IMG/VR virus record: IMGVR_UViG_3300021087_000674
DNA: 64,000 nt
Reading direction: 5' to 3' (one strand)
DNA from: an uncultured virus (IMG/VR IMGVR_UViG_3300021087_000674)
Taxonomy: Duplodnaviria > Heunggongvirae > Uroviricota > Caudoviricetes
The notes beneath the pieces were generated by a model. The model ran no database searches, was not told the origin of the DNA, and was given only the letters and a program-made list of their open reading frames with translations. Made by a program: the position numbers and the translations under genes. This document shows, piece by piece, positions 1 through 64,000 of this stretch; positions within the stretch are counted from its first letter, which is position 1; every line of letters starts with the position of its first letter.

Positions 1-2
1 TA

Positions 3-1694
3 GATCATAATAGCATAGACTATGAAATGCAGGATTTTAGTGATATGATTTTTCAATTACTTGGAGCAAAATATATAGATGGCACACCTTTAACTGATGA
101 AGAATTAGAAGAATTTGAAAAAACAGATGAACTTCTTGATTGGATTGCAGAGGATTATGCAACACAAGGAGAATCAACTAAAGAAGATAGCAAAGAAAAC
201 TTTTCTTTTGGTCAAATAGCAAAAGCAAAAGCATATGCTAAATTATATATAGATAATTATACAACCGCTGTAAAAAATATTGAAAAAATTGCAAAAGGAT
301 TATCAAGCCATCCAGATGTTGCTGATGCATTAAGAAAAGCAAACGAAGATCATGAACCTAGTTTATCAGATTTTACAGATCCAGGTACACCAGAAGAATT
401 AGCTAAAGAAATTTATTTTAGAGGGTCTGGCGCAAAAGAATATCAAGCACAATATAAAACTTGGCAAGAATTTATGAATTCAGAAGACTTTGAAATGGAA
501 GTTGATAGATTAAGAAGTAAATTTGAAGATAACAAAGATACAAAAAAACAATCTAGCGATGAATTAATGAAACAATTTCTTGCTAAAGGTGGTAAAGTAC
601 AAAAAGTACCTACAGGACAAACTGCATATAAAGGAAAACAATTAAAACCAGCCTTTAAAAAAGATCCAGCTTTAAAAAACACACCTATTACAAGTCCAGG
701 AAGTGATGAATCAGTCAAAGAAGATAAGGAAGCAACTTTATTAGGCAAAGCTGAGGCTTCTTTAATGCACGGATTAGAAATGGCCCAGGCTGTACTTAAA
801 AAAGATTATGGCCTTGCAGAAGTTCAGGCTAAAGTTATTTCAGAAAATTGGCCACCTTTAATTGATTCAATTAAAAATGTATATAAAACTAATTCTGCAA
901 AAGAAGATTTAGCTTCAATACTAAATTTTGATAAAAAAGATTATGGATTGAAAGAAAGAATGCCAGCATCAATTATTAAGCACAAACAAAAACTTGCTAT
1001 GATGACTGATAAAGAATTAGCAGACAGATTTAAAGATAAAGATGAAAAAACATTACGTCAAATAGCTTGGAGACATGGTTACGGTAACATGAGTTCACAT
1101 TATTGGGATAGAGTACAAGCTGGCAGACAAGAAACAACTGAAAATGTAGATCATCTAGGATTAGCAATTAAAAAAGAAGACAGTAAAGTAAAAGAAGAAG
1201 CACCATTTGGAACAGGAATGGATTTAGTTAGAATGGCTGTAATGAGAAAATTTTTATCAGCAGAAGAATATGTAAATTTTGCAAAAGAATTAAAGGCGGC
1301 AGGTGAAGAAGTTGCTAATGGTCCACATTATGCAGATTGGCCAGATGGGGAAGGCTTTGGATCTTCTGATGGAAACTTTGCAATTAGAGATTTAATGAGT
1401 ACAGCAGGATACGAATTTGATGACAAAGATACAAGTGGTAGATTTGTTGTAACTAAAATGCCAGAGAAGTTAGCAAAAATGGGTATAACAAATGTAAGAA
1501 TGAAACAACCAGAGTTACCTGTTGCAAAAGAACAAGATAGTGATGGTATGCAACCAGCTGACTTAAAAAGATTAGGTCAATCAGTACCTAAAATATATGT
1601 TCATAAAAATGGTAAAACAATTTTAATTCCTAAAAGTAAACATAACGAGTTTCTTGCTAAAGGGTGGAAAAAATCGGCATTGAGGGCAGAATAA
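3..1694 (+). CDS. 5'-truncated acidic modular protein, putative internal head (poly)protein containing a SutA-like FLAKGGKVQKVP motif
   Basis: Frame is open from the window edge (GAT CAT AAT...) upstream of the ATG at 27; Glu/Lys-rich segments are separated by ESxxE/xKE motifs. Confidence 0.5.
   Translation, partial: DHNSIDYEMQDFSDMIFQLLGAKYIDGTPLTDEELEEFEKTDELLDWIAEDYATQGESTKEDSKENFSFGQIAKAKAYAKLYIDNYTTAVKNIEKIAKGLSSHPDVADALRKANEDHEPSLSDFTDPGTPEELAKEIYFRGSGAKEYQAQYKTWQEFMNSEDFEMEVDRLRSKFEDNKDTKKQSSDELMKQFLAKGGKVQKVPTGQTAYKGKQLKPAFKKDPALKNTPITSPGSDESVKEDKEATLLGKAEASLMHGLEMAQAVLKKDYGLAEVQAKVISENWPPLIDSIKNVYKTNSAKEDLASILNFDKKDYGLKERMPASIIKHKQKLAMMTDKELADRFKDKDEKTLRQIAWRHGYGNMSSHYWDRVQAGRQETTENVDHLGLAIKKEDSKVKEEAPFGTGMDLVRMAVMRKFLSAEEYVNFAKELKAAGEEVANGPHYADWPDGEGFGSSDGNFAIRDLMSTAGYEFDDKDTSGRFVVTKMPEKLAKMGITNVRMKQPELPVAKEQDSDGMQPADLKRLGQSVPKIYVHKNGKTILIPKSKHNEFLAKGWKKSALRAE
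576..611 (+). repeat. 36-nt exact direct repeat, copy 1 (copy 2 at 3569-3604; 14-nt partial at 1650-1663)
   Basis: TTTCTTGCTAAAGGTGGTAAAGTACAAAAAGTACCT read at both positions. Confidence 0.95.
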
Positions 1695-2923
1695 TGCGAT
1701 CTAAAGATTTTTTCACTTCCGAAAAAAAATTATCTAAAAAACAAAAATCTAAAAAAGAAAAATATGTCAAAGGCATGAAGAAAGGTGCCAAAGATTTTAA
1801 AGCAAGATATGGCAAAGATTACAAATCTGTAATGTATGCTACTGCTACAAAAATGGCTAAAGAAAACACAAATGAAAGTCCTATAGAACAAGATAGAGAT
1901 AATCCTATTGCAAAACCATATGTAGATACACCAGAATGGAAAACTCTACACGATATGGATGATAAAATTATTGACGCATACATCAAACATAAAGATTTTA
2001 AAGAAGAATCAATTACTGAACATAGAGGATTAATTGGAACTTATGCTAGAGAAATAGCAACAGGCAAACTTGTAAGAATAGTTGACTATACAGATGATGA
2101 TGAAGGCATTTACACAATATCTTACGGAGATGGTAAAGGTGAAACAGATGTAGTAGCGAAAGATTTAAAATTTATGGACCCTACTTCTTATTGGTCCGAT
2201 GAAGATGAAAATTTAGATGAAGGTGTAAAAGAATATCTAAGAAAGTTAGCGGCGGCTGGAATAATTATAGGAACTTTAGCAGGTGTTGGTTCAATTAATG
2301 ACGCATTAAACAATAGTGTTGATGTTGTAAAAGCAATGAACTCTGCATTAGAAATTGCACAAGAACAAGGTGACAATGAAAAAGCTAACGAAATTACACA
2401 AGATATAAAAGGCGTAAAATTAAGACTTGATATAGGTAAAGATTTAAATCAAGTAAAATATATGCAAAAGAAATATGAAAAATTTATGCCTGACAATGAA
2501 AGTGCTATGAAAGAAGGGGCAAGTTTAAATCCATATTTTTTAACTAAAAAAGAATTTAATGGTAAAATGCAAGACGTTTGGGAATTCCCAGATGGCATGG
2601 GGGATGAAGATGAAAGTCCTTATCTTTCAAACTTTTCAATGAGAGATGTATTAAATTCATTAGGTATGGACCCTAATTTTGAAGACGCAGGACCAATGCC
2701 TATAGATAAATTTATTAATATTACAACTCAATGGTTAAAGAAACACATTAATAAACCATCTGGAGAAGTACCTACAACAGTTGATAAATCCGGAGGTGGA
2801 GCAACTATGATAGGTGGAGGTAAACCAGAAGGTTGGGATAATAGATTAATAATGCAATTCAATCAATTTGCACGTCATATTAAACAAAAGTTTCCTAAAG
2901 TTACTCATATAGGAATTGCATAA
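1694..2923 (+). CDS. hypothetical modular protein, putative internal head protein
   Basis: ATG overlaps the upstream TAA (TAATG); starts MRSKDFFTSE; contains ENTNE, ESITE, ENLDE and ESAMKE linkers. Confidence 0.5.
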   Translation: MRSKDFFTSEKKLSKKQKSKKEKYVKGMKKGAKDFKARYGKDYKSVMYATATKMAKENTNESPIEQDRDNPIAKPYVDTPEWKTLHDMDDKIIDAYIKHKDFKEESITEHRGLIGTYAREIATGKLVRIVDYTDDDEGIYTISYGDGKGETDVVAKDLKFMDPTSYWSDEDENLDEGVKEYLRKLAAAGIIIGTLAGVGSINDALNNSVDVVKAMNSALEIAQEQGDNEKANEITQDIKGVKLRLDIGKDLNQVKYMQKKYEKFMPDNESAMKEGASLNPYFLTKKEFNGKMQDVWEFPDGMGDEDESPYLSNFSMRDVLNSLGMDPNFEDAGPMPIDKFINITTQWLKKHINKPSGEVPTTVDKSGGGATMIGGGKPEGWDNRLIMQFNQFARHIKQKFPKVTHIGIA

Positions 2924-2928
2924 TTCTA

Positions 2929-3495
2929 ATGAAATATTTTGAAGTGGAAGGCGGAGAGCCTGTAAACAAACCAATAGTTTATGTAGATATGGATGGAGTT
3001 TTAGCAGACTTCTTTGGTGGCGTAGAAAAATTATATGGTGTTGACCACTGGAAACAATTAGTATCTGATAAAACTAAAGATCTTAAACAAGAAGTTATTA
3101 CTAGAATAACAGGCACAGATTTCTTTAAAACATTACCCAAATTTCCTACTGCTGATAATTTAATTGCAACTGTTAAAGAATTTACAGGTGGTACATTTTC
3201 TATATTATCATCTCCATTAAGAGGTGACCATGAAAATTCAGCAAATGGCAAAAGATTTTGGTTACAACAAAACATAGAAGCACCTAATCAAATTATTATT
3301 ACTGGGCGTAAAGAATCATATGCAAAAGATAAGAGAACAGGAGTATCTAACATACTAATTGACGATAGACCAAAAAATTTAAACCGTTGGAAAGCATCGG
3401 GTGGTTATGGAATTTTATATCAGGCCAACAGGAATCCTATAAGTAAAGTAAAAACGGAGTTAGAACAATATGGGCAAGTTCATAGCAATCAATAG
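2929..3495 (+). CDS. HAD-superfamily 5'(3')-deoxyribonucleotidase (NT5C-like)
   Basis: YVDMDGVLADF motif I and ILIDDRPKN motif IV. Confidence 0.85.
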   Translation: MKYFEVEGGEPVNKPIVYVDMDGVLADFFGGVEKLYGVDHWKQLVSDKTKDLKQEVITRITGTDFFKTLPKFPTADNLIATVKEFTGGTFSILSSPLRGDHENSANGKRFWLQQNIEAPNQIIITGRKESYAKDKRTGVSNILIDDRPKNLNRWKASGGYGILYQANRNPISKVKTELEQYGQVHSNQ

Positions 3496-3646
3496 AGCTT
3501 ACACGGCAGGCAAAACAGAAAAAAGCCCTCTAGAAAAACAAAAAGAACTTGATGATATGATGCAAAAGTTTCTTGCTAAAGGTGGTAAAGTACAAAAAGT
3601 ACCTTATAAAGTAACTAAAGATCAATTAAAAAGAGGTAAATTATAA
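3470..3646 (+). CDS. 58-aa protein with SutA-like RNAP-binding motif (not in the ORF track)
   Basis: GGAG at 3456-3459, ATG at 3470, MGKF...ELDDMMQKFLAKGGKVQKVPY...; stop overlaps the next ATG. Confidence 0.7.
   Translation: MGKFIAINRAYTAGKTEKSPLEKQKELDDMMQKFLAKGGKVQKVPYKVTKDQLKRGKL
3569..3604 (+). repeat. 36-nt exact direct repeat, copy 2
   Basis: Identical to 576-611. Confidence 0.95.
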
Positions 3647-3840
3647 TGAAAATATTTGAAATTGTAGCATTACCTTTAGAAGAGTCCAGAACAAAAATTG
3701 TTCAACTTATAAAGAATAAAAAAGAAGAAGGTGTAGGCATTATTACTAAACAAAACACTACAGTAGACGTTAAGCCCGGAGATGAGTTCAAAAACGTTAA
3801 AAAACTAGGGTTAGGCACTACAATTAAAAAGCTAAGATAA
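3646..3840 (+). CDS. hypothetical protein (MKIFEI N-terminus)
   Basis: ORF translationally coupled to the upstream ORF. Confidence 0.7.
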   Translation: MKIFEIVALPLEESRTKIVQLIKNKKEEGVGIITKQNTTVDVKPGDEFKNVKKLGLGTTIKKLR

Positions 3841-3848
3841 TATAAATA
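3841..3848 (+). promoter_or_regulatory. T4-type late promoter-like box TATAAATA
   Basis: Exact TATAAATA in an intergenic gap before AAGGAG and ATG 3876. Confidence 0.7.
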
Positions 3849-3875
3849 CAAGTATAACACTAAAGGAGATACACT

Positions 3876-4121
3876 ATGGCGGCGGCAGACGAAACAGCAT
3901 TAGCAGAAGTAGTAGCAGAAAATAACTGGGCTAAAACTATAGCCGAGAGTGCAGTAACAATAAACACAAATTTCAAGAACGGTAGTATTACCAAAAATGA
4001 AATGATTGATCAAGTAAATGCTCTTATCGATGGAGATAAAGAGTATGCACATAGACAATTGGGTGTTAGAACTGCAGAAAAACTACATCAAGCTATTAAA
4101 AATATAATCAAAGTAGACTAG
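3876..4121 (+). CDS. hypothetical protein
   Basis: ORF with strong SD AAGGAG. Confidence 0.8.
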   Translation: MAAADETALAEVVAENNWAKTIAESAVTINTNFKNGSITKNEMIDQVNALIDGDKEYAHRQLGVRTAEKLHQAIKNIIKVD

Positions 4122-4154
4122 TAGTTTCCCCTAGGTTTGTCTTTTCATTTCACA

Positions 4155-4337
4155 ATGAAAATCAACGAAATCAAAAGAAGACACGATCATCATTATGGCA
4201 TTGACCCTAATGCCAAGACCGTAACCTACCCACACGTAATTGGTAACGTTTACGGTAAAAAGAATTTAAAAGTTCCTCACGCCAAATATAGCATTAGTAA
4301 AAGAGCCAAACAAATCTATAAAGGCAAAAATAAATAG
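4155..4337 (+). CDS. hypothetical basic protein (MKINEI N-terminus)
   Basis: ATG 4155 gives the same N-terminal motif as neighbouring genes. Confidence 0.6.
   Translation: MKINEIKRRHDHHYGIDPNAKTVTYPHVIGNVYGKKNLKVPHAKYSISKRAKQIYKGKNK
4329..4336 (+). promoter_or_regulatory. late promoter-like AATAAATA, 5 nt before ATG 4342
   Basis: AATAAATA-GTATT-ATG with no SD. Confidence 0.6.
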
Positions 4338-4341
4338 TATT

Positions 4342-4614
4342 ATGAAGATTAGAGAAATTTTAAGTACTAGAGTAGATGAATATGCAACAGCAGGAGCAAC
4401 TTCGGCTGGTAATATTGCCACTGTAAATAATCCACAAGTTGCAATTGGTCCTGATAGATTTAAAAAATCTTATACAGGGTATCCAGGAAAATCAGGATGG
4501 AAAGCTCCTAAAGTACCTAAAGTAGCTACACCTAAACACCCAGACGGTAGAGTTAAAGGTGCTCACGAAATGCCTAACGTAAGTTTATTTGGGCAACCTA
4601 TTAAGCGAGTATAA
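4342..4614 (+). CDS. hypothetical protein (MKIREI N-terminus)
   Basis: ORF; MKIREILSTRVDE followed by ATAGATSAGNIA. Confidence 0.75.
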   Translation: MKIREILSTRVDEYATAGATSAGNIATVNNPQVAIGPDRFKKSYTGYPGKSGWKAPKVPKVATPKHPDGRVKGAHEMPNVSLFGQPIKRV

Positions 4615-4617
4615 ATA
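4610..4617 (+). promoter_or_regulatory. late promoter-like TATAAATA, 5 nt before ATG 4623
   Basis: TATAAATA-CTACT-ATG. Confidence 0.7.
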
Positions 4618-4622
4618 CTACT

Positions 4623-5123
4623 ATGAAGCACAAAGAAATCAAAGTTAAAGAAAATTTTGCAGACGAGGCTAAAAAAGCTGAATCAGACCACGAAGTGCAA
4701 ATGGCACGAGGTGACTTATATAAAGCCGCAAAATGTTCAATTAAACTTCATGACATGATGAAAAGTGTTAGTGAATCTGAAGGACTAGAAGGCTGGATAC
4801 AAGCAAAAATTACTAAAGCTTCTGATTACTTAACTACTGTATTCAATCATTTTGATTATAAACAAAAATTTAATAATTCAATAAATTACGTAGGTGAAAC
4901 TAATCCTATGCCTGACATGAACAAATATGGAATATACACTACAAAGAGTAAAGATGGTGATTTCCAAGTATGGCAAGGTGACAAACATTTAGGAACGTTT
5001 AAAACAATAGAAGATGTTGATGCGTTTTTACATGACTATTTAGACAAAAAAGAAACAACTAATACACAAGATTCTTACAAAGAAAACCTTTCTACAAAAC
5101 TTCAAAATAAGTTATCAAAATAA
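4623..5123 (+). CDS. hypothetical phage protein (MKHKEI N-terminus)
   Basis: ORF with DHEVQMA...LEGWIQAKITKASDYL helical motif. Confidence 0.75.
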   Translation: MKHKEIKVKENFADEAKKAESDHEVQMARGDLYKAAKCSIKLHDMMKSVSESEGLEGWIQAKITKASDYLTTVFNHFDYKQKFNNSINYVGETNPMPDMNKYGIYTTKSKDGDFQVWQGDKHLGTFKTIEDVDAFLHDYLDKKETTNTQDSYKENLSTKLQNKLSK

Positions 5124-5197
5124 AGTCAATTCCTTAAAATACAATAAATACTCTTATAATTACGTTATGGAAAAATTATTAGAGGAGGTACCGAGGT

Positions 5198-5905
5198 ATG
5201 GCTTATTTAATAGCAAACTTACCGCCAGTAGACTGTTATGTTAGAATGGAATATCTCTATGACCTGCAAAAAGATGATAACGGAAAATTATTAGGTCAAG
5301 GCAAATATACTCCTGCTGTCTGGATTACTGTAAAAAGTATATCAGGTAAAGCATTATATATAGAATCCTTACTTCCAGAATATGGTGCATTATACGATAA
5401 ACTACCTCTGAGTGCATACGTTTGGAAAACAGATGCAGATACAAGTAAATTTTTACCTTTAGATCATTTAGAAATTTGGGATTCCTTTTCATATTACATT
5501 ACAGTTTTAGAAAAAGCAACATTATCAGGACTTCGTTGTTCATTTTTAGGTAAAGACAAAAAAATGCATAGTGGTGAATATATGTTTACAATAGATAGTT
5601 GCCATAGCAATGACAATGAACTCAATACAACTTTTTCTGAAATACCTGATGAACACAAATCATTTAATGTAATGAAATTAGATAACGGACAATATGCCGC
5701 ACAACCAAATAACAGAATGAGATGGTTTGAGCAAAGTTTAGTATCTCATGAAACTAAAACAGCAGATTTTAAAGTTAGCACAAGAGAATATAGTGTAGAA
5801 GATAATCCAAAATGGTCAGCCAATTACGGTGATGGCGATACTTGGGCATATGAATTAAAAGAACATAAACCAAAAATTGATAAACCAAATCCTAATAAAG
5901 AATAA
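5198..5905 (+). CDS. conserved hypothetical phage protein
   Basis: 235-aa ORF with SD GAGG and AATAAATA at 5143-5150. Confidence 0.75.
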   Translation: MAYLIANLPPVDCYVRMEYLYDLQKDDNGKLLGQGKYTPAVWITVKSISGKALYIESLLPEYGALYDKLPLSAYVWKTDADTSKFLPLDHLEIWDSFSYYITVLEKATLSGLRCSFLGKDKKMHSGEYMFTIDSCHSNDNELNTTFSEIPDEHKSFNVMKLDNGQYAAQPNNRMRWFEQSLVSHETKTADFKVSTREYSVEDNPKWSANYGDGDTWAYELKEHKPKIDKPNPNKE

Positions 5906-5918
5906 TCAAAAAGAATTC

Positions 5919-5947
5919 TTGACATTTCAATCAATATTAAGTAAAAT
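5919..5947 (+). promoter_or_regulatory. sigma70-type promoter
   Basis: TTGACA-17 nt-TAAAAT. Confidence 0.8.
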
Positions 5948-5971
5948 AAGTTAAATTTATTGAGGAGAATT

Positions 5972-6232
5972 ATGAGTGAAAGAACTTATGGGCCAGAAGA
6001 ACAAGCCAAATTAAAAAGAATAGTAGATGAAGGAGCAAACGTTCTTTCAGAAGTAGAAGATTTAAGTGCAGGATTAAAAGACACCGTAAAAGCAGTAGCC
6101 GAAGAATTAGAAATCAAACCTGCCCTAATTAATAAGGCAATCAAAATTGCACATAAAGGTGATTGGAGCAAGTATTCAGAAGCTTTTGATAGCTTAGAAA
6201 ACTTGATAGTAGCAGTTGGCCAAGATAAGTGA
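5972..6232 (+). CDS. dsDNA-binding protein, T4 DsbA / GapR-like
   Basis: SD GAGGAG; helical pattern LKRIVDEG...LKDTVKAVAEELEIKPALINKAIKIAHK. Confidence 0.6.
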   Translation: MSERTYGPEEQAKLKRIVDEGANVLSEVEDLSAGLKDTVKAVAEELEIKPALINKAIKIAHKGDWSKYSEAFDSLENLIVAVGQDK

Positions 6233-6455
6233 AATAACTTGGTGGCTTAAATGGTTAGCCACTGCGACTTTAATTATAGGAACTGCGATTAATTCAGTAG
6301 GATATTATCCAGAAGGTCCAATCATTTTAGCTATAGGAGGAGTCCTTTGGCTAACAGTAAGTATAATTTGGAAAGAGCCTGCATTAATAGTGACTAATAT
6401 TACTTTGGTAACAGTTGCCGCGGTAGGATTAATTTGGACAAACTGGTTAACATAA
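6216..6455 (+). CDS. small membrane protein
   Basis: Three hydrophobic segments. Confidence 0.7.
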   Translation: MAKISEITWWLKWLATATLIIGTAINSVGYYPEGPIILAIGGVLWLTVSIIWKEPALIVTNITLVTVAAVGLIWTNWLT

Positions 6456-6456
6456 T

Positions 6457-6753
6457 ATGATATATTACATTGACATAGACGGGACCATTTGTTATACTGA
6501 AGGTAGCGACTATGATAATAGTAAACCTGATTTAGAAAAAATAAAACAGGTTAATGAATTATATGATAAAGGTCATGAAATTCATTATTGGACTTCCAGA
6601 GGAGGAATGTCTGGAAAAGACTGGTATCTATATACAGTAGCTCAACTTAATGAATGGGGTTGTAAATTTACATCAATTAACGTAGGTAAACCAGTTTATG
6701 ATAAATGGGTTGACGATAAAGCAATAAACGAAAAGGATTTTTTTAATGGCTGA
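6457..6753 (+). CDS. small HAD-family phosphatase
   Basis: YIDIDGTIC, WTSRG and GKP...WVDDKA motifs. Confidence 0.8.
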   Translation: MIYYIDIDGTICYTEGSDYDNSKPDLEKIKQVNELYDKGHEIHYWTSRGGMSGKDWYLYTVAQLNEWGCKFTSINVGKPVYDKWVDDKAINEKDFFNG

Positions 6754-7240
6754 TGATTTTGATAATGTAACGGAAGAATGTTTTACTTCCACTAAAAGTT
6801 TTTGGAACTTTCCTTGTGCTCATAGACAATATAGACACGATGGAAACTGTCATGTAATTCATGGATACAGCAGAAGTTTTCATTTTGTATTTGGAGTTAA
6901 ATCATTTACAAAAGAAGGCTTTGCAGTTGACTATGGTGACTTAAAAGAATTAAAAGCACATCTAGAACATATGTACGACCATACTCTAGTACTTGATGAA
7001 GAAGATCCATATATGGATAAATTTAGAGAATTAGAAAAAGCAGGAGTATGTAGAATTAGAACTCATCCAATGGGACCTGGTATGGAAGGTACTGCACATT
7101 ATCTTTGTGATTGGACAGACAAACATTTACGAGAAAAAACAAGAGGACGTGCTTGGGTTATTAGTGTAGAAGCAAGAGAAAATGATAAAAATAGTTCAAT
7201 CTATACAAATCCAAATGCTGGATTTAAAGGATGGTTATAA
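6746..7240 (+). CDS. queD: 6-carboxytetrahydropterin synthase (PTPS/QueD)
   Basis: CAHRQ...CHVIHGYS, DYGDLK...YDHT and REND motifs. Confidence 0.85.
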   Translation: MADDFDNVTEECFTSTKSFWNFPCAHRQYRHDGNCHVIHGYSRSFHFVFGVKSFTKEGFAVDYGDLKELKAHLEHMYDHTLVLDEEDPYMDKFRELEKAGVCRIRTHPMGPGMEGTAHYLCDWTDKHLREKTRGRAWVISVEARENDKNSSIYTNPNAGFKGWL

Positions 7241-7241
7241 T

Positions 7242-7790
7242 ATGAATAAAATGTGGCCTTCACCTGGTGAACATAGAATGGTAGCGAATGGTAGTAAATG
7301 TATGGTACCTAACACAACATTTAAAACTAGAGTAGCAGGTGAGTGGTTAGATGTAACTACAGATGATTTATTTAAAAATAAAAAAGTAGTTATATTTTCG
7401 TTACCTGGTGCATTTACCCCAACGTGTTCAAGCACACATTTACCAGGATATGAATTAAAAGCTGACAGTATTAAAGAAACAGGCATAGATGAAGTTTATT
7501 GTATATCAGTAAATGATGCATTTGTAATGAATGCTTGGGCAAAAGATTTAAAAGCAGAAAAAATTAAAATGATTCCCGACGGTAATGGAAAATTTACTGA
7601 AGGAATGGGTATGTTAATCAACAAAGAACATTTAGGTTTTGGCAAACGAAGCTGGAGATACTCTGCAGTTGTAGACAACGGTGAAGTAATCAAAATGTTT
7701 ATAGAATCAGGCAAGAATGATATAGGTGAAGACCAAGATCCATTTGAAACATCTGATGTTGATACCATGCTTAAATATCTTAGAACATAA
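7242..7790 (+). CDS. peroxiredoxin (Prx5/Redoxin family)
   Basis: LPGAFTPTCSSTHLPGY, SVNDAFVM and RSWRY motifs. Confidence 0.92.
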   Translation: MNKMWPSPGEHRMVANGSKCMVPNTTFKTRVAGEWLDVTTDDLFKNKKVVIFSLPGAFTPTCSSTHLPGYELKADSIKETGIDEVYCISVNDAFVMNAWAKDLKAEKIKMIPDGNGKFTEGMGMLINKEHLGFGKRSWRYSAVVDNGEVIKMFIESGKNDIGEDQDPFETSDVDTMLKYLRT

Positions 7791-7801
7791 CGGAGAAATA
7801 A

Positions 7802-8998
7802 ATGAAAATACTTTGTATACTATACGACGATCCAAAAGACGGAATGCCTACAAGCTATCCAGTTAAGGATCTACCAAAATTAGAAAAATATCCAGACGGA
7901 ATGACACTACCAACACCTAAGGGCAGAGATTTTACGCCAGGTGATTTATTAGGTTGTGTATCTGGAGAGTTAGGATTAAGAAAATTTTTAGAAGATGCTG
8001 GACACACATTAGTTGTTACATCTGACAAAGACGGAGAAGGTTGTCAAGCAGACAAAGAATTAGTTGATGCTGACGTTGTTATATCTCAACCGTTTTGGCC
8101 ATATTACTTGACAAGAGAAAAAATGGAAAGTGCACCAAATTTAAAAATGGCAATTACAGCAGGTATTGGATCTGACCACGTTGATTTACAAGCGGCAATG
8201 GATCGTAAAGTTGATGTAGTTGAAGTAACTTATTGTAATTCAAGATCAGTTGCTGAACATATTGTAATGATGATTTTATCTTTAGTTAGAGATTATCATA
8301 ATCAACACAGAATAGTAAACGAAGGTGGTTGGCATATTGCTGACGCTGTAAAACGTTCTTATGATGTTGAAGGAATGCACGTAGGTACTATTGCGGCAGG
8401 ACGTATCGGTTATGATATGTTAAGAAAGATGGCACCATTCGATGTACATCTACATTATTTTGACAAACATAGATTATCTGAAGATAAGGAAAAAGAATTA
8501 AATTTAACTTATCATGATTCAGTTGAATCTTTAATAGCAGTTTGTGATGTGATTAATATAAGTTGTCCATTACACCCTGAAACAGAACATATGTTTAATG
8601 ATGATTTAATCAGTAAATGTAAACCTGGTGCGTATATTATTAATACTGCAAGAGGAAAAATATGTGATAAAGATGCTATTGCAAGAGCATTAGAATCTGG
8701 ACAGTTAAGTGGCTATGCTGGAGACGTTTGGTTTCCACAACCAGCACCTAATGACCATGTTTGGAGAAGTATGCCAAACCATGGTATGACACCACATACA
8801 TCAGGAACATCACTATCAGCACAAACAAGATATGCTGACGGTGTTAGAGAAATACTAGAATGTTTCTTTGATGGCACACCAATAAGAGATCCGTACTTAA
8901 TTGTACAAAATGGAGAACTTGCTGGAATGGGTGCTCACTCATATACGAAAGGAACAGCAACTGGTGGATCAGAAGAAGCGGCTAAATTTAAAAAATAA
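7802..8998 (+). CDS. fdh: NAD-dependent formate dehydrogenase
   Basis: LLGCVSGELGLRKFLE, ISQPFWP, AGIGSDHVDL, AAGRIG, NTARG, GDVWFPQP and MTPHTSG signatures. Confidence 0.95.
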   Translation: MKILCILYDDPKDGMPTSYPVKDLPKLEKYPDGMTLPTPKGRDFTPGDLLGCVSGELGLRKFLEDAGHTLVVTSDKDGEGCQADKELVDADVVISQPFWPYYLTREKMESAPNLKMAITAGIGSDHVDLQAAMDRKVDVVEVTYCNSRSVAEHIVMMILSLVRDYHNQHRIVNEGGWHIADAVKRSYDVEGMHVGTIAAGRIGYDMLRKMAPFDVHLHYFDKHRLSEDKEKELNLTYHDSVESLIAVCDVINISCPLHPETEHMFNDDLISKCKPGAYIINTARGKICDKDAIARALESGQLSGYAGDVWFPQPAPNDHVWRSMPNHGMTPHTSGTSLSAQTRYADGVREILECFFDGTPIRDPYLIVQNGELAGMGAHSYTKGTATGGSEEAAKFKK

Positions 8999-9010
8999 AA
9001 CAGAATCTAA

Positions 9011-10063
9011 ATGAGACTAGATCAAACTATACATTTAGATTATGCAGATGTTTTGTTAAAACCAAAACGTTCTACGTTATCATCTAGAAAAGAAGTAGAT
9101 ATGACTAGAACATTTACATTTAAAAACTCTAAAGAATCATATACTTGTTGTCCAATTGTAGCATCTAATATGGATGGTGTTGGTACATTTAGTATGGCTA
9201 AAGTATTACAGGAATATAAAATGATGACTGTAATAACAAAAACAACAACACCTGAGCAATGGAAAGAAGCAGTTGGACAAGGAATAAAATTAAAATACAT
9301 TTCTGTATGTACAGGCACAGGAAAACTTTGGGATAAAGACGCAGAAGATTATACTACATTACAAACAGTATTAAAAAGTTTTCCAGATGTTAAGTTTATT
9401 ACAATTGACGTTGCAAATGGTTATCATGAAAATTATGTAGACTTTGTTAAAAAAGTAAGAGATGAATTTCCAGATAAAACTATAATTGCAGGTAACGTTG
9501 TTACTGGTGAAATGGTTGAACAATTAATTATTAGTGGTGCTGACATAGTAAAAATTGGCATTGGTCCTGGTTCAGTATGTACAACAAGAACAATGGCTGG
9601 TGTTGGTGTACCTCAATTTTCAGCAGTAGTAGAATGTGCAGATGCGGCGAATGGCGTTGGTGGACATATTATGGCTGACGGTGGATGTAATGAACCTGGT
9701 GATGTATCAAAAGCATTAGGTGGTGGAGCACATTTTGTTATGCTAGGTGGTATGTTAGCAGGATTCAACGAATCAGAAGTTGAAGTAAAAGACGGAAAAA
9801 GAGAATTTTATGGAATGAGTTCAGACCGGGCAAGAGAAATACACGGCAAAAGAAAAGATGGATATAGAGGCAACGAAGGAAAAAGAATTTTTTTACCAGA
9901 TAGAGGACCTGTTAAAGAAGCAATAGAAGATATGTTAGGTGGTGTAAGATCCTCTTGTACATATATTGGGGCAAGAAGATTAAAAGATATACCCAAATGT
10001 GCAAGTTTTGTTTGTGTAAACCACCAACTCAATAAGGTATATGAAAGTTATGAGAATCATTAA
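9011..10063 (+). CDS. guaC: GMP reductase
   Basis: DVLLKPKRSTLSSR, SNMDGVG, DVANGY, GIGPGSVCTTR, FYGMSS and GGVRSSCTYIGA; no CBS domains. Confidence 0.92.
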   Translation: MRLDQTIHLDYADVLLKPKRSTLSSRKEVDMTRTFTFKNSKESYTCCPIVASNMDGVGTFSMAKVLQEYKMMTVITKTTTPEQWKEAVGQGIKLKYISVCTGTGKLWDKDAEDYTTLQTVLKSFPDVKFITIDVANGYHENYVDFVKKVRDEFPDKTIIAGNVVTGEMVEQLIISGADIVKIGIGPGSVCTTRTMAGVGVPQFSAVVECADAANGVGGHIMADGGCNEPGDVSKALGGGAHFVMLGGMLAGFNESEVEVKDGKREFYGMSSDRAREIHGKRKDGYRGNEGKRIFLPDRGPVKEAIEDMLGGVRSSCTYIGARRLKDIPKCASFVCVNHQLNKVYESYENH

Positions 10064-10066
10064 ATA
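10061..10066 (+). promoter_or_regulatory. late promoter-like TAAATA, 5 nt before the rplL ATG
   Basis: TAAATA-TTAAT-ATG with no SD. Confidence 0.55.
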
Positions 10067-10071
10067 TTAAT

Positions 10072-10443
10072 ATGGCAGAAATAGATACATTAGTAGAACA
10101 ATTAGGAAAATTAACAGTAGTTGAAGCAGGAGAACTTTCTAAAAAATTAGAAAAGGCTTGGGGACTAAACTTGGATAGCTTAATGAATCAACCAGCTCAA
10201 ACACAATCCCAAGTTGTTGAAGAATCAGCAACAGCCACAGTTATCTTAACAGGATTTAAAACTGGCAGTAAAATACCTGTACTTAAAAAAGTACGTGAAT
10301 ATTTCGAAGGGATGGGTTTATTAGAAGCCAAGAATTTTATTGAAGATTTACCAAAACCAGTTAAAGAAAACATCGAAAAAGAAGAAGCAGAAAAAGTTCA
10401 AAAGGCATTAATAGAAGCAGGCGGAACCGTAGAATTAAAATGA
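10072..10443 (+). CDS. rplL: ribosomal protein L7/L12 (bL12), full length
   Basis: N-domain LTVVEAGELSKKLEKAWG; C-domain KIPVLKKVRE..GMGLLEAK..EAEKVQKALIEAGGTVELK. Confidence 0.92.
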   Translation: MAEIDTLVEQLGKLTVVEAGELSKKLEKAWGLNLDSLMNQPAQTQSQVVEESATATVILTGFKTGSKIPVLKKVREYFEGMGLLEAKNFIEDLPKPVKENIEKEEAEKVQKALIEAGGTVELK

Positions 10444-10547
10444 GCAAACTAACTGAGGCAGAAGAACTAGAAAAAACAATAAATGGCACATGGACTATAA
10501 AAGAAATTATTGAAGCGATGAACCGCATTCTTGACAAAGATCAATAA
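10440..10547 (+). CDS. 35-aa hypothetical protein (not in the ORF track)
   Basis: ATGA overlap with the rplL stop; MSKLTEAEELEKTINGTWTIKEIIEAMNRILDKDQ. Confidence 0.5.
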   Translation: MSKLTEAEELEKTINGTWTIKEIIEAMNRILDKDQ

Positions 10548-10559
10548 ACTTGTTATAGT
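10531..10559 (+). promoter_or_regulatory. sigma70-type promoter for DNA polymerase
   Basis: TTGACA-17 nt-TATAGT with TG extended -10. Confidence 0.8.
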
Positions 10560-10573
10560 ATAGAAAAGGTTTA

Positions 10574-10619
10574 GTTGGCCAAAAACAACGATTGGTAATA
10601 TGTCAGCCAAAAATGACAT
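10574..10619 (+). promoter_or_regulatory. tandem RNA hairpins with identical GCCAAAAA loops, candidate translational operator of DNA polymerase
   Basis: GTTG-GCCAAAAA-CAAC (10574-10589) and ATGTCA-GCCAAAAA-TGACAT (10600-10619), 1 nt before SD AGGAG. Confidence 0.7.
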
Positions 10620-10630
10620 TAGGAGAATAA

Positions 10631-13297
10631 ATGAGTTACATAAATGGTTATTTCGATAGAAGTCAAGATATCATAAGAGTGGTAGAACGAGATAACGGAA
10701 ATAGAATTTTCAGAGAATATCCAATCAAATATACATTTTACTACGAAGATCCTAGAGGTAAACATAAAAGCGTCGACGGTAAGACGTTAACTAGAATCGT
10801 ATGTAAAAACACAAAAGATTTCCATAAAGAACTTGCAATCAATAGAAACAAAAAATTATACGAATCTGACATTAATCCTATTTTTCAATGTTTAAGTGAA
10901 AATTATATTAATGCTGATGCACCTAAATTAAAAATTGCTTTCTTTGATATAGAGACAGATTTTGATCCTGAAAAAGGTTTTTCTTTACCAAGTGATCCTT
11001 TTATGCCAGTAACTGCAATTAGTGTACATTTAAAATGGTTAGATACTCTTGTTACGTTTGCTCTTAAACCTAAAAATATGTCAATGACTAGAGCAAAAGA
11101 ATCTGTTAAAAATTTTGAAAACGTAACAATTTATGAACATGAATCTCAAGTACTAACTGCATTTTTAGATATTATAGAAGAAGCAGATGTATTAAGTGGA
11201 TGGAATAGTGAAGGGTATGATCTTCCATATTTAATTAATAGAATATCTAAAACAATGAGTAAAGATGATACAAGACGTTTTTGTTTATGGAAACAATTAC
11301 CTAAAAAAAGAGAATTTGATAGATTTGGAAGAACACAAGAAACATATGATTTAATCGGACGAGTACATTTAGATAGTTTAGAACTTTATAGAAAATACAC
11401 ATATGAAGAACGACATTCATATAGACTAGATGCAATTGGTGATCACGAACTAGGAGAAACAAAAACTGTATATGAAGGATCGTTAGATCAATTATATAAT
11501 GATGACTTTGCAAAATTTATTGAGTACAATAGACAAGACGTTGCATTACTAGATAAGTTAGATAAAAAATTTAAATTAATAACTTTAACTAATGAACTTG
11601 CACATCAAAATACTGTATTACTTCAAACTACATTAGGAGCAGTTGCAGTAACAGAACAAGCCATTATTAACGAAGCACACAAAAGAGGAGTACAAGTACC
11701 TAATAGAATTAAACGTGAACCCAACTCTACTGAATCGGCGGCAGGTGCTTATGTGGCATTTCCTAAAAAAGGATTACATAATTGGATAGGTGCAATGGAT
11801 ATTAAATCACTATATCCATCTGTTATTAGAGCATTGAATATGGGTCCTGAATGTATTGTCGGTCAATTAAAACCTGAATCTACTGATGCTTTTATAGACG
11901 AACAAATGTCATTACAAAAAAAATCATTCGCATCAGCATGGGAAGGTCAGTTTGGATCTTTAGAATATGAAGCAGTGATGTCTCAACGAAAAGATTTTAA
12001 TATTACTGTAGACTGGGAAGACGGCAAAAGCGAAACAATGAGTGGAGCACAAATTTATAAATTGATATTTGATAGTAATGCTTCTTTAATGTTAAGTGCC
12101 AATGGTACAATTTTTACTAGTGATTTTACAGGCGTTATACCAGGACTATTAAAAAAATGGTATGCTGAACGACAACATTTACAAGAAATGAAACAAAAAG
12201 CCGTAGATGCTAATAACGATGCAGAAATAGGATTCTGGGATAGAAGACAATTAGTGAAAAAAATTAACTTGAATAGTTTATATGGTGCAATATTAAATCC
12301 AGGTTGTAGATTTTTTGATAAAAGAATAGGACAATCCACAACATTATCAGGTAGACAAATTACTAAACATATGGCGGCTAAAATTAATGAAGTAACAACA
12401 GGAACATATGATCATTTAGGAAAATCAATAATATATGGAGATACTGATTCTGCTTATTTTTCAGCACATCCTATATTAAAAAAAGAAATAGAAACAGGTA
12501 AAATACCTTGGAATAAAGAAAGTGTTATCAAATTATATGATAAAGTTGCTGAAGAAGTTAATACTAGTTTTAAAGACTTTATGTTAGAAGCATTTCATTG
12601 TCCTAAACATAGAGGAGATGTTATTGAAGCAGGTAAAGAATCTGTTGCAGAAACAGGACTTTTTATTACTAAAAAAAGATATGCAGTATTAAATTATGAA
12701 GTAGACGGTATTAGATTAGATGAAAATACGCCTGGTAAAGTAAAAGCAATGGGATTAGATTTAAAAAGATCAGATACTCCTGTGTTTGTACAAAACTTTT
12801 TAAGTGAATTATTATTAATGGTATTAACTAAAAAAACAGAAAAAGAAGTTTTAGAAAGAATAACCGAATTTAGAATTAGTTTTAAACAACGACCTGGTTG
12901 GGAAAAAGGATCGCCTAAAAGAGTTAACAATCTTGTAGAATATGTAAGAAAAGAAAATAGATATGGAAAAACGAATATGCCAGGTCACGTTAGAGCAAGT
13001 ATGAACTGGAACAATCTTAAAAGAATGCATAACGACAAGCATTCTATGGAAATAGTAGATGGTATGAAAGTTATTGTATGTAAACTTAAAAAGAATCCAT
13101 TAGAATATACATCTGTTTCATATCCTACGGATCAACTACGTATTCCAAAATGGTTTAAGGAATTATCTTTTGATGGTGACGCAATGGAATCTACTTTAAT
13201 TGACAATAAATTAGGAAACTTACTAGGAGAACTAAACTGGGATATTCAATCTACACTACAAGATAATACATTTAGTTCTATGTTTGAATTTGAATAA
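10631..13297 (+). CDS. family B DNA polymerase (gp43-like)
   Basis: Exo motifs FFDIETD, GWNSEGYD, YNRQDV; Pol motifs DIKSLYPS, KINLNSLYG, YGDTDS. Confidence 0.97.
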   Translation: MSYINGYFDRSQDIIRVVERDNGNRIFREYPIKYTFYYEDPRGKHKSVDGKTLTRIVCKNTKDFHKELAINRNKKLYESDINPIFQCLSENYINADAPKLKIAFFDIETDFDPEKGFSLPSDPFMPVTAISVHLKWLDTLVTFALKPKNMSMTRAKESVKNFENVTIYEHESQVLTAFLDIIEEADVLSGWNSEGYDLPYLINRISKTMSKDDTRRFCLWKQLPKKREFDRFGRTQETYDLIGRVHLDSLELYRKYTYEERHSYRLDAIGDHELGETKTVYEGSLDQLYNDDFAKFIEYNRQDVALLDKLDKKFKLITLTNELAHQNTVLLQTTLGAVAVTEQAIINEAHKRGVQVPNRIKREPNSTESAAGAYVAFPKKGLHNWIGAMDIKSLYPSVIRALNMGPECIVGQLKPESTDAFIDEQMSLQKKSFASAWEGQFGSLEYEAVMSQRKDFNITVDWEDGKSETMSGAQIYKLIFDSNASLMLSANGTIFTSDFTGVIPGLLKKWYAERQHLQEMKQKAVDANNDAEIGFWDRRQLVKKINLNSLYGAILNPGCRFFDKRIGQSTTLSGRQITKHMAAKINEVTTGTYDHLGKSIIYGDTDSAYFSAHPILKKEIETGKIPWNKESVIKLYDKVAEEVNTSFKDFMLEAFHCPKHRGDVIEAGKESVAETGLFITKKRYAVLNYEVDGIRLDENTPGKVKAMGLDLKRSDTPVFVQNFLSELLLMVLTKKTEKEVLERITEFRISFKQRPGWEKGSPKRVNNLVEYVRKENRYGKTNMPGHVRASMNWNNLKRMHNDKHSMEIVDGMKVIVCKLKKNPLEYTSVSYPTDQLRIPKWFKELSFDGDAMESTLIDNKLGNLLGELNWDIQSTLQDNTFSSMFEFE

Positions 13298-13298
13298 T

Positions 13299-13838
13299 AT
13301 GGCTACACACGGAATGATAGATTTGGAAACTTTGGACACTACACCTAGTGCTACGATTCTTACATTAGGAGCAGTTAAGTTTAATCCATATAATACTCAA
13401 ACACCTCATACTGATTTATATCTTAGAATAGATGTAGATGAACAAACAAAAATAGGAAGAAGTGTAAATGAGAAAACATTAGAATGGTGGGGGCAACAAG
13501 ATAAAGAAGTTAAAGATGAAGCATTTACAGACGAAGGAAGAATTAATTTAGAAGAAACAACAAGAGTTCTTAACAAATGGTGCGTAGGATTAGATGAACT
13601 TTGGTGCCAAGGTCCATTATTTGACTATGCAATATTACAAAATTTATATGCACAATTAGAAAAACCTGTGCCATGGAACTTCTGGCAGATCAGAGATTCT
13701 AGAACATTGCAAAATATGTTGCCAAAAGACATGAGAGTAAGCCCTAGAACGGACTTGCATAATGCTTTGGCTGATTGCAAATATCAAGCTAGAGGTGTTC
13801 AAAAGGCATATAGATATTTTGGAGTTGAAAGAGGATGA
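13299..13838 (+). CDS. DEDDh 3'-5' exonuclease (DexA/ExoVIII-like)
   Basis: MIDLETL, FDYAIL, RDSRT and HNALADC motifs. Confidence 0.88.
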   Translation: MATHGMIDLETLDTTPSATILTLGAVKFNPYNTQTPHTDLYLRIDVDEQTKIGRSVNEKTLEWWGQQDKEVKDEAFTDEGRINLEETTRVLNKWCVGLDELWCQGPLFDYAILQNLYAQLEKPVPWNFWQIRDSRTLQNMLPKDMRVSPRTDLHNALADCKYQARGVQKAYRYFGVERG

Positions 13839-13849
13839 AAAATTTTAAC

Positions 13850-13878
13850 TTGACTTCGAATAAAAACCTAAATATAAT
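13850..13878 (+). promoter_or_regulatory. sigma70-type promoter
   Basis: TTGACT-17 nt-TATAAT. Confidence 0.85.
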
Positions 13879-13896
13879 AAGGAAACGGAGAAATAT

Positions 13897-14622
13897 ATGA
13901 AAAGTATCTTACAAGATATTGTTGCTCATACGCATTCATTAGGATTTTTAAGTTTAGTAAAAATCACAAATGAAGAGCAAACAAAAATAGAAAGTATGGC
14001 TGAAGATCGTTCAGTTATATTAAGTGCGAGCACCAACGATAAAGTAAATGAATTCGAAGGTGTGTTTGGTATGCCTAATTTAGATAAATTAGCACTCCAT
14101 TTAAAATGTCCAGAGTATGACAAAAATGCAAAACTCAATGTTGTATCTTCTGTTAGAAATGGAAAAAAGGTTCCAACTAATATTCACTTTGAAAACGAAA
14201 AAGGTGATTTTCAAAATGATTATAGATTTATGAGTACTGAAATTATTAACGAGAAATTAAAATCTGTTAAATTTAAAGGTACTGCTTGGGATATAGAGAT
14301 TGAACCAAGTATAGCATCTATACAAAGATTAAAATTACAGGCGGCGGCACACGTAGAAGAAACTGTATTCACTATTAAAACAGAAAATAAAAATTTAGTA
14401 TTTTATTTTGGTGATGCGAATTCTCACGCAGGTAATTTTATATTTCAACACGATGTTGGAGAACTAAAAAAAGCATGGAGTTGGCCTATTCAACAAGTTA
14501 TTAGTATATTAAGTCTTGATGGCAGAATGAAAATGAAAATTTCTGATCAAGGAGCAATGCAAATAACTGTAGATAGTGGTGTTGGTGAATACAATTATAT
14601 TTTACCAGCTCAAACAAAATAA
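13897..14622 (+). CDS. probable DNA polymerase sliding clamp (gp45/PCNA-like)
   Basis: 241 aa, next to the polymerase; two-fold beta-alpha-beta pattern and C-terminal YNYILPA. Confidence 0.5.
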   Translation: MKSILQDIVAHTHSLGFLSLVKITNEEQTKIESMAEDRSVILSASTNDKVNEFEGVFGMPNLDKLALHLKCPEYDKNAKLNVVSSVRNGKKVPTNIHFENEKGDFQNDYRFMSTEIINEKLKSVKFKGTAWDIEIEPSIASIQRLKLQAAAHVEETVFTIKTENKNLVFYFGDANSHAGNFIFQHDVGELKKAWSWPIQQVISILSLDGRMKMKISDQGAMQITVDSGVGEYNYILPAQTK

Positions 14623-14632
14623 GGAGTAACAC

Positions 14633-16096
14633 TTGAACACAGACTTAACAAAAGTTCAGAAGGATTGGGCGGTATTCTTGCCAGCGATGAGTAGTTTCTT
14701 CGCGAGAGATTTAGGAAAGGCAAAACACGAAGACGATTATATACTTCCTGCAAGAGTTCCTAAAAAGTTTGAACACGGAATCCAAGGATTAAATTATATA
14801 GAACCAAAGGATACGTATTTTAACTACAAATGGAATTTATATTCCGCAGGTCACGCCGACTTGAATATGACAAAGTTTAGTGTTAGAGATGATATTGTTA
14901 GAAATAGAAATAGAGCTAATAATTGGTTACTAGGAGACTCTGGAGGTTTCCAAATAGGTAAAGGTGTGTGGGAAGGTGATTGGAAAGATCCTAATTGTCC
15001 TAAAGCTAGAAAGAAACGTGAACAAGTATTAACGTGGTTGGATGCTAATATGGACTATGGAATGATATTAGATATTCCTGCTTGGGTTTCAAGATCACCC
15101 GAAGGTGCTAAAGCTAGTAATATTAATAGCTATCAAGAAGCTGTAAATGGTACAAAAATAAACAATGATTACTTTATGAAAAATAGAAATGGTAATTGTA
15201 AGTTTTTAAATGTATTACAAGGTGAAAATTTCCAACAAGCAGACGATTGGTATGAACAAATGAAAGAATATTGTGATCCTAAAAAATATCCTAGTACACA
15301 TTTTAATGGATGGTCATTTGGTGGTCAAAATATGTGCGATATACATCTTGCATTAAAGAGACTTGTTGCACTACGTTTTGATGGATTGCTTGAAAAAGGT
15401 GTTCATGATGTTGTACACTTTTTAGGAACATCTAAACTTGAATGGGCAGTATTATTAACAGATATACAAAGAGCTATAAGAAAATATCACAATCCAAATT
15501 TTATGATTACATTTGATTGTGCTTCTCCGTTTTTAGCTTGTGCCAATGGTCAAATTTATATTGACATCGAAATAAAAGATAGAAAAAAATGGGTATACAG
15601 AATGCAGGCAAGTGCAGATAATAAAAAATATAAACCAGATCCCAGAACGTTTAGAGATGCTGTACTTGAAGAAAAAATATTTAAAAATTTTAGAGAGAGT
15701 CCAATTAGTAAAAGATTAATGCTTGATGATGTATGTTGTTATTCTCCTGGAGAATTAAACAAAATGAAAAATGATCCGAAAACTAGTTGGGATTCATTTA
15801 GTTATACTTTACAAATGGCTCACAATGTTTGGATGCATATTACAGCAGTACAAGAAGCCAATGAAGCATATGACAAAGGAATATATCCAGGTATGTTATT
15901 ACAAGAAAAATTTGATAAAATTTCTTTTAGAGATATTATAGAGGCTATATTTGCAACTAGTAGTAGAGATGAAGCAAACGCAGTTATAGAAGAATTCCAA
16001 AGATATTTTATGACAGTAATAGGAACAAGGGGGGCGACTGGCAAGAAAACGGTGAACGCAAGTACACAATTTGCTAATTTATTTGAGGAGGTATAA
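14633..16096 (+). CDS. TGT-fold guanine transglycosylase (DpdA-like)
   Basis: LGDSGGFQ, MILDIP, NVLQG, HFLG and TFDCASP motifs of the TGT family; TTG start with SD AAGGAG. Confidence 0.75.
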   Translation: MNTDLTKVQKDWAVFLPAMSSFFARDLGKAKHEDDYILPARVPKKFEHGIQGLNYIEPKDTYFNYKWNLYSAGHADLNMTKFSVRDDIVRNRNRANNWLLGDSGGFQIGKGVWEGDWKDPNCPKARKKREQVLTWLDANMDYGMILDIPAWVSRSPEGAKASNINSYQEAVNGTKINNDYFMKNRNGNCKFLNVLQGENFQQADDWYEQMKEYCDPKKYPSTHFNGWSFGGQNMCDIHLALKRLVALRFDGLLEKGVHDVVHFLGTSKLEWAVLLTDIQRAIRKYHNPNFMITFDCASPFLACANGQIYIDIEIKDRKKWVYRMQASADNKKYKPDPRTFRDAVLEEKIFKNFRESPISKRLMLDDVCCYSPGELNKMKNDPKTSWDSFSYTLQMAHNVWMHITAVQEANEAYDKGIYPGMLLQEKFDKISFRDIIEAIFATSSRDEANAVIEEFQRYFMTVIGTRGATGKKTVNASTQFANLFEEV

Positions 16097-16287
16097 TGGC
16101 GAAGAAAGATAAAAAACTTAAAAAGTTAAAATATGAGTTTAATTATTATCAAAGAAAAGTCGAAGAAATGGAAAACGAAAGGGACACAGATAGAAGCTGG
16201 GAAAGTAAAGCATTAATAAAAAAGTTTAAAAAAATTAAACTTGCAATAAAAACTGAAATAGGAAACTTTGCAAAGAAAATATTATGA
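16096..16287 (+). CDS. small basic coiled-coil protein
   Basis: ORF with SD GAGGAGG. Confidence 0.7.
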   Translation: MAKKDKKLKKLKYEFNYYQRKVEEMENERDTDRSWESKALIKKFKKIKLAIKTEIGNFAKKIL

Positions 16288-17264
16288 AGAGTTTAATAGT
16301 AGGATTAGGTTTTGGTCAATTATATAAACGTGTTTTAGAAAAAATGGGACACAATGTAATTACTGTGGACATTAATTCAAAACATAAACCTATGTTTTTA
16401 GAATTAACTACAGCATTAGCAACTCATCCAGAATTTGATACTGCTCACATTTGTACACCTAACAATACACATTATACAATTGCCCAAAAAATTGCACCGC
16501 ATTGTAAAATGATTTTTATAGAAAAGCCTGGTGTACAAAATGCTCAACAATGGCAAATTTTAGTAAGTTCTAATAAAAATACAAAATTTATTATGACAAA
16601 AAATAATATGTGGAGAACTAAATTATGGATAGAAAGTATTGTAGCAAAAACAAACAAAAGTGATGTAGTTCATATAAACTGGCGTAATTATAACTTTATA
16701 CCTAATCCTGGTGGTTGGTTTACAAATAAGGCTCTTGCATATGGTGGTGTCTCTCGAGATTTATTACCACACTTATTAAGTCTTTTTATTACACTAAATC
16801 CCGATACTTATAAAGATTATAAACTTACAAAATTTCATAAAGAACAAAAAAATACTATAAACAGTTTAATTGAAGAAACATATAAAGCAACAGGTGATGA
16901 CAGAGCAGGAAATTATGGAACTATTAATCCTAATGGAGTATATAATGTAGATGATTTAGTAGAATTAGAATTTAGTAATAATGAAAAAACATTTAAACTT
17001 TTAGCAGATTGGAAGGCTAAAGATAAATTACCTACAAATGAATCCAATCAAGAAAATGATGATATTGCATTACATTTTTTTAAAGATAATAAAGAAGTAG
17101 AAGAAGTGCAACAATTAGGATTATGTCCTGAAAGTGCATATGAACAAATGATTACAAATTGTATAACTCACAAAGATGATAATGCATTTTGGCAAAAACA
17201 ATTAGAATATGATTTATGGATACACGAAATAATAACAAATGATGACGAAACTATTATACACTGA
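16284..17264 (+). CDS. Gfo/Idh/MocA family oxidoreductase
   Basis: IVGLGFG, HICTPNNTH, FIEKP and GGVSRDLLPH motifs. Confidence 0.88.
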   Translation: MKSLIVGLGFGQLYKRVLEKMGHNVITVDINSKHKPMFLELTTALATHPEFDTAHICTPNNTHYTIAQKIAPHCKMIFIEKPGVQNAQQWQILVSSNKNTKFIMTKNNMWRTKLWIESIVAKTNKSDVVHINWRNYNFIPNPGGWFTNKALAYGGVSRDLLPHLLSLFITLNPDTYKDYKLTKFHKEQKNTINSLIEETYKATGDDRAGNYGTINPNGVYNVDDLVELEFSNNEKTFKLLADWKAKDKLPTNESNQENDDIALHFFKDNKEVEEVQQLGLCPESAYEQMITNCITHKDDNAFWQKQLEYDLWIHEIITNDDETIIH

Positions 17265-18153
17265 AGGTAAAGGTTCATTTAATGAAGGAACTATAGATAT
17301 TCCTAGCATATCTAATGAACAAATTAAAGTTAAAGCAATATACACAGGAGTATGTAGAAGCGATATAGATATGATGCAAGGAAACTTTGGTCCATTACCT
17401 TTAACCATGCAAGGTCATGAAGGATTAGGAAAAGTAATAGAAAAAGGAAAAGATGTATATGATGTAGACATAGGAGACTTTGTAGCAACTAGAGGTGAAC
17501 CTGCATATGCGGACTTTTATAATTGCGAGGCAGGAACTTATGTTAAAGTACCCGAATGCGATCCTAAATATATTATAGAACCAGTTGCTAGTGGTATAAA
17601 CATAATCAATTCTTGTAAGATGCCAATTGAAAGAAGAGGTAGAAAACAAGGAGCAAGATTATTAATTATAGGAAGTGGGTTTTTAGCACAGGTTGTATAT
17701 CATTATCTTTTAAATTTTATGTTAGAAAAAAATATTCATTTTAATATTACAGTATACGGTCATAGTAATAAAGAATTATGGGGCAACAAACTTTCTGATG
17801 CAATTGACGGAAAGTTTGATGTTGTAATTGATCTTAATAATAGAAATGAAGCATTTGAAAAAGAAATATTTAATACAGAAGCATTATTAATAATGGGTGC
17901 AGAAAAACCTAATAAAGTTACAACAACATTTTCTACAATGCTATGGAATTCAATGACTTTAAAATTTCCTAGTCCACGAGATAGTGGATTTATAGAGTGT
18001 ATGCATAAAGCAGTAGAATTAATACATTCAGGTAAAATTGATGTATCTTCTTTTTGGACAAAAGGGTACGATAGAAATACTGAATGGAAAGATGCATTTA
18101 ACGAAGGTCTTAATAGACCAAAAGGATATAGTAGAGGATATATTAAGTGGTAA
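17239..18153 (+). CDS. MDR (Zn alcohol dehydrogenase-like) oxidoreductase
   Basis: GVCRSD, GHEGLG, EPVA and IGSGFLA motifs. Confidence 0.88.
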   Translation: MMTKLLYTEGKGSFNEGTIDIPSISNEQIKVKAIYTGVCRSDIDMMQGNFGPLPLTMQGHEGLGKVIEKGKDVYDVDIGDFVATRGEPAYADFYNCEAGTYVKVPECDPKYIIEPVASGINIINSCKMPIERRGRKQGARLLIIGSGFLAQVVYHYLLNFMLEKNIHFNITVYGHSNKELWGNKLSDAIDGKFDVVIDLNNRNEAFEKEIFNTEALLIMGAEKPNKVTTTFSTMLWNSMTLKFPSPRDSGFIECMHKAVELIHSGKIDVSSFWTKGYDRNTEWKDAFNEGLNRPKGYSRGYIKW

Positions 18154-18157
18154 AAAA

Positions 18158-18682
18158 ATGTTAGACACGAGTAAAAGAAAAGAATCAGTATATTTTACAG
18201 GTGAAGAAATAGAACAAACACCTATGATTGGACAGAGAACATTATTTGTTGTTGGAATTAGACCTGCAAAAGAAATAGAAGAATTAGCTAGTAAAAAGGA
18301 TATAAAACACGTTTACTTTGGTACAAGTCAAAGTTTTAATCCTAGCAGTGAAACAGATTGGAAAGACTGGTATGTTATGATGACAATACTATTAGAAAAA
18401 AACTATTGGGTTACATTAGATTTTGATGTCAGTTATTCCAATGACGTAATAGAATCGGGATTAATGGCCTTTGAAAAGTTTATTCCAATGATAAGTGCTA
18501 AAATTCCAAACATTGAAAAACTGAATAAAAATGCAGTTTTAAAAATAGATGATACTACGTGGGGTTTAACAAACAAAGGAGTATGGTCCAAAGACCTCAA
18601 CACTTTAAAAGGCTATATGCAATATACAGAATGGTCAGAATATAAAGACGATACCGTTTTGGACATTGACAATGAAAAATAA
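18158..18682 (+). CDS. hypothetical protein
   Basis: ORF; YFTGEEIEQTP...TLFVVG...KIDD. Confidence 0.7.
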   Translation: MLDTSKRKESVYFTGEEIEQTPMIGQRTLFVVGIRPAKEIEELASKKDIKHVYFGTSQSFNPSSETDWKDWYVMMTILLEKNYWVTLDFDVSYSNDVIESGLMAFEKFIPMISAKIPNIEKLNKNAVLKIDDTTWGLTNKGVWSKDLNTLKGYMQYTEWSEYKDDTVLDIDNEK

Positions 18683-18694
18683 AACTGTTATAAT
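18666..18694 (+). promoter_or_regulatory. consensus sigma70 promoter
   Basis: TTGACA-17 nt-TATAAT with TG extension. Confidence 0.9.
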
Positions 18695-18723
18695 GGACAA
18701 CTCATAAAAAGAAAAGGAACGCA

Positions 18724-19098
18724 ATGAAAAAAATGATTTGGGTAACATTTAGAAAAGAAGGAATACATAAGTATCCTGCGGCTCTAACTGACCCTAAATT
18801 AGCAACTGGAGATGAATATGATGTGTCATTTTTGGGACATCCACATAGACATACATTTCATTTTAAAGTAGCTATCGAAGTTTTTCACGATGACAGAGAT
18901 ATCGAATTCATCCAATTTCAAAGATGGATTTTGAGTTTATATAGTCAAGGTACATTACAAAACGACTTTAAAAGTTGTGAAATGATGTCAGATGATTTAT
19001 ATACACAAATTAAAAAAAGATATCCTGGTAGAAATATTGAAATAGATGTTTCTGAAGATGGTGAAAATGGATCACACGCAGTATATGAAAAGGAATAA
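18724..19098 (+). CDS. QueD-like T-fold protein (second paralog)
   Basis: EGIH...HPHRHTFHF, DRDIEF, SCEM and VSEDGENG motifs; lacks the CxxxHGH-type cysteine of QueD. Confidence 0.7.
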   Translation: MKKMIWVTFRKEGIHKYPAALTDPKLATGDEYDVSFLGHPHRHTFHFKVAIEVFHDDRDIEFIQFQRWILSLYSQGTLQNDFKSCEMMSDDLYTQIKKRYPGRNIEIDVSEDGENGSHAVYEKE

Positions 19099-19100
19099 GA

Positions 19101-20177
19101 ATGACAATTTACATTGTTGATTTGGAAGCCGTTGATACTCGATATACAAAAGAGTGGAAAACGCATCTCCCAGAACAACTAAAAAGACATACTAATAAAG
19201 AAGTAGTTAACATAAGTGGAGGCGATACACCTCAAAAAACTACGCCGGGTGCTTTTTTAAACTTTGGTGGAACCAATGTTTATAAGAGTAATCAATTGGC
19301 TAAAATTGGAGAAATGTTTTGTGAAGGTAAAATTAAAGATGGAGATTATTTCTTATATACTGACGCTTGGAATCCTACAGTCATACAATTAAAATATATG
19401 GCAGAACTATTAGGCGTTAAAATAAAAATAGGTGGTATGTGGCACGCCGGGTCATATGATCCAGCAGACTTTTTAGGTAGATTAATTGGAAAGAAACCTT
19501 GGGTAAGATTGGCAGAAGAAAGTATGTATGAAACTTTTGATCATAACTTTTTTGCAACACAATTTCATACAGATATGTTTAGTGATACATTTATTAAAGT
19601 AGTTACTAGAAAATTAGAAGCTCAAATGAATCAAAAAATAAAAAGAGTAGGTTGGCCTATGGAATATATGGAACGTAATCTTGCTCAATATAAAAATATG
19701 CCAAAGAAAAAACAAATATTATTTCCACATAGACTTGCACCTGAAAAGCAACTAGACATATTTCAAGACCTTAAAGATTCTATTGGAAGCGAATATGATT
19801 TTATAATATGTCAGGAACAAACATTGAGTAAAGTAGAATATCATAATTTACTAGGAGAATCTAAATTAATCTTTAGTGCTAACTTACAAGAAACATTAGG
19901 TATACGTTGGTATGAAGGTGCACTATTAGATGTTATACCAATGGTGCCAAATAGATTAAGTTATAAAGAAATGGCAATTGAAGAATTTGCTTACCCTAGC
20001 GAATGGACAATTGATATGGAACATTATCGTAAACACAAACAAGAAGTAATAGACAAAATACACGACTATATGGAAAATTATTCAAAATATATTCCATTAA
20101 TATGGAAACAAAGAGAAATATTAAAAAATCAATTTTTCTCTGGTAAAGCATTATACGAGGTAGTAAAATATGGCTAA
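19101..20177 (+). CDS. GT-B (family 4-like) glycosyltransferase
   Basis: WHAGSYD, FPHRLAPEKQ and QETLGIRWYEG motifs. Confidence 0.8.
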   Translation: MTIYIVDLEAVDTRYTKEWKTHLPEQLKRHTNKEVVNISGGDTPQKTTPGAFLNFGGTNVYKSNQLAKIGEMFCEGKIKDGDYFLYTDAWNPTVIQLKYMAELLGVKIKIGGMWHAGSYDPADFLGRLIGKKPWVRLAEESMYETFDHNFFATQFHTDMFSDTFIKVVTRKLEAQMNQKIKRVGWPMEYMERNLAQYKNMPKKKQILFPHRLAPEKQLDIFQDLKDSIGSEYDFIICQEQTLSKVEYHNLLGESKLIFSANLQETLGIRWYEGALLDVIPMVPNRLSYKEMAIEEFAYPSEWTIDMEHYRKHKQEVIDKIHDYMENYSKYIPLIWKQREILKNQFFSGKALYEVVKYG

Positions 20178-20730
20178 AGACAAAGTAACACCAGAACAAA
20201 AAAATAATTTATTAACAAATGGTCTCTATTTGTTAATGGACGAAATTAATACAGATTCTTGTAGAGCTTGTATTCAATGGATTATGAATTGCAATCTTGC
20301 TTCTACTAGATTGCCTAAACTAACTTTAATTATTAATTCACCTGGCGGTGATGTTCATGCCGCATTTGCATTAATAGATACAATCAAAGCTAGTACAATA
20401 CCTATTAAAACTGTAGGATTAGGATTAATTGCCTCTTCCGGATTTTTAATTTTTATTGCAGGAAAGAAAGGAGAAAGGATACTTACACCTAATACTTCAA
20501 TATTATCTCATCAATACAGTTGGGGAAGTGATGGCAAAGAACACGAACTATATGCTCGTGTTAAAGAATTTGAGCTATCAACTAAAAGAATGGTAGAACA
20601 TTACAAAAAATGTATTGGAATGTCTGAGAAAAAAATTAAAGAAGTATTATTACCGCCACAGGACGTTTGGTTATCGGCTGAAGAGGCTAAAAAACTAGCA
20701 ATCTGTGACAAAATAGAAAAACTTTATTAA
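20170..20730 (+). CDS. clpP: ClpP-like protease subunit
   Basis: INSPGG, GLIASSG (Ser), LSHQ (His) and QDVWLSAEEA (Asp). Confidence 0.88.
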   Translation: MAKDKVTPEQKNNLLTNGLYLLMDEINTDSCRACIQWIMNCNLASTRLPKLTLIINSPGGDVHAAFALIDTIKASTIPIKTVGLGLIASSGFLIFIAGKKGERILTPNTSILSHQYSWGSDGKEHELYARVKEFELSTKRMVEHYKKCIGMSEKKIKEVLLPPQDVWLSAEEAKKLAICDKIEKLY

Positions 20731-20742
20731 GGAGTATTCTTT

Positions 20743-21264
20743 ATGACAAAGAAAACAAAAAAACAAACTAAAACACCAGACTTATCTGGTAAAGCCCAAT
20801 GGTCTAAAGGGGAAGGACCATATGGAGAATGGCCCGTTTATCCTAGTTCATCTTGGATGCCAAGTGATAGCGGAGTTCCTAGAGATACAGGAACTATAGC
20901 AGTTAATTTTGATGACAATGGTGGAGGAATAGATTCGTCTAACACCCCACCCATAACTTATTCTTATGGTCTCGGATCTATATCTGGAGCACCACCTTCT
21001 GCAAATGAAGGACTAGAAGTTACATATGGAGGAGGCGGTCCTTTACAAGCACAATTCGAAGCAGATGCAGTATCAGGACAATATGCTTTTGATTATGATT
21101 TTGCAGAACCTAAACCTTTTCAAAAATCTATGCCTAGTCTTTCCCAAGTAGAGGAAATGGCTGTAATATATCCTTCATTAAAAATTGCATACGAAAAATT
21201 TAAAAACGTTTATAGAATAGTATATGACGATTGGGCGGCAAGGCAAAATAAAGATGATGTTTAA
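20743..21264 (+). CDS. hypothetical protein with Gly/Pro/Ser-rich N-terminal region
   Basis: ORF with SD AAGGAG. Confidence 0.7.
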   Translation: MTKKTKKQTKTPDLSGKAQWSKGEGPYGEWPVYPSSSWMPSDSGVPRDTGTIAVNFDDNGGGIDSSNTPPITYSYGLGSISGAPPSANEGLEVTYGGGGPLQAQFEADAVSGQYAFDYDFAEPKPFQKSMPSLSQVEEMAVIYPSLKIAYEKFKNVYRIVYDDWAARQNKDDV

Positions 21265-21724
21265 AACTATAGAAACTAAAAAAAGTTACTTTACTATGAT
21301 TCAAATGAGACATAGTCTTAATATGATTTTGTCTGAAATGTCAGGTATTAATTGGAAACCTCATATTGTTTTAGGAATTAATAGAGGTGGTTGTGTACCA
21401 GGCATTTACCTTAGTCATGCTTTAAATGTACCTCACGAAACATTAGACATTAGACTTAGAGATCATAAAAGTAAACCTAGTTTAGCAGTTTTAGAAAAAG
21501 CTAACGCTTTTCAAAAAAAAATATTAATTGTAGATGACATTAATGATACTGGAGCAACATTTAATTATATTAAAGATAACTTTGGTGCTCCTGATAATGT
21601 AAAATTTGCAAGTATTATACATAATGAACCAAGTAAATTTCAAGAATTACATTTTAAAGGATATACAATTAATAAAGATAAAAATCCAGTATGGATTGTA
21701 TTTCCTTGGGAAGAATGGGAATGA
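21254..21724 (+). CDS. type I phosphoribosyltransferase (Gpt/Hpt-like)
   Basis: GINRGG, LIVDDINDTGAT and WIVFPWE motifs. Confidence 0.9.
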   Translation: MMFKTIETKKSYFTMIQMRHSLNMILSEMSGINWKPHIVLGINRGGCVPGIYLSHALNVPHETLDIRLRDHKSKPSLAVLEKANAFQKKILIVDDINDTGATFNYIKDNFGAPDNVKFASIIHNEPSKFQELHFKGYTINKDKNPVWIVFPWEEWE

Positions 21725-22107
21725 TAAAACCTGACACATTAGATAAAGCTCAAGCAGAAAATAGAGCACCTTGGAAAGATGTAGTTCATGAATTTAAAGA
21801 TATAGTATGGTATAATGACGGCTATCCAGTAACAGAAGGACATTCTTTAGTTGTGCCTAAAGAAGCAACACAAAATAATATAATAAAATGTTTTGATTTA
21901 GCATTAAAAATTGCTAATGACAATGTTGCTAAAGGAGTTATTGACGGTTATAATATTGGAATTAATATAGGAGATAGTGCTGGGCAAACTATAAAATATC
22001 CTCACATACATTTAATACCTCGTAAAAATGGAGATACTAAAAATCCTAAAGGAGGAATAAGAAACGTTATACCCGGAAAAGGAGATTACACAAAGAAAAA
22101 TGTCTAA
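21721..22107 (+). CDS. HIT family nucleotide hydrolase
   Basis: PVTEGHSLVVP and AGQTIKYPHIHLIPR motifs. Confidence 0.88.
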   Translation: MIKPDTLDKAQAENRAPWKDVVHEFKDIVWYNDGYPVTEGHSLVVPKEATQNNIIKCFDLALKIANDNVAKGVIDGYNIGINIGDSAGQTIKYPHIHLIPRKNGDTKNPKGGIRNVIPGKGDYTKKNV

Positions 22108-22915
22108 AACATTGTTTATGGGCGATAGTCATTTAGCTGGTTATCAAACGATTCCAGGGAAAGTAGGTCCGGGAAGTTATTCACTTTATAATGATAATAA
22201 CTTTGCTGAACAATATGCTATCTTAAATGATAAAGAAGTAATTGTTTATTGTGTGGCGGGTACTGCCAATATGGTATATCCAGACTGGCTTAAAACTATG
22301 TTTCAAAAACATGATGATATAGATGAAGTACACATACTTTTGTCGTCATTTAATAGATTTGTAATTGCATTTAATAAAACAATATTAGAAAAAACAATAA
22401 AAGTAGATCATTTTACAAACCTAGCAAAAGAAAAGCCGTTAGTAAAAATATATTCAGATGGTATTGTAGTTAATGATTCTGTCCAATTATTTAATAAACC
22501 TATAAAAGATGACTACGAAAAATTTGTAGGTTTTGAATTTTCGCCTGAACAAGGTTTAGTAAAACCAGATTTAAGAAAACAATCATTTATGGAGTGCAAA
22601 TTATTTTATGATTTAAACACACACATAGAACATAGAAACTTTTATAAAGACATTTATATAATGGATAATATTTGTGCAGATAATAATGCAAAATTATATC
22701 TATCTGTAATGAGAACAAGAACTCAACATCCAAGAGATTTTAATTATTATGGAAATTTAAAAGCTACAACAATTGCTACACAAAGCATAGAAGATTATAT
22801 GAAAGGCCTTTACATAAATCCAGATAAACATTTTTTGGATGACGATGAACATTTTAATACTGAATATCATAAAGCAATAGCGGAGAAATACATTCCATGG
22901 ATAAAAAAATTTTAA
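22100..22915 (+). CDS. SGNH/GDSL-like protein
   Basis: FMGDSH at the N-terminus, DDEHFN near the C-terminus. Confidence 0.55.
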   Translation: MSKTLFMGDSHLAGYQTIPGKVGPGSYSLYNDNNFAEQYAILNDKEVIVYCVAGTANMVYPDWLKTMFQKHDDIDEVHILLSSFNRFVIAFNKTILEKTIKVDHFTNLAKEKPLVKIYSDGIVVNDSVQLFNKPIKDDYEKFVGFEFSPEQGLVKPDLRKQSFMECKLFYDLNTHIEHRNFYKDIYIMDNICADNNAKLYLSVMRTRTQHPRDFNYYGNLKATTIATQSIEDYMKGLYINPDKHFLDDDEHFNTEYHKAIAEKYIPWIKKF

Positions 22916-23505
22916 TAATAGGAGATAGTTTTGCCTGCCCTTGGCATAAACCTAAATATGATGGGTGGCCGACGTTACTAGGTAAACAATTTCAAATTGA
23001 TAATTTAGCAGAAGCAGGTGTAGGTCAATACAAAATATTAAAACAATTAAGACAAAAATCTACTTTAGATGCTTTTTGGGTTCAAACATATGGATTAGTA
23101 ATTGTTTCACATACTAGTCCTAGTAGAATTCATACATCTAAACATCCAGTACATAAAAAAGGATTACATAAAAATTGTGATTTAATTTATAATGACATTA
23201 TGGACAAAACAGCAATATTTAATTCCAAACTTAAAACTGCTCAAAATTGGTTTAAGCATTTTTATGATGACGATTACCAAAAAGATATTTACGAACTAAT
23301 ACGAAATGAAATAGCAAAATCAATACCAATAACTTCTTTACACTTGGATCATTTTAGTATTAGTAAAGAATTTGCTACCGAAAAAAATAAAATAGACTTT
23401 TGCCAAACTTGGATAAAGCATAGAGGGGTAGTAAACCATTATACAAAGGAAGGAAATCAGATTGTCTGTCAAAAAATTATTGACAAAATTGGACAAATCT
23501 GTTAA
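22897..23505 (+). CDS. SGNH/GDSL-like protein
   Basis: IIGDSF, NLAEAGVG and VNHYTKEGN motifs. Confidence 0.55.
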   Translation: MDKKILIIGDSFACPWHKPKYDGWPTLLGKQFQIDNLAEAGVGQYKILKQLRQKSTLDAFWVQTYGLVIVSHTSPSRIHTSKHPVHKKGLHKNCDLIYNDIMDKTAIFNSKLKTAQNWFKHFYDDDYQKDIYELIRNEIAKSIPITSLHLDHFSISKEFATEKNKIDFCQTWIKHRGVVNHYTKEGNQIVCQKIIDKIGQIC

Positions 23506-23508
23506 TGT
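23480..23508 (+). promoter_or_regulatory. possible sigma70-type promoter for folE-queE
   Basis: TTGACA-17 nt-TAATGT (weak -10) with TG extension. Confidence 0.55.
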
Positions 23509-23514
23509 AACAAT

Positions 23515-24192
23515 ATGAGAACATCCGAAAAGATTAAACAAAGATTAATAGACAAAAAGATACGTTTTTTTGCAAACGACAATATCGCCAAGTATTTGGA
23601 GAAAGGTGAATTAAAAGAATTAGAAACAGAAATAGAAGAAGCATTTGAAGAAGTTTTAGAAGCATTAGTAATTGATACTGAAAATGATCACAACACAAAA
23701 GAAACTGCAAAACGTGTTGCAAAAATGTATATTAATGAAATATATTCAGGTAGATATAATCCATTACCTAAAATTACATCATTTCCGAATACGGGATATA
23801 AAAGTTTATACACTAGTGGTCCAATTAGTGTTAGATCAACCTGTGCTCACCATTTTCAAAACATTGTAGGAAATTGTTGGGTAGGAGTGTTACCTGAAGA
23901 TGAAGTTATAGGTTTAAGTAAATTTAATAGAATCGTACACCACATTGCAGAGAGACCTCAAATACAAGAAGAAATGACGACACAAATTTCTGAAGCATTA
24001 AGAAAATATGCTAAAACACCTAATGTAGCAGTATTAGTTAAAGCAAAACATCATTGTTTAACACAACGTGGTGTAAAAGAATCTGACAATGATATGACTA
24101 CCGCAATTATGTTAGGCGCTTTTGATACCCATGCACCACTTAAAAAAGAATTTTATGATATCTGCTTTAGTATGAAAGGACATAACAGTTAG
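23515..24192 (+). CDS. folE: GTP cyclohydrolase I
   Basis: ETAKRVAKMY, STCAHH, GLSKFNR, RPQIQE and HHCLTQRGV motifs. Confidence 0.95.
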   Translation: MRTSEKIKQRLIDKKIRFFANDNIAKYLEKGELKELETEIEEAFEEVLEALVIDTENDHNTKETAKRVAKMYINEIYSGRYNPLPKITSFPNTGYKSLYTSGPISVRSTCAHHFQNIVGNCWVGVLPEDEVIGLSKFNRIVHHIAERPQIQEEMTTQISEALRKYAKTPNVAVLVKAKHHCLTQRGVKESDNDMTTAIMLGAFDTHAPLKKEFYDICFSMKGHNS

Positions 24193-24199
24193 GTGAGCA

Positions 24200-25063
24200 A
24201 TGGAATCAAACGAATTAAGAGTTACTGAAGCATTTATATCAGTACAAGGTGAGGGTAGATTTGTAGGAGTACCTAGTGTATTTTTACGATTGTTTGGCTG
24301 TAATTTTAAATGTCGAGGCTTTGGAATGCCAAAAGGCGAATTAGCTGACGATTATTTAAAAGTAAACGCAGATGATCCAAAGTATAAAAAACTTAAGGAT
24401 TTACCTTTAGTGCATAGAGGTTGTGATAGTTATGCATCATGGGACGCAAGATTTAAAAAGTTCACTAAAGATTATACTATCGACGAATTAGTTGAAAAGT
24501 TATTATCTTTAACACCGGAAGGTAAGTGGACTTGTAATAACGGACAAGATATACATCTTGTTATAACAGGAGGAGAACCATTTTTAGGGTTTCAAAAACA
24601 TTATGTTGAATTATTTGAACATCCTAGAATGCAAGATTTAAAAAATGTTACATTTGAAACAAACACTACACAACCTATCGGAAAGGGTTTATCGGACTGG
24701 ACTACGACACAAAATAAAATACATATTACGTTTTCGTGCTCTCCGAAACTTACCGTTTCCGGAGAACGTTGGGAAGATGCTATTAAACCCGATGTTGCTA
24801 AAAGTTACTTTGATGTACCCAATAGTTATTTGTATTTCAAGTTTGTTGTTTGTGATGACTTTGACGTTAACGAAGTTACTAAAGCTGTTGAACTTTATAA
24901 AAATGCAGGTGTCGACTGTCCTGTCTATTGTATGGCTGTCGGTGGATGTTATGAAGAATACCAAGAAAACGCAAAAAGTGTTACCCAACTTGCAATGCAA
25001 AGAGGATGGAGATATAGTCCACGATTGCACGTCGATATTTTCGGAAACGAATGGGGAACTTAA
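24200..25063 (+). CDS. queE: 7-carboxy-7-deazaguanine synthase (radical SAM)
   Basis: SVQGEG...FLRLFGCNFKC...CDS, TGGEP, FETN, SPKL and RLH motifs. Confidence 0.92.
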   Translation: MESNELRVTEAFISVQGEGRFVGVPSVFLRLFGCNFKCRGFGMPKGELADDYLKVNADDPKYKKLKDLPLVHRGCDSYASWDARFKKFTKDYTIDELVEKLLSLTPEGKWTCNNGQDIHLVITGGEPFLGFQKHYVELFEHPRMQDLKNVTFETNTTQPIGKGLSDWTTTQNKIHITFSCSPKLTVSGERWEDAIKPDVAKSYFDVPNSYLYFKFVVCDDFDVNEVTKAVELYKNAGVDCPVYCMAVGGCYEEYQENAKSVTQLAMQRGWRYSPRLHVDIFGNEWGT

Positions 25064-25085
25064 AAAGGAAGGAGGAAAATAACAT

Positions 25086-25481
25086 ATGGATATAATAAAA
25101 AAAATGAAAGGTATATTTAAAACAAAAGATAAAACAAAAGATGTTGCATCAGGATATACTGAGAAAGATCCTAAAAGAATAGCATTAATGGAAGAAAAAG
25201 CAAAAGCAACTAAACTAGGAAAACCTTGGGTAGCAGTATTAGATACTCAAATTAATAAAGATAATATTAAAAATGGCTTTTTTGAATTAGATTGGAATAA
25301 TGAATTTATTGAACAATTAATAGATGCTGGCTATAAAGGCGAAAAAAACGAACATATAGTTGATGCTTGGTTTAAAGATATTGCAAAAAATATTTTAAAA
25401 GAACAAGGACAAAATACAGATACCGGAATGGGATACATTAATATCAACAGAATGGATGATGATAAATCAGAGGTTAGTTAA
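25086..25481 (+). CDS. hypothetical protein
   Basis: ORF with SD GGAGG. Confidence 0.75.
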   Translation: MDIIKKMKGIFKTKDKTKDVASGYTEKDPKRIALMEEKAKATKLGKPWVAVLDTQINKDNIKNGFFELDWNNEFIEQLIDAGYKGEKNEHIVDAWFKDIAKNILKEQGQNTDTGMGYININRMDDDKSEVS

Positions 25482-26140
25482 TGTTAGAAGTTCACAAAAG
25501 TATGCACCCTTTAACAGAGTTTGCTCCAACTTGGAAGATTCCTTTATGGTTTGATACATACTCAAATGTAGAAAAATTAGATATTATGCGTAAATGGATT
25601 TTAGATAATGAAAAGCAAATTATAGAAAAACACAAAGACAGCTCCGAAGACGATGGTGGAACAGGTTTAGGACAAAATAGTTTAACTGCTCAATATAAAG
25701 ATTTTAATTTATTTAAACTTACAAAAGACATTCCCGAATTTCAAAAATTATTTAATTGGTTACAAGAAAGTTATATTCATTTTATGCTTGAACATAAAAC
25801 ACAACCAAGAAAATGTATAATGTTTTGTTGGGCAAATGTAATAAGAAAAGGACAAAATATTCGTATACACAATCACGGAGCAAAACATTTTTCTTATTTA
25901 AGTGGTAACTTGCATTTTGAAAAATATGATACAAATACAATGTATCATAATCCAATAGATCCTTATATGATTTATAAAATTGCAAATACTCCTGGGGACT
26001 TAACATTATTTCCAAGTTACATATATCACCAAGTAGACGAACATAAAGAAGATAAAACAAGAATTAGTATGGCTTTTGATTTATTTGATACAACTTTTTA
26101 TGAAGGAGACCGTACTAACAGTATAGAGTTTAACGCATGA
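25481..26140 (+). CDS. putative 2OG-Fe(II) oxygenase
   Basis: WAN...HNH...LSG...LFPSYIYHQV...RISMAFD. Confidence 0.8.
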   Translation: MLEVHKSMHPLTEFAPTWKIPLWFDTYSNVEKLDIMRKWILDNEKQIIEKHKDSSEDDGGTGLGQNSLTAQYKDFNLFKLTKDIPEFQKLFNWLQESYIHFMLEHKTQPRKCIMFCWANVIRKGQNIRIHNHGAKHFSYLSGNLHFEKYDTNTMYHNPIDPYMIYKIANTPGDLTLFPSYIYHQVDEHKEDKTRISMAFDLFDTTFYEGDRTNSIEFNA

Positions 26141-27129
26141 ATTACATTTTAGTAGATACTGCAAATACATTTTTTAGAGCTAGACACGTTATTAAAGGAG
26201 CTCTAAATGAAAAAATAGGAATGGCTTTACATATTACTCTTAATAGTATTAGAAAAGTATGGCAAGAATTTAAAGGAGACCATGTTGTATTTTGTTTAGA
26301 AGGAAAATCTTGGAGAAGAGATGTTTATCCTAGATATAAAATGAATAGAAAAACTGCTCGAGAGGCGTTAACTGTTTTAGAAAAAGAAGAGGAAGAAGTT
26401 TTTTGGGAAACATTTACTCACTTTACAAATTTTATAGATACAAAAACAAATTGTACAATGATACAACATGAACAGCTAGAAGCAGATGACTTAATTGCAG
26501 GTTGGGTAAAAGCACACCCAAATGATAATCATATTATAATATCTACCGACGGAGACTTTGCACAATTAATAAAACCTAATGTAAAACAATACAATGGAAT
26601 ACAAGAAGTTACTATTACACACGAAGGATACTTTGACAATAAAAAGAAACCTGTAATAGATAAAAAAACAGGATTCCCTAAAAAAGCACCTAACCCAAAA
26701 TTAATGCTATTTGAAAAATGTGTAAGAGGAGATCCTACTGATAACGTATTTTCAGCATACCCGGGTGTTAGAGCTAAAGGAACTAAAAAGAAAGTAGGGT
26801 TAATTGATGCATTTGAAGACAGAGTAACTAAAGGATACAATTGGAATAATTTAATGCTACAAAGATGGATAGATCAGAACGGTGAAGAACATAGAGTTGT
26901 TGATGATTACAATAGAAACGTAATACTATGTGATTTAGATGCACAACCGCCTAAAATTAAAGCTGTAATAAAAGAAACAGTAGAAACAGTTAAAACAAAA
27001 GCGATAGAACAAGTAGGGTTAAAACTTATTAAATTCTGTGCTAAATGGGATATGCAACGTATTGCAGAGTACCCACAGAGCTACGCAGAGCCCTTAAACG
27101 CAAAATATAAACAGAAAGAGGTAGCATGA
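26137..27129 (+). CDS. 5'-3' exonuclease / RNase H (T4 rnh-like)
   Basis: LVD, YKMNR, EADDLIA, STDGDF and GDPTDNV motifs. Confidence 0.9.
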   Translation: MNYILVDTANTFFRARHVIKGALNEKIGMALHITLNSIRKVWQEFKGDHVVFCLEGKSWRRDVYPRYKMNRKTAREALTVLEKEEEEVFWETFTHFTNFIDTKTNCTMIQHEQLEADDLIAGWVKAHPNDNHIIISTDGDFAQLIKPNVKQYNGIQEVTITHEGYFDNKKKPVIDKKTGFPKKAPNPKLMLFEKCVRGDPTDNVFSAYPGVRAKGTKKKVGLIDAFEDRVTKGYNWNNLMLQRWIDQNGEEHRVVDDYNRNVILCDLDAQPPKIKAVIKETVETVKTKAIEQVGLKLIKFCAKWDMQRIAEYPQSYAEPLNAKYKQKEVA

Positions 27130-27614
27130 CAATGGAAAAATTCTTTGCAAAACCTATACTAGAAAGTAGATTCTGGATAGTTGAAAAACACGGACACAAG
27201 GTAGGTACATTATGTAGACAAGAAGATAGGAAATATCTATATACTTGTGATGAAGGAACTAAAATATTTGATAATGAAACACAATTAAGGAACAATTTTG
27301 ATGGGGAATGGATGTGGGGCAACAGTACTATTTCAAGCCCACACATTGAGCCCACAGAGCACCTAGTGTACAGTTTTCCTTGCAAGTTTAAACCTTGTAA
27401 CATGGTATATGATGTTAAAAAGAAATTACCATTGTTTACAAAAAGTAAAAAATCCAAATCTTTATATAGTGCTGGATATTACATTATTAAATTTGAAAAA
27501 GGGTGGGTACGAAGTTTTTGCCCTAAACTAATTACTTTAGAAAGATATCCTAGTAAAGGACCTTTTAAAACAACACTTGAAATGAAACAGGAGTTAGCAA
27601 ATGCCAACAGATGA
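27126..27614 (+). CDS. hypothetical protein
   Basis: ORF coupled by ATGA overlap. Confidence 0.75.
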   Translation: MTMEKFFAKPILESRFWIVEKHGHKVGTLCRQEDRKYLYTCDEGTKIFDNETQLRNNFDGEWMWGNSTISSPHIEPTEHLVYSFPCKFKPCNMVYDVKKKLPLFTKSKKSKSLYSAGYYIIKFEKGWVRSFCPKLITLERYPSKGPFKTTLEMKQELANANR

Positions 27615-27837
27615 ACCTATTAATACAGCACCTATCCAACAATTTATACAAAGAGTAAAAGCCGCAGACACTGGACAACAAAAAGAAGTAAAAATTGACA
27701 TTGCAACTGCCAAAAGTTTAACATATTCTCTAGCAACAGTACTGGCTAGACTTGCCGGAGATTACGAATCTCTCATAACTAAACAATCAAAAACCGACGA
27801 AACTATCAGTGTAAAAGCTGACGGTGGAAGACTTTAG
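27601..27837 (+). CDS. hypothetical protein
   Basis: ORF with SD GGAG. Confidence 0.7.
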   Translation: MPTDEPINTAPIQQFIQRVKAADTGQQKEVKIDIATAKSLTYSLATVLARLAGDYESLITKQSKTDETISVKADGGRL

Positions 27838-27955
27838 TTTAAACGTCTATAAAGGCGTTTCCTCATCATTAACTTAATACTTTTGTTACACTAATTCGAA
27901 TAATACAAGATAAATATAGTATAAGATGTAACTAACGAGGGTACATTAGAAAATT

Positions 27956-28246
27956 ATGAGTAGACCAAAGCCTACAATTATCTTGGAACACGTAGACAAG
28001 AAAAGCTATAAAACAGAGCAGATTCTTGAAGCGGAAGCCATCTGGGCTGTGTTTCATAAGAACAAACCTTTTAACCTCAAATCAGCAAATATGCTTAACA
28101 ACTATCCAGGACCAAAATACAAAAAAGTTAGTTTTTCTAATCCTGGTCACGCCTTTAACTTGGCTAAAAAATTGAATACTCTTTTCAACGTTGAAGAATT
28201 CACAGTAGTTAAACTTACTGCTGGGGAAACTGTCAACGAAAAATGA
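27956..28246 (+). CDS. conserved hypothetical phage protein
   Basis: ORF preceded by GATAAATA at 27909-27916. Confidence 0.75.
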   Translation: MSRPKPTIILEHVDKKSYKTEQILEAEAIWAVFHKNKPFNLKSANMLNNYPGPKYKKVSFSNPGHAFNLAKKLNTLFNVEEFTVVKLTAGETVNEK

Positions 28247-28644
28247 ACTGGAAAGAAACCTTCACAAAAATTTTCCTAAAGAACGCAAATATTAGTATTA
28301 ATCCAAATACTTTAAAAGAGTATTTGCCTATGTGGTGGATTAATACCAGATCAAAAGATGTAGGTGGTTTAAGATTAACTGATAAAGGTTTAGATTTTAT
28401 TACAAAAAGACTTGAATTAAAAACATATGAAGTTCCATTCCCAGTAGACTTTAATGTTACTACTCAAACCATAATTTTTTTAGATAGATTTATTACTTGT
28501 CCATATTTTTTAGCTGACGATGGAATAATCGTTACTAATGAAAAGAAAGCTATGGAATTAATGTTATTTTCTGGAGACATTAGAAAATATGGTATTAGTA
28601 AAGCAATGACTAGGCAAGAAGAAGAAATCAATAACGAAGAATAA
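28243..28644 (+). CDS. hypothetical protein
   Basis: ORF coupled by ATGA overlap. Confidence 0.75.
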   Translation: MNWKETFTKIFLKNANISINPNTLKEYLPMWWINTRSKDVGGLRLTDKGLDFITKRLELKTYEVPFPVDFNVTTQTIIFLDRFITCPYFLADDGIIVTNEKKAMELMLFSGDIRKYGISKAMTRQEEEINNEE

Positions 28645-28676
28645 ACCAAAAATTCTCAATAAATTAACATATACAA

Positions 28677-29270
28677 ATGAGAATACGCAGAATAGCAATT
28701 ACAGGACATTTATCAGGAATAGGAAAGTGCCTGTATGACAAATTTTCTCCTTATTACGAAGTTATAGGTTTAGACAAAGACGAAGGAAACGGTATTGACG
28801 ATACTCAAAGAGTTGTAGACAAGTGTCTTAGTTTTGATGTTTTAATTAACAATGCTTATCTCTTTAATAAACAACACGCACTCTTATATCAATTTTGCAA
28901 ATATAGTAAAGACCATCCTAAACTAGCAATTTCTATTGGTAGTATTGTAACCGAATTAGCAATGTTTGATTATAAACTAGCAAACGAAAATTACTACATT
29001 GAAAAAATGAGATTAAAGAAAATAACACAAGAAGTAAACGGTAGTGGTGGAAAATGTAAAGCTAGTTTAATTTCTCCAGGTTTTGTTGACACAAATATAG
29101 ATATGTTATTTGAACAACCTACTGTTGTAGAAAAAACTGCAATGATGTGGCAAATTTGTAAAGAACAAAACACTATATTATCTCCCAACGCAGTGTTTGA
29201 TGCAGTGAAATTCATTATAGATTCCTACGAAAAGGGCAATTTAATTACTCACGTTGTAATTAACAATTGA
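28677..29270 (+). CDS. short-chain dehydrogenase-like protein
   Basis: ITGHLSGIG, LINNA, YYIEK and SPGFVDT motifs. Confidence 0.75.
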   Translation: MRIRRIAITGHLSGIGKCLYDKFSPYYEVIGLDKDEGNGIDDTQRVVDKCLSFDVLINNAYLFNKQHALLYQFCKYSKDHPKLAISIGSIVTELAMFDYKLANENYYIEKMRLKKITQEVNGSGGKCKASLISPGFVDTNIDMLFEQPTVVEKTAMMWQICKEQNTILSPNAVFDAVKFIIDSYEKGNLITHVVINN

Positions 29271-29300
29271 TTTATGCGGGTCATTTAAGCTTCTTTTCAT

Positions 29301-29329
29301 TTGACTTAATTACCAAAAGGTGCTATTAT
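29301..29329 (+). promoter_or_regulatory. sigma70-type promoter
   Basis: TTGACT-17 nt-TATTAT with TG extension. Confidence 0.8.
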
Positions 29330-29364
29330 TAATAATAAACCAATTGTAACTTAAGGAGTACATA

Positions 29365-30480
29365 ATGGCACGTAAAAAAGACAGCACTACAGATACTAGT
29401 TTAGCTACTAGACAATTATCACCAAATAAAGCAAAGGCAAGTATATTACACGCCTTAAAAATCAAAAGACCAATCTTTTTATGGGGCGGTCCGGGTATTG
29501 GTAAATCAGACGTTGTTCGTCAGATTGCAAAAACTATCAATGCTCATGTTATTGATATAAGATTAAGTTTATGGGAACCTACAGATATTAAAGGTATACC
29601 ATACTTTAATAGTAATTCAAAATCTATGGAATGGGCATCTCCATCAGAATTACCAGATCACAAGATGTCTAAAAAATATAAAAACATTATTCTATTTTTG
29701 GACGAAATGAATTCCGCGGCACCAAGTGTTCAAGCGGCGGCTTACCAATTAATATTGAATAGAAAAGTAGGTACTTACGAGTTACCAGAAAACGTTGTTA
29801 TAGTGGCGGCGGGTAACAGAGAAGCAGATAAAGGTATTACTTATAGAATGCCGGCACCATTAGCAAATAGATTCATTCATTTAGAAATGAAACCTGTTTT
29901 TGATGACTGGTTTGAATGGGCAGTTGAAAATAAGATTAATCAAGACGTTATTGGTTATTTGACTTTTAGCAAAAAAGACTTGTATGATTTTGAACCTAAA
30001 TCTTCAAGTAGATCTTTTGCTACTCCGAGATCTTGGTCATTTGTAAGTGAACTCTTATCAGATGATTTAGATGAAAACACTGTGACTGATTTAGTCAGCG
30101 GTGCTGTCGGCGAAGGACTTGCAGTTAAGTTCATGGCCCACAGAAAAGTGGCATCACAACTTCCTAATCCTTCTGATATTTTAGATGGTAAAGTAGAGAA
30201 GTTAAAAAGTAAAGAAATCAGTGCAATGTACTCCCTAACGGTTTCTTTATGTTATGAACTCAAAGAGGCTTGCGATAAAAAAGATAAGAAGTTTAACGAC
30301 AAAGTTGGAAAATTTCTTAGATTTATGATGGACAATTTTGATACTGAATTAGTTGTAATGGGTATTAAGTTAGCTCTTACGCAATATCAGTTACCGTTTG
30401 ATCCAGACGCTATCAAAGTTTTTGATGAGTTTCATGAAAAATACGGCAAGTACATAACAGCCGCACAAAGCGCCGACTAG
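29365..30480 (+). CDS. MoxR-like AAA+ ATPase
   Basis: Walker A GGPGIGKS, Walker B LFLDE, AAGN, LANRF and TPRSW. Confidence 0.9.
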   Translation: MARKKDSTTDTSLATRQLSPNKAKASILHALKIKRPIFLWGGPGIGKSDVVRQIAKTINAHVIDIRLSLWEPTDIKGIPYFNSNSKSMEWASPSELPDHKMSKKYKNIILFLDEMNSAAPSVQAAAYQLILNRKVGTYELPENVVIVAAGNREADKGITYRMPAPLANRFIHLEMKPVFDDWFEWAVENKINQDVIGYLTFSKKDLYDFEPKSSSRSFATPRSWSFVSELLSDDLDENTVTDLVSGAVGEGLAVKFMAHRKVASQLPNPSDILDGKVEKLKSKEISAMYSLTVSLCYELKEACDKKDKKFNDKVGKFLRFMMDNFDTELVVMGIKLALTQYQLPFDPDAIKVFDEFHEKYGKYITAAQSAD

Positions 30481-30487
30481 TGTTTTC

Positions 30488-30517
30488 GTTATAGGGTGCT
30501 TTCGGGTGCCCTATAAC
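30488..30517 (+). other. stable intergenic RNA hairpin with UUCG loop
   Basis: GTTATAGGGTGCT-TTCG-GGTGCCCTATAAC; 9 Watson-Crick pairs plus G-U pairs; no U tract. Confidence 0.7.
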
Positions 30518-30529
30518 ATAAAAGGAATT

Positions 30530-31816
30530 ATGCAGTTAGAAACTAAAACAAATACTAAAATTAAAAAAGTTAAACTACCACCAGTTTTAAAACTTACAGA
30601 TGATGAGTATAAACAAATGAAATCTGAAGTTTTAGATAAAATTATTGTAGCAAGAGTTGGTTTACTATTAAGACATCCTTTCTTTGGTAATATGGCTACT
30701 AGATTAAAAATCCAAGAGTGTGATGATTGGTGTCCTACGGCGGCTACTGATGGCAGACATTTATATTATAACACAGAATTTTTTCACAAATTAAGCACTA
30801 AAGAAATCGAATTTGTAATAGGACACGAAATATTACATTGTGTTTTTAATCATTTAGAAAGAAATGAAAACAGAAATAGAATGCTCTATAATATTGCGGC
30901 AGACTATCTAGTTAATAATACTTTAGTAAGAGATGGCATAGGAGAAAAACCTAAAGACATTCAAATATTCCAAGACCACAAATACGACGGTTGGTCTTCA
31001 GAACAAGTATATGATGAGTTATTTAAAAATGCTAAAAAAATTGATATAAGCAAATTAGGAAAATTATTAGATGACCACATTGATTGGGAAAAAGGTCCTC
31101 AAAATGGTGCAGGTAAAAAAGATAAAGAAAATGGTAAAAGCAAACAACCTATTATAAGCAAAGAAGAACAAGAAAAAATTAAAAACGAAATTAAAGAAGG
31201 CATAATGCAATCTGCACAGGCGGCTGGTCCAGATAATTTACCTGAAGAAGTTAAAAGAATGATTAAACAGTTTACTAATCCTAAAATGGATTGGAAACAA
31301 GTATTACAACAACAAATACAAAGTGTTATAAGAAACGACTATACTTTTTCTAGACCTTCTAGAAAGGCTTGGCATTCAGGTATAATTTTACCTGCAACAG
31401 ACTATCAAAAAACAATAGATATTTGTGTAGCAATAGACACATCAGGTTCTATAGAAGAAAGACAATTAAAAGATTTCTTAGGAGAAATTCAAAACATTAT
31501 GGATCAATATCAAGATTATAATATTAAAATTTGGTCTTTTGATACTAAAGTTTATAATGAACAAGATTTTACTGCTAATGATAATAGTTTAGAAGACTAT
31601 GATGCTAAAGGCGGCGGTGGAACAGACTTTATGGCAAATTGGAGACATATGAAAGACAATGACATCTATCCTAAAAAATTAATAGTATTCACAGATGGTT
31701 ATCCTTGGGATGACTGGGGAGATCCTGATTATTGCGATACAATATGGATTCTTCATGAACATCATGATAAAAATAAAGAAGCACCTTTTGGTATTACTTC
31801 TCATTATGACGCATAA
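30530..31816 (+). CDS. HEXXH metallopeptidase + VWA domain protein (DUF2201-like)
   Basis: TAATDG, HEILH, MIDAS DTSGS, GGGGTDF and FTDGY motifs. Confidence 0.88.
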   Translation: MQLETKTNTKIKKVKLPPVLKLTDDEYKQMKSEVLDKIIVARVGLLLRHPFFGNMATRLKIQECDDWCPTAATDGRHLYYNTEFFHKLSTKEIEFVIGHEILHCVFNHLERNENRNRMLYNIAADYLVNNTLVRDGIGEKPKDIQIFQDHKYDGWSSEQVYDELFKNAKKIDISKLGKLLDDHIDWEKGPQNGAGKKDKENGKSKQPIISKEEQEKIKNEIKEGIMQSAQAAGPDNLPEEVKRMIKQFTNPKMDWKQVLQQQIQSVIRNDYTFSRPSRKAWHSGIILPATDYQKTIDICVAIDTSGSIEERQLKDFLGEIQNIMDQYQDYNIKIWSFDTKVYNEQDFTANDNSLEDYDAKGGGGTDFMANWRHMKDNDIYPKKLIVFTDGYPWDDWGDPDYCDTIWILHEHHDKNKEAPFGITSHYDA

Positions 31817-32103
31817 TGTTTCCAAAAACTAATATACCTAATCCATTAAACTTTTTAGACGCTAGAAAATTTACCAAAAAACCAAAAGGTATGGAGTTTC
31901 AAGAGCTATCAGATAAAAATCACGAGTACCAAACTATTGTTGAAAGTTGGATTGTGGATAATCTAAAAAGCAGATATTACATTGGAAAACACGTCAAAGT
32001 CAATAAGTCAGATCAAATTATTCATTCTATTTTGGTAGGGTTTGAAGAACCAAAAGAGATGAGTATATTCAATTTGAGTTGCCCTCACATCTCTCGACAT
32101 TAA
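31816..32103 (+). CDS. hypothetical protein
   Basis: ORF coupled by TAATG overlap. Confidence 0.7.
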   Translation: MFPKTNIPNPLNFLDARKFTKKPKGMEFQELSDKNHEYQTIVESWIVDNLKSRYYIGKHVKVNKSDQIIHSILVGFEEPKEMSIFNLSCPHISRH

Positions 32104-32147
32104 ATATCTTCGTATACAATTAAAACAATACGGAGAAACATATTAAT

Positions 32148-32480
32148 ATGACTGAACAAGCAAAAACAGATGCGGCAAAACAAGCACCCGCACCGGCAGG
32201 AGTAGGTACAGTAGGACCAGGAGGTCCACAAGGTATCCAAGCACCACCGGCTGATTTGACTGTCCAAGATTTAGGGATAATCAAATCTATAATAGATGCG
32301 GCTTGCCAAAGAGGAGCATTCAAGGCAAATGAAATGCAGGCTGTTGGCGCCACATATAATAAATTAGAATCTTTTTTAGGCGTTGTCCAAGCACAACAAA
32401 AAGACATGGAAAAGAAAGATTCTGCAAAAGCACCAGCTACTGCAACTGCAAAAGCTGATGCAATAGGAGGAAAAAAATAA
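32148..32480 (+). CDS. hypothetical protein
   Basis: SD GGAG, TAAATA at 32101; LTVQDL...RGAFKANEM motif. Confidence 0.75.
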   Translation: MTEQAKTDAAKQAPAPAGVGTVGPGGPQGIQAPPADLTVQDLGIIKSIIDAACQRGAFKANEMQAVGATYNKLESFLGVVQAQQKDMEKKDSAKAPATATAKADAIGGKK

Positions 32481-33034
32481 TGGCTGATACAAAACACGTT
32501 GGCAGACTTAAAGGGTCTAAAGCAAAAGTTGTTGTTGTTTACAGAACATTACCAGGAGATTCCAAATCTGCACTAGTAATTGAAACAGCAAAATTAAATG
32601 CTCAGGATCATGACTCTTTAATGAAAGCTGTTGAATCTAATGAAGGACAAACTGCGTTTGAACTTTATGAAGTTTTAAACAGAACTAGAAGTTCTAGTGG
32701 AGATGTAATGTTACCTAAATTTCATAAATTCGCAAATTTGCAAAGTGTGCCTACAAGCGAAGTAGAAATGACACCAAACCCTACAACATCTGTAGCATTG
32801 GATGAGTTAAACAAAATTATTGCTAATCAAAAAGGTGTATCTATAAACGAATTATCTGTTAAAGAAGGTGTTACAAGTAATGTAGCAACTCCAACGGCAA
32901 ATGTAATGACAGATGATCAAATTGCTTCAAAAATGAGAAGTGATGCTGATAGATTATATAAAGAAGCGGCTAGATTAAGAAAAGAAGCTGAAACTTTATC
33001 GCCTAAGAAAAGCAAGACCGAAACAGCAGAATAA
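32480..33034 (+). CDS. hypothetical protein
   Basis: SD AGGAGG. Confidence 0.75.
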   Translation: MADTKHVGRLKGSKAKVVVVYRTLPGDSKSALVIETAKLNAQDHDSLMKAVESNEGQTAFELYEVLNRTRSSSGDVMLPKFHKFANLQSVPTSEVEMTPNPTTSVALDELNKIIANQKGVSINELSVKEGVTSNVATPTANVMTDDQIASKMRSDADRLYKEAARLRKEAETLSPKKSKTETAE

Positions 33035-33038
33035 GTTT

Positions 33039-33368
33039 ATGTCTGTTATGGTCAAGTTTAACAAAAAGAAACTCCCTAAAGAAGTTGTGGCCCATTGGCC
33101 CGAAGTTTTTTCTGATTTAGACGTACAAACTATCCCTGTCCAATACCTAATAGGTATAAAGGTACAGTTTAAAGATGGTAAAAATTGGGATATTAGGCTT
33201 AAACCTAGTAGAAAAAACTTCACCCATGCGGACCTAGAAAACACCTTACAGGACATATTTAAGACCTATGCAGGGGCCATTAAAAATGTTGATTTTAGTC
33301 TAGATACGCAAAAGATTAAAAAAGACGTCCAAAAACGCACCCATAAGTTCATAAAGAAGAACAAATAG
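33039..33368 (+). CDS. hypothetical protein
   Basis: ORF in the same operon. Confidence 0.7.
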   Translation: MSVMVKFNKKKLPKEVVAHWPEVFSDLDVQTIPVQYLIGIKVQFKDGKNWDIRLKPSRKNFTHADLENTLQDIFKTYAGAIKNVDFSLDTQKIKKDVQKRTHKFIKKNK

Positions 33369-33393
33369 CAAAGTCCTGTAATACCGTACCTAT

Positions 33394-33410
33394 GATAAAT
33401 ATCATAAATA
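33394..33410 (+). promoter_or_regulatory. tandem late promoter-like boxes GATAAATA / CATAAATA
   Basis: Two ATAAATA boxes upstream of the tail fibre SD AAGGAG. Confidence 0.6.
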
Positions 33411-33448
33411 CTGTTACAACATAGGTATATTAAGGAGTAGCATTTAAA

Positions 33449-34570
33449 ATGGCTTTTCAAGTTCGAAGAGGAACAGACACACAAAGAGGTACAATTACAC
33501 CCGCTGAAGGTGAAATAATCTATACTACAGATACTAAAAAGTTATATGTAGGAGATGCTTCAACAGTAGGTGGTAATGCAGTAGATACTACTGTCGCATC
33601 GCAATATAATAACGTTGCGGCGGACTTCATTCCAGATCAAACTAACACTAGAGATTTAGGTACAGCCGCTAAATTATGGAAAGAAATTTTCGGCGTAAAA
33701 TTTAATGACGGTACAGCTTCAATAACAGGTGGAGTTGGGGTTGGTTTTTCTTCTTTATCATCTACAGCATTAGTTGGAGGTTTAACTGGAAACGTAAGTG
33801 GTGATTTAACTGGTAATAGTGCTGGTACACATACTGGTGCAGTTATAGGTAATGTTACTGGTTCTGTAACAGGTGACATAAGTGGCTCTGTATTTGCTAC
33901 TGATAGTACTTTAAGAATAGATGGTAATGCAAATGTTATTACTAACGGTGACATTGTATTCAATGAAAATGCACTTGAATTAATTAATAATCAAACAATT
34001 TTAAAAGTAAGCAGAACTGATTCTGCAACAGGTATTGGTATAGAACAGTACAGTCCTGTTACAACTTTACCAGCTTGGAAAGTTTACACAGCTGGAGTTA
34101 ATGGTACAACTTCTAATTCAATTGAATACCATTCTGCAAGAAACTCTTTACTATCTCCTCAAGTAGTACAAAAAGGAGATATATTATTCACTAATCTTGC
34201 ACACGGACACGATGGTACTGCTTATAGACGATCTTCTTACATAGCATTTTCAGTAGAAACTGCCGCAAGTGCTGTAGTAGGTGCTGGACAAGTTCCAGGT
34301 AAGATTGTAATGGTTACTACACCAGACAATGGTTCAACAGAAAAAATATTAGCATTTGATTACTTAGGCAGACTAGGAATTAATAAAGAAAATCCTACTG
34401 GTCCTGCTGGTACTTTAGATGTAGATGGTCCTGTTCAACTTAAAGTATATGCTGATGATTCCGCAAGAGATACTGCAATAGCTACACCGGCGGCAGGTAT
34501 GTTAGTATTCAATACTACTGGTACTAAATTCCAAGGGTATAACGGATCAGCTTGGGTCGATCTAAATTAA
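33449..34570 (+). CDS. tail fibre-like protein with Mtd N-terminal-type motif
   Basis: QVRRGT...PAEGEIIYTTDTKKLYVGD; G-x-x-T/S repeats; C-terminal GMLVFNTTGTKFQGYNGSAW. Confidence 0.8.
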   Translation: MAFQVRRGTDTQRGTITPAEGEIIYTTDTKKLYVGDASTVGGNAVDTTVASQYNNVAADFIPDQTNTRDLGTAAKLWKEIFGVKFNDGTASITGGVGVGFSSLSSTALVGGLTGNVSGDLTGNSAGTHTGAVIGNVTGSVTGDISGSVFATDSTLRIDGNANVITNGDIVFNENALELINNQTILKVSRTDSATGIGIEQYSPVTTLPAWKVYTAGVNGTTSNSIEYHSARNSLLSPQVVQKGDILFTNLAHGHDGTAYRRSSYIAFSVETAASAVVGAGQVPGKIVMVTTPDNGSTEKILAFDYLGRLGINKENPTGPAGTLDVDGPVQLKVYADDSARDTAIATPAAGMLVFNTTGTKFQGYNGSAWVDLN

Positions 34571-34580
34571 ATAATTTAAA

Positions 34581-35051
34581 ATGAAAATCCGAATAACGGG
34601 CCACTCAAAAGGGCTTGGCAAGAAATTATACGTCTATTATAAATCAAAAAATTACAATGTTAAAGGATTTGATTCAGGTTATTCTTACGAAAAAATTTTA
34701 GAAGAATCTGAAGGTTGTGATTTGTTTATAAACAATGCTAATCCTAATCCTCATTTACAACTAAATCTTTTAAAAGACTTACATACTAAAGTTAAAAAAA
34801 TGGTAGTATGTGGTTCAGTTGCTACTGATGGCGATGGAGATGTTCAAGAACCTGAATATACTTTTCAAAAAAGATTATTAGAAAAAGAGTTTTTAACACT
34901 AGCATCAAAGAAGATGCCTGATAATGCAGATTTGTTATTATTAAAAATTAGTAGTAGTTCTTATAAAGATAGTGAAACAATTTTAAAAACAATTGATTTT
35001 TGGTTAAAAAGTCCTACGGTAATATCTATAACTTACAATGTTACTGATTAA
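34581..35051 (+). CDS. truncated SDR-like Rossmann protein
   Basis: ITGHSKGLG, FINNA and YTFQK motifs. Confidence 0.65.
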   Translation: MKIRITGHSKGLGKKLYVYYKSKNYNVKGFDSGYSYEKILEESEGCDLFINNANPNPHLQLNLLKDLHTKVKKMVVCGSVATDGDGDVQEPEYTFQKRLLEKEFLTLASKKMPDNADLLLLKISSSSYKDSETILKTIDFWLKSPTVISITYNVTD

Positions 35052-36192
35052 CTAGATTAGATTGTTTAATTTTATAATCGTCCCAACTTTTATACGTCCA
35101 TTCAGCTACTTTATAATCCACAGTTTCTGGTTTAAACATATAACGTTCAGGTACAGTATCAAATAACGGTTTTCCATTATTAACGTTAGCATCACGCAAC
35201 ATTATTTGATGTAAAAAGTTAGTTACAGGTTTTAATGGAACAAAATTACACCAAGGACCACACATTAATTGTTCCATATCAATAGTTTTAGGATCACTCC
35301 ATTGAATAATTCTATGGGTAATACCATTAATGTTAACCATATAATGATATAAATTATCATCTGCAGGTTTCTTTTCCCAAGTCCAACCTTTTTTATCACA
35401 AATACTTTTAATAAGTTTTACGTGATCACTTAAAAAGAACTTCGGTTCATCAGGACTTCTACCTATATCAGAACCAGCTCTAATTCTATATTGCCAACTT
35501 TTATATCCTAAAGATTGTATTTCTTCCAACACATCTTCCATTTGATCCAAACTTCCTAATGTATATCCCGTATAATAAACAAATACACCTTCTGCAATAC
35601 AATTATTAATACCTTCTAATTGTTTTCTATGTACTACTTTACCTTGATAATTAGGATGATTTAATCCTATCATAACCATTCTAGCACCTGCTTTTGCAAT
35701 TCGTTTAACCCACGCTCTATCAGAAAGTTTAACACCGTTAGTTAAAATACAAACATCCTGATGACCTCTATCTAAATCTTTTATGAGTTTACAAGTAGCT
35801 TCAATTAATTCAGGTAAATCTTTACGTACTGTTGGTTCTGCACCTGCAAGAATTATTGCACCTGCTTCAGGATGTACATTTTCTTCTATTTGCTTTAAAA
35901 TTGAATTAATAGACCTGTCTAATACTTTATTATCTGGTTCATGATAACAATGAGGACAATTTAAATTACAACGATCGGTTACTTCTATCATAATACCTTG
36001 CGGTATACTATAACCTTTTCTATCGTATTCTAAACTTTTGTAAAATTCAACATCATGTTCTACCATATACTCCATACGACCATGCTCAGGGCACGTTTTA
36101 ATAAGGTAAACTGCATTATTTTTAGTAATACGTTCAGCTGGTATATGTTTATAGCAAATATGACATAAACTTAATGTCTTTGTATCGTTCAT
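35041..36192 (-). CDS. radical SAM protein with N-terminal CxxC...CxxH metal site (MJ0619/Tes-like architecture)
   Basis: TLSLCHIC...KTCPEHG, then CNLNCPHC and GAEPT. Confidence 0.85.
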   Translation of the reverse strand: MNDTKTLSLCHICYKHIPAERITKNNAVYLIKTCPEHGRMEYMVEHDVEFYKSLEYDRKGYSIPQGIMIEVTDRCNLNCPHCYHEPDNKVLDRSINSILKQIEENVHPEAGAIILAGAEPTVRKDLPELIEATCKLIKDLDRGHQDVCILTNGVKLSDRAWVKRIAKAGARMVMIGLNHPNYQGKVVHRKQLEGINNCIAEGVFVYYTGYTLGSLDQMEDVLEEIQSLGYKSWQYRIRAGSDIGRSPDEPKFFLSDHVKLIKSICDKKGWTWEKKPADDNLYHYMVNINGITHRIIQWSDPKTIDMEQLMCGPWCNFVPLKPVTNFLHQIMLRDANVNNGKPLFDTVPERYMFKPETVDYKVAEWTYKSWDDYKIKQSNLVNQ

Positions 36193-36196
36193 ACAA

Positions 36197-36889
36197 TTAT
36201 TTATAGATGCTTATTGCTTCATTAATAAAGTCATCAGGATAGTTATGTCGGAAACTTTCAAAGCATAGTAATTGGGCTTGATCAAAGGATAATGGAGTAT
36301 TAACGTCTATATCCATAACTTTCATTTGTTCATATACTATTACTTTTCTATCATTTGATATATGACTTAAATGATCCTTAACAGTAATTTTAGATTCATG
36401 GCCCATATAACTAAAAAAATAATTAATAGATTTAAGTTTATTTTCTACTATAAAATAACTACTAGGATGAAGACTAAATTTGTACATACCCATATCTTTA
36501 TGTGCTTGAATTATTTCTAACATTTGTTCTTTCCAATTAGGTAATACATCTTCATATGTTCCATTATGACTTTGTTCCCAAAAGTCTACACCTTCTATAC
36601 CTAAATAAATTTTTTTCTGCTTATAATTTATATCATTAATTGTTGGTATATGTTGAGGATACTTACTATGCATTTTTAACAACATATTAGTTTCTCTTAA
36701 CCATTTTTGATTCATTAATTTTACATCCATTACTTGATTATGTCCTTTATGATAAAATGAATCATTAAAAAACCACTGCACAAATTCAGTTTTATTTTTG
36801 TTTATTAAACTAGTATAAACTAAATTATTCCTACATTGTCCTTTACCAGGAACATTATTATAATAATATTCGTAACCTGAATTAATCAT
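36197..36889 (-). CDS. kinase-fold-like protein (degenerate catalytic motifs)
   Basis: WLRETNML, IPTINDI, GMYKFSLHPSSY and KSINYFF follow kinase subdomain order. Confidence 0.45.
   Translation of the reverse strand: MINSGYEYYYNNVPGKGQCRNNLVYTSLINKNKTEFVQWFFNDSFYHKGHNQVMDVKLMNQKWLRETNMLLKMHSKYPQHIPTINDINYKQKKIYLGIEGVDFWEQSHNGTYEDVLPNWKEQMLEIIQAHKDMGMYKFSLHPSSYFIVENKLKSINYFFSYMGHESKITVKDHLSHISNDRKVIVYEQMKVMDIDVNTPLSFDQAQLLCFESFRHNYPDDFINEAISIYK
36198..36205 (-). promoter_or_regulatory. late promoter-like TATAAATA, 5 nt before ATG 36192
   Basis: Minus strand TATAAATA-ATTGT-ATG. Confidence 0.7.
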
Positions 36890-37481
36890 TATATCTCCAT
36901 AATCTTTGTTTATATAATTGAGATAAAAACACTGTAGGATTTAAACGCCAAATACTTTGTGGAGTATTTCTATAATTTAAATCTTTAATATATTCTAAAC
37001 AACCAGATTTTGCTAACATAGGTGCCCATATTTTATGCACTAATTTTTGTGAACCTTCTTCATTTTCATTTGTTGTTATATAAAGTTTTTTATTATCTAA
37101 TGAATATCCCCCATAAGGTTTACCTTGAAGTCCTACCCATTCAATACAAGCAGGTATAAAAAATTGAGGTGTAACACTTTGATGTTCTACTATTTGCTTT
37201 TTAGTTCTTACATTATTAATTGGTAATTCATCTGTGAACACGCAAGTTCTTGCTAATATTCTATAACTATTTTCTCCCATTTCATCAAAAGAATGTGCGG
37301 CAGTAGACCCTACAATTTTATTTTTATATTGTAAAAACCAAACTTGCGATTCACGTTCTTTACTAATAGAATCTATTAATATTTTTTTTGAACTATTATT
37401 TGCGAATCCTTTTTGTTTAGCATTTTGGTAAAAGTTAGCTAAATCTAAATGTTCTTCGTAAGGTATTATTTTATAATCCAT
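36882..37481 (-). CDS. putative GNAT-fold protein
   Basis: VWFLQYKNKIVG...YRILARTC...LYITTN pattern. Confidence 0.45.
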   Translation of the reverse strand: MDYKIIPYEEHLDLANFYQNAKQKGFANNSSKKILIDSISKERESQVWFLQYKNKIVGSTAAHSFDEMGENSYRILARTCVFTDELPINNVRTKKQIVEHQSVTPQFFIPACIEWVGLQGKPYGGYSLDNKKLYITTNENEEGSQKLVHKIWAPMLAKSGCLEYIKDLNYRNTPQSIWRLNPTVFLSQLYKQRLWRYND

Positions 37482-37500
37482 GAATTTTTTCCGACATCAA

Positions 37501-37516
37501 TATTTAACACTAAATA
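37501..37516. promoter_or_regulatory. back-to-back divergent TAAATA boxes
   Basis: TATTTA-ACAC-TAAATA between divergent genes. Confidence 0.65.
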
Positions 37517-37521
37517 TTGGC

Positions 37522-38316
37522 ATGATTAAAGGAATTGGTGGTCAACCATATATTACTCTTGACGAATATTTAAATATTGAAGATTTCAAAAAATTACATC
37601 CAGAAATTTGCAAAGGTTTTGCTTTAGCTAGAGACTATGCCAAAGAAGGTACTTGGATGGAACCTGGATTTAATCTTGATGACATGAGTTACACTTTGGA
37701 TTGGAAACCTATATACAAAGCATTTAAAGAGTATAAAGAATTACCAGAAGATAATCCTATTAAAATTCATGGTAAAGAATTATTTCCAAAAGATTTTAAA
37801 GATTATAAGCAAAGAAATTTATTTACAAGATATTTAAAATCCGCATTAGGAGCCAATGATCCTTACATATATTATTTTCTTTGGGAAGAAGGTAACTGGG
37901 ATATACGAGATTCTCAACGTAAAAAGACTGAGGAGTCTAAATATTTTCCTAATGTTGTAAAATGGGTTGAAAATTTAGTCCAACAAAATATTATTAGTCA
38001 TATTGGAAGAGTTATATTTTTTCATTGTGAGCATGATGGAAAAGCATTTGAACACAGAGATATGTATGCAATACCCGGACAATCTCTAGACTATAAAGAT
38101 AGTCCTAACGAATTTATTCATGTAAGAAACAATACTAAAAGAGGATTCTATCTTTGGGATCCTGAAAAAAGAAGTAAAACATATATTAATTCAAATTCAT
38201 CTTGGTGGAATGATCAAGATTGGCACGGTGGTGAAACTAGTAAAGAACAAGAATATGGACTACGAATTGATTGTAAATTTACTGATGAATTTAAAAAGAA
38301 ACTTAATTTAAATTAA
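37522..38316 (+). CDS. putative Fe(II)/2OG dioxygenase-like protein
   Basis: GRVIFF...EHRD...DWHGG...LRID facial-triad pattern; start placed at TAAATA-N5-ATG. Confidence 0.5.
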   Translation: MIKGIGGQPYITLDEYLNIEDFKKLHPEICKGFALARDYAKEGTWMEPGFNLDDMSYTLDWKPIYKAFKEYKELPEDNPIKIHGKELFPKDFKDYKQRNLFTRYLKSALGANDPYIYYFLWEEGNWDIRDSQRKKTEESKYFPNVVKWVENLVQQNIISHIGRVIFFHCEHDGKAFEHRDMYAIPGQSLDYKDSPNEFIHVRNNTKRGFYLWDPEKRSKTYINSNSSWWNDQDWHGGETSKEQEYGLRIDCKFTDEFKKKLNLN

Positions 38317-38986
38317 ATTCTTTCTTCAAAATTTCGAAAAGCATTAAAACTCTATAAGAACTTGGCACAGATCCTTCTAAATAAGTATGACCTAATCCTT
38401 TGTACCATGTTTCATAAGTCGTTACTGGATCAAATGATATAACGTGTCCATGATTAAATTCTATTGCTTTTTTACCTATTCTAATTCCACATTTAATAAC
38501 GTCTTCAGATGGAATGCTTATACTCATTAACATAGTAAAACAAGGACCTTGTTTAAATTTATTTTCATGATGTGCAACAGTACGTGGAAGAACTGTTCCG
38601 TCAGGTGGTAACCCTTCCAATGTTATTTTATATAATCCTTTAAGATTTTTTACTGCATAGTCTATACTTTCTTTAAAAATATCACTTTCAGTATATCCTT
38701 TTTGCATTTCTCCATTCAAATAAAAATCTTTATAACAAGTATCATCTATATCTGTCTTTTCTAAATAATCTTCTAATACGAAAGGAGCTGGATTTCTAGT
38801 TGATCCTACTTTTTCTGCTTCTGTTTTTCCTACTCCTTCTTTTATAGGAGGTCTAGTTAACTTATCCCAAGAACCAGTTGTAGTATTGGAACCAGTTGTA
38901 AAAGCATTATGGTATTCTAATATTACTTGCCTTTGAAAGTTTTTTAATTCCGCCCAGGAATTATATTTTGTAGAATCTATAAACAT
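38303..38986 (-). CDS. AspH-like (Asp/Asn beta-hydroxylase fold) protein, metal ligands apparently lost
   Basis: LPPDGTVLPR...ISIP...CGIRIG...ISFD...YETW...RVLMLFE. Confidence 0.45.
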   Translation of the reverse strand: MFIDSTKYNSWAELKNFQRQVILEYHNAFTTGSNTTTGSWDKLTRPPIKEGVGKTEAEKVGSTRNPAPFVLEDYLEKTDIDDTCYKDFYLNGEMQKGYTESDIFKESIDYAVKNLKGLYKITLEGLPPDGTVLPRTVAHHENKFKQGPCFTMLMSISIPSEDVIKCGIRIGKKAIEFNHGHVISFDPVTTYETWYKGLGHTYLEGSVPSSYRVLMLFEILKKEFNLN

Positions 38987-39540
38987 TATATCCTTCTTGC
39001 ATCTATTGAACTTACGTACATTTTTTCATTAACTATAAAATCAAATATTCTTATAATATCATCTGCATTACAACTAGGCTCCCCTGCTCTGGCTCCTGAT
39101 TTTTCTCCGTAATTAAGAATACGAATTAAAATACTCTTAGGTTGTTCTCCAAACACATCTTCTATACATAAACGATTATGAATAGCTTCTAAATGCTGTT
39201 TATCTTTAAAGTATTGCATATTACCATTTATTTCTTTAAGAATTTTTTCATCTAATTTAGTACCTAAGGTACCAAACGAAATAATATTTCCACTTTTATT
39301 TACTTTTTTCCATTTATCATGGATTAAAAGAAGAAGTTGACTTTGAATACTATTAATAGATGCAAGATTAATAAAATGATCCGCATCTACACTTAATTCT
39401 ACAACTTTTTTAAGTGTATCGAACTCTGTTAAATCAAAACCAGTTTGTCTAGACACTCCTGTCACATCATGATCCTTTAATAGGTGTTTATATAAAACAG
39501 ATCCTATTGGTGATGTATGCCCTGTCATTATAAATTTCAT
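38986..39540 (-). CDS. SDR-like Rossmann protein
   Basis: MTGHTSPIG, FINLA and YFKDK motifs. Confidence 0.65.
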   Translation of the reverse strand: MKFIMTGHTSPIGSVLYKHLLKDHDVTGVSRQTGFDLTEFDTLKKVVELSVDADHFINLASINSIQSQLLLLIHDKWKKVNKSGNIISFGTLGTKLDEKILKEINGNMQYFKDKQHLEAIHNRLCIEDVFGEQPKSILIRILNYGEKSGARAGEPSCNADDIIRIFDFIVNEKMYVSSIDARRI

Positions 39541-39541
39541 T

Positions 39542-40090
39542 TTATCCCCAAACATTAAAAATATACTTTGAAACTAATCCACAATTAGCACCGGCGTGCC
39601 ATGATTTTCTGCTAGGCCATTTATAAACACTGCCTTGTTCTTGCTTATATAAACAATGTTCATCCACAATTAAAATATGTCCGTCACTAGGTGGACTAAT
39701 ATGGCAATGATACCTATCAAATTCTTTTGTTTCATTTAAAGTTTTTTCATCATCAGTTATATCCCAATGCCATGGAGCAACGTCTCCCGGTTTAACCATG
39801 CTTATCCATGCATTAGTATACTTTTCCATTCCTACAAAGTCAATAAACTTTTCAACTACGTTTTTATCAAAATTGACTTCGGGCAAATACATATCCCAAC
39901 TAGCATTGCCACCTTCATGCTTCATTTTATATCCGGCATCTCTTAATTGCCCTGCAACTTTTTCTACACCAGGAACTTCATGTCCTACATCATGTCTAGG
40001 ACCTACATAAGCAGGTGTTTGATCTTTAAGTCCGGCAATTAATTTATTCCAATCAATTATATCATTACAATTTCCAACAAATTTAAGCAT
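39542..40090 (-). CDS. AspH-like Fe(II)/2OG dioxygenase
   Basis: ISMVKPGDVAPWHWD...WHAGAN motif. Confidence 0.7.
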   Translation of the reverse strand: MLKFVGNCNDIIDWNKLIAGLKDQTPAYVGPRHDVGHEVPGVEKVAGQLRDAGYKMKHEGGNASWDMYLPEVNFDKNVVEKFIDFVGMEKYTNAWISMVKPGDVAPWHWDITDDEKTLNETKEFDRYHCHISPPSDGHILIVDEHCLYKQEQGSVYKWPSRKSWHAGANCGLVSKYIFNVWG

Positions 40091-40694
40091 TTAAAAAATC
40101 CCCCGGCCATTTAGCATAATTTGATTGAATAGTAATTGCATATAGTTTATGTGTATCACAATCATCACCAATTATTGAATCTGTAAATCTTTTATGTGGT
40201 TTATCCATCATAAGAGGTTTTAAATATTGTGTATTAATCCATTTTGAATCTATATCTGTACAACCATACATATCCATAATATGAATTTGTCTATCATCAT
40301 TAACATAGCAAGTATGTGGATAAAAATTTATTTTAAAAATACCTTCATTTTCTAAATCTGTTTTAATTTCTTTAATTTGTTCACGCCAATCGCCTGTAGA
40401 TAATAATTTATTATCATACCATCTAAAAAATATTTGTCTATCATCATATGCAATATCAATCACTTCAGGTACATAAGATTTGCCTCTTAATTTTAATAAA
40501 AATTTAATTTCTCGTAAAAACCAATATTCTCTTAAATCATTATTTAAAAATTTATTTTCAAAGTAAGTACTAGGGTTCCAATTCATGCAAAATACTTTTT
40601 TATCTTTGCTTATAAGAGGTTCATAAAGAACATTGGCAACTGCATTTACTGGTTTATAAAAGTGATCCCACTCTTTGTCTTTCATTTTAATCAT
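40083..40694 (-). CDS. kinase-fold-like protein (paralog of 36197-36889)
   Basis: FLREIKFL, VPEVIDI, GIFKINFYPHT and IHIMDMYG. Confidence 0.5.
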   Translation of the reverse strand: MIKMKDKEWDHFYKPVNAVANVLYEPLISKDKKVFCMNWNPSTYFENKFLNNDLREYWFLREIKFLLKLRGKSYVPEVIDIAYDDRQIFFRWYDNKLLSTGDWREQIKEIKTDLENEGIFKINFYPHTCYVNDDRQIHIMDMYGCTDIDSKWINTQYLKPLMMDKPHKRFTDSIIGDDCDTHKLYAITIQSNYAKWPGDFLNA

Positions 40695-41361
40695 AATCTA
40701 TAAGCACTCCGAATCCACAAGTTTCTTTTAATTTTAATACTTCTTGTACAAATTCATATTCTACTTCAAACTTAATAGACGTTTCACTAATTTTTTGAAA
40801 ATTAGTCATTATTCCTAACTTATTAAATTTGTTTAATAAACAAGAAAAGCTACGATCAAAAAGGTATCTTAAATTATAAGGTGTAGGTTGAAGAGCCATA
40901 CAAGTTATTACTGCAGGTTCTTGTAAATCCATTCTGCTTAAAAGTTTTCTAATAACTAATTGATACCTATTTTTATATCCATAATTACTTGCAGTATGTA
41001 ATCTACCTGCGTCCATTCCATATACAGTATCGTCTGCATGACAAGGAAAAGTTTTTGCCCAAATTATATCTGTTAAAAAACTATGTTCTGAATCTAATGT
41101 TAAATGAAAACGATCATCTATATCAGCATGAGCAGAATAACACTCACCTGGTTTCATTACATTTACTCTTGCTTCTCCTACTTTTCCTATTTTAGATAAT
41201 AATTCTTCTAAACTAGTTCCTTTGTATTCAGGAAGTAACTCCCATTCATCATAAAAGAAATCACCTGTTTGTTTATTCAAAATGTTTTTACCGGGACCTA
41301 AATGTTTTACCAAATTATATATTTCTTTAGAGGAATGTGTTATACCAATCTTTGTAAGCAT
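40687..41361 (-). CDS. AspH-like Fe(II)/2OG dioxygenase
   Basis: MKPGECYSAHADIDDRFH...MDAGRLHTASN...RYQLV. Confidence 0.75.
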   Translation of the reverse strand: MLTKIGITHSSKEIYNLVKHLGPGKNILNKQTGDFFYDEWELLPEYKGTSLEELLSKIGKVGEARVNVMKPGECYSAHADIDDRFHLTLDSEHSFLTDIIWAKTFPCHADDTVYGMDAGRLHTASNYGYKNRYQLVIRKLLSRMDLQEPAVITCMALQPTPYNLRYLFDRSFSCLLNKFNKLGIMTNFQKISETSIKFEVEYEFVQEVLKLKETCGFGVLIDYD

Positions 41362-41366
41362 ACCAA

Positions 41367-41372
41367 TATTTA
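41367..41372 (-). promoter_or_regulatory. late promoter-like TAAATA, 5 nt before ATG 41361
   Basis: Minus strand TAAATA-TTGGT-ATG. Confidence 0.6.
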
Positions 41373-41414
41373 CCGTGAAAAATAATATGGATATTCGATT
41401 ACGATAAGTATTAA

Positions 41415-42236
41415 TTGATGCCTATGAGAAAACGAATAAAAAATCTTTACGAAAATAGTACCTATAAAAACATAATTCATAATGTTGCTGATGTATATTT
41501 CCCTTTGGATCCAAAATGGAAAAACATAGGAATAAGCCTTAGTGGCGGATGTGATAGTGCTTTATTGGCATATATCATATGCGATATAATTAAACAAAAA
41601 AAACTTTATACCAAAATACATATAATCTATAATGTTAGATTATGGAAAACACGTCCTTGGCAACAATATGTTTTTAAACAAGTGTTTTCTTGGTTTAAAG
41701 AAATGTTTAAAGATTTATGGTTTGTAGAACATACAAATTTTATTGCACCCGATTTAGAATGGGGTTCTAAAGGTCCAAATATTATAGACGAATATGGCAA
41801 ATTAAAAAGCGGTAATCAAATTGAATTAAGATCACACGCAGAATATATAGGCTACAAGTATGAATTAGATGCTTGGTATTGTGGACTTACTAAAAACCCT
41901 GAAACAAAATTCGATGACCGATTAATAGAAAGAGATAGTATATTAACAAATGATACTGTTGAAAATCTACATCGATTGATAAAGCCTCACATGAATGGCG
42001 TGGCTTGTCATCCTTTTACCTTCGTACAAAAAAATTGGATAGTATCTCAATATAAGAGATTAGGCATCATGAATCTATTCAATCTTACTAGAAGTTGCGA
42101 AGGTGATAAGGAAACTTATCCTGAAATATTTGAAAACTTAGATTATAAAACATATGTTCCAGGTAAAGATGTTCCAGTATGTGGTAAATGTTTTTGGTGT
42201 AAAGAAAGACAATGGGGTATAGATAATAGTGACTGA
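41415..42236 (+). CDS. QueC-like PP-loop ATPase
   Basis: SLSGGCDS, TRSCE and CGKCFWCKER motifs. Confidence 0.75.
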   Translation: MMPMRKRIKNLYENSTYKNIIHNVADVYFPLDPKWKNIGISLSGGCDSALLAYIICDIIKQKKLYTKIHIIYNVRLWKTRPWQQYVFKQVFSWFKEMFKDLWFVEHTNFIAPDLEWGSKGPNIIDEYGKLKSGNQIELRSHAEYIGYKYELDAWYCGLTKNPETKFDDRLIERDSILTNDTVENLHRLIKPHMNGVACHPFTFVQKNWIVSQYKRLGIMNLFNLTRSCEGDKETYPEIFENLDYKTYVPGKDVPVCGKCFWCKERQWGIDNSD

Positions 42237-43647
42237 AAGTAATGAATATTGGTTAAATCCTAAAGATTCTAAATTAGGTAAATGGCAAAGGGAAATAGAA
42301 TCCGTTAGTGGTTCTTGTACCTTTTGTGTATTGCCTTGGATACACTTTGCCACACGCCCTAATGGAGATATGCGTTTATGTTGTAGTGCAAATGCCAGTG
42401 GAGCAGGTAAAGACCATAAAGTAGGCCTTGTTAAAAAAGAAGACGGCACACCTGCAAACTTTGGAAAAGATGCTCCTATGGAAGCATGGAATAATGAATA
42501 TATGAAGTCAGTTCGTAAAACTATGTTAGCTGGAAAAATACCTGCTAGTTGTACTAAATGTTTTAACGAAGAAAAAGTAGGAGTAGTTAGTAAACGTATT
42601 TGGGAAACTGGTACATGGCACAAAGATGGTATAGATATTCCTGAATTAATTAAACAAACACAAGAAGATGGAACCGTACCTGAAACATTAAGATATTTAG
42701 ATTTAAGATTAGGCCATACTTGTAATATTAAGTGTGTTATGTGTTCACCACATGACAGTTCTAAATGGGTTGCAGATTGGCAACGACTTATGCCTCAACT
42801 AACAATACCTACAGTTAGAAAACAAATGTCTTGGGGTAAACAAGAATTTAATAACAAGTGGCACGAAAAAGATACATTTTGGGCAGAAATGAATAAACAA
42901 ATTCCTAATTTAAAACAAGTTTATTTTGCTGGTGGCGAACCTTTAATGATTAGAGAACATAAAACATTTATTGAAGAAATTGTACGACAAGGATATCAAG
43001 ATAAAATCTTATTAAGATATAATTCAAATGGTATATTAGTAGACGAAGATTTAATTGAGTTATGGAGCAAGTTTAAGAAAGTTAAATTTGCAATTAGCAT
43101 GGACGCTTGTCATGAACGAGATGAATATATACGTTTTCCAACTAACTGGGATACCGTAGAAAAGAATCTTCGTATGTTAGACGACACTCCCGACAATATA
43201 CAAACAAGTTTAGCAACTGCTATACAAATTTTTAATGTAAAACACTTACCTGACTTTATGAAATGGAAAGTAGAATCTAAATTTAAAAAACTTAATTTAG
43301 GAACTGTACCCGGTGGTACACAAATGGGAGGTGGATTAGTTAATATGCACTTGCTTTACATACCTACATTTTTAAGTATTCAAATATTACCTAAAGAGGA
43401 TAAACAAGAAGTTCGTGAACGTTATACAGAATTTAAAGAATGGTTATGGAAAAACTACAGACAAGATGATGAATATTGGAAACACAATCCTTATGGCTGG
43501 AAACGTTGGGAGGCTGTAATGGATCATATGGATGAAAAAGATAATAGTCATCTACTTCCAGGATTTAAAGAATACGTTACTAAACTAGATGGTATAAGAA
43601 AATTATCTGCTAAATCCACTTTTCCTGAGTTATCACATCTTTTATAA
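42229..43647 (+). CDS. radical SAM protein with N-terminal SPASM/twitch-like domain
   Basis: FCVLPW...LCC...CTKC, CNIKCVMC and FAGGEP motifs. Confidence 0.9.
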   Translation: MTESNEYWLNPKDSKLGKWQREIESVSGSCTFCVLPWIHFATRPNGDMRLCCSANASGAGKDHKVGLVKKEDGTPANFGKDAPMEAWNNEYMKSVRKTMLAGKIPASCTKCFNEEKVGVVSKRIWETGTWHKDGIDIPELIKQTQEDGTVPETLRYLDLRLGHTCNIKCVMCSPHDSSKWVADWQRLMPQLTIPTVRKQMSWGKQEFNNKWHEKDTFWAEMNKQIPNLKQVYFAGGEPLMIREHKTFIEEIVRQGYQDKILLRYNSNGILVDEDLIELWSKFKKVKFAISMDACHERDEYIRFPTNWDTVEKNLRMLDDTPDNIQTSLATAIQIFNVKHLPDFMKWKVESKFKKLNLGTVPGGTQMGGGLVNMHLLYIPTFLSIQILPKEDKQEVRERYTEFKEWLWKNYRQDDEYWKHNPYGWKRWEAVMDHMDEKDNSHLLPGFKEYVTKLDGIRKLSAKSTFPELSHLL

Positions 43648-44311
43648 GATTAAAAACTTGTTTATCTCCTTCAGGCCCTAAATGATTAACTCTGAAGCCA
43701 ACTAAATTTTGTAAAAATGGTAAATTTTCTTCACACCAGGCTCTTTTTGGATCTGTTCTACAACTAATATAATACAAAGGTTTTCTTATTTCTGTTCCGT
43801 GTTTCCAAGTGTACAAATAATTAATATCTTTTAATTCTGCTTTGTTCCAAGGTTCAACTTTAGTATCTCCAAAACTCCATAAGTGTAAAATTTTTCCTTT
43901 CATTTTAGACAAGTATTCATGGTCTAACCAATAAGCAACAGCCTGAAAATTTAATCTTTCTTTATTCCAATCTACTAATTCTTCATAAAACATTTGAGTG
44001 GCTTTATGTTTTTTACTAGAACCGTCATAGGCACTAACTGGATTTAAATCTCCTTTTGAATGATATGTTCTAAAAGGATCGGTCCAAGCAAATATACAAT
44101 AATCTAAATCTTTAAATTTGTGAAAGTTTTTTGTAAAATGTATAATAGCAGTCCAATAACTTGAACCACCTATACCTGTATTCACAATTTCTGCATCTAA
44201 AGAATCAGCAATTCGACCCATCCAATTATCTTTAAGAGAATGAGCAACAAAACTGTCTCCGAAAAAACCTATCTTATTTTTGGCACCTGAATGTCCGCTA
44301 TACATACACAC
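43610..44311 (-). CDS. SGNH/GDSL-like protein
   Basis: FFGDSF, NTGIGGSS and VNHLGPEG motifs; start uncertain. Confidence 0.55.
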   Translation of the reverse strand: MCMYSGHSGAKNKIGFFGDSFVAHSLKDNWMGRIADSLDAEIVNTGIGGSSYWTAIIHFTKNFHKFKDLDYCIFAWTDPFRTYHSKGDLNPVSAYDGSSKKHKATQMFYEELVDWNKERLNFQAVAYWLDHEYLSKMKGKILHLWSFGDTKVEPWNKAELKDINYLYTWKHGTEIRKPLYYISCRTDPKRAWCEENLPFLQNLVGFRVNHLGPEGDKQVFNLIKDVITQEKWI

Positions 44312-45249
44312 CTTTCTTGATTACAAATAACACTAGTTGTTGGAAAATTAAAATCTTCATCATATTTTTTACCTGTAAAACCTTCAGATAAAACTCTACA
44401 ACCTGCTCCTAAATACATTCGTTTATCAAAGTTAATATAAATTCTGTTTATACCAGCATTACAATTATAACCTCGCCAATCAACAATATCATTTGCTACT
44501 GCCCAATATGGGTCAAAGTCATATGTTTGATCATCATCTACCATATACATATCTCTATTAAATCTAGTATCTACTTTTTCATTAACTCTTTCTTGAGCTC
44601 TAATTGTACTTTTAAATATCTGTTTTTGTTCTTCTGTATAAGGATATAAGTCTCTTTCACTTGCAGTATCGGTTTCCCAAACTTGGTGTAATGGTTTAGC
44701 TTGAATTCCCCATTCAGTTCTATTGCTATTTTTTAATACATCTATTATATCCATACATTTAGACCATTCATCAGGTTTCATCATTATATGACAAATACTA
44801 TCTACTTTATTTTCTATTAAAAAGTCACATACATCTCTAATATGTTCTGGTTTTGTAAATTCTGGATGAATACTAAAATGCACTGCAAAAAAATTTTTAT
44901 AATTGTCTTTCCACCAATCCATTTTTCTACTACCATTTGTTATAGGTATTATTAAATTATTTTCTTTTTGATTAATATATTCACATAGTTTTGCAAAATC
45001 TTTATAAAGAGTAGGTTCACCTCCTCCAAACTTCCAAATAAAATGTGTAATACCCATATCAGTATAATGATTATGTAATTTGTCTATAAAGTTTTTACTT
45101 TTTTCTAAGTTAATCCAAGGAAAAGAATTATCATGTAATATAGGTAAACAATATGAGCAATTATAATTGCAAGTATTACCTAAAGTCCATTCTATTTGTA
45201 GAACATTTAATAATTGAGGAAATTTATATGTTATTTTGTTTATTGTCAT
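44269..45249 (-). CDS. radical SAM protein with C-terminal Cys cluster
   Basis: CNYNCSYC, GGGEPT, CNAG...C...CNQERCVC. Confidence 0.9.
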   Translation of the reverse strand: MTINKITYKFPQLLNVLQIEWTLGNTCNYNCSYCLPILHDNSFPWINLEKSKNFIDKLHNHYTDMGITHFIWKFGGGEPTLYKDFAKLCEYINQKENNLIIPITNGSRKMDWWKDNYKNFFAVHFSIHPEFTKPEHIRDVCDFLIENKVDSICHIMMKPDEWSKCMDIIDVLKNSNRTEWGIQAKPLHQVWETDTASERDLYPYTEEQKQIFKSTIRAQERVNEKVDTRFNRDMYMVDDDQTYDFDPYWAVANDIVDWRGYNCNAGINRIYINFDKRMYLGAGCRVLSEGFTGKKYDEDFNFPTTSVICNQERCVCIADIQVPKIR

Positions 45250-46148
45250 TTTTTATGGTAAAATTTTGTTAAATTTATATCCGCGGCACAGGTACACCAT
45301 TCTCGTGTACATACAATAGGTTCTTTTGGAAATTGAAACGTACCATTATAAATGTTACCTACACTTCCTCCTACTCTGCAAGTTGCTCTATGTACATCAC
45401 CATCCCAATTAATCATTAAACTTTCTAAACCAGCATTACAAAGCCATCCTTTAAATTTATTAGTTTTCAAAATTAACAAATCATTTACATTACAAGTTTT
45501 GGATTCATCTACCAAAGTGTTATGTGGTGGATTATGATTTTGGATTTTTAAAAACTTTTTTTCTTCTTTGTTATACCGATTCATATCTTCAAAATCGTCA
45601 TGCTTTTTGGTCCAACGAATTGGACGTAAACTAAACTTTATATTACCATTTAAAAGGCGTCTACAAGCGTCTTGCACGTCGTTTAATAAGCCGGGAAGCA
45701 TCATTACGTGTACAAGAGCGTTCTTATTAACTGAGCTGTTAACTGCCCTTATTATCGTTTCCAAAACCTTTTTCCAGTCATGTTCAAAGTGTAAACTAAA
45801 CACAATATGGTTAAGATAATTGTCCAAAATATTTTGATAATACTCGGCTGTTCTGGTACCGTTGGTCGTTACATTTATCCATGAAACTTTTGGTTTTGCA
45901 TATTCTAAAAGCTCTGTAAATTTTGGATGCACACAAGGTTCACCTCCTGTAAAACTTATTCTAGGTTTGTTCATTTTAGAAATAGTATCTACAGTTTTTT
46001 TAAGGATTTCTATATCTGTATGTTCACTAAAATTATCATGTATCTCTGCAGGACAATAACTGCAATCATAGTTACATCTTTTACCTATGTTCCATTCTAT
46101 TTTGGTACTTTGCCGTACTTCTTCATATAAATGTTCTACTTTATACAT
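45246..46148 (-). CDS. radical SAM/SPASM-like protein
   Basis: CNYDCSYC, TGGEP, CNAG...ATC...CTREWCTC; start MYKVEH preferred. Confidence 0.9.
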   Translation of the reverse strand: MYKVEHLYEEVRQSTKIEWNIGKRCNYDCSYCPAEIHDNFSEHTDIEILKKTVDTISKMNKPRISFTGGEPCVHPKFTELLEYAKPKVSWINVTTNGTRTAEYYQNILDNYLNHIVFSLHFEHDWKKVLETIIRAVNSSVNKNALVHVMMLPGLLNDVQDACRRLLNGNIKFSLRPIRWTKKHDDFEDMNRYNKEEKKFLKIQNHNPPHNTLVDESKTCNVNDLLILKTNKFKGWLCNAGLESLMINWDGDVHRATCRVGGSVGNIYNGTFQFPKEPIVCTREWCTCAADINLTKFYHKK

Positions 46149-47406
46149 ATGGAGCAAACTCCGGAATAACTTTTTCAAAAGGACCTTGGTTTCTTGTTTC
46201 ATCTAATCTATGATTAAAATCTACACAATCTTTCCAATACTTGTTTAGATCTCTTGCTTTAAGAAAATTAATATTATCCTGAATTTGTTGTAATGTAATT
46301 TTTTCTAATACTGGATGTTCTTTAACTAACCTATATTCTTTAACTTTGTCCTTCATTAATTCTAATTTTGCTATAACTTTATCTTTTAATTCCTTTGGTA
46401 ATACTTGGGCACTTAAGGCTCTAGGGTATTGTACCCTATGACTGTAAAATACAATTTCTAATTTGTTTAAAAAATAGTCAATTACTTTGTCTATTTGCAT
46501 TATATTATTGGATTGTACTGTAAATGCTCCTACAATTCTACTTACTGTAGGTATATTTTTCATTATTCTAACATTCTCTACAATATCTTTAAACTTTCCA
46601 TTGGATCTAACATATTCATATACTTCATCTATCCCATCAATACTAACATTGACAGCTACGCTTTTAAATTTTGGCCAATAGTCTTTAATCCATCTTCCCT
46701 TTATTCCTAAAACTGTGCCATTTGTTGCATATTTTATTTCTATATTTTTTCCATTCTCACTAAGAAGATCTAAAATTTTATAATGCATTGGATCCATTAA
46801 TGGTTCTCCTCCAGCAAATTCTACTCTTTTAAAATAAGGTAATAGCTTTCTTAAACTATCCCAAAATTCTTTTTTATCATCAAATAATCCAACATATGGT
46901 GCTTTTGTAAGACCTAAATCTTCTACTGCTTTAACAAGATAATTGTCTTCTTTTTTATAATGTTCTACAATACTATTCCAATCTTTCCATTGCGTACTAT
47001 CTAACGGATTGCACATACGACATTTTAAATTACATAAGTTATTAATTTTAATTTCAATAGTAGGTAATTCAAAAGGCATTGTCATATCTGTAGTAAGACT
47101 TTTAAGTGCGTCAGGGTAAAGATTAACTCTAGATTCTGGCATATTATCTGCAATATGTCTTTGTCTTAAACTTTGTACTCCTTGGTCTTCTAGGTCAAAA
47201 CACGGTTTACATACGTCAGGACGTTCATCGCTTAATACTTGACGTCTAACTTCACGCATATTTTCACCATTCCACACTTCTTCTAAAGTTTCGTTTTTAA
47301 TATTACCAATAGGAAGACTTCTGCAACATACTTTAATTGCGCCATCTTCTCTAGTAGCAAGACCTGTAAAAGGGTGCATACAAAACGTACAACTTTTATT
47401 TTTCAT
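46141..47406 (-). CDS. radical SAM protein with N-terminal SPASM/twitch-like domain
   Basis: FCMHPF...VCC...CKPC, CNLKCRMC and FAGGEP motifs. Confidence 0.9.
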   Translation of the reverse strand: MKNKSCTFCMHPFTGLATREDGAIKVCCRSLPIGNIKNETLEEVWNGENMREVRRQVLSDERPDVCKPCFDLEDQGVQSLRQRHIADNMPESRVNLYPDALKSLTTDMTMPFELPTIEIKINNLCNLKCRMCNPLDSTQWKDWNSIVEHYKKEDNYLVKAVEDLGLTKAPYVGLFDDKKEFWDSLRKLLPYFKRVEFAGGEPLMDPMHYKILDLLSENGKNIEIKYATNGTVLGIKGRWIKDYWPKFKSVAVNVSIDGIDEVYEYVRSNGKFKDIVENVRIMKNIPTVSRIVGAFTVQSNNIMQIDKVIDYFLNKLEIVFYSHRVQYPRALSAQVLPKELKDKVIAKLELMKDKVKEYRLVKEHPVLEKITLQQIQDNINFLKARDLNKYWKDCVDFNHRLDETRNQGPFEKVIPEFAPYV

Positions 47407-48766
47407 CTAAATTTTTCCAATCCTCTCCAAATCTCCATAGTGGAGCCTTTAAATCTTCAAGATCCATTTCTTCAAATTTTTCTACTGGGCCAGTATGTCG
47501 TTTATAATCTGCCAAGCCATCCCAAGCATGAACTGAAGCAACTAATTGTATTTTAGGACTTTTTTCTTTTAATATACGCAATAATTTGTTTTCTTTTTCT
47601 AATCTTTGTTTAACAGTAATAAAAGCTACTGTAGGTTCATAAGCAAAAATATTACTAATATTAAAAATTGTATTTTCATCATTATTAATATCTATATTAA
47701 ATTCATTTAATAAATCGCATTGAACAAATTGCATTTTTATATCATCTTTTAAATGCCACAATTTAGCAACTTTACTAAAATTAGTAATAATTTCTTGTTT
47801 ACTTTGAAACCAGTCTGGTGCTTTATCTTTAATAAGTCCTTTTAAGAACTTATGATAGTCGTGTCCGTTAAATTCATTAATTGTTTCTTTCATATACCAT
47901 AATGCATTAGGATTATAATCATAAAATATAACTTCTGTATTTTCATCATGTCCATACTTGTCTAAATATAATAACCAATTAAATCCACTAGCAGGAGTAA
48001 TCAATTGTGAAACAGGTCCTTTTATATTAACGTCTTGTAATTTTTCTGTATTAGTAGGATAATAAAGTCTATTCGCGGCAAAATTATATTTTTGATATAT
48101 GCTTTGACTATTTTCTTGAAAGTCTGAATCATATTCAGCATAATAACATTTTTTACTATCTCTTATTTTCTGATCAAATATTACTATATTCTCATCATTG
48201 TCTAAAGCAATATTAAGTATATTCCAGCCATGCCATTTATCTTTATACTCTATCATTTCATTACCGGGTTTAATCCAAAGTGGTGTATGGTTATCATGAT
48301 AATTTTCTTCACTTCTAATAGGTACTGCTTTTAAGTGCTTTTCGTTTTCTACTTCTGCACCTATATCTGGATAATCATATTCAACCCATTTTTTTAAATT
48401 GATAACATAACATTGTTCATGAAGTTCATAGTATCCTTCTTTTCTATCTAGTATATGTCCTGCTATAAAGAAATCTGTTTTAACTAATTCTTCCAAATAT
48501 TTAAAAAATTTATCCCCTTCAAATTCTGTATCTACTGTATAAATTACTGCGTGAGTATAATCTTTTTCAGATTGTTTTAGACCATTTTCTTCTGATATTG
48601 CAGTTAACAAATCATATCCATTGCTAGTAATATTTTGCACTTGATAATCTGCAATATTTTTAATTAATTCTTTAGTCCAAGTCCTTTGAATTTTATACAT
48701 TGTGTCTAAACAAATAAATGCAATTTTAGACTTTTCTTTTGTAAGTGCTTCAAATTTATATGCCAT
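47396..48766 (-). CDS. hypothetical protein, possible transferase
   Basis: 456-aa ORF; C-terminal half has methyltransferase-like PASG...FYDYN...CDL...SNIF elements. Confidence 0.55.
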   Translation of the reverse strand: MAYKFEALTKEKSKIAFICLDTMYKIQRTWTKELIKNIADYQVQNITSNGYDLLTAISEENGLKQSEKDYTHAVIYTVDTEFEGDKFFKYLEELVKTDFFIAGHILDRKEGYYELHEQCYVINLKKWVEYDYPDIGAEVENEKHLKAVPIRSEENYHDNHTPLWIKPGNEMIEYKDKWHGWNILNIALDNDENIVIFDQKIRDSKKCYYAEYDSDFQENSQSIYQKYNFAANRLYYPTNTEKLQDVNIKGPVSQLITPASGFNWLLYLDKYGHDENTEVIFYDYNPNALWYMKETINEFNGHDYHKFLKGLIKDKAPDWFQSKQEIITNFSKVAKLWHLKDDIKMQFVQCDLLNEFNIDINNDENTIFNISNIFAYEPTVAFITVKQRLEKENKLLRILKEKSPKIQLVASVHAWDGLADYKRHTGPVEKFEEMDLEDLKAPLWRFGEDWKNLDEK

Positions 48767-49409
48767 ATTTGTTCCAACTCCTTGCTATTAAATCTGTAAA
48801 TTCTTTTCTTTTATTTCCTACGTGTATTTGAGCAATCATATGAATTCTATCTATCATAGAATTATTACTAACTTGATGATTTTTTAAAATGTTAACCATA
48901 TAAACTCTTCCGTCTTTAAACGGTACAGTACCATGATCCTGTAAATGCATAACACATTCCGATGGATGTTGTATAGCTACATTAATTGGTATAAGATAAT
49001 TCATTAAATCTTTAGGTATCATTGTTCCTGGATGATCATTATGATTAGACACACTTCCTCCCGGTCTCAATTTCATAAATCTTATCCTAGAATATTTTTC
49101 TGCAGGAAACTCATCCCAAAATTTTACAGTTTCAGGACATAATTTTTTTAATGTTGTCCATTTATAAGGAGCATTTAATTCATCTTCATGTCCATATTCT
49201 TTTGCTACTTGCGTTTTATTCACATCTAAACCATGCAAACAACAACTTTCCCAACCTTTATGATTTTCTCCTTCTCTGTGTTCTACATAATAAGGTTCTA
49301 CTTTAACTAATTCTTTTTCTATTTCAGGAAAACTTACATCTAATCGTAACCATCCCAGTTCACGATTTATAAATTTATTAATAATTTCTTGTGTTAATTG
49401 TTCAGACAT
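48756..49409 (-). CDS. AspH-like Fe(II)/2OG dioxygenase
   Basis: RIRFMKLRPGGSVSNHND...HQVSN...DRIHMI. Confidence 0.78.
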   Translation of the reverse strand: MSEQLTQEIINKFINRELGWLRLDVSFPEIEKELVKVEPYYVEHREGENHKGWESCCLHGLDVNKTQVAKEYGHEDELNAPYKWTTLKKLCPETVKFWDEFPAEKYSRIRFMKLRPGGSVSNHNDHPGTMIPKDLMNYLIPINVAIQHPSECVMHLQDHGTVPFKDGRVYMVNILKNHQVSNNSMIDRIHMIAQIHVGNKRKEFTDLIARSWNKYGI

Positions 49410-50013
49410 TCTTTTTTCCTATCACCATATACCTTTCATATTTAGGTAATTCTAATGTACCTGAATACAAAATATTAGTTAATGTACATTTCTTTTTAAA
49501 ATCTTCAATATTATCTACACAACTAATATGTTCTTTATGTTCTTTAAAATTATTACTTTGTAAAATTATTAATTTATCTTTAGGAATATTTTCCAACCAT
49601 TTATTATATTGATCCCATGACATATGCTCACACACTGTATTAATAATCATATCATAATCATTATAATTTTTAAAATCTATCATATCACAAGTATCTGCTT
49701 TAAATTTTCCATTAATTTCATAATGTTTATTCATATTAAGTGCAATAGGTTTACACCCTGGATCAATATCTATACTCCTAATTTTATTCACTTTAAAATT
49801 ACTATTGAACAATAGTGTAGCCATTACACCATACCAGCCGCCACATATAAGAACATTTGCGTTAATAGGTTTTATTATATCGTTAAGTTGTTCAATTAAC
49901 CAAACTTTACTAGATATTTGTCCTTTCCAAAAACTTTCTAACGTTTTATATTTGTCATCAGAGCCTCTGATAGCATCCATCCAGTACATCACATCTTTAA
50001 TATTGAGTTTCAA
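49402..50013 (-). CDS. class I SAM-dependent methyltransferase
   Basis: LICGGWYG, SIDID and INTVCEH motifs. Confidence 0.75.
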   Translation of the reverse strand: MKLNIKDVMYWMDAIRGSDDKYKTLESFWKGQISSKVWLIEQLNDIIKPINANVLICGGWYGVMATLLFNSNFKVNKIRSIDIDPGCKPIALNMNKHYEINGKFKADTCDMIDFKNYNDYDMIINTVCEHMSWDQYNKWLENIPKDKLIILQSNNFKEHKEHISCVDNIEDFKKKCTLTNILYSGTLELPKYERYMVIGKKNV

Positions 50014-50986
50014 ATTGTTCTCCTAATCTATCAAATTTTCCACATTGTTTTGAACATTCCATTAAAGGTTTATCTGTCCAAGTATCTTCTATCTTTCTAA
50101 AAAATTGCGAATCAAATATTTCTTTTAAAGATTTGTTATGCAAATTAGTAAATTCTCCTATTTGATCCATATAATCTACCCTTGAGTCTTGTGTAGGCAA
50201 TGTCCATTGCAAATCTAACCAACAACAAGGACTAACAGTACCATCTGCTGAAATATATATTTGACTATATTTTTTAGCTTTACAATCTATGACGCAAGAA
50301 GTTATTTTTGCTTCTTGCATTTTAGCTATCATTTCAAAACTTTTTTTACTTGGCTCCAATATATGCGTTGTCTTTCCTGAGTCGTCTATAGCATGAAATT
50401 TATCATTTTTAAATCTTGATGTATGTTTATAACTAAAAGATTTAAAACCTAATTCCTTGCTCATTTTTTGGCATTCTTCAACTTGGTGTTCATTATGTTT
50501 AAAAACCAACATATGCCATTTTGCAAAACCACCTGCTTTAATAAATGCTTTAGCATTTGTAATTATTTTTTTCCAGTCAGTAGAAACACGATACAGATGA
50601 TGAGTATCTGCCAAACCGTCTATGCCAAAAGTTATTTTTACTTTTTCTTTAGCTAACTCTTCCCACCAATTTATATCTCTAGCACTACCATTTGTGTGCA
50701 TAGCTAATCTAATTTTTGGATTAATACTTCTAATGTACTGATAAATTTCTAACGTATCCTGTGCAATTATAGGATCTCCTAAATTACCACACATGAATAA
50801 ACTATCTAGTTGAATTAAGAATTCTGTTGGGAACCATTTTTTAAATGTGTCTAAATTAATCTCTACAAGATGTATTAATGGATTTAAAGGACCTCCACCT
50901 ATTCTTCTAGGACACATAGGACATCTAGCTTGACATTTGCTAGTAATTTCTAAATGCACATCTTTTATTTCTGTATAATTATACAT
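49997..50986 (-). CDS. radical SAM/SPASM protein
   Basis: CQARCPMC, GNLGDP, HTNG, SPCC and CSKQC motifs. Confidence 0.9.
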   Translation of the reverse strand: MYNYTEIKDVHLEITSKCQARCPMCPRRIGGGPLNPLIHLVEINLDTFKKWFPTEFLIQLDSLFMCGNLGDPIIAQDTLEIYQYIRSINPKIRLAMHTNGSARDINWWEELAKEKVKITFGIDGLADTHHLYRVSTDWKKIITNAKAFIKAGGFAKWHMLVFKHNEHQVEECQKMSKELGFKSFSYKHTSRFKNDKFHAIDDSGKTTHILEPSKKSFEMIAKMQEAKITSCVIDCKAKKYSQIYISADGTVSPCCWLDLQWTLPTQDSRVDYMDQIGEFTNLHNKSLKEIFDSQFFRKIEDTWTDKPLMECSKQCGKFDRLGEQFETQY

Positions 50987-51170
50987 CTTCTTCCTTTGGT
51001 AATAAATCATCAAACTCTGTTTGTGTAATCATTTCTAATTCTACTGCGTCAGCACCTTCTTTATAATGTTGATCAACTTCTTCCTCTATCATTTTATATG
51101 GCAAACTATAATGCCATATTACTTCCTTTTTACCTTTTGTTACTATACATTTATAATTACAAAGTTCCAT
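50979..51170 (-). CDS. 63-aa hypothetical acidic protein
   Basis: Overlaps both flanking radical SAM genes, consistent with translational coupling. Confidence 0.6.
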   Translation of the reverse strand: MELCNYKCIVTKGKKEVIWHYSLPYKMIEEEVDQHYKEGADAVELEMITQTEFDDLLPKEEDV

Positions 51171-52149
51171 TTAAATTTTTTTCCTTTGGTATTTTCGAAT
51201 CAGCTGAACTTACACACGTCGGTGTTATACAAACTTGTGGTTTATCAAATAATTTAAAACCACCTTCTATAGTTCCTAACGGTTTGTCGTGACAACTGTA
51301 CCCTCTTTTAATTTCTCCTCCTGGCTCTCTTATTATGCAACTTTGATAGCCTGCATTACAACTCCAACCTTTAAATTTATTAAATCCAAATGCATTAAGT
51401 CTTTCTGCTTGGTCTATTTCATATTGTTTTCCTAAATTATCAAACAATATTAATTGTTTTGCTTCATGGTTCATTTCATTTTGTAATATATTAACTTGTT
51501 CTTCTGTATAACCATCTACAATATAACTTGCTGTAGTATCACTTTGAGGTTTAAGAGTAACGTGTAATCCTTTATCTTTAAATCTTTTACATCTATCAAA
51601 GTATTCATCCCATCTATCGGGCACCATAACTTGATTGATTGTTATTAACACACCTTGTTCTTGCAAAAATTTAAGTTTATTTCCAAAGTCTTCTTCATTA
51701 GAAAATTCTGCATGGTAACTTGCTGTAATACCTCTCCGATCTAAAGGGTAAGTTGCATCCAACCAACGACTCCACCATTTAAGACCCGGACTACAATTAC
51801 TAGTCATATGAACACTAAGATATTCACTAGAAGGTTCAGCATAATATTCTAATAAATTTATTAACCCTTTGTATGCTGTAGGTTCTCCTCCACTAAAACT
51901 AAAATGAAATTTACTAAATCCATTTTCACCTGCTTGTTTTTTAATTTCTTTCATAGTACTTTGATATTGTTCTAATGGTCTATGATCTAAAACTTTACTT
52001 TTAGCATAAGGCCAACAATAGCTACAGTCATAATTACAAAATCTTCCAAGAATCCAACTAACAGAGAACACATTTTGTTCTAACATAGTTTTTTGTCCGA
52101 ATTTGACTATATCATTAAATGGTATATTATTTTGATAATCCACAAACAC
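51157..52149 (-). CDS. radical SAM protein with C-terminal Cys cluster
   Basis: CNYDCSYC, SGGEPT, CNAG...SC...CITPTC. Confidence 0.9.
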   Translation of the reverse strand: MFVDYQNNIPFNDIVKFGQKTMLEQNVFSVSWILGRFCNYDCSYCWPYAKSKVLDHRPLEQYQSTMKEIKKQAGENGFSKFHFSFSGGEPTAYKGLINLLEYYAEPSSEYLSVHMTSNCSPGLKWWSRWLDATYPLDRRGITASYHAEFSNEEDFGNKLKFLQEQGVLITINQVMVPDRWDEYFDRCKRFKDKGLHVTLKPQSDTTASYIVDGYTEEQVNILQNEMNHEAKQLILFDNLGKQYEIDQAERLNAFGFNKFKGWSCNAGYQSCIIREPGGEIKRGYSCHDKPLGTIEGGFKLFDKPQVCITPTCVSSADSKIPKEKNLNGTL

Positions 52150-52834
52150 TATCCTTCATTTTATATTTGTAATATTCTTTTAACCACGTAAAATTATTAA
52201 TTAATTTTAATTTACTTGGTAAATCTTTACTTTCAGATCCGTATTCTTTTCCTGCTAACGCTCCTTTAATTGCATATGACCCAAACAGTTTATCTTTTCC
52301 AACGGTACACCAAACATCTAATCTACTATCTGTTTCTTTATCATCACCTCTATCAATTACTTTACTACTTAATTTTACACACTCTCTAAATGCCGATTTA
52401 AAAGTATTAAACGCATTTGTATTGAATACGCTAATATTAGAAACTTGTTCCATTGCTCTAAATCTGTTACTAATACTAGTTGTCATATCTGTAGTATCTT
52501 CTTTCATTTCTAATGTTAATCTACGAGGTAAAAGTTTTACACCACCGTACCCATATTCTAAATTATTAATTGGATTTTTACTTCTCCAGACGTGTACTAC
52601 ATTTTCATTTCTTTTTTCAGGCATAAAATCAAAATTAAAATCATCTAATACTTTAGCATCACCATCAACGACCCAAAACATTTTTGTCAAACATTTACTT
52701 GCGGCTGTTTTATGTGCTTTATGAATTCCTTGTACACCATCTACCCGTTGAACTACAGGAAATCTTTTATATAATTCATTAAAGTGCTTGTCAGCATTAA
52801 CTTCTTTATAGCTTATAAAAACAATATCATACAT
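52127..52834 (-). CDS. GT-A glycosyltransferase-like protein
   Basis: FISYKE, GIHKAH, WVVDGD (DxD) and YGYGGVKL motifs. Confidence 0.7.
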   Translation of the reverse strand: MYDIVFISYKEVNADKHFNELYKRFPVVQRVDGVQGIHKAHKTAASKCLTKMFWVVDGDAKVLDDFNFDFMPEKRNENVVHVWRSKNPINNLEYGYGGVKLLPRRLTLEMKEDTTDMTTSISNRFRAMEQVSNISVFNTNAFNTFKSAFRECVKLSSKVIDRGDDKETDSRLDVWCTVGKDKLFGSYAIKGALAGKEYGSESKDLPSKLKLINNFTWLKEYYKYKMKDSVCGLSK

Positions 52835-53781
52835 TATATGGTCCTTTTCTTAAAAATTCTTGGGCTATTCATATAAACAGATTTAAAAAACTTACTTTGT
52901 TCTGTAGACAAAGGTAATACAGGTAAATCTATTTCTTCTCTATTTCTAATTTCGTGTCCTAATTTTATTATTTCAGCCATTATTTCTACTTCATTTAACT
53001 TAGAATGTTTAGGCCTTTTTGCTTCTAAACTATCTCCACTTCCCATTTTGTTTGGTTGCCATTCAGATAAAAGATATTCAAAATCTCTTACTAAATTTAT
53101 ATCCCAATCAGTACAAACAACTTTATGACAGCCCATTCTTGCTCCATATATTGACCATAGACCGTTTTCTACATCTGCTCCTACCGACATCCACACTAAT
53201 AATCTATGATAATTTTGCCACCACAAAGTTTTTAGTTTTGATGCTCTAGCATTTCTATCAATGCTCATTTTTACTCCTTCTCTAAAACCTGATCTCCAGG
53301 CTTGTAAAGGACTAGCATTAATATAACTTGTAGAATAATTTTCGTTAAACTGATAATAATTAGGGAAATGACAAAACTCTACTGAATTTTTATCTTTGCC
53401 ATCATGATTTTCATGAGTTTTCATATTTTTAACAAAATCTTTTGTCCACAATTTTAAACTACCATTACCATATTTTAATCCATTTAAATCAATGTTACCA
53501 CACCAGCTAAACATATATGTATTATCTACGCCTAATGCTTTTAAATCTATTTCAACATCTAGAAAATCTTTATCTACAATAGTATCACCATCTATTGTAA
53601 CAAATCTTTCTACTTCAGATATATCTGCACACGCTTTATGGGCCGCATCTAATCCTGTTACACCTTGAACTCGTTTAGCCCAAGGAAATTTTTTCTTAAG
53701 ATCCGCATAATTCCTTTCAGCATTAGGTTCGTCATAACTTAAAAATACTAAATCACAATCTTGAATTTTAATTCTATCCAT
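52834..53781 (-). CDS. GT-A glycosyltransferase-like protein (paralog of 52127-52834)
   Basis: FLSYDEP, AAHKAC, TIDGD, YGNGSLK and GFREGVK motifs. Confidence 0.7.
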   Translation of the reverse strand: MDRIKIQDCDLVFLSYDEPNAERNYADLKKKFPWAKRVQGVTGLDAAHKACADISEVERFVTIDGDTIVDKDFLDVEIDLKALGVDNTYMFSWCGNIDLNGLKYGNGSLKLWTKDFVKNMKTHENHDGKDKNSVEFCHFPNYYQFNENYSTSYINASPLQAWRSGFREGVKMSIDRNARASKLKTLWWQNYHRLLVWMSVGADVENGLWSIYGARMGCHKVVCTDWDINLVRDFEYLLSEWQPNKMGSGDSLEAKRPKHSKLNEVEIMAEIIKLGHEIRNREEIDLPVLPLSTEQSKFFKSVYMNSPRIFKKRTI

Positions 53782-54373
53782 TAACTACCTCATAACTATA
53801 ATCATAAAGTTTCCGACAATATAAAGAAGGAATATTATTACTTTTATGCTCCATTGTAAGTGTTTTTTGTTTAATTAAATTGTTTAAACTTACAGGTAAT
53901 ACATAATCTAATATATTAGCATCATCTTTTTTAGTAACATAAAAATTTAAAATTATATTTTTTGACATATCTAACGTATTTTCTATTTCTTGTCCTAAAT
54001 TATCATTAATTTTAATATTCCATTGCTTATTTTTCATATCTAATTTAAATGAAATTTTATCATCTATATTATTAGAGTCTATTTTATATACATTTCTATT
54101 TTCTGCTTTTTTAGGTGACGAAATTTCATACTCTATTCCATCCATTTCTGTTTTAGACTTAACAATATATTTTCCATCTTGTAAAATTACTACATATTGA
54201 GATAAATTTTTTAACCCAATAGCAATATCGTGTCCTAAAGACTCTGATATTTCTACAGAGTTTCCTTTCTTAGTTACACTACAATTAAGAACTTGCCCGG
54301 TATCTTTATTAAAACTAAAATACCATTTTTGTTTTTGTATAATAGGTCTAAATGTTAAATCAGTTCTTTGCAT
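53774..54373 (-). CDS. hypothetical protein
   Basis: ORF in the same operon. Confidence 0.7.
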   Translation of the reverse strand: MQRTDLTFRPIIQKQKWYFSFNKDTGQVLNCSVTKKGNSVEISESLGHDIAIGLKNLSQYVVILQDGKYIVKSKTEMDGIEYEISSPKKAENRNVYKIDSNNIDDKISFKLDMKNKQWNIKINDNLGQEIENTLDMSKNIILNFYVTKKDDANILDYVLPVSLNNLIKQKTLTMEHKSNNIPSLYCRKLYDYSYEVVNG

Positions 54374-55203
54374 TTGTTCTCCAACTTATTAAATAGTTCA
54401 TTTGTTAAAAATCCAGGATCTACATAATGAAATATTCCATTCTGTTTATAATTTCCTATTTTTAAATTGCAATCATCATCAAAATAAGAGTTTACATAAG
54501 ACATCCAAGCATTAGTTTTATGTTTCCAATTTTGTATATGTGGCTTCATATGTGTAAATGTTAAAAAATTTACTTTAGAAGTTATATTATTAGCATTATT
54601 AATTAAATGACTTGCTATTGCTACAGATAAATCCATACTACACCATCTTTGCGTATTCATAGGGGTAAATCTTTTATAATATATTTCATAATTTTTTATT
54701 ATATGTTCAACCAAAGCAAAAAAATTAAAATTATTTTTTGTTTTTTTAAAATAATGCATACCACAATACAAATTCGGTAAATTATTCTTCGTAAATGCTT
54801 TTCTATAAAAGTCTGATACTGCAAATTTGTTTTTATATGTTTTTACTTGCGATGTAAAATACAAATCAAAGTTATCTAAAAATTTCCACCAATGGTCTAT
54901 GTTTTCTAAGACCAGCATATCAGCATCAAGTACTATTGTTTCATCATACGGTGATGCATTATAAATTTTACATCTATTTTCTACTTTCCATATGCTTTCT
55001 TCTGCATAATCATCACCTGGTATACCTATAATGCTATTAAAACACTTTTTTAAATTATTAGGTACATTAATATTGGTCATTAAACATACATTTGCATTTT
55101 TATTATGTAATTTTATACTCATAGACAATGCAACTGCTTGTTTAAAGTAATCAGTACTTTTATTTGACTGTACAAAAATAAGATACCCTTTATTTTTTAT
55201 CAT
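54355..55203 (-). CDS. GT-A glycosyltransferase (GT8-like)
   Basis: ALSMSIK, SPYDETIVLDADML and HYV motifs. Confidence 0.72.
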   Translation of the reverse strand: MIKNKGYLIFVQSNKSTDYFKQAVALSMSIKLHNKNANVCLMTNINVPNNLKKCFNSIIGIPGDDYAEESIWKVENRCKIYNASPYDETIVLDADMLVLENIDHWWKFLDNFDLYFTSQVKTYKNKFAVSDFYRKAFTKNNLPNLYCGMHYFKKTKNNFNFFALVEHIIKNYEIYYKRFTPMNTQRWCSMDLSVAIASHLINNANNITSKVNFLTFTHMKPHIQNWKHKTNAWMSYVNSYFDDDCNLKIGNYKQNGIFHYVDPGFLTNELFNKLENKCKELI

Positions 55204-56044
55204 AATCCTCTTTTATCCAACGATCATACATTATTGCACGATTTAATGCTAACTTGTTCATAATATGTAGGCTCATACCATTAACGGTACAAGGGTAATA
55301 TTTTTTAGTGTCAATTGATAACATTAATTCCCAGTTTCCATCAAAATGTACAATATCATCTCTATCTGTTATGTAATATAGCTTACTTGGTAAGTTCATA
55401 GGCCAATTAGTTTCTTGAAAATCATTAAACATATGAATAGCAATACTAAAAGAATGATCATTTCTATAATTTTGTCCTATTATTTGATATGTGAACCTGT
55501 AAAATGACCAATTGTTTTTAATGTGTTTAATTAATTCAAAGAAAGTTTTCATTTTTTCTGTCTTTTTAAAATAAAATACAGTAGCCCAGTACATAGGAAT
55601 ACTAGAATCACTAACATCTATATCAGTTAAATCATCTCTGTGCTGATAGTTAATATATTCCGCATCTTTGTTAATTAAAAAGTCTGCATTTGATTGAAAA
55701 CATTTTAAAAGATTATCATTACCTACAATATAATCTGTATCCATAACAATAGTTTCATCATACGGTGTTAAATCATAACAATCAGGTCTTGAAAAGTTAT
55801 GCCATAATGCATTGTATTTGTTTGTAGAACCGTCTAGGAATGATTTAGTTTGATGTGTATTAATATTTTTAATAGAAATAATTTTGTCAAACAAGGAAAT
55901 TTTGTCCGGAGGCACTGTATTCGATGTTACCAAACTTACTGGTATGTTTAAATGTTTTTTAATTTGTTCACAACAAAAGATTGCTTGTGATACATAATCT
56001 ATTAAATTATTATTATGAGCAAATAGTAATATACCTTTAGTCAT
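55190..56044 (-). CDS. GT-A glycosyltransferase (paralog of 54355-55203)
   Basis: TPYDETIVMDTDY, RNDHSFS and HIMNK motifs. Confidence 0.7.
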   Translation of the reverse strand: MTKGILLFAHNNNLIDYVSQAIFCCEQIKKHLNIPVSLVTSNTVPPDKISLFDKIISIKNINTHQTKSFLDGSTNKYNALWHNFSRPDCYDLTPYDETIVMDTDYIVGNDNLLKCFQSNADFLINKDAEYINYQHRDDLTDIDVSDSSIPMYWATVFYFKKTEKMKTFFELIKHIKNNWSFYRFTYQIIGQNYRNDHSFSIAIHMFNDFQETNWPMNLPSKLYYITDRDDIVHFDGNWELMLSIDTKKYYPCTVNGMSLHIMNKLALNRAIMYDRWIKEDYDKK

Positions 56045-56384
56045 CTTTTAATATTTCCCCTTTTGACTTTTTTAACTTATTGTATTCTAGCCAATAAGAA
56101 TTAAGATTTCTTTGATATAAATCGGAAATATTGTCAAAAAAGTCCTGTATTTTATCTACTTTAACAGGAATTTTATAATCATCTAATATAATAACATCTT
56201 TGTCTTTGTTTAAATCTAATAGCCCCTTACAATAATTGATTAATGCCACATTAACCGTAAATTGATGACCTTCATGGAAATGGATATTAGAATCCACAAA
56301 CTTTTCTTTCAGAATTCTAGTTTGGTTATTGTGGACTTTTAATCTATCCGCAAGTCGCAAGGCTTTTTGTTGTATTTCTTCCAT
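56037..56384 (-). CDS. hypothetical protein
   Basis: First ORF downstream of the minus-strand promoter. Confidence 0.7.
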   Translation of the reverse strand: MEEIQQKALRLADRLKVHNNQTRILKEKFVDSNIHFHEGHQFTVNVALINYCKGLLDLNKDKDVIILDDYKIPVKVDKIQDFFDNISDLYQRNLNSYWLEYNKLKKSKGEILKDD

Positions 56385-56399
56385 ACGTTTTCTATTGCG

Positions 56400-56428
56400 A
56401 TTATAACAGGATTTGTGAATTTAATCAA
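56400..56428 (-). promoter_or_regulatory. sigma70-type promoter driving the GT/radical SAM operon
   Basis: Minus strand TTGATT-17 nt-TATAAT with TG extension. Confidence 0.75.
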
Positions 56429-56442
56429 GTTGGAATTTGGTA

Positions 56443-57330
56443 TTATAGAGTGCTAGTTCCGTCAATTGCAAAAGCCGGTGCAGTACCAATTACGTCAGTT
56501 TGTGCCAAACCATAATCAATTGTTGCAGTAGCATTACTAACATCTTCATCAATATTACCAGTAGCTTCATCTGAATATGTCATTGTAAACCAAATTTTAT
56601 TAGTTCCATCTAATTTGGCTTCAATTTTAAAGTCATTTGCAGAATATGATCCACCTCCAGCATCTATTGCCGAAAATATATCTTGGTACGATGCTGTTAT
56701 TTGATAATTTCCTAACGCAGTTGCTACCGTTCCTATTGGATTACCAGAAGTTTGTGTTGTGCCATTGGCACCAAAAGCTATAGTACCACAACTTGACAAC
56801 ATAGTATTCCAATCATTATCTTTTGTACTACCTGTGTTCACAACTCCAGTTATTCTTACTGTACCTCCTGAGTTAAAAAAATATCTTCTAGCATTTTCAT
56901 CAGTAAATGTAACAGTAAAAACGTGTATAATTGTTCCATTCCAACTAGAACTTCTAGTTTTAGAAGACGCTGAACTGTTTACTGCTATTTGATTTACGTG
57001 AGCTGTTAGTCTGTTTGTTGCAATGTTTGATGCTAAGGCTTCGTATTGATCCCACCCTTTATAATTTGTTGCATCATCATCTGTAATTAAATCTGAAGAA
57101 GAAACTTCTTGAAGTTGCCCTGTTGTAGGGTCACCGCCATTTTGATGTTTATAACATTTTCTAACATCTTCGTAAATGTTATTAATATGAAGTGCTTGGA
57201 CTAAATTACCTGTTGATACAGAAGAACTAGTTAAACTTTGTCCGTAACCAGAATCGCCTGTTCCTGTTGATAAAACAGAAAACACGCTTTGTCTTAAATT
57301 ATTGTATCTTTCAGCTGTTACTAGTGCCAT
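56443..57330 (-). CDS. putative virion structural (tail-associated) protein
   Basis: Ser/Thr/Gly-rich, GYGQ and ARRYFFNSGG motifs; TAAATA box (57347-57352) and SD AAGGA upstream. Confidence 0.6.
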   Translation of the reverse strand: MALVTAERYNNLRQSVFSVLSTGTGDSGYGQSLTSSSVSTGNLVQALHINNIYEDVRKCYKHQNGGDPTTGQLQEVSSSDLITDDDATNYKGWDQYEALASNIATNRLTAHVNQIAVNSSASSKTRSSSWNGTIIHVFTVTFTDENARRYFFNSGGTVRITGVVNTGSTKDNDWNTMLSSCGTIAFGANGTTQTSGNPIGTVATALGNYQITASYQDIFSAIDAGGGSYSANDFKIEAKLDGTNKIWFTMTYSDEATGNIDEDVSNATATIDYGLAQTDVIGTAPAFAIDGTSTL

Positions 57331-57349
57331 TTGTATTCCTTTGAATTAT

Positions 57350-58828
57350 TTACACTTTTAAAACGCACTGGACTAGTTTTTCTGATGTCTCTTGATTGGT
57401 TTCTAAAGCAATTCCTACCATATTACCAGCCGCCCAATTCCATTTACCAATTCCTACCCCATTTTCGAAAGAATAAACTTTATTTCCTTTTTGGACTGCG
57501 CCTAAAACTCTAACAGGTACTTTACCAACAAAAGCAACAGGTTGTCCTGTGCCTTCACTATTCATTAAGTATGCAGGATTTTCGGAAATAACCCCTATTG
57601 GGCTCGACCCTTCAGTCGTTCCGTCTGCTGTTACTTCTTTTTCTCCACCTACTCTTACAATTGTACCTATTTCATACTCTTGATCAGTTTCATATACCTC
57701 AGCCAAGTCAGCATAACTGGCATTAGTTGCTGTACCTACAAAATATCTTGCAGTAATATCTGCATTGGCATCTCTAAGAGCTGTTGTATTTGCTACTTGA
57801 GTTATTGCACCCGGATATGTTGAAGGACCAAAGTAAACTCCTGTTGCCGAATCGGCATTTCCTTTGAAACTTGTTGCGTGAACTTCATACCATTTGTCAG
57901 CGGCATCCCCTAGGTTTCTATTTCCAGTTCCTGGATTAATACCTGTAGTCGTTACTTCTGCAATTGTAGTAACTTGTCCACTAACATTTACTTTTAAATC
58001 TATTTTTGATCCTACTTCATTTGAAATTGTAGCTTCATTACCATTTAAAATTGATACTCTAAGATCATTACTATCACCGACTGTAAAACCTGCATCTACA
58101 AAAGATGCAATTCCACTAAAAGTTGTTGTTCCTGCACCTGTAGTTAGATAATCGCTGGCAAGTTTTCCACCTAATCTTAAAGAGTTAGATGCACTACCCC
58201 AGAAATAATGATCTGTTGATGTAGTACCGTTTGTAGCGTCTTTTGTGTCTACAAGAGTAATTCCTTTTCTAATTTTATCAAAACCTGTAATTAAATTATT
58301 TGGATCTGAAGTACCTAGTGTAAATTCTGTTTGACTTATAGCAATTATTGTTTTGTCATTAACAACACCTTCTATAATTAAATGATTTGCGTTTAATGTA
58401 TCTTTAACAGTTCTACTTTTGAACTGAGTAACAACTGATCCTACACCTTGTGGACCTACTAAAACAAATCCTGCTCCGTTCCAAGCATATAATTGATCAT
58501 TTCCAGTATCCCACCAAAAATCTCCAGTAGTTAAACCTGTAGGAGCTGAGGCATCTACTTCTGCTCCACCTGTTGTTCTAAATTTTGTACCATCATAAAA
58601 CTTTAATTTGCTATTTGCACTATCAAACCATAGTTGTCCACTAACAGCTTTTGAAGGTGAAGTTGCTCCTGAGAAGTTTTCCAACATATGTAAAAAATTC
58701 TCATTTTGAATTTCACCGTATCCAGCGTAGTTTTTACCTATAAATCTGATGTCTGTAGTCTGATCTATAGTACCATCTGCTACAGTTGTAAGTAAAGTTC
58801 CGTCGTATTTGTTAACTAAATATGCCAT
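57350..58828 (-). CDS. tail fibre protein with C-terminal intramolecular chaperone (Peptidase G2-like)
   Basis: Shared N-domain (GKNYAGYGEIQNENF...GQLWFD); ADLAE...IGVISENPAYLMN...GKVPVRV. Confidence 0.75.
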   Translation of the reverse strand: MAYLVNKYDGTLLTTVADGTIDQTTDIRFIGKNYAGYGEIQNENFLHMLENFSGATSPSKAVSGQLWFDSANSKLKFYDGTKFRTTGGAEVDASAPTGLTTGDFWWDTGNDQLYAWNGAGFVLVGPQGVGSVVTQFKSRTVKDTLNANHLIIEGVVNDKTIIAISQTEFTLGTSDPNNLITGFDKIRKGITLVDTKDATNGTTSTDHYFWGSASNSLRLGGKLASDYLTTGAGTTTFSGIASFVDAGFTVGDSNDLRVSILNGNEATISNEVGSKIDLKVNVSGQVTTIAEVTTTGINPGTGNRNLGDAADKWYEVHATSFKGNADSATGVYFGPSTYPGAITQVANTTALRDANADITARYFVGTATNASYADLAEVYETDQEYEIGTIVRVGGEKEVTADGTTEGSSPIGVISENPAYLMNSEGTGQPVAFVGKVPVRVLGAVQKGNKVYSFENGVGIGKWNWAAGNMVGIALETNQETSEKLVQCVLKV

Positions 58829-58847
58829 TTTAAATATTTATCCTTTT

Positions 58848-61127
58848 TTACGTAGAGTGTGTAAGTGTTCTATCGTATTCCCATGCTCCTGTACCATTAC
58901 CACTAGAATCATTAACTATAAACTGTAATAAACTCCTTGTTGGTGTAAATCCTATGTTTCCTGAAGCAGTTGTAAATGTAATATCCTCTACAACTTGTTT
59001 ATTTGCATTACCCACAACAGGTGTTCTTTGAATTGTACCACTGTTAGCGTTATAATTACCACCTGCAAAGTTTAGTCCTGTACCACTACCATCTAAATCT
59101 ATAGTTAGTGAAACGAAATTAGGATATTCAGCAGTAAATTCTGCCGCCTGTACTGTATAATTACCATCAATATTTGCAACAGGACCCGCTCCAAACGTTG
59201 TTCCTGAAACTACAACTGCCTGACCTGCCTCATAATAGTGAGAGACAGTCATAGTAAGTTTAGTAGTTTGTCCTAAACTAACATCATCAATACCTGTTTG
59301 AACAGCATTAATAGTTCTTTGTGCGGCTGTAACTGTTTGATCAACTGGTGAATAGTCTATTAATTTTACACCATCTACATTAATACCCGATACTGCTCCA
59401 CCTGATCCATAATCAACTGTACGAACTCTTGCTAATACTCCATGAGATTTAGATCCTATTGGAACTGCGTTAGCCGCCGTGACATTTGTGTTTAATGGTG
59501 GTTCACCGTTTGGTTGAGCATAAGTGGACCAAGCATTAGGTGTACTCAATGCAGAATATCCTTTTGCAGGATATAAATCTTCTAATACTTTACATATCCA
59601 ATCCCATAAAGTAGTTCCTGACCCTTGTCCTGAAATATCTAATTCTATTCCAACAGATACACTTCCGTCTACATATGCTTTAGTTACTGCATCGGATGGA
59701 TCTGATGGTGTGCCAAGTCCTGTAATTCTTTGGCTATCCATAATTGTAATAGGTTGTGGACTTTTAAGTTGAATTTTATTTGATGCATTACTACTATCTG
59801 CTTCAATAGTTAAACCATCTATTATTATTTCATCAACTTGAAGTGCAGTTAACGTTCCTAAATTTGTTAAAGATGAATTTGCTACTTGAGATCCTAATGT
59901 ATTTTCTGATAATACAATATTTGTATTAACTTTAAATGTTTTTCCTACTGCTAAATCTATATTTTCTGTTGACGTCCAACTATCTGTGCCATCTGACCAA
60001 ATAAATTGTTTATCACCTCCAGTGGATTTAAGAATTATACCTCCTTCATCCGCCGCAGTATCATCTCCAAAAACTCCTGCATCATCTATTGCTAATTCAA
60101 TATTTTTATCTTTAACTTGTAAATTAGTAACAGAAATATTAGTTTGTGTTCCGCTTACTGTAAGATTTCCTGAAATGTTTACGTCACCACCTACGTCTAG
60201 TGTTTTAGTTGGTGTTGCTTGAAATATTCCTACATAGCTATTAGTAGCATCAACTTTAATTGCCGATGTTGCTGTAGGATTACGTACTTTTAAATTAAAA
60301 TCTTGATTAGTTAATACGTTTTCTATAGTAAATGCGTTTGAATCAAATTTTAATTGAGTATTATTGTTTAAACCAACAATAACTCCTGCATTATTTTGAA
60401 CAGTTATTGAACCTGTAGTTGTATCGTTAGCATCTGCATACAAATATTGATCACCAGTTCTTGGTGTACCTGCCGCATTAGTTAAATTTTGTGCTTTAGA
60501 AACTACGCCTCTATATATAAAAGAATCTTGTACAGCATTAAAGCCTTTGTATATTGCACCACTAGGATTAGTAGTTGCATTAATTAGTTCTGTTATTTGT
60601 TGAGTTGGTACTGGAGTAAAGTCTACATTAGCCCAAGCACCTACAAGTGAACCTTGAATAGAAAACTTAATAACAGTTCTTGTTTGATTTTGTGTATCTA
60701 AAATTGATACTACTTCCCAACCTGATGTACCTTGTGCAAGTGAATAATCTGGACCAACTAATTTAAGAACTGTTCCATCAAAGAAATACATTTGTTGCTT
60801 AGAACTATCAATCCATAGATCACCTGCAACCATATTAGGTTGTGTAGTTGCAACAGTTGTTCCGCCACCGGATACAAAAGCTGTTCCATTATAAATTTTT
60901 AATTTATTTTCTGAAGAGTCATACCAAAGTTGACCTTTAATAGGATTTGCAGGAGCAGTTGTATTAGCAAAATTTTCTAATACTTTGATAAAATTTTCAT
61001 TTAATACTTCACCAAAGCCAGTATAATTTCTACCAATTAAAGTTAAGTCGCTAGATGTAGTATCGATTTGACCATCGATTAAATCTACTAATAAACTTCC
61101 ATCTGTTCTATTAAGTTTATACCCCAT
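58848..61127 (-). CDS. tail fibre / baseplate-attached protein
   Basis: Shared N-domain (GRNYTGFGEVLNENF...GQLWYD), beta-rich body, DAVTKAYVD motif. Confidence 0.75.
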   Translation of the reverse strand: MGYKLNRTDGSLLVDLIDGQIDTTSSDLTLIGRNYTGFGEVLNENFIKVLENFANTTAPANPIKGQLWYDSSENKLKIYNGTAFVSGGGTTVATTQPNMVAGDLWIDSSKQQMYFFDGTVLKLVGPDYSLAQGTSGWEVVSILDTQNQTRTVIKFSIQGSLVGAWANVDFTPVPTQQITELINATTNPSGAIYKGFNAVQDSFIYRGVVSKAQNLTNAAGTPRTGDQYLYADANDTTTGSITVQNNAGVIVGLNNNTQLKFDSNAFTIENVLTNQDFNLKVRNPTATSAIKVDATNSYVGIFQATPTKTLDVGGDVNISGNLTVSGTQTNISVTNLQVKDKNIELAIDDAGVFGDDTAADEGGIILKSTGGDKQFIWSDGTDSWTSTENIDLAVGKTFKVNTNIVLSENTLGSQVANSSLTNLGTLTALQVDEIIIDGLTIEADSSNASNKIQLKSPQPITIMDSQRITGLGTPSDPSDAVTKAYVDGSVSVGIELDISGQGSGTTLWDWICKVLEDLYPAKGYSALSTPNAWSTYAQPNGEPPLNTNVTAANAVPIGSKSHGVLARVRTVDYGSGGAVSGINVDGVKLIDYSPVDQTVTAAQRTINAVQTGIDDVSLGQTTKLTMTVSHYYEAGQAVVVSGTTFGAGPVANIDGNYTVQAAEFTAEYPNFVSLTIDLDGSGTGLNFAGGNYNANSGTIQRTPVVGNANKQVVEDITFTTASGNIGFTPTRSLLQFIVNDSSGNGTGAWEYDRTLTHST

Positions 61128-61128
61128 C

Positions 61129-63138
61129 TTACGCGGCTCCTGTATAAATTATGTAATTAATTACTAGATATGGATTCATAACACTAAATCCTTGTCCTAC
61201 AGTTCCATCTACTCCACCTGAATTAGGCATTGCTTGAGCTGTATTAGAACCTGTTGGTCCATCATATACAATTACTGCTGGATCTGAAGGCGTTGCTGTT
61301 ATATTTCTTATTCCATAAAATTGATCATTATTAGTTGATTTCATATTGTGTTGGTGATCTGGTAAGTTTGTAGAAACAAGTGTTTTCATCTCTGTACCAC
61401 TATATCCTGCTAAATTATCTGCTGTTGTATCTGTTACACGTCCAGCTTCTACTCCTCCCATATTATCTGCACCTAATGGGAATCTTCCTCTTAAATCTGG
61501 AACTTTAAACAAACTAGCATTACTAGGTGTTCCAAATTGAGTTCCTATTACGGCATACAAAGCGGCATAAGTTGATCTCGACACTTCACTACCATCACAC
61601 AATAACCAACTAGATGGAGCATTAGCTCCTCCATAAGACATCATAGATCCAATTGGTGGTGTTGCTACAGAAGATAAAAATTGATCTGCTGTAATTTTAA
61701 AAACACCTGTTGTGCCTGTAGTTCTATTAAGTATAATTTCATCTGTTGCCTGTGGTGTTGTTGTTAAAGTTTTATCTGCAATAAAGCTATTACTTACAGA
61801 AGTATTAAAAGTTTTTGTAGTTCCACCTGTTTGACCATCAAAAGTAATTGATGTTGCTGAAACATCTCCAGTCATTGCAAAAGTAGTTGCTGTAGATAAT
61901 TTATTAGCCGAACCTGCAGTTCCGCTAACTGTACCACTAACGTTACCTGTAAAATTTCCTACAAAATTGTTAGCATATACATTTAAATATTGATTATTAG
62001 TTGCTCCTAAACTATCTGTATTATTAGCAGTTGGCACAATAGAACCTGCTGTAACTCCTCCTACAACATTAAGATTAGTACCTACGTAAAGACTTTTGGC
62101 AACACCTGCTCCACCTTTAACAATTAAAGAACCTGTTCCTATTGACGTTGCATCTGTAGTACCATCTGCAAGTACATTAGCACTTGATTTAATATTACCT
62201 ATTACATCTAAAGCCTCTGTAGGAGCTAAATTATTAATTCCTACTTTAGAAGAAGAGTCTAATCTCATTATTGCAGTTGTTGTGCCTTGATTATTAACTC
62301 TAAAATCTATATGTGAACCAGATGTTTTATGTTCTACTATTCCTGCTTGTCCTTCTACTCCTACGGAAAACGTTCCGCTAGAGCCTACTTCAATTCCTGA
62401 ATCATTTTTAACTTTAAGTTGAAAATTTGCAATGTTAGTTGTGTCTGCTCTTAAAAAATTACTTGCGGCAACTGATGTTGTGCCTACTATAAGATTTTCT
62501 GCCTTCTCGGCTGTTCCATAAAATTTTCCTACACCTGCACCTGTTATATCTGCTGTACTTAAATTAAATCCTGGGTTAATTGTTGTATAACCTGTAATAG
62601 TTGATTTAGGTGTAAATGAATCTGTTGCTATGATGGCAATTGGTTTAGCATTAACTTCCAGTTGTACAACTGTATGTGAAGCATCATCAGTACCTGTAAT
62701 TGTTACAGGTTTTGCTCCTGTTGATAATCCTGAACTATATTCTGGACCTATTAAAATCCAACCTGTTCCTGTAAAAAGATATAATTGTTGATTGTCGGTA
62801 TCTACCCAAAGGTCACCTGTAATACTTTCACTAGCCGCTGGCTGATTTAATGCTTTTTTTAAACCGCCACTTGCTACCCAGTTAGTTCCATCATATACTT
62901 TTAATTGATTAGTTCCTACTGTAGTATCAAACCATAATTGACCTTCTAATGGTCTTACTGGAGCAGAGCTTTTTGCAAAATTTTCTAATAAATGCAAAAA
63001 GTTTTCAGCTATTACTGTTCCATAAGAAGTTGTAGATTTTCCTGGTAACGAAATACTCGTTTCTTGATTGACCGTATTATCTTCTACAGTAATACTGCCT
63101 TTGCTTACGCTATCAGAAAAATTAACCGTATATGACAT
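61129..63138 (-). CDS. tail fibre protein with tail collar domain
   Basis: Shared N-domain; PIGSMMSYGG...WLLCDGSEVSRSTYAALYAVIG...PDLRGRF collar motif. Confidence 0.85.
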   Translation of the reverse strand: MSYTVNFSDSVSKGSITVEDNTVNQETSISLPGKSTTSYGTVIAENFLHLLENFAKSSAPVRPLEGQLWFDTTVGTNQLKVYDGTNWVASGGLKKALNQPAASESITGDLWVDTDNQQLYLFTGTGWILIGPEYSSGLSTGAKPVTITGTDDASHTVVQLEVNAKPIAIIATDSFTPKSTITGYTTINPGFNLSTADITGAGVGKFYGTAEKAENLIVGTTSVAASNFLRADTTNIANFQLKVKNDSGIEVGSSGTFSVGVEGQAGIVEHKTSGSHIDFRVNNQGTTTAIMRLDSSSKVGINNLAPTEALDVIGNIKSSANVLADGTTDATSIGTGSLIVKGGAGVAKSLYVGTNLNVVGGVTAGSIVPTANNTDSLGATNNQYLNVYANNFVGNFTGNVSGTVSGTAGSANKLSTATTFAMTGDVSATSITFDGQTGGTTKTFNTSVSNSFIADKTLTTTPQATDEIILNRTTGTTGVFKITADQFLSSVATPPIGSMMSYGGANAPSSWLLCDGSEVSRSTYAALYAVIGTQFGTPSNASLFKVPDLRGRFPLGADNMGGVEAGRVTDTTADNLAGYSGTEMKTLVSTNLPDHQHNMKSTNNDQFYGIRNITATPSDPAVIVYDGPTGSNTAQAMPNSGGVDGTVGQGFSVMNPYLVINYIIYTGAA

Positions 63139-63141
63139 TTA

Positions 63142-63753
63142 TTACCCCTCGTTAAATCCTGTCAAACTTTGTACTCTAACAGTATAATCTATTTGAATTA
63201 ATCTGTTTAAACTTTTTTGGACAGGATGGAATACTACATGAGTAAGTAGATTTCCAGTACCACTAGGGGAGTAACTTACTAAACCTAATTCGTCAAATAC
63301 GTATAATCCGTCTACATTACTAGAATTATCTACTGCATCTTGTCCGCTTGGCTCACCATAATCTAACAAACAAGTAACTAACACATCTGTATAATTTGTT
63401 CCATTAACGTGTCTTGTTTCAAGTTTATTTCTTAATGGATCTAAATTTGATACTGATCTATCATCAACTATTTTAGTAAATGTTTGATTATATAGACTAG
63501 CATTAGTTCCTGTTGAATTAGGCGTTAGATATGTAATAATACCAGTTGGATCGATGGACGTTCCACCGTTACCAAATACCATAGAATTTATGAATCCTTG
63601 ACCAGCATTAGCAAGACTATCTGCTAGTGCTTGACTCATATTTTCATAGTGTATGGCGTTTCTTTTATTAATGAACACATGGCCCGAATCGGGATCATGT
63701 ATCTTAATATGCCCTTGAAGTAAGACGCCGCTGTTTTCTTTAATATTGTTCAT
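63142..63753 (-). CDS. putative baseplate/structural protein
   Basis: GHIKIHD...NAIH, FDELGL and HVVFHPVQKSLNR; SD GGAG and AATAAATA upstream. Confidence 0.6.
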   Translation of the reverse strand: MNNIKENSGVLLQGHIKIHDPDSGHVFINKRNAIHYENMSQALADSLANAGQGFINSMVFGNGGTSIDPTGIITYLTPNSTGTNASLYNQTFTKIVDDRSVSNLDPLRNKLETRHVNGTNYTDVLVTCLLDYGEPSGQDAVDNSSNVDGLYVFDELGLVSYSPSGTGNLLTHVVFHPVQKSLNRLIQIDYTVRVQSLTGFNEG

Positions 63754-63778
63754 TTACGCTCCAGTTCGTTATGTGTAT

Positions 63779-64000
63779 TTATTGCGGCAAAGCCAGTTCC
63801 TTTTGTCGCAAGAATCTAGCAATATCATTGTCTGATTGACTTAATGGTTTAATGCCAGATTGCCATTTTTTACCTAGTTTTCTTATAGTTATTATTTTTG
63901 TGCCAGCTATAGGTGTTGTTGTAAGTATTACAACTGGGCTTATTCCGTCTACAGTAAATTCTGCAGGAGAAGTAACGTCAGCTTCGGGACTATCTTGTCC
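63779..64000 (-). CDS. C-terminal fragment of a probable structural protein, truncated by the window edge
   Basis: Open minus frame GQDSPEADVTSPAEFTVDG...IARFLRQKELALPQ*. Confidence 0.6.
   Translation of the reverse strand, partial: GQDSPEADVTSPAEFTVDGISPVVILTTTPIAGTKIITIRKLGKKWQSGIKPLSQSDNDIARFLRQKELALPQ

Follow-up and report, generated by a model that had tools for sequence, protein, structure and literature searches.

Complete loss of GCWGC and context-dependent loss of further words in an uncultured marine T4-like jumbo phage, a probable case of restriction-site avoidance

Which agent has cleared GCWGC from a long stretch of phage DNA, and at what cost to the genes it encodes? The stretch analyzed here, 64,000 bases long (1..64000) and referred to as the window, comes from an abundant and cosmopolitan, as yet uncultured marine T4-like jumbo phage of ~350 kb and 31% G+C. 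For its lineage, termed lineage A, 127 kb of non-redundant sequence were covered, representing ~36% of the estimated 350 kb.

Absence of GCWGC and its cost in codons and proteins

A first-pass annotation had reported by eye that GCAGC and GCTGC are missing, and the exact count is indeed 0 for both words, next to 38 GCGGC and 17 GCCGC. Markov models of orders 1, 2 and 3 predict 35.5, 39.4 and 46.2 GCWGC sites, respectively. A synonymous-codon shuffle keeping protein sequences and codon usage (71 ORFs, 60,105 nt, 300 shuffles) predicts 43.0 ± 2.8 with a minimum of 35, and a near-expected frequency is thus excluded. The words described as present, GATC, GANTC, GGCC and CCWGG, were counted 147, 123, 34 and 49 times and are not missing. 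In the same shuffle GCSGC is enriched nearly six-fold (51 observed, 8.9 expected), with 47 of the 51 sites lying in the GCS-GCN frame. Over the 127 kb of lineage A, GCWGC amounts to 0 against 93.8 ± 4.1 (minimum 84 over 200 shuffles). The word is removed whatever its context, GGCWGC included (0/20.9, observed/expected), unlike the conditionally purged words described below.

The codon choice follows this pattern. The first codon of an Ala-Ala pair is GCG (32) or GCC (15) in 47 of 47 pairs in the window, whereas only 99 of the 1031 Ala codons outside this position are GCG or GCC, in agreement with the forced codons proposed before; in the 127-kb set the count is 105 of 105. The word is avoided in the two remaining reading frames as well: AGC or TGC follows a codon ending in GC in none of 7 cases, and in a G_C context Gln is never encoded by CAG (0/10) nor Leu by CTG (0/19). 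Every locus cited for the Ala-Ala pattern was verified by reading the sequence:

3876..3887, + strand: ATGGCGGCGGCA, ATG GCG GCG GCA, consecutive Ala forced to GCG before GCN
14341..14349, + strand: GCGGCGGCA, GCG GCG GCA
29731..29742, + strand: CAAGCGGCGGCT, CAA GCG GCG GCT
37297..37301, - strand: GCSGC in a minus-strand gene, Ala-Ala without GCWGC
53642..53646, - strand: GCSGC in a minus-strand gene
60052..60056, - strand: GCSGC in a minus-strand gene

The proteins are affected as well. Ala-Ala pairs reach 0.63 of expectation in lineage A (105/166.4) and 0.61-0.79 in group B, compared to 1.00-1.13 where GCWGC is retained (three lineages); about 40% of the pairs are gone from the proteins.

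A neutral cause would fit an AT-rich genome in which GC-rich words are scarce anyway: sites may decay by mutation, for instance when methylated cytosines in GCWGC are deaminated, codon usage or composition may be biased, or sequencing or assembly may be at fault. However, the controls contradict it: the nulls that preserve proteins and codon usage still expect the sites, GCSGC with its higher G+C is enriched, and sister lineages of similar composition hold GCWGC at expectation (73/69, 106/102 and 72/84). In addition, the absence recurs in many independent assemblies, and at least 93% of the words sampled from one 10-kb stretch are held by 20 runs from 14 studies. We therefore give this explanation scarcely any credence.

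The selecting agent

The purge is very probably classical restriction-site avoidance and a strong example of a well-known phage strategy, and we infer a host restriction enzyme as the selecting agent. Long and strong selection by host restriction endonucleases would have led to the loss of those target words that the DNA cannot otherwise protect. GCWGC is removed by synonymous codon choice, with GCG or GCC ahead of Ala, AGT or TGT where the preceding codon ends in GC, CAA for CAG, and no CTG. The same process would have taken out RCATGY, plus those copies of GCGC, AAGCTT and CTNAG that have no G-purine step in contact with them.

GCWGC is a type II site, recognized by TseI (PMC3643589) and ApeKI (PMC8557920). 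An enzyme of the BbvI type, specific for GCAGC, would leave the same absence if avoided on both strands. According to the survey of Rusinov et al. 2018 (PMC6286503), complete or near-complete loss of orthodox type II sites occurs in about a tenth of the viruses of prokaryotes, chiefly in non-temperate dsDNA phages. The window resembles the cases surveyed there in that a type II word is eliminated synonymously, several words are concerned and the set is lineage-specific; it goes beyond them in that the purge reaches the proteins and in that four of five words are purged conditionally on a G-purine step.

The first-pass annotation had proposed strong selection by one host restriction, or other sequence-specific, activity. 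Total absence, synonymous compensation, independent assemblies and variation between lineages speak for selection by a sequence-specific nuclease. The notion of a single activity does not hold, given a minimum of five purged words and sister lineages that have cleared AGCT or every CATG instead.

Alternatively, the phage itself might make endonucleases specific for GCWGC and the other words, degrade host DNA with them and keep its own genome free of sites. Such self-avoidance would leave an identical sequence footprint, only ~36% of the genome has been seen, and the extension contains one gene of the PDDEXK endonuclease family (L080:14210-14749). Nevertheless, we consider it quite improbable: no restriction-enzyme-like or methyltransferase gene is found within the 127 kb, and five or more words would require several such nucleases. 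Purges just as complete occur in cultured podophages of 35-42 kb, in whose records of 45-64 features no restriction enzyme is named, and sister lineages with near-identical gene order purge different words. The searches for DNA methyltransferases, all negative, covered 71 window and 49 extension ORFs with Pfam, and 48 and 43 window ORFs with PHROGs and NCBIfam, respectively.

Further purged words, the G-purine flank rule and the 7-deazaguanine module

Several depleted words had escaped the first-pass annotation. In the synonymous shuffle of the window, RCATGY is absent (0 vs 42.0 ± 4.8), AAGCTT (1 vs 16.9) and GCGC (6 vs 21.9) are rare, and CATG (102 vs 186), CTNAG (42 vs 80), AGCT (102 vs 173) and TCGA (33 vs 64) are reduced. 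The purged words thus number at least five: GCWGC, RCATGY, GCGC, AAGCTT and CTNAG.

Loss of the four words besides GCWGC depends on a G-purine step, here a GA or GG, on whichever strand, that falls within the site or at its edge. Sites in lineage A devoid of such a step are absent (0/59, 0/30, 0/25 and 0/20, i.e., 0/134), whereas those with one persist at 170/239, 88/145, 16/27 and 7/15; in the related contig G012 the step-less sites amount to 0/40, 0/12 and 0/17. At the level of single bases, Y at -1 or R at +1 spares CATG and CTNAG, and GCGC and AAGCTT need G at -1 or C at +1. Control words show no flank effect, and neither do unpurged lineages. Sparing of CTSAG, with its internal GA, was predicted beforehand, and the surviving RCTNAGY sites are all CTGAG or CTCAG, both in the window (2/2) and in relatives (5/5, 3/3 and 4/4). 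The surviving AAGCTT sites carry G at -1 or C at +1 in 7 of 7 cases of the coding set (null fraction 0.39) and in all three cases of the window. TCGA, in turn, is halved (77/143) despite the GA step inside. The survivors in the window are:

4816..4821: AAGCTT followed by C (AAGCTTC)
6180..6185: AAGCTT preceded by G (GAAGCTT)
29287..29292: AAGCTT followed by C
45730..45736: RCTNAGY as ACTGAGC, GA step inside, one of two
58423..58429: RCTNAGY as ACTGAGT, GA step inside, the other of two

RCATGY is an NspI-type specificity. This case excepted, one dinucleotide rule over four words is not explained by known enzyme specificities, which counts against the restriction reading. No description of a G-purine flank rule for site purging was found in the literature searched.

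The annotation had also presumed base modification by the phage itself, and a gene basis for this is present. The window encodes DpdA3, DpdL, FolE, QueD and QueE, a full 7-deazaguanine module lacking QueC, which was not found in the window, as in Cellulophaga phage phiST:

6746..7240, + strand: QueD/PTPS (Pfam PTPS, E = 5e-19)
10631..13297, + strand: family B DNA polymerase (Pfam DNA_pol_B and exonuclease domain), by which relatives were traced and the tree was built
14633..16096, + strand: predicted DpdA3-type DNA guanine transglycosylase (tblastn E = 7e-74, 33.6% identity to PA5oct QCG76197.1)
16284..18153, + strand: two oxidoreductase genes inside the module (GFO_IDH_MocA-type and ADH_N-type, Pfam)
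18724..19098, + strand: DpdL, predicted CDG decarboxylase and QueD paralogue (57% identity, E = 2e-48, to ACP17 ASD50405)
19101..20177, + strand: glycosyltransferase-like gene (44% identity to the annotated family 4 glycosyltransferase of phages PAC2 and Phosso)
23515..24192, + strand: FolE, GTP cyclohydrolase I (Pfam E = 6e-45)
24200..25063, + strand: QueE-like radical SAM enzyme (PHROG 2076, E = 4e-50; NCBIfam QueE models matched below their cut-offs)

Supplementary DS1 of PMC10516641 gives QCG76197.1 as DpdA3; the gene at 14633..16096 shows a visible DSGGFQ motif and was not detected by Pfam TGT. ASD50405 was equated by gene order with YP_009609725, which is DpdL in the same DS1. The glycosyltransferase-like gene shares 37% identity with ACP17 ASD50404, which is situated between DpdA and DpdL. 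DpdA3, DpdL and QueE occur in 5 of 6 sister contigs tested, all five with FolE; G015 holds DpdA3 and DpdL only, its contig stopping just beyond DpdL. The two oxidoreductase genes are confined to the two lineages purging GCWGC and RCATGY.

As in phiST, ACP17 and PA5oct, these genes adjoin the DNA polymerase gene (PMC10516641); compared to the phiST type, the window adds the glycosyltransferase-like gene and the two oxidoreductases, embedded in the module. The same paper describes phiST as resistant to many guanine-containing restriction enzymes and the DpdA3-type phages measured as fully substituted, whereas the window phage has still purged several guanine-containing words. A phiST-type module supports the idea that the purged words are targets which the modification fails to protect; full guanine substitution, in turn, counts against continued TseI-type cutting. 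A DpdA3/DpdL-type module would probably shield most other guanine-containing sites, which may be why GATC, GANTC, GGCC and CCWGG remain at normal frequency.

What sets the flank rule can be read in two ways. The specificities of the enzymes, which we rank first, stand at roughly even chances. The second, possible but clearly less likely, is that the DpdA3-type system places 7-deazaguanine, possibly sugar-bearing, only at a G before a purine, and that unshieldable sites were purged. Ordinary enzymes with sites of 4 to 6 bases, cutting CATG, CTNAG, GCGC and AAGCTT, would then be blocked by a step in or next to the site. Since GCWGC contains no G-purine step of its own and its enzyme would tolerate a modified base next to the site, it would be purged everywhere. 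If so, the list of purged words would read out the modification motif. A single GA/GG rule covers four words with differing base flanks, and in SAR11 phages the purge extends to GATC, GANTC, GGCC and TCGA, all with a GA or GG, which are not purged here, TCGA being only halved. Conditional purging also tracks the glycosyltransferase: the two lineages carrying it purge conditionally, whereas G009 (CATG, 0/24 and 1/88) and G016 (AAGCTT, 0/12 and 0/6) lack it and purge unconditionally. Published precedents are of the DpdA1 type, in which the deazaguanine preQ0 is inserted at GA and GGC in CAjan (PMC7544227) and at GA in iggy (PMC10484667) and blocks restriction. In these phages a G-purine context sets the protected sites, just as survivors of the conditionally purged words carry GA or GG; the window, however, is DpdA3-type, and any G-purine step rescues.

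Several findings argue against such a context-limited modification. Phages without the module share parts of the rule, whose link to modification in the window is putative: flank dependence is seen in HTVC010P (CATG 0/13 vs 54/53) and in HTVC008M (AAGCTT 3/21 vs 8/11, GCGC 12/26 vs 46/33), and the latter purges GATC, GANTC and TCGA and therefore has no such shield. All guanines are replaced in the DpdA3 phages measured to date (PMC10516641). GGCWGC is not rescued, nor is GAGCT in group B (0/26), in GCGC and AAGCTT the G that rescues is not part of the recognition site, and TCGA is halved. A CAjan-like GA/GGC rule was rejected, as CATGGD survives with the other strand unprotected (36/63.7 and 43/37.6).

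Relatives, cultured SAR11 phages and the host

The DNA polymerase has 384 relatives in viral contigs. GCWGC is absent from G002 (104,729 bases), G003 (90,105) and G005 (71,680), ~93% identical to the window, as well as from a group with 76-78% PolB identity (G012 0/29, G013 0/24, G014 0/19) and the separate lineage G015 (0/44). A quick PolB tree of 72 rows, i.e., the window and, out of 79 loci, the 71 whose PolB frame reaches 700 aa, was scored for four words. GCWGC and RCATGY are purged in 7 rows, both plus AGCT in 18, all CATG in 3, AGCT only in 2, GCWGC only in 2, and none of the four words in 40. In this tree the GCWGC/RCATGY purge forms one clade of 26 rows plus the independent case L055.

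GCWGC avoidance had been suggested as a possible aid to identifying the host. By itself the word says little about the host, because its purge varies among SAR11 phages from a single host strain and because GCWGC methylation is reported for Chloroflexi MAGs (PMC6329791, PMC8919816). By Markov expectation, HTVC011P (3/42) and HTVC019P (13/48) are depleted, while HTVC010P (57/43) and the first 50 kb of HTVC008M (65/34) are not. No homologue of the deazaguanine module was found in the SAR11 phages (tblastn E <= 1e-3; positive controls matched).

Each of the window's purged words is also purged from one or more of HTVC010P, HTVC011P, HTVC019P and HTVC008M. Under the shuffle null, HTVC010P lacks RCATGY (0/14) and CTNAG (0/63) and HTVC019P is depleted in GCWGC (13/53) and CTNAG (9/91); AAGCTT counts 0 and GCGC 0 or 1 in the three podophages HTVC010P, HTVC011P and HTVC019P. 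No single pelagiphage has the whole set, though, the SAR11 phages measure 35-147 kb against ~350 kb, and their purges extend to GATC, GANTC, GGCC and TCGA, words retained in the window, with TCGA halved.

Absence of GCWGC and its trace in the proteins

The window, at 31.4% G+C, contains no copy of GCAGC and none of GCTGC in its 64,000 bases, against 35.5 to 46.2 GCWGC sites expected from Markov models of order 1 to 3. For a null that retains both the proteins and the codon usage, synonymous codons were shuffled 300 times among 71 ORFs (60,105 nt). This gave 43.0 ± 2.8 GCWGC sites, with a minimum of 35. GCSGC was expected 8.9 times under the same null and observed 51 times, so that the missing GCWGC is replaced by allowed neighbour words; the whole window holds 38 GCGGC and 17 GCCGC. 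The avoidance that the first-pass annotation had read from the sequence by eye was thus borne out against both kinds of expectation, and all the coordinates it had cited were confirmed. Its observation that other palindromic words are present likewise holds, with 147 copies of GATC, 123 of GANTC, 34 of GGCC and 49 of CCWGG.

The accompanying claim, that Ala-Ala pairs are forced to begin with GCG or GCC, turned out to be exact. All 47 pairs in the window start with one of these codons (GCG 32, GCC 15), as opposed to only 99 of 1031 Ala codons outside such pairs. Silent avoidance of GCWGC was seen in the other two reading frames, too. A 127-kb set, composed of the window and the non-overlapping parts of two contigs of the same lineage (G002 and G003), contains 0 GCWGC versus 93.8 ± 4.1 expected and 110 GCSGC versus 20.6, and every one of its 105 Ala-Ala pairs begins with GCG or GCC.

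The constraint extends to the amino acid sequences. Upon shuffling residues within genes, 166.4 Ala-Ala pairs were expected in this lineage compared to the 105 observed (ratio 0.63). The ratio was 0.61-0.79 in group B, the lineages at ~76-78% polymerase identity, and 0.89 in G015, a separate GCWGC-purging lineage, versus 1.00-1.13 in three lineages that keep GCWGC. The same shuffles showed no effect on Gly-Gly or Ser-Ser. The Ala-Ala deficit indicates that a constraint on the DNA took part of a dipeptide out of the proteome; a probable defence pressure on DNA has measurably altered protein sequences, with Ala-Ala pairs ~40% below expectation.

Restriction-site avoidance is textbook biology and long known; the core finding adds an unusually clean instance to it and does not count as a discovery. 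What goes beyond known avoidance is the protein-level effect, the coexistence with a DpdA3 module and a single flank rule over four words. In the available part of the survey by Rusinov, avoidance is given as complete or nearly so in about one tenth of prokaryotic viruses (PMC6286503). GCWGC is named as the recognition site of TseI in an excerpt of PMC3643589 and of ApeKI in one of PMC8557920.

The phage, its distribution and the purge states of its clade

By gene content (Pfam, PHROGs), the window belongs to a large phage encoding a family B polymerase, tail fibres and ClpP, together with ribosomal protein L7/L12, GMP reductase and many radical SAM genes. Contigs ~93% identical to it prolong the sequence on both sides and add T4-type capsid, portal and baseplate genes, ThyX, ClpB, DnaJ and peptide deformylase. 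A 104,729-base relative was estimated by CheckV to be 30% complete, which puts the genome at ~350 kb. The 127 kb analysed, about one third of the genome, encode T4-like capsid, portal, baseplate and replication functions, and their Pfam hits include no integrase. The polymerase has 384 relatives among viral contigs, and its closest cultured relatives, at 42-48% identity, are those of jumbo phages (Phosso, Atu_ph07, 121Q and others). A megablast search of window positions 1-20000 against the phage collection gave no match, and the window yielded no tRNA genes. A 10-kb stretch was recovered nearly whole (at least 93% of sampled words) in 20 runs from 14 studies, all marine or unspecified metagenomes, of which four may be the source. 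Among the 24 runs listed (21 contigs, 3 Illumina raw reads), there were no long-read data able to show base modification.

Several other genes of the window and its extensions were recorded.

33449-34570, protein with the N-terminal domain of Mtd (major tropism determinant of diversity-generating retroelements); the window's Pfam hits include no reverse transcriptase
35041-52149, mostly minus strand, dense cluster of seven radical SAM genes, two with SPASM domains and one with an HMPTM-type zinc ribbon, interspersed with an Asp/Asn beta-hydroxylase-like gene and many family-less ORFs
G002, from ~8.5 kb in locus L081 to ~0.6 kb in L082, no ORF with both ends inside L081 over ~11 kb, suggesting one very long ORF that spans the locus boundary
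G003, L086:7338-7655, SET-domain protein of 106 aa adjoining PPIase and ThyX

GCWGC is not the only word purged. An unbiased scan revealed that RCATGY is also absent (0 versus 42.0 ± 4.8 expected in the window, 0 versus 60.4 in the 127-kb set). Depleted in the window were AAGCTT (1 versus 16.9), GCGC (6 versus 21.9), CATG (102 versus 186), CTNAG (42 versus 80), AGCT (102 versus 173) and TCGA (33 versus 64), while GATC, GGCC, GANTC and CCNGG were close to expectation. Enzymes known for such words are BbvI (GCAGC) and NspI (RCATGY), and also HindIII, HhaI and DdeI.

Across 79 polymerase loci the purge states are discrete. A word was scored as purged at an observed/expected ratio of at most 0.1 with an expectation of at least 4. 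The polymerase tree comprises 72 rows, i.e., the window and the 71 of 79 loci whose PolB frame reaches 700 aa or more, the eight loci with truncated PolB being left out.

Table. Purge states over the rows of the polymerase tree (four words scored).
GCWGC + RCATGY: 7 rows, this lineage plus L007
GCWGC + RCATGY + AGCT: 18 rows, lineages at ~76-78% polymerase identity
All CATG: 3 rows
AGCT only: 2 rows
GCWGC only: 2 rows
None of the four words: 40 rows

The six states require 6 changes on the tree versus a mean of 28.5 after shuffling; the purge pattern differs between related phages discretely and heritably. When the polymerases were placed in a quick maximum-likelihood tree, the purge of GCWGC/RCATGY characterised one well-supported group of 26 rows, with a second, independent origin at L055. 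Under the codon-aware null, GCWGC was observed/expected at 0/29, 0/24 and 0/19 in contigs of group B and at 0/44 in G015, versus 72/84, 73/69 and 106/102 in unpurged sister contigs. G015 (L121-L122), where the GCWGC purge is independent, additionally has a strong deficit of AATT, at 47/192 and 15/84 by flank class. The phage is cosmopolitan in marine metagenomes, and the discrete, heritable purge states of its clade probably preserve a record of the restriction enzymes in hosts not yet amenable to culture.

A predicted 7-deazaguanine module

Judged by homology, the window encodes a whole predicted QueC-less module of the phiST type, comprising DpdA3, DpdL, FolE, QueD and QueE.

6746-7240, QueD (Pfam PTPS, 5e-19), apart from the main cluster
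14633-25063, main cluster just downstream of the DNA polymerase gene, with DpdA3, two oxidoreductases, DpdL, a glycosyltransferase-like gene, FolE (Pfam GTP_cyclohydroI, 6e-45) and QueE (QueE-like PHROG match, 4e-50)
14633-16093, predicted DpdA3-type transglycosylase, E = 7e-74 to PA5oct QCG76197.1
18724-19095, predicted DpdL, a QueD paralogue, 57% identical (E = 2e-48) to an ACP17 protein
19101-20174, glycosyltransferase-like gene, homologue of the ACP17 gene lying between DpdA and DpdL

The ACP17 protein is named DpdL in the table of Cui et al., the two ACP17 accession series having been matched to each other by gene order, and PA5oct QCG76197.1 is DpdA3 in the same supplementary table (PMC10516641). 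Homologues of the 19101-20174 product carry a glycosyltransferase annotation in related phages, and the sugar enzymes lying within the module hint at a product more elaborate than plain 7-deazaguanine. The Pfam TGT family (PF01702) had no match in six related records (G001-G006), which proved a false negative once DpdA3 was found via homology to PA5oct. QueC (PF06508) had no match in five records of 37.7-104.7 kb (G001-G005), covering about one third of the genome, and the QueC family was likewise found neither by Pfam nor by NCBIfam in the window. The ORF at 41415-42236 matches weakly (E = 2.8e-4) the PP-loop N-terminal domain of TilS. QueC, too, is a PP-loop enzyme; this ORF might encode a divergent relative of QueC or a different protein altogether.

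DpdA3, DpdL, FolE and QueE are present in five of six sister contigs tested; the sixth, G015, which ends just past DpdL, has DpdA3 and DpdL only. Within these contigs, the two oxidoreductases occur only in lineages purging GCWGC and RCATGY. The glycosyltransferase is found in the same lineages, with a distant, 39% identical homologue in contig G010. Purine and guanine salvage genes surround the module (2929-3495, 9011-10063 and 21224-22107), the set consisting of a 5' deoxyribonucleotidase, a GMP reductase/IMPDH-family enzyme, a xanthine/guanine-type phosphoribosyltransferase and a HIT protein.

The phage appears to pair site purging with a second anti-restriction strategy, the 7-deazaguanine module. 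The earlier idea that the purged words may be those the phage's own modification does not protect gains support from these module genes. Together, module and purging would make the still-purged words predictors of the enzyme types that defeat deazaguanine DNA. Seela and Roling (1992) reportedly studied the biochemistry of restriction enzymes that still cut 7-deaza-G DNA. According to the available text on DpdA3 phages, all guanines are replaced, and phiST withstands many enzymes with guanine in their site (PMC10516641).

A flank rule over four words and the question of the host

Words other than GCWGC persist only in particular contexts. Sites were classed by the presence of a G-purine step (GA or GG on either strand) inside the site or at its boundaries.

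Table. Observed/expected sites in this lineage (the window and contigs ~93% identical) and in G012 of group B, without a step and with at least one step.
CATG: this lineage 0/59 and 170/239; G012 0/40 and 132/130
CTNAG: this lineage 0/30 and 88/145; G012 0/12 and 51/70
GCGC: this lineage 0/25 and 16/27; G012 0/17 and 13/16
AAGCTT: this lineage 0/20 and 7/15; G012 0/7 and 0/5
GCWGC: this lineage 0/75 and 0/20; G012 0/20 and 0/8

The 16 GCGC sites that remain all read GGCGC or GCGCC, and every RCTNAGY site left contains CTGAG or CTCAG. AAGCTT persists only beside a G at -1 or a C at +1, in 3/3 cases in the window, in 7/7 in the coding set (null fraction 0.39) and in 12/12, 10/10 and 4/4 in relatives. 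Control words and unpurged lineages showed no such flank split. A non-exhaustive literature search found no description of such a rule over four words.

One reading, which we consider improbable, is that the phage modifies only G before a purine and thereby shields its sites. Spelled out, the DpdA3-type system, the glycosyltransferase and the two oxidoreductases would place a bulky 7-deazaguanine derivative only at G-purine, a doubtful proposition. It is similarly unlikely that the adduct would block restriction enzymes even from the position adjoining the site. The erased words would then be, equally tentatively, those never carrying or touching the step, i.e., GCWGC, RCATGY, WGCGCW, HAAGCTTD and RCTWAGY. 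Context-specific, restriction-blocking deazaguanine insertion has been published for CAjan (GA, GGC) and iggy (GA), and the two conditionally purging lineages are the same two that carry the glycosyltransferase. However, the surviving sites do not fit the GA (and GGC) limit of the CAjan and iggy type. Rescue at GA/GGC only was rejected, since CATGGD sites whose other strand is unprotected persist (36/63.7 and 43/37.6); a GG step thus rescues even when no C follows it.

Alternatively, the host enzymes themselves have these flank specificities, to which we give about an even chance. SAR11 phages without a homologue of the module show the same flank dependence: CATG in HTVC010P is at 0/13 without a step versus 54/53 with one, and HTVC008M has AAGCTT at 3/21 versus 8/11 and GCGC at 12/26 versus 46/33. 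HTVC008M also purges GATC, GANTC and TCGA, indicating that it has no G-purine shield. In addition, a module-bearing sister lineage purges CATG unconditionally (0/24, 1/88), neither GGCWGC nor, in group B, GAGCT is rescued, and the DpdA3 systems measured to date are context-blind; the rejection of a strict GA/GGC rule also favours flank-specific host enzymes. The remaining probability falls to neither of these two readings.

One G-purine flank rule over four words would point either to a DpdA3 system with context specificity or to ocean bacteria with new, flank-sensitive restriction specificities. If the phage does modify only G before a purine, the modification motif of an uncultured phage can be inferred from sequence alone, and not all DpdA3 enzymes are context-blind. 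Presence of FolE was also considered as tracking the flank-conditional purge and was rejected, FolE being found in 7 of 10 records, including unpurged and CATG-less lineages. In the 127-kb set (window plus L080-L082 and L086), ACATGR/YCATGT is at 60/107, lower than GCATGR/YCATGC at 43/51, neither being RCATGY, and TCGA is halved (77/143) though its GA step is internal. Neither a phage shield nor flank-specific host enzymes explain these two deficits.

Regarding the host, the phage L7/L12 gene (10072-10443) is too diverged to indicate a donor, and its search against genome contigs gave no signal, all 22 loci being at 34-61% identity and from unrelated phyla. For every word purged in the window, one or more of four SAR11 phages in culture show a purge as well. 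SAR11 as host is compatible with the data but not specific, because these four phages, all isolated on one strain, differ greatly in their purge sets and the Prochlorococcus myophage P-SSM2 shares some of the purged words. On cell size, it is doubtful that a ~350-kb phage fits a SAR11 cell. GCWGC methylation is described for freshwater and marine Chloroflexi MAGs in the available portions of two studies (PMC6329791, PMC8919816). The SAR11 phage HTVC011P (L099) has 3 GCWGC sites versus 42 expected from the Markov model, and the synonymous-shuffle null expects only 4; the codon or amino-acid usage of this phage thus already embodies the purge.

Follow-up and report, generated by a model that had tools for sequence, protein, structure and literature searches.

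A probable QueC-less DpdA3/DpdL DNA-modification locus with a companion glycosyltransferase in a marine phage related to PA5oct

Does the gene run that follows the DNA polymerase gene in this uncultured tailed virus encode a new 7-deazaguanine modification of DNA, as the preliminary description proposed, or a known modification with additional genes? The virus is a giant phage of wide marine distribution, with Pseudomonas phage PA5oct among its relatives. We analysed one stretch of it, 64,000 nucleotides long (the window), together with a marine comparison set of 80 loci that represent one phage lineage (at least 62% identity); marine counts refer either to the 64 loci with at least 4.5 kb of downstream sequence or to the 72 whose upstream sequence extends for 1.2 kb or more. 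The core of the locus is probably of a known kind, a QueC-less DpdA3/DpdL system, and a deazaguanine DNA-modification core is very probably present in this phage. The fuller reading, in which a QueC-less 7-deazaguanine modification of DNA has its insertion and tailoring genes here and the whole chain includes a sugar step, has in our judgement somewhat less than an even chance of being right.

Layout of the locus

The features discussed below are as follows.

6746..7240, + strand: QueD (CPH4 synthase); PF01242 5.4e-19, phrog_2389 8e-32
13850..13878, + strand: sigma70-like promoter P1, TTGACT-17-TATAAT, in the gap upstream of the clamp-like gene; an 11/12 consensus match only
13897..14622, + strand: 241-aa clamp-like protein, clamp-like by position and size only
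14633..16096, + strand: probable DNA guanine transglycosylase of the DpdA3 family (487 aa, the long form), assigned from TGT fold, motifs and PA5oct homologue
16096..16287, + strand: 63-aa lysine-rich ORF, subclade-restricted (15/64 loci)
16284..17264, + strand: Gfo/Idh/MocA-type NAD(P) oxidoreductase; PF01408, motifs, 20/64 loci
17239..18153, + strand: MDR (zinc alcohol dehydrogenase-like) oxidoreductase; PF08240, motifs, 20/64 loci
18158..18682, + strand: 174-aa protein, family unknown, conserved in 63/64 loci
18666..18694, + strand: sigma70-like promoter P2, TTGACA-17-TATAAT with TG, upstream of dpdL; consensus match only
18724..19098, + strand: DpdL, 124-aa QueD-like protein of presumed T-fold, proposed CDG decarboxylase; LxxxHRHxF motif, PA5oct QCG76199.1
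19101..20177, + strand: GT4-like GT-B glycosyltransferase (GT), 358 aa, assigned from fold, invariant residues and co-conservation
21224..22107, + strand: purine phosphoribosyltransferase-like (PRT) and HIT genes, conserved along with the module
23515..24192, + strand: FolE (GTP cyclohydrolase I); PF01227 6e-45
24200..25063, + strand: QueE (CDG synthase, radical SAM); phrog_2076 4.2e-50, with NCBIfam QueE models at 1e-12 to 2e-9, under cut-off

An ORF check of the window recovered all listed ORFs, on the + strand, where the preliminary description had placed them (the listed ORF of the 174-aa protein begins at TTG 18038, within the MDR gene). Its assignments of a sigma70 promoter, a TGT-fold gene, two oxidoreductases, a QueD-like gene and a GT-B gene, with queD at 6.7 kb and folE/queE at 23.5-25 kb, agree with our own. 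P1 is followed by a Shine-Dalgarno site and an ATG at 13897, and dpdA3 starts at a TTG 6 nt past a GGAG and 10 nt past the clamp-like stop codon. P2, absent from the earlier description, is a perfect extended -10 promoter match ahead of the 124-aa gene. Overall, the window has no excess of promoter-like sites (47, versus 40.8 +/- 6.8 in shuffles); taken at face value as sigma70-like by consensus, the two predicted promoters divide the region into clamp-like-dpdA3-redox-174aa and dpdL-GT-clpP. Contigs of four RNA libraries from three studies match dpdA3, dpdL and the GT gene at 99-100% identity, which hints at expression, with DNA carry-over possible. The 63-aa ORF had no family matches in Pfam, NCBIfam or PHROGs.

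The product of 13897-14622 is clamp-like by position and size only. It lies downstream of PolB in all 72 marine loci with sufficient upstream sequence, matches phrog_12062 (unknown function; 1.6e-37), and has homologues in Phosso, where the annotation is sliding clamp (hhalign 99.9%), and in PA5oct, where it is structural protein. Against T4 gp45 the hhalign probability was 0.5%, and a profile search of the PDB returned no matches.

Transglycosylase and precursor genes

The 487-aa protein is confidently predicted to have a TGT fold. Its predicted structure (AF2 pLDDT 93.3) matched tRNA-guanine transglycosylases in all 50 PDB matches listed by Foldseek (best E 1.2e-6, probability 1.00), at a target-normalised TM of about 0.5 and approximately 12% identity. 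By sequence alone it had no match in Pfam, NCBIfam, PHROGs or a phmmer search of the PDB, and a profile search of the PDB with the family reached TGT at E 1.1-1.6 only. Residues D102-S103-G105 (DSGGFQ), D147, H262 and D295 are invariant in the 56 family sequences; D102-S103-G105 and D295 align with DSGGLQ and SYDS of DpdA2 from Acidovorax phage ACP17 and of a gene annotated as queuine tRNA-ribosyltransferase in Xanthomonas phage BUDD (hhalign 96.3% and 96%, respectively). The hhalign match to the DpdA3 prototype, gp042 of Cellulophaga phage phiST, is weak (68.5%, E 4.6e-5, 83 columns) and falls below that to ACP17 DpdA2. In Data S1 of Cui/Hutinet et al. 2023 (PMC10516641) the PA5oct homologue, QCG76197.1, appears under DpdA3, the subfamily of phiST CGPG_00065 and the Campylobacter phage proteins.

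Its nearest solved structures act on tRNA, and the enzyme could in principle do likewise, with host or phage tRNA rather than DNA as its substrate; we consider this highly improbable, given the low identity to those structures, the failure of PF01702 (the Pfam TGT model) to match any of the 56 family members, the lack of tRNA genes within the 64-kb window, the constant position of dpdA3 between the PolB/clamp-like and FEN-type nuclease genes, and the reported G modification of PA5oct DNA. These observations support a DpdA-type enzyme of the DNA-replication module, not a canonical tRNA Tgt, and bear out the DNA-side reading made earlier.

The 124-aa protein carries L37-GHP-H41-R42-H43-T-F45, in agreement with the LxxxHRHxF motif that replaces CxxxHGH and defines DpdL (PMC10516641); L37, H41, H43 and F45 are invariant in 27 sequences, including phiST gp040. 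It is 55.6% identical to PA5oct QCG76199.1, a DpdL in Data S1 of the same paper, and its nearest named Atlas cluster is PTPS, a name that 24% of the members carry (score 0.93). The predicted FolE-QueD-QueE supply is complete in the window, and QueC is absent: no match to QueC, QueF or PF01702 was found among window ORFs scanned against Pfam. By established pathway knowledge FolE, QueD and QueE would convert GTP to 7-carboxy-7-deazaguanine (CDG). DpdL would act on the free base, by decarboxylation to 7-deazaguanine according to the published proposal (its CDG decarboxylase activity is a proposal in the source as well; PMC10516641), and the long-form DpdA3, judging from fold, catalytic Asp and context, would swap guanine in phage DNA for the deazapurine.

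The DpdA3/DpdL pair of this candidate new modification is, however, already published (PMC10516641). In phiST, a QueC-less DpdA3/DpdL system makes 2'-deoxy-7-deazaguanosine (dDG), which is the sole product measured in any DpdL/DpdA3 phage (Cui, Hutinet et al., NAR 2023; PMC10516641). dDG lies outside the known preQ0/preQ1/G+/ADG set named in the preliminary description, but it has been in print since 2023. Because it is the known DpdL/DpdA3 product, the default expectation is plain dDG, not a new base. Expression of DpdL and DpdA from phiST or ACP17 in E. coli gave no dDG, and the authors note that further enzymes may be required (PMC10516641).

The glycosyltransferase and the redox pair

What no published pathway explains is that a glycosyltransferase and two dehydrogenases are joined to the published gene set; we found no publication on the 358-aa GT. 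Its structure prediction (pLDDT 87.6) has the two-Rossmann GT-B fold, and a fold search gave BshA as best match (E 2.1e-10, TM 0.67), with MshA, PimA and glycogen synthase also matching. R211, K216, E264 and E272 are invariant in 30 family sequences, so that both the R/K pair and E-x7-E are intact; E-x7-E with a basic R/K pair in the C-terminal domain is the motif of GT4-like retaining GT-B enzymes. The window protein has no Pfam match, including Glycos_transf_1, and PF00534 occurs in 29% of one Atlas cluster near it. By its predicted fold and motifs, this is a GT4-like GT-B glycosyltransferase.

The GT gene lies downstream of dpdA3 in all 64 related marine loci with sufficient flank; these are one phage lineage, and synteny may therefore partly reflect descent. 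Six cultured phage lineages likewise have it in one cluster with DpdL: the two adjoin directly in PA5oct, ACP17 and Phosso and are 1.5-2.8 kb apart, in the same cluster, in BUDD, Xanthomonas phage X1 and BCSR5. The BUDD GT abuts the gene annotated as queuine tRNA-ribosyltransferase, and that of BCSR5 a 446-aa gene at the corresponding position. Among genome-contig loci, the GT is adjacent to a DpdA3 homologue in 25 of 28. Of those 25, 17 are on bacterial contigs and show no match to phage replication genes of the window. The four of these 17 that were scanned against Pfam (L100, L103, L106 and L108), and L118 as well, have integrase, resolvase, transposase, GmrSD or nSTAND3 genes; in two of these five a YhhQ-like gene is directly upstream of the GT. 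DpdL is present in only 2 of the 17 bacterial islands, and GT and DpdL therefore need not share one intermediate. Taken together, the data support the GT as a real, conserved companion of DpdA3.

The Gfo/Idh/MocA protein (PF01408 4.4e-8, 34.3 bits versus a cut-off of 24) retains GLGFG, EKPG and D159-x3-H163, with no NCBIfam equivalog model reaching its cut-off, and the MDR protein (PF08240 8.9e-11, 42.4 bits versus 23.5) retains GVCRSD, GHEG and GSGF, in which we take the Cys/His/Glu residues to be zinc ligands. The pair forms a triplet with the 174-aa gene. That protein had no match in Pfam, PHROG or PDB; its homologues adjoin ACP17 DpdA2 (E 1.9e-24) and follow the PA5oct Gfo/MDR pair (E 7e-65), and through it the redox pair is linked, indirectly, to the modification system. 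In PA5oct the triplet lies 25 kb from the cluster, and its two enzymes are degenerate, neither GxGxG/EKP nor the Cys/His zinc motifs being retained; redox tailoring therefore cannot be general. Co-conservation with the transglycosylase gene, on which the preliminary description had staked its reading, was thus found for the GT (64/64 and 25/28); the oxidoreductases are an accessory pair that lacks general co-conservation, occurring in 20 of 64 marine loci, 19 of these in the close subclade.

A possible continuation of the pathway is that the GT4-type enzyme would glycosylate the deazapurine, before or after insertion, with an NDP-sugar as donor. Tailoring of the sugar or of that donor would fall, in the window's subclade, to the 174-aa protein and the Gfo/Idh/MocA-MDR pair, which is intact there. 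A sugar-bearing deazaguanine in DNA is plausible. Also to be weighed is that the locus, like that of phiST, makes plain dDG (or dCDG), and that the 174-aa protein, the redox pair and the GT serve some other end (a missing helper step for DpdL/DpdA, glycosylation of a protein, of a different DNA target or of a small molecule, or cofactor supply); to this reading we assign a real but minority share of the probability. It accords with the only product measured, with a redox pair that is variable and, in PA5oct, degenerate, and with the distribution of the GT, for which no homologue was found in 11 of 28 DpdL-bearing phage records (7 lineages). It fits less well with a GT that stays beside the long DpdA3 in bacterial islands so minimal that few other genes are shared, with the invariant GT catalytic motifs, and with the grouping of DpdL proteins, those of GT-bearing phages being 55-72% identical to the window's and that of phiST 33%. 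No hydroxyl that a GT4 enzyme could use as acceptor is obvious in 7-deazaguanine, which counts against a sugar step and is in line with plain dDG.

An improbable third route is pre-replicative, with the purine phosphoribosyltransferase (21224-21724) salvaging the deazapurine to a nucleotide, HIT and a GMP reductase (9011-10063) reshaping the G pool, PolB incorporating the product, and DpdA3 only proofreading or patching. In most loci the PRT and HIT genes accompany the module (a PRT match in PA5oct is weak, at 26% identity), the GMP reductase scores 466 bits, over cut-off, and DpdA3 phages show complete G replacement (PMC10516641), hard to reach by base exchange alone. Against this, no deazapurine-nucleotide-specific kinase or reductase was identified, the bacterial islands have DpdA3 and GT without PRT, and the authors of that study favour post-replicative insertion wherever DpdA is present (PMC10516641).

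Returning to post-replicative insertion followed or preceded by glycosylation, we tentatively propose, as an idea that may well prove wrong, that a glycosylated 7-deazapurine is present in virion DNA of this lineage and of the cultured phages PA5oct, ACP17, BUDD and Phosso, made by a DpdA3-GT4 pair that also works in bacterial defence-type islands, and that the subclade's intact redox pair converts the sugar, or its donor, to give a second, redox-tailored version. In a bolder variant, DpdL proteins that accompany a GT may have no decarboxylase role and may instead yield a side chain with an acceptor hydroxyl. If true, a glycosylated 7-deazapurine would be the first sugar-bearing purine in DNA.

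Comparison with known systems

The locus resembles phiST in having FolE, QueD and QueE without QueC, a DpdL with LxxxHRHxF and a TGT-fold DpdA adjoining replication genes. It differs in the length of DpdA3 (487 aa, versus 259 aa in phiST, the hhalign match being weak) and in the divergent DpdL, and phiST yielded no homologue of the 174-aa protein, the redox pair or the GT (E <= 0.01 for the last). A long DpdA3 also occurs in Vibrio phage 2.275.O, together with QueC and QueF, and there a GT of this kind is absent, which counts against the chain with a sugar step.

The PA5oct cluster (EST35_0314-0322) shares the order PolB, clamp-like, DpdA3, GT/DpdL, QueE, FEN, with GT 43% and DpdL 56% identical to the window's; the order of GT and DpdL is reversed, and the triplet stands apart with its two enzymes motif-less. 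PA5oct DNA is reported to be restriction-resistant as well as G-modified. ACP17 has the 174-aa homologue, DpdA, GT (37% identical, fold TM 0.85-0.89) and DpdL (57% identical) in one run between FolE and QueE, but its DpdA is classed as DpdA2, there is no redox pair, and its heterologously expressed DpdL and DpdA2 yielded no dDG (PMC10516641).

More distant likenesses concern the sugar step. In vertebrate tRNA, QTMAN and QTGAL are reported to add a sugar to a 7-deazaguanine derivative after TGT insertion, on RNA and on the queuosine cyclopentenediol, an acceptor that the window's pathway cannot make; QTMAN/GTDC1 is a GT4-type GT-B enzyme. T-even phages use GT-B alpha- and beta-glucosyltransferases to sugar a modified DNA base (glucosyl-hydroxymethylcytosine), although that base is a pyrimidine with a hydroxymethyl acceptor, and the fold matches listed for the window GT (50 PDB, 50 viral) do not include the T4 enzymes. 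The bacterial Dpd systems (DpdA/DpdB/DpdC; dPreQ0, dADG) likewise place a DpdA-type transglycosylase in genomic islands, and the bacterial GT-DpdA3 pairs, like them, sit among integrases and defence-type genes; the difference is that the partner of DpdA3 here is a glycosyltransferase.

Gene order and surroundings of the module

The window is AT-rich (29-36% GC). Its phage replication and nucleotide genes form a single block on the + strand from position 27 to about 35,000, in which the genes considered here are arranged as follows.

6746-7240, + strand: QueD
10631-13297, + strand: family-B DNA polymerase
13284-13838, + strand: DEDD-type exonuclease
13897-14622, + strand: 241-aa protein, clamp-like by position and size
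14633-16096, + strand: 487-aa protein, transglycosylase
Between the 487-aa gene and the next gene, + strand: 63-aa ORF
16284-17264, + strand: Gfo/Idh/MocA oxidoreductase, Gfo (PF01408, 4.4e-8)
17239-18153, + strand: MDR dehydrogenase (PF08240, 8.9e-11)
18158-18682, + strand: 174-aa protein (ORF listed as 214 aa; the sensible start is the ATG at 18158)
18724-19098, + strand: 124-aa protein, DpdL
19101-20177, + strand: 358-aa protein, glycosyltransferase (GT)
Downstream of the GT, + strand, in order: ClpP, purine phosphoribosyltransferase-like, HIT, FolE (23515-24192), QueE (24200-25063), 2OG oxygenase and FEN/RNase H-type nuclease

The identity of the clamp aside, the genes named in the preliminary description are borne out by ORFs and by fold and family matches. 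For the clamp-like 241-aa protein, profile comparison with T4 gp45 gave a probability of 0.5% and a profile search of the PDB had no match; the protein is homologous (99.9%) to a Phosso gene annotated as a sliding clamp. Among the window ORFs scanned against Pfam, the QueC, QueF and TGT models found no match, and the 64-kb window holds no tRNA genes; QueC was also without a match in the nearest record (G001, a 37.7-kb fragment), and its absence is a statement about the 64-kb window only.

The two top-scoring + strand sigma70-like matches, TTGACT-17-TATAAT at 13850-13878 and a perfect TTGACA-17-TATAAT with an upstream TG at 18666-18694, coincide with the two intergenic gaps, and such sites as a class show no excess (47, versus 40.8 +/- 6.8 in shuffles). 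The 487-aa gene starts with TTG, 6 nt past GGAG and 10 nt past the stop of the 241-aa gene. Given the promoter positions and this spacing, co-transcription of the clamp-like and transglycosylase genes, as previously suggested, is a reasonable reading.

Nearly the whole 6.3-kb stretch, by a threshold of at least 95% of sampled words, is present in 14 DNA runs (12 studies) of marine or metagenome origin, and four of these may be the source sample. Four RNA libraries from three studies yielded contigs with 99-100% identity to portions of dpdA3, the redox genes, dpdL and the GT gene. As evidence of expression these contigs are weak, since the libraries may contain carried-over DNA; gaps in their coverage and differences in depth are uninterpretable. 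Beyond the block, the mostly - strand stretch at 35041-52149 is a dense cluster with eight radical-SAM genes, one of them (35041-36192) with an HMPTM zinc ribbon; two genes exceed the NCBIfam cut-off for 'twitch domain-containing radical SAM' (42229-43647, 397 bits; 46141-47406, 339 bits), and further members of the cluster are an Asp/Arg beta-hydroxylase-like gene (48756-49409) and a short gene of SDR/epimerase-like type (38986-39555).

The transglycosylase, DpdL and the expected base

FolE, QueD and QueE make 7-carboxy-7-deazaguanine (CDG), and DpdA enzymes swap guanine in DNA for 7-deazaguanines. The 487-aa protein matched nothing in Pfam, NCBIfam or PHROGs, nor in the PDB by phmmer; its profile reached TGT in the PDB at an E of about 1 only, and 56 of its relatives were without a Pfam match. 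The AlphaFold model built from the 56-member alignment (pLDDT 93.3, pTM 0.92) recovered tRNA-guanine transglycosylases in all 50 of the Foldseek matches listed against the PDB (best E 1.2e-6, probability 1.00, about 12% identity). S71, D102, S103, G105, P149, H262, G265 and D295 are invariant in this alignment of 56 diverse members, and D102-S103-G104-G105-F-Q107 forms the DSGGFQ loop. By profile comparison, the catalytic core matches DpdA2 of Acidovorax phage ACP17 (96.3%, E 1.5e-9) and a Xanthomonas phage BUDD gene annotated as queuine tRNA-ribosyltransferase (96.0%), with D295 aligned to the aspartate of the SYDS motif in both.

Carriers of this huge family abound: of 8000 scored candidate proteins, each representing a 90%-identity cluster, 7616 match at E <= 0.001, and none of the 120 matches listed has a Pfam domain. 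At 50% identity, 935 clusters match. Among cultured phages, the closest relatives are encoded by PA5oct-like Pseudomonas jumbo phages (33.6% identity over 84% of the query), Vibrio phage 2.275.O and Sinorhizobium phage Phosso, in each case as a hypothetical protein. Cui, Hutinet et al. (NAR 2023, PMC10516641) list the one from PA5oct, QCG76197.1, under DpdA3 in their Supplementary Data S1. Against the 259-aa DpdA3 prototype of Cellulophaga phage phiST, profile comparison gives a weak match (68.5%, over 83 columns), and we therefore place the 487-aa protein in the DpdA family and use DpdA3 as the published, provisional label for the long form.

The preliminary description called the 124-aa protein QueD-like, which holds, but the protein is DpdL, already in print. 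PMC10516641 describes DpdL as a QueD-like T-fold protein of phages with DpdA, FolE, QueD and QueE and without QueC, in which LxxxHRHxF replaces the QueD signature CxxxHGH, and lists PA5oct QCG76199.1 as DpdL; its authors propose that DpdL decarboxylates CDG. Such an activity would account for 2'-deoxy-7-deazaguanosine (dDG), the base that was measured in the DNA of phiST. In the window protein the motif is L-GHP-HRH-T-F; across 27 sequences, including phiST gp040 and QCG76199.1, L37, H41, H43 and F45 do not vary. The core thus belongs to the published system, and the product expected on present knowledge is dDG, which does lie outside the set of known bases considered earlier but is not new (published since 2023).

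Co-conservation of the glycosyltransferase and the redox pair

The 358-aa protein has no Pfam match. Its model (pLDDT 87.6) has the fold of GT4-type GT-B enzymes, with BshA the best match (E 2.1e-10, TM 0.67) and others to a B. anthracis GT4 enzyme, MshA, PimA, PimB' and glycogen synthase; among viral models the best match is an ACP17 protein (E 1.2e-32, TM 0.85-0.89). R211, K216, E264 and E272 (E-x7-E spacing) are invariant across 30 homologues. The modelled fold points to a GT4-like GT-B glycosyltransferase, and one that travels with the system. Structure prediction of a DpdA3-GT complex scored 0.00, which gives no verdict and counts neither way.

We took the best 80 of at least 598 IMG/VR loci that encode a relative of the transglycosylase, searched them with the window proteins, and counted downstream genes where the locus was long enough.

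Occurrence of window genes in the 64 marine loci with at least 4.5 kb 3' of dpdA3
DpdL: 64/64
GT: 64/64
174-aa protein: 63/64
Gfo: 20/64
MDR: 20/64
ClpP: 18/64

The 241-aa gene is present in 72 of the 72 marine loci with at least 1.2 kb upstream. Because these loci are one lineage (62-100% identity), their synteny may reflect descent alone; linkage across lineages is stronger evidence. In the phage collection, GT homologues occur in 22 records, and the GT is clustered with DpdL in six phage lineages.

PA5oct-like phages: DpdA3-GT-DpdL
ACP17: 174-aa homologue-DpdA2-GT-DpdL-QueE
Phosso: clamp-x-DpdL-GT-x-FolE
BUDD: GT, the gene annotated queuine tRNA-ribosyltransferase, DpdL, QueE
Xanthomonas phage X1: GT to DpdL about 1.5 kb
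Burkholderia phage BCSR5: DpdL, then some 2.8 kb downstream the GT, then a 446-aa gene

Scanning the GT alignment against one genome per prokaryote species gave 28 loci, in 25 of which a DpdA3 homologue (profile E 1e-12 to 1e-164) adjoins the GT; the remaining three are cut contigs. Seventeen bacterial-contig loci, from genera including Pelagibacterium, Devosia, Azospirillum, Sulfitobacter, Ochrobactrum and Shimia, are without a match to the phage replication genes of the window, and only two of the 17 have DpdL within 8 kb. Pfam, run on 66 of the 95 ORFs listed and in five of the six loci chosen (all but L113, the shortest ORFs omitted), finds resolvase, integrase, transposase, an AbiEii-type ATPase, nSTAND3 and GmrSD around the bacterial GT-DpdA3 pair, and in two loci a YhhQ-like (Vut_1) gene, one of them below the Pfam cut-off, lies directly upstream of the GT. 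With adjacency in 25 of 28 loci and DpdL mostly absent from these islands, the tightest partner of the GT is therefore the long DpdA3, both in phages and on mobile or defence-type islands of bacteria. Co-conservation with the TGT gene holds for the GT and is not general for the redox pair (Gfo with MDR).

In four bacterial islands an ORF of 537-585 aa adjoins the GT or DpdA3 homologue (L103:10589-12205, L106:10552-12309, L113:10560-12311, L118:9074-10687); it has no counterpart in the window, and no Pfam match in the three copies scanned (L103, L106, L118). One Sulfitobacter island with GT-DpdA3, L106, also encodes a Gfo/Idh/MocA oxidoreductase (1.3e-17, L106:15031-16038) and a second glycosyltransferase, of the GT1 family (L106:12266-13501), both within 7 kb.

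Gfo and MDR are accessory, occurring together in 19 of 19 close-subclade marine loci (at least 78% identity) and in one of the 45 others (L070). The window's ClpP-family protease gene (20170-20730), which overlaps the end of the GT gene, is confined to the subclade with the redox pair. MDR was found elsewhere in none of five more distant marine contigs, a count that is uninformative for records 14-26% complete. In PA5oct, the homologues of Gfo and MDR (EST35_0362 and EST35_0363) lie 25 kb from dpdA3, and the next gene, EST35_0364, encodes the 174-aa homologue (E 7e-65); the order shared with the window makes Gfo-MDR-174aa a conserved triplet. The 174-aa homologue alone adjoins DpdA2 in ACP17 (E 1.9e-24) and DpdL in nearly all marine loci, which ties the redox pair to the system, indirectly. 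Searches with the 174-aa family gave no match: 27 members against Pfam (E <= 1), 27 against PHROGs, and a profile against the PDB.

Marine Gfo keeps GLGFG, EKPG and D-x3-H, and marine MDR keeps GVCRSD, GHEG and GSGF; the PA5oct Gfo copy has lost the glycine loop and EKP, and its MDR copy reads GVSNND and YGCES. No equivalog model reached its cut-off for either enzyme, and their weak likeness to sugar, inositol and threonine dehydrogenases is uninformative. A pseudogene reading of the Gfo genes of two related loci (L016, L019) was rejected: the apparent in-frame stops come from ORF coordinates that ran past the natural stop.

A possible sugar step and comparison with known systems

To the gene linkage and the fold and motif identities, which are well supported, a mechanism may be added in which the GT would glycosylate the deazapurine and the added sugar would be tailored by the redox pair. 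Of this interpretation, made in the preliminary description, the GT as companion of the TGT gene stands (64/64 marine loci; 25/28 genome loci); the redox pair proved only accessory, and dDG is the product to be expected. The GT keeps its catalytic residues invariant and sits in a near-minimal operon with the base-exchange enzyme, and QTMAN and QTGAL glycosylate tRNA queuosine, so the principle is shown for RNA. Against a sugar step, phiST makes plain dDG without such a GT, 7-deazaguanine (DG) offers no obvious acceptor, the GT is missing from seven DpdL-bearing phage lineages and from Vibrio phage 2.275.O, and DpdL is mostly missing from the bacterial islands. In favour of a sugar step, E. coli carrying DpdL and DpdA of phiST or ACP17 made no dDG, and the authors suggested that further enzymes are needed (PMC10516641); a sugar step might explain this failure.

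A nucleotide-pool route, through phosphoribosyltransferase, HIT protein and GMP reductase, is a minor rival. Xanthine/guanine-type phosphoribosyltransferase-like and HIT-family genes (21224-22107) are kept with the module in most related loci, which makes it conceivable that deazapurines are salvaged to nucleotides. The stretch just upstream of the DNA polymerase gene, 7802-10443, encodes an NAD-dependent formate dehydrogenase (653 bits) and a GMP reductase (466 bits), both scoring above cut-off, together with a homologue of ribosomal protein L7/L12; GMP reductase beside deazaguanine genes could deplete the guanine nucleotide pool. The 2OG-Fe(II) oxygenase (25481-26140) was dropped as a maker of an acceptor hydroxyl; it has matches in five of the 80 IMG/VR loci, some of which may end short of it.

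To our knowledge, sugars on DNA bases are confined to pyrimidines, and a glycosylated deazaguanine, if real, would add a new chemical class to the known DNA bases, with a bearing on evasion of restriction, CRISPR and type IV defence. The sugar step might also explain the guanine modification of PA5oct, a therapeutic-candidate phage, and with several cultured carriers the question is directly testable by mass spectrometry. PA5oct DNA resists five restriction enzymes, which the authors of that study read as modified guanine (PMC12191111). Titles and abstracts in a full-text literature search contained no link of a glycosyltransferase to DpdA or DpdL and no name for the PA5oct base, and the PA5oct GT, QCG76198.1, is absent from the PMC10516641 supplement. 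In Vibrio phage 2.275.O (L002, 7908-15000) the module includes QueC: after the long homologue of DpdA3 come a 370-aa protein other than this GT and then QueF, a YhhQ-like gene, QueC, an amidotransferase and FolE.
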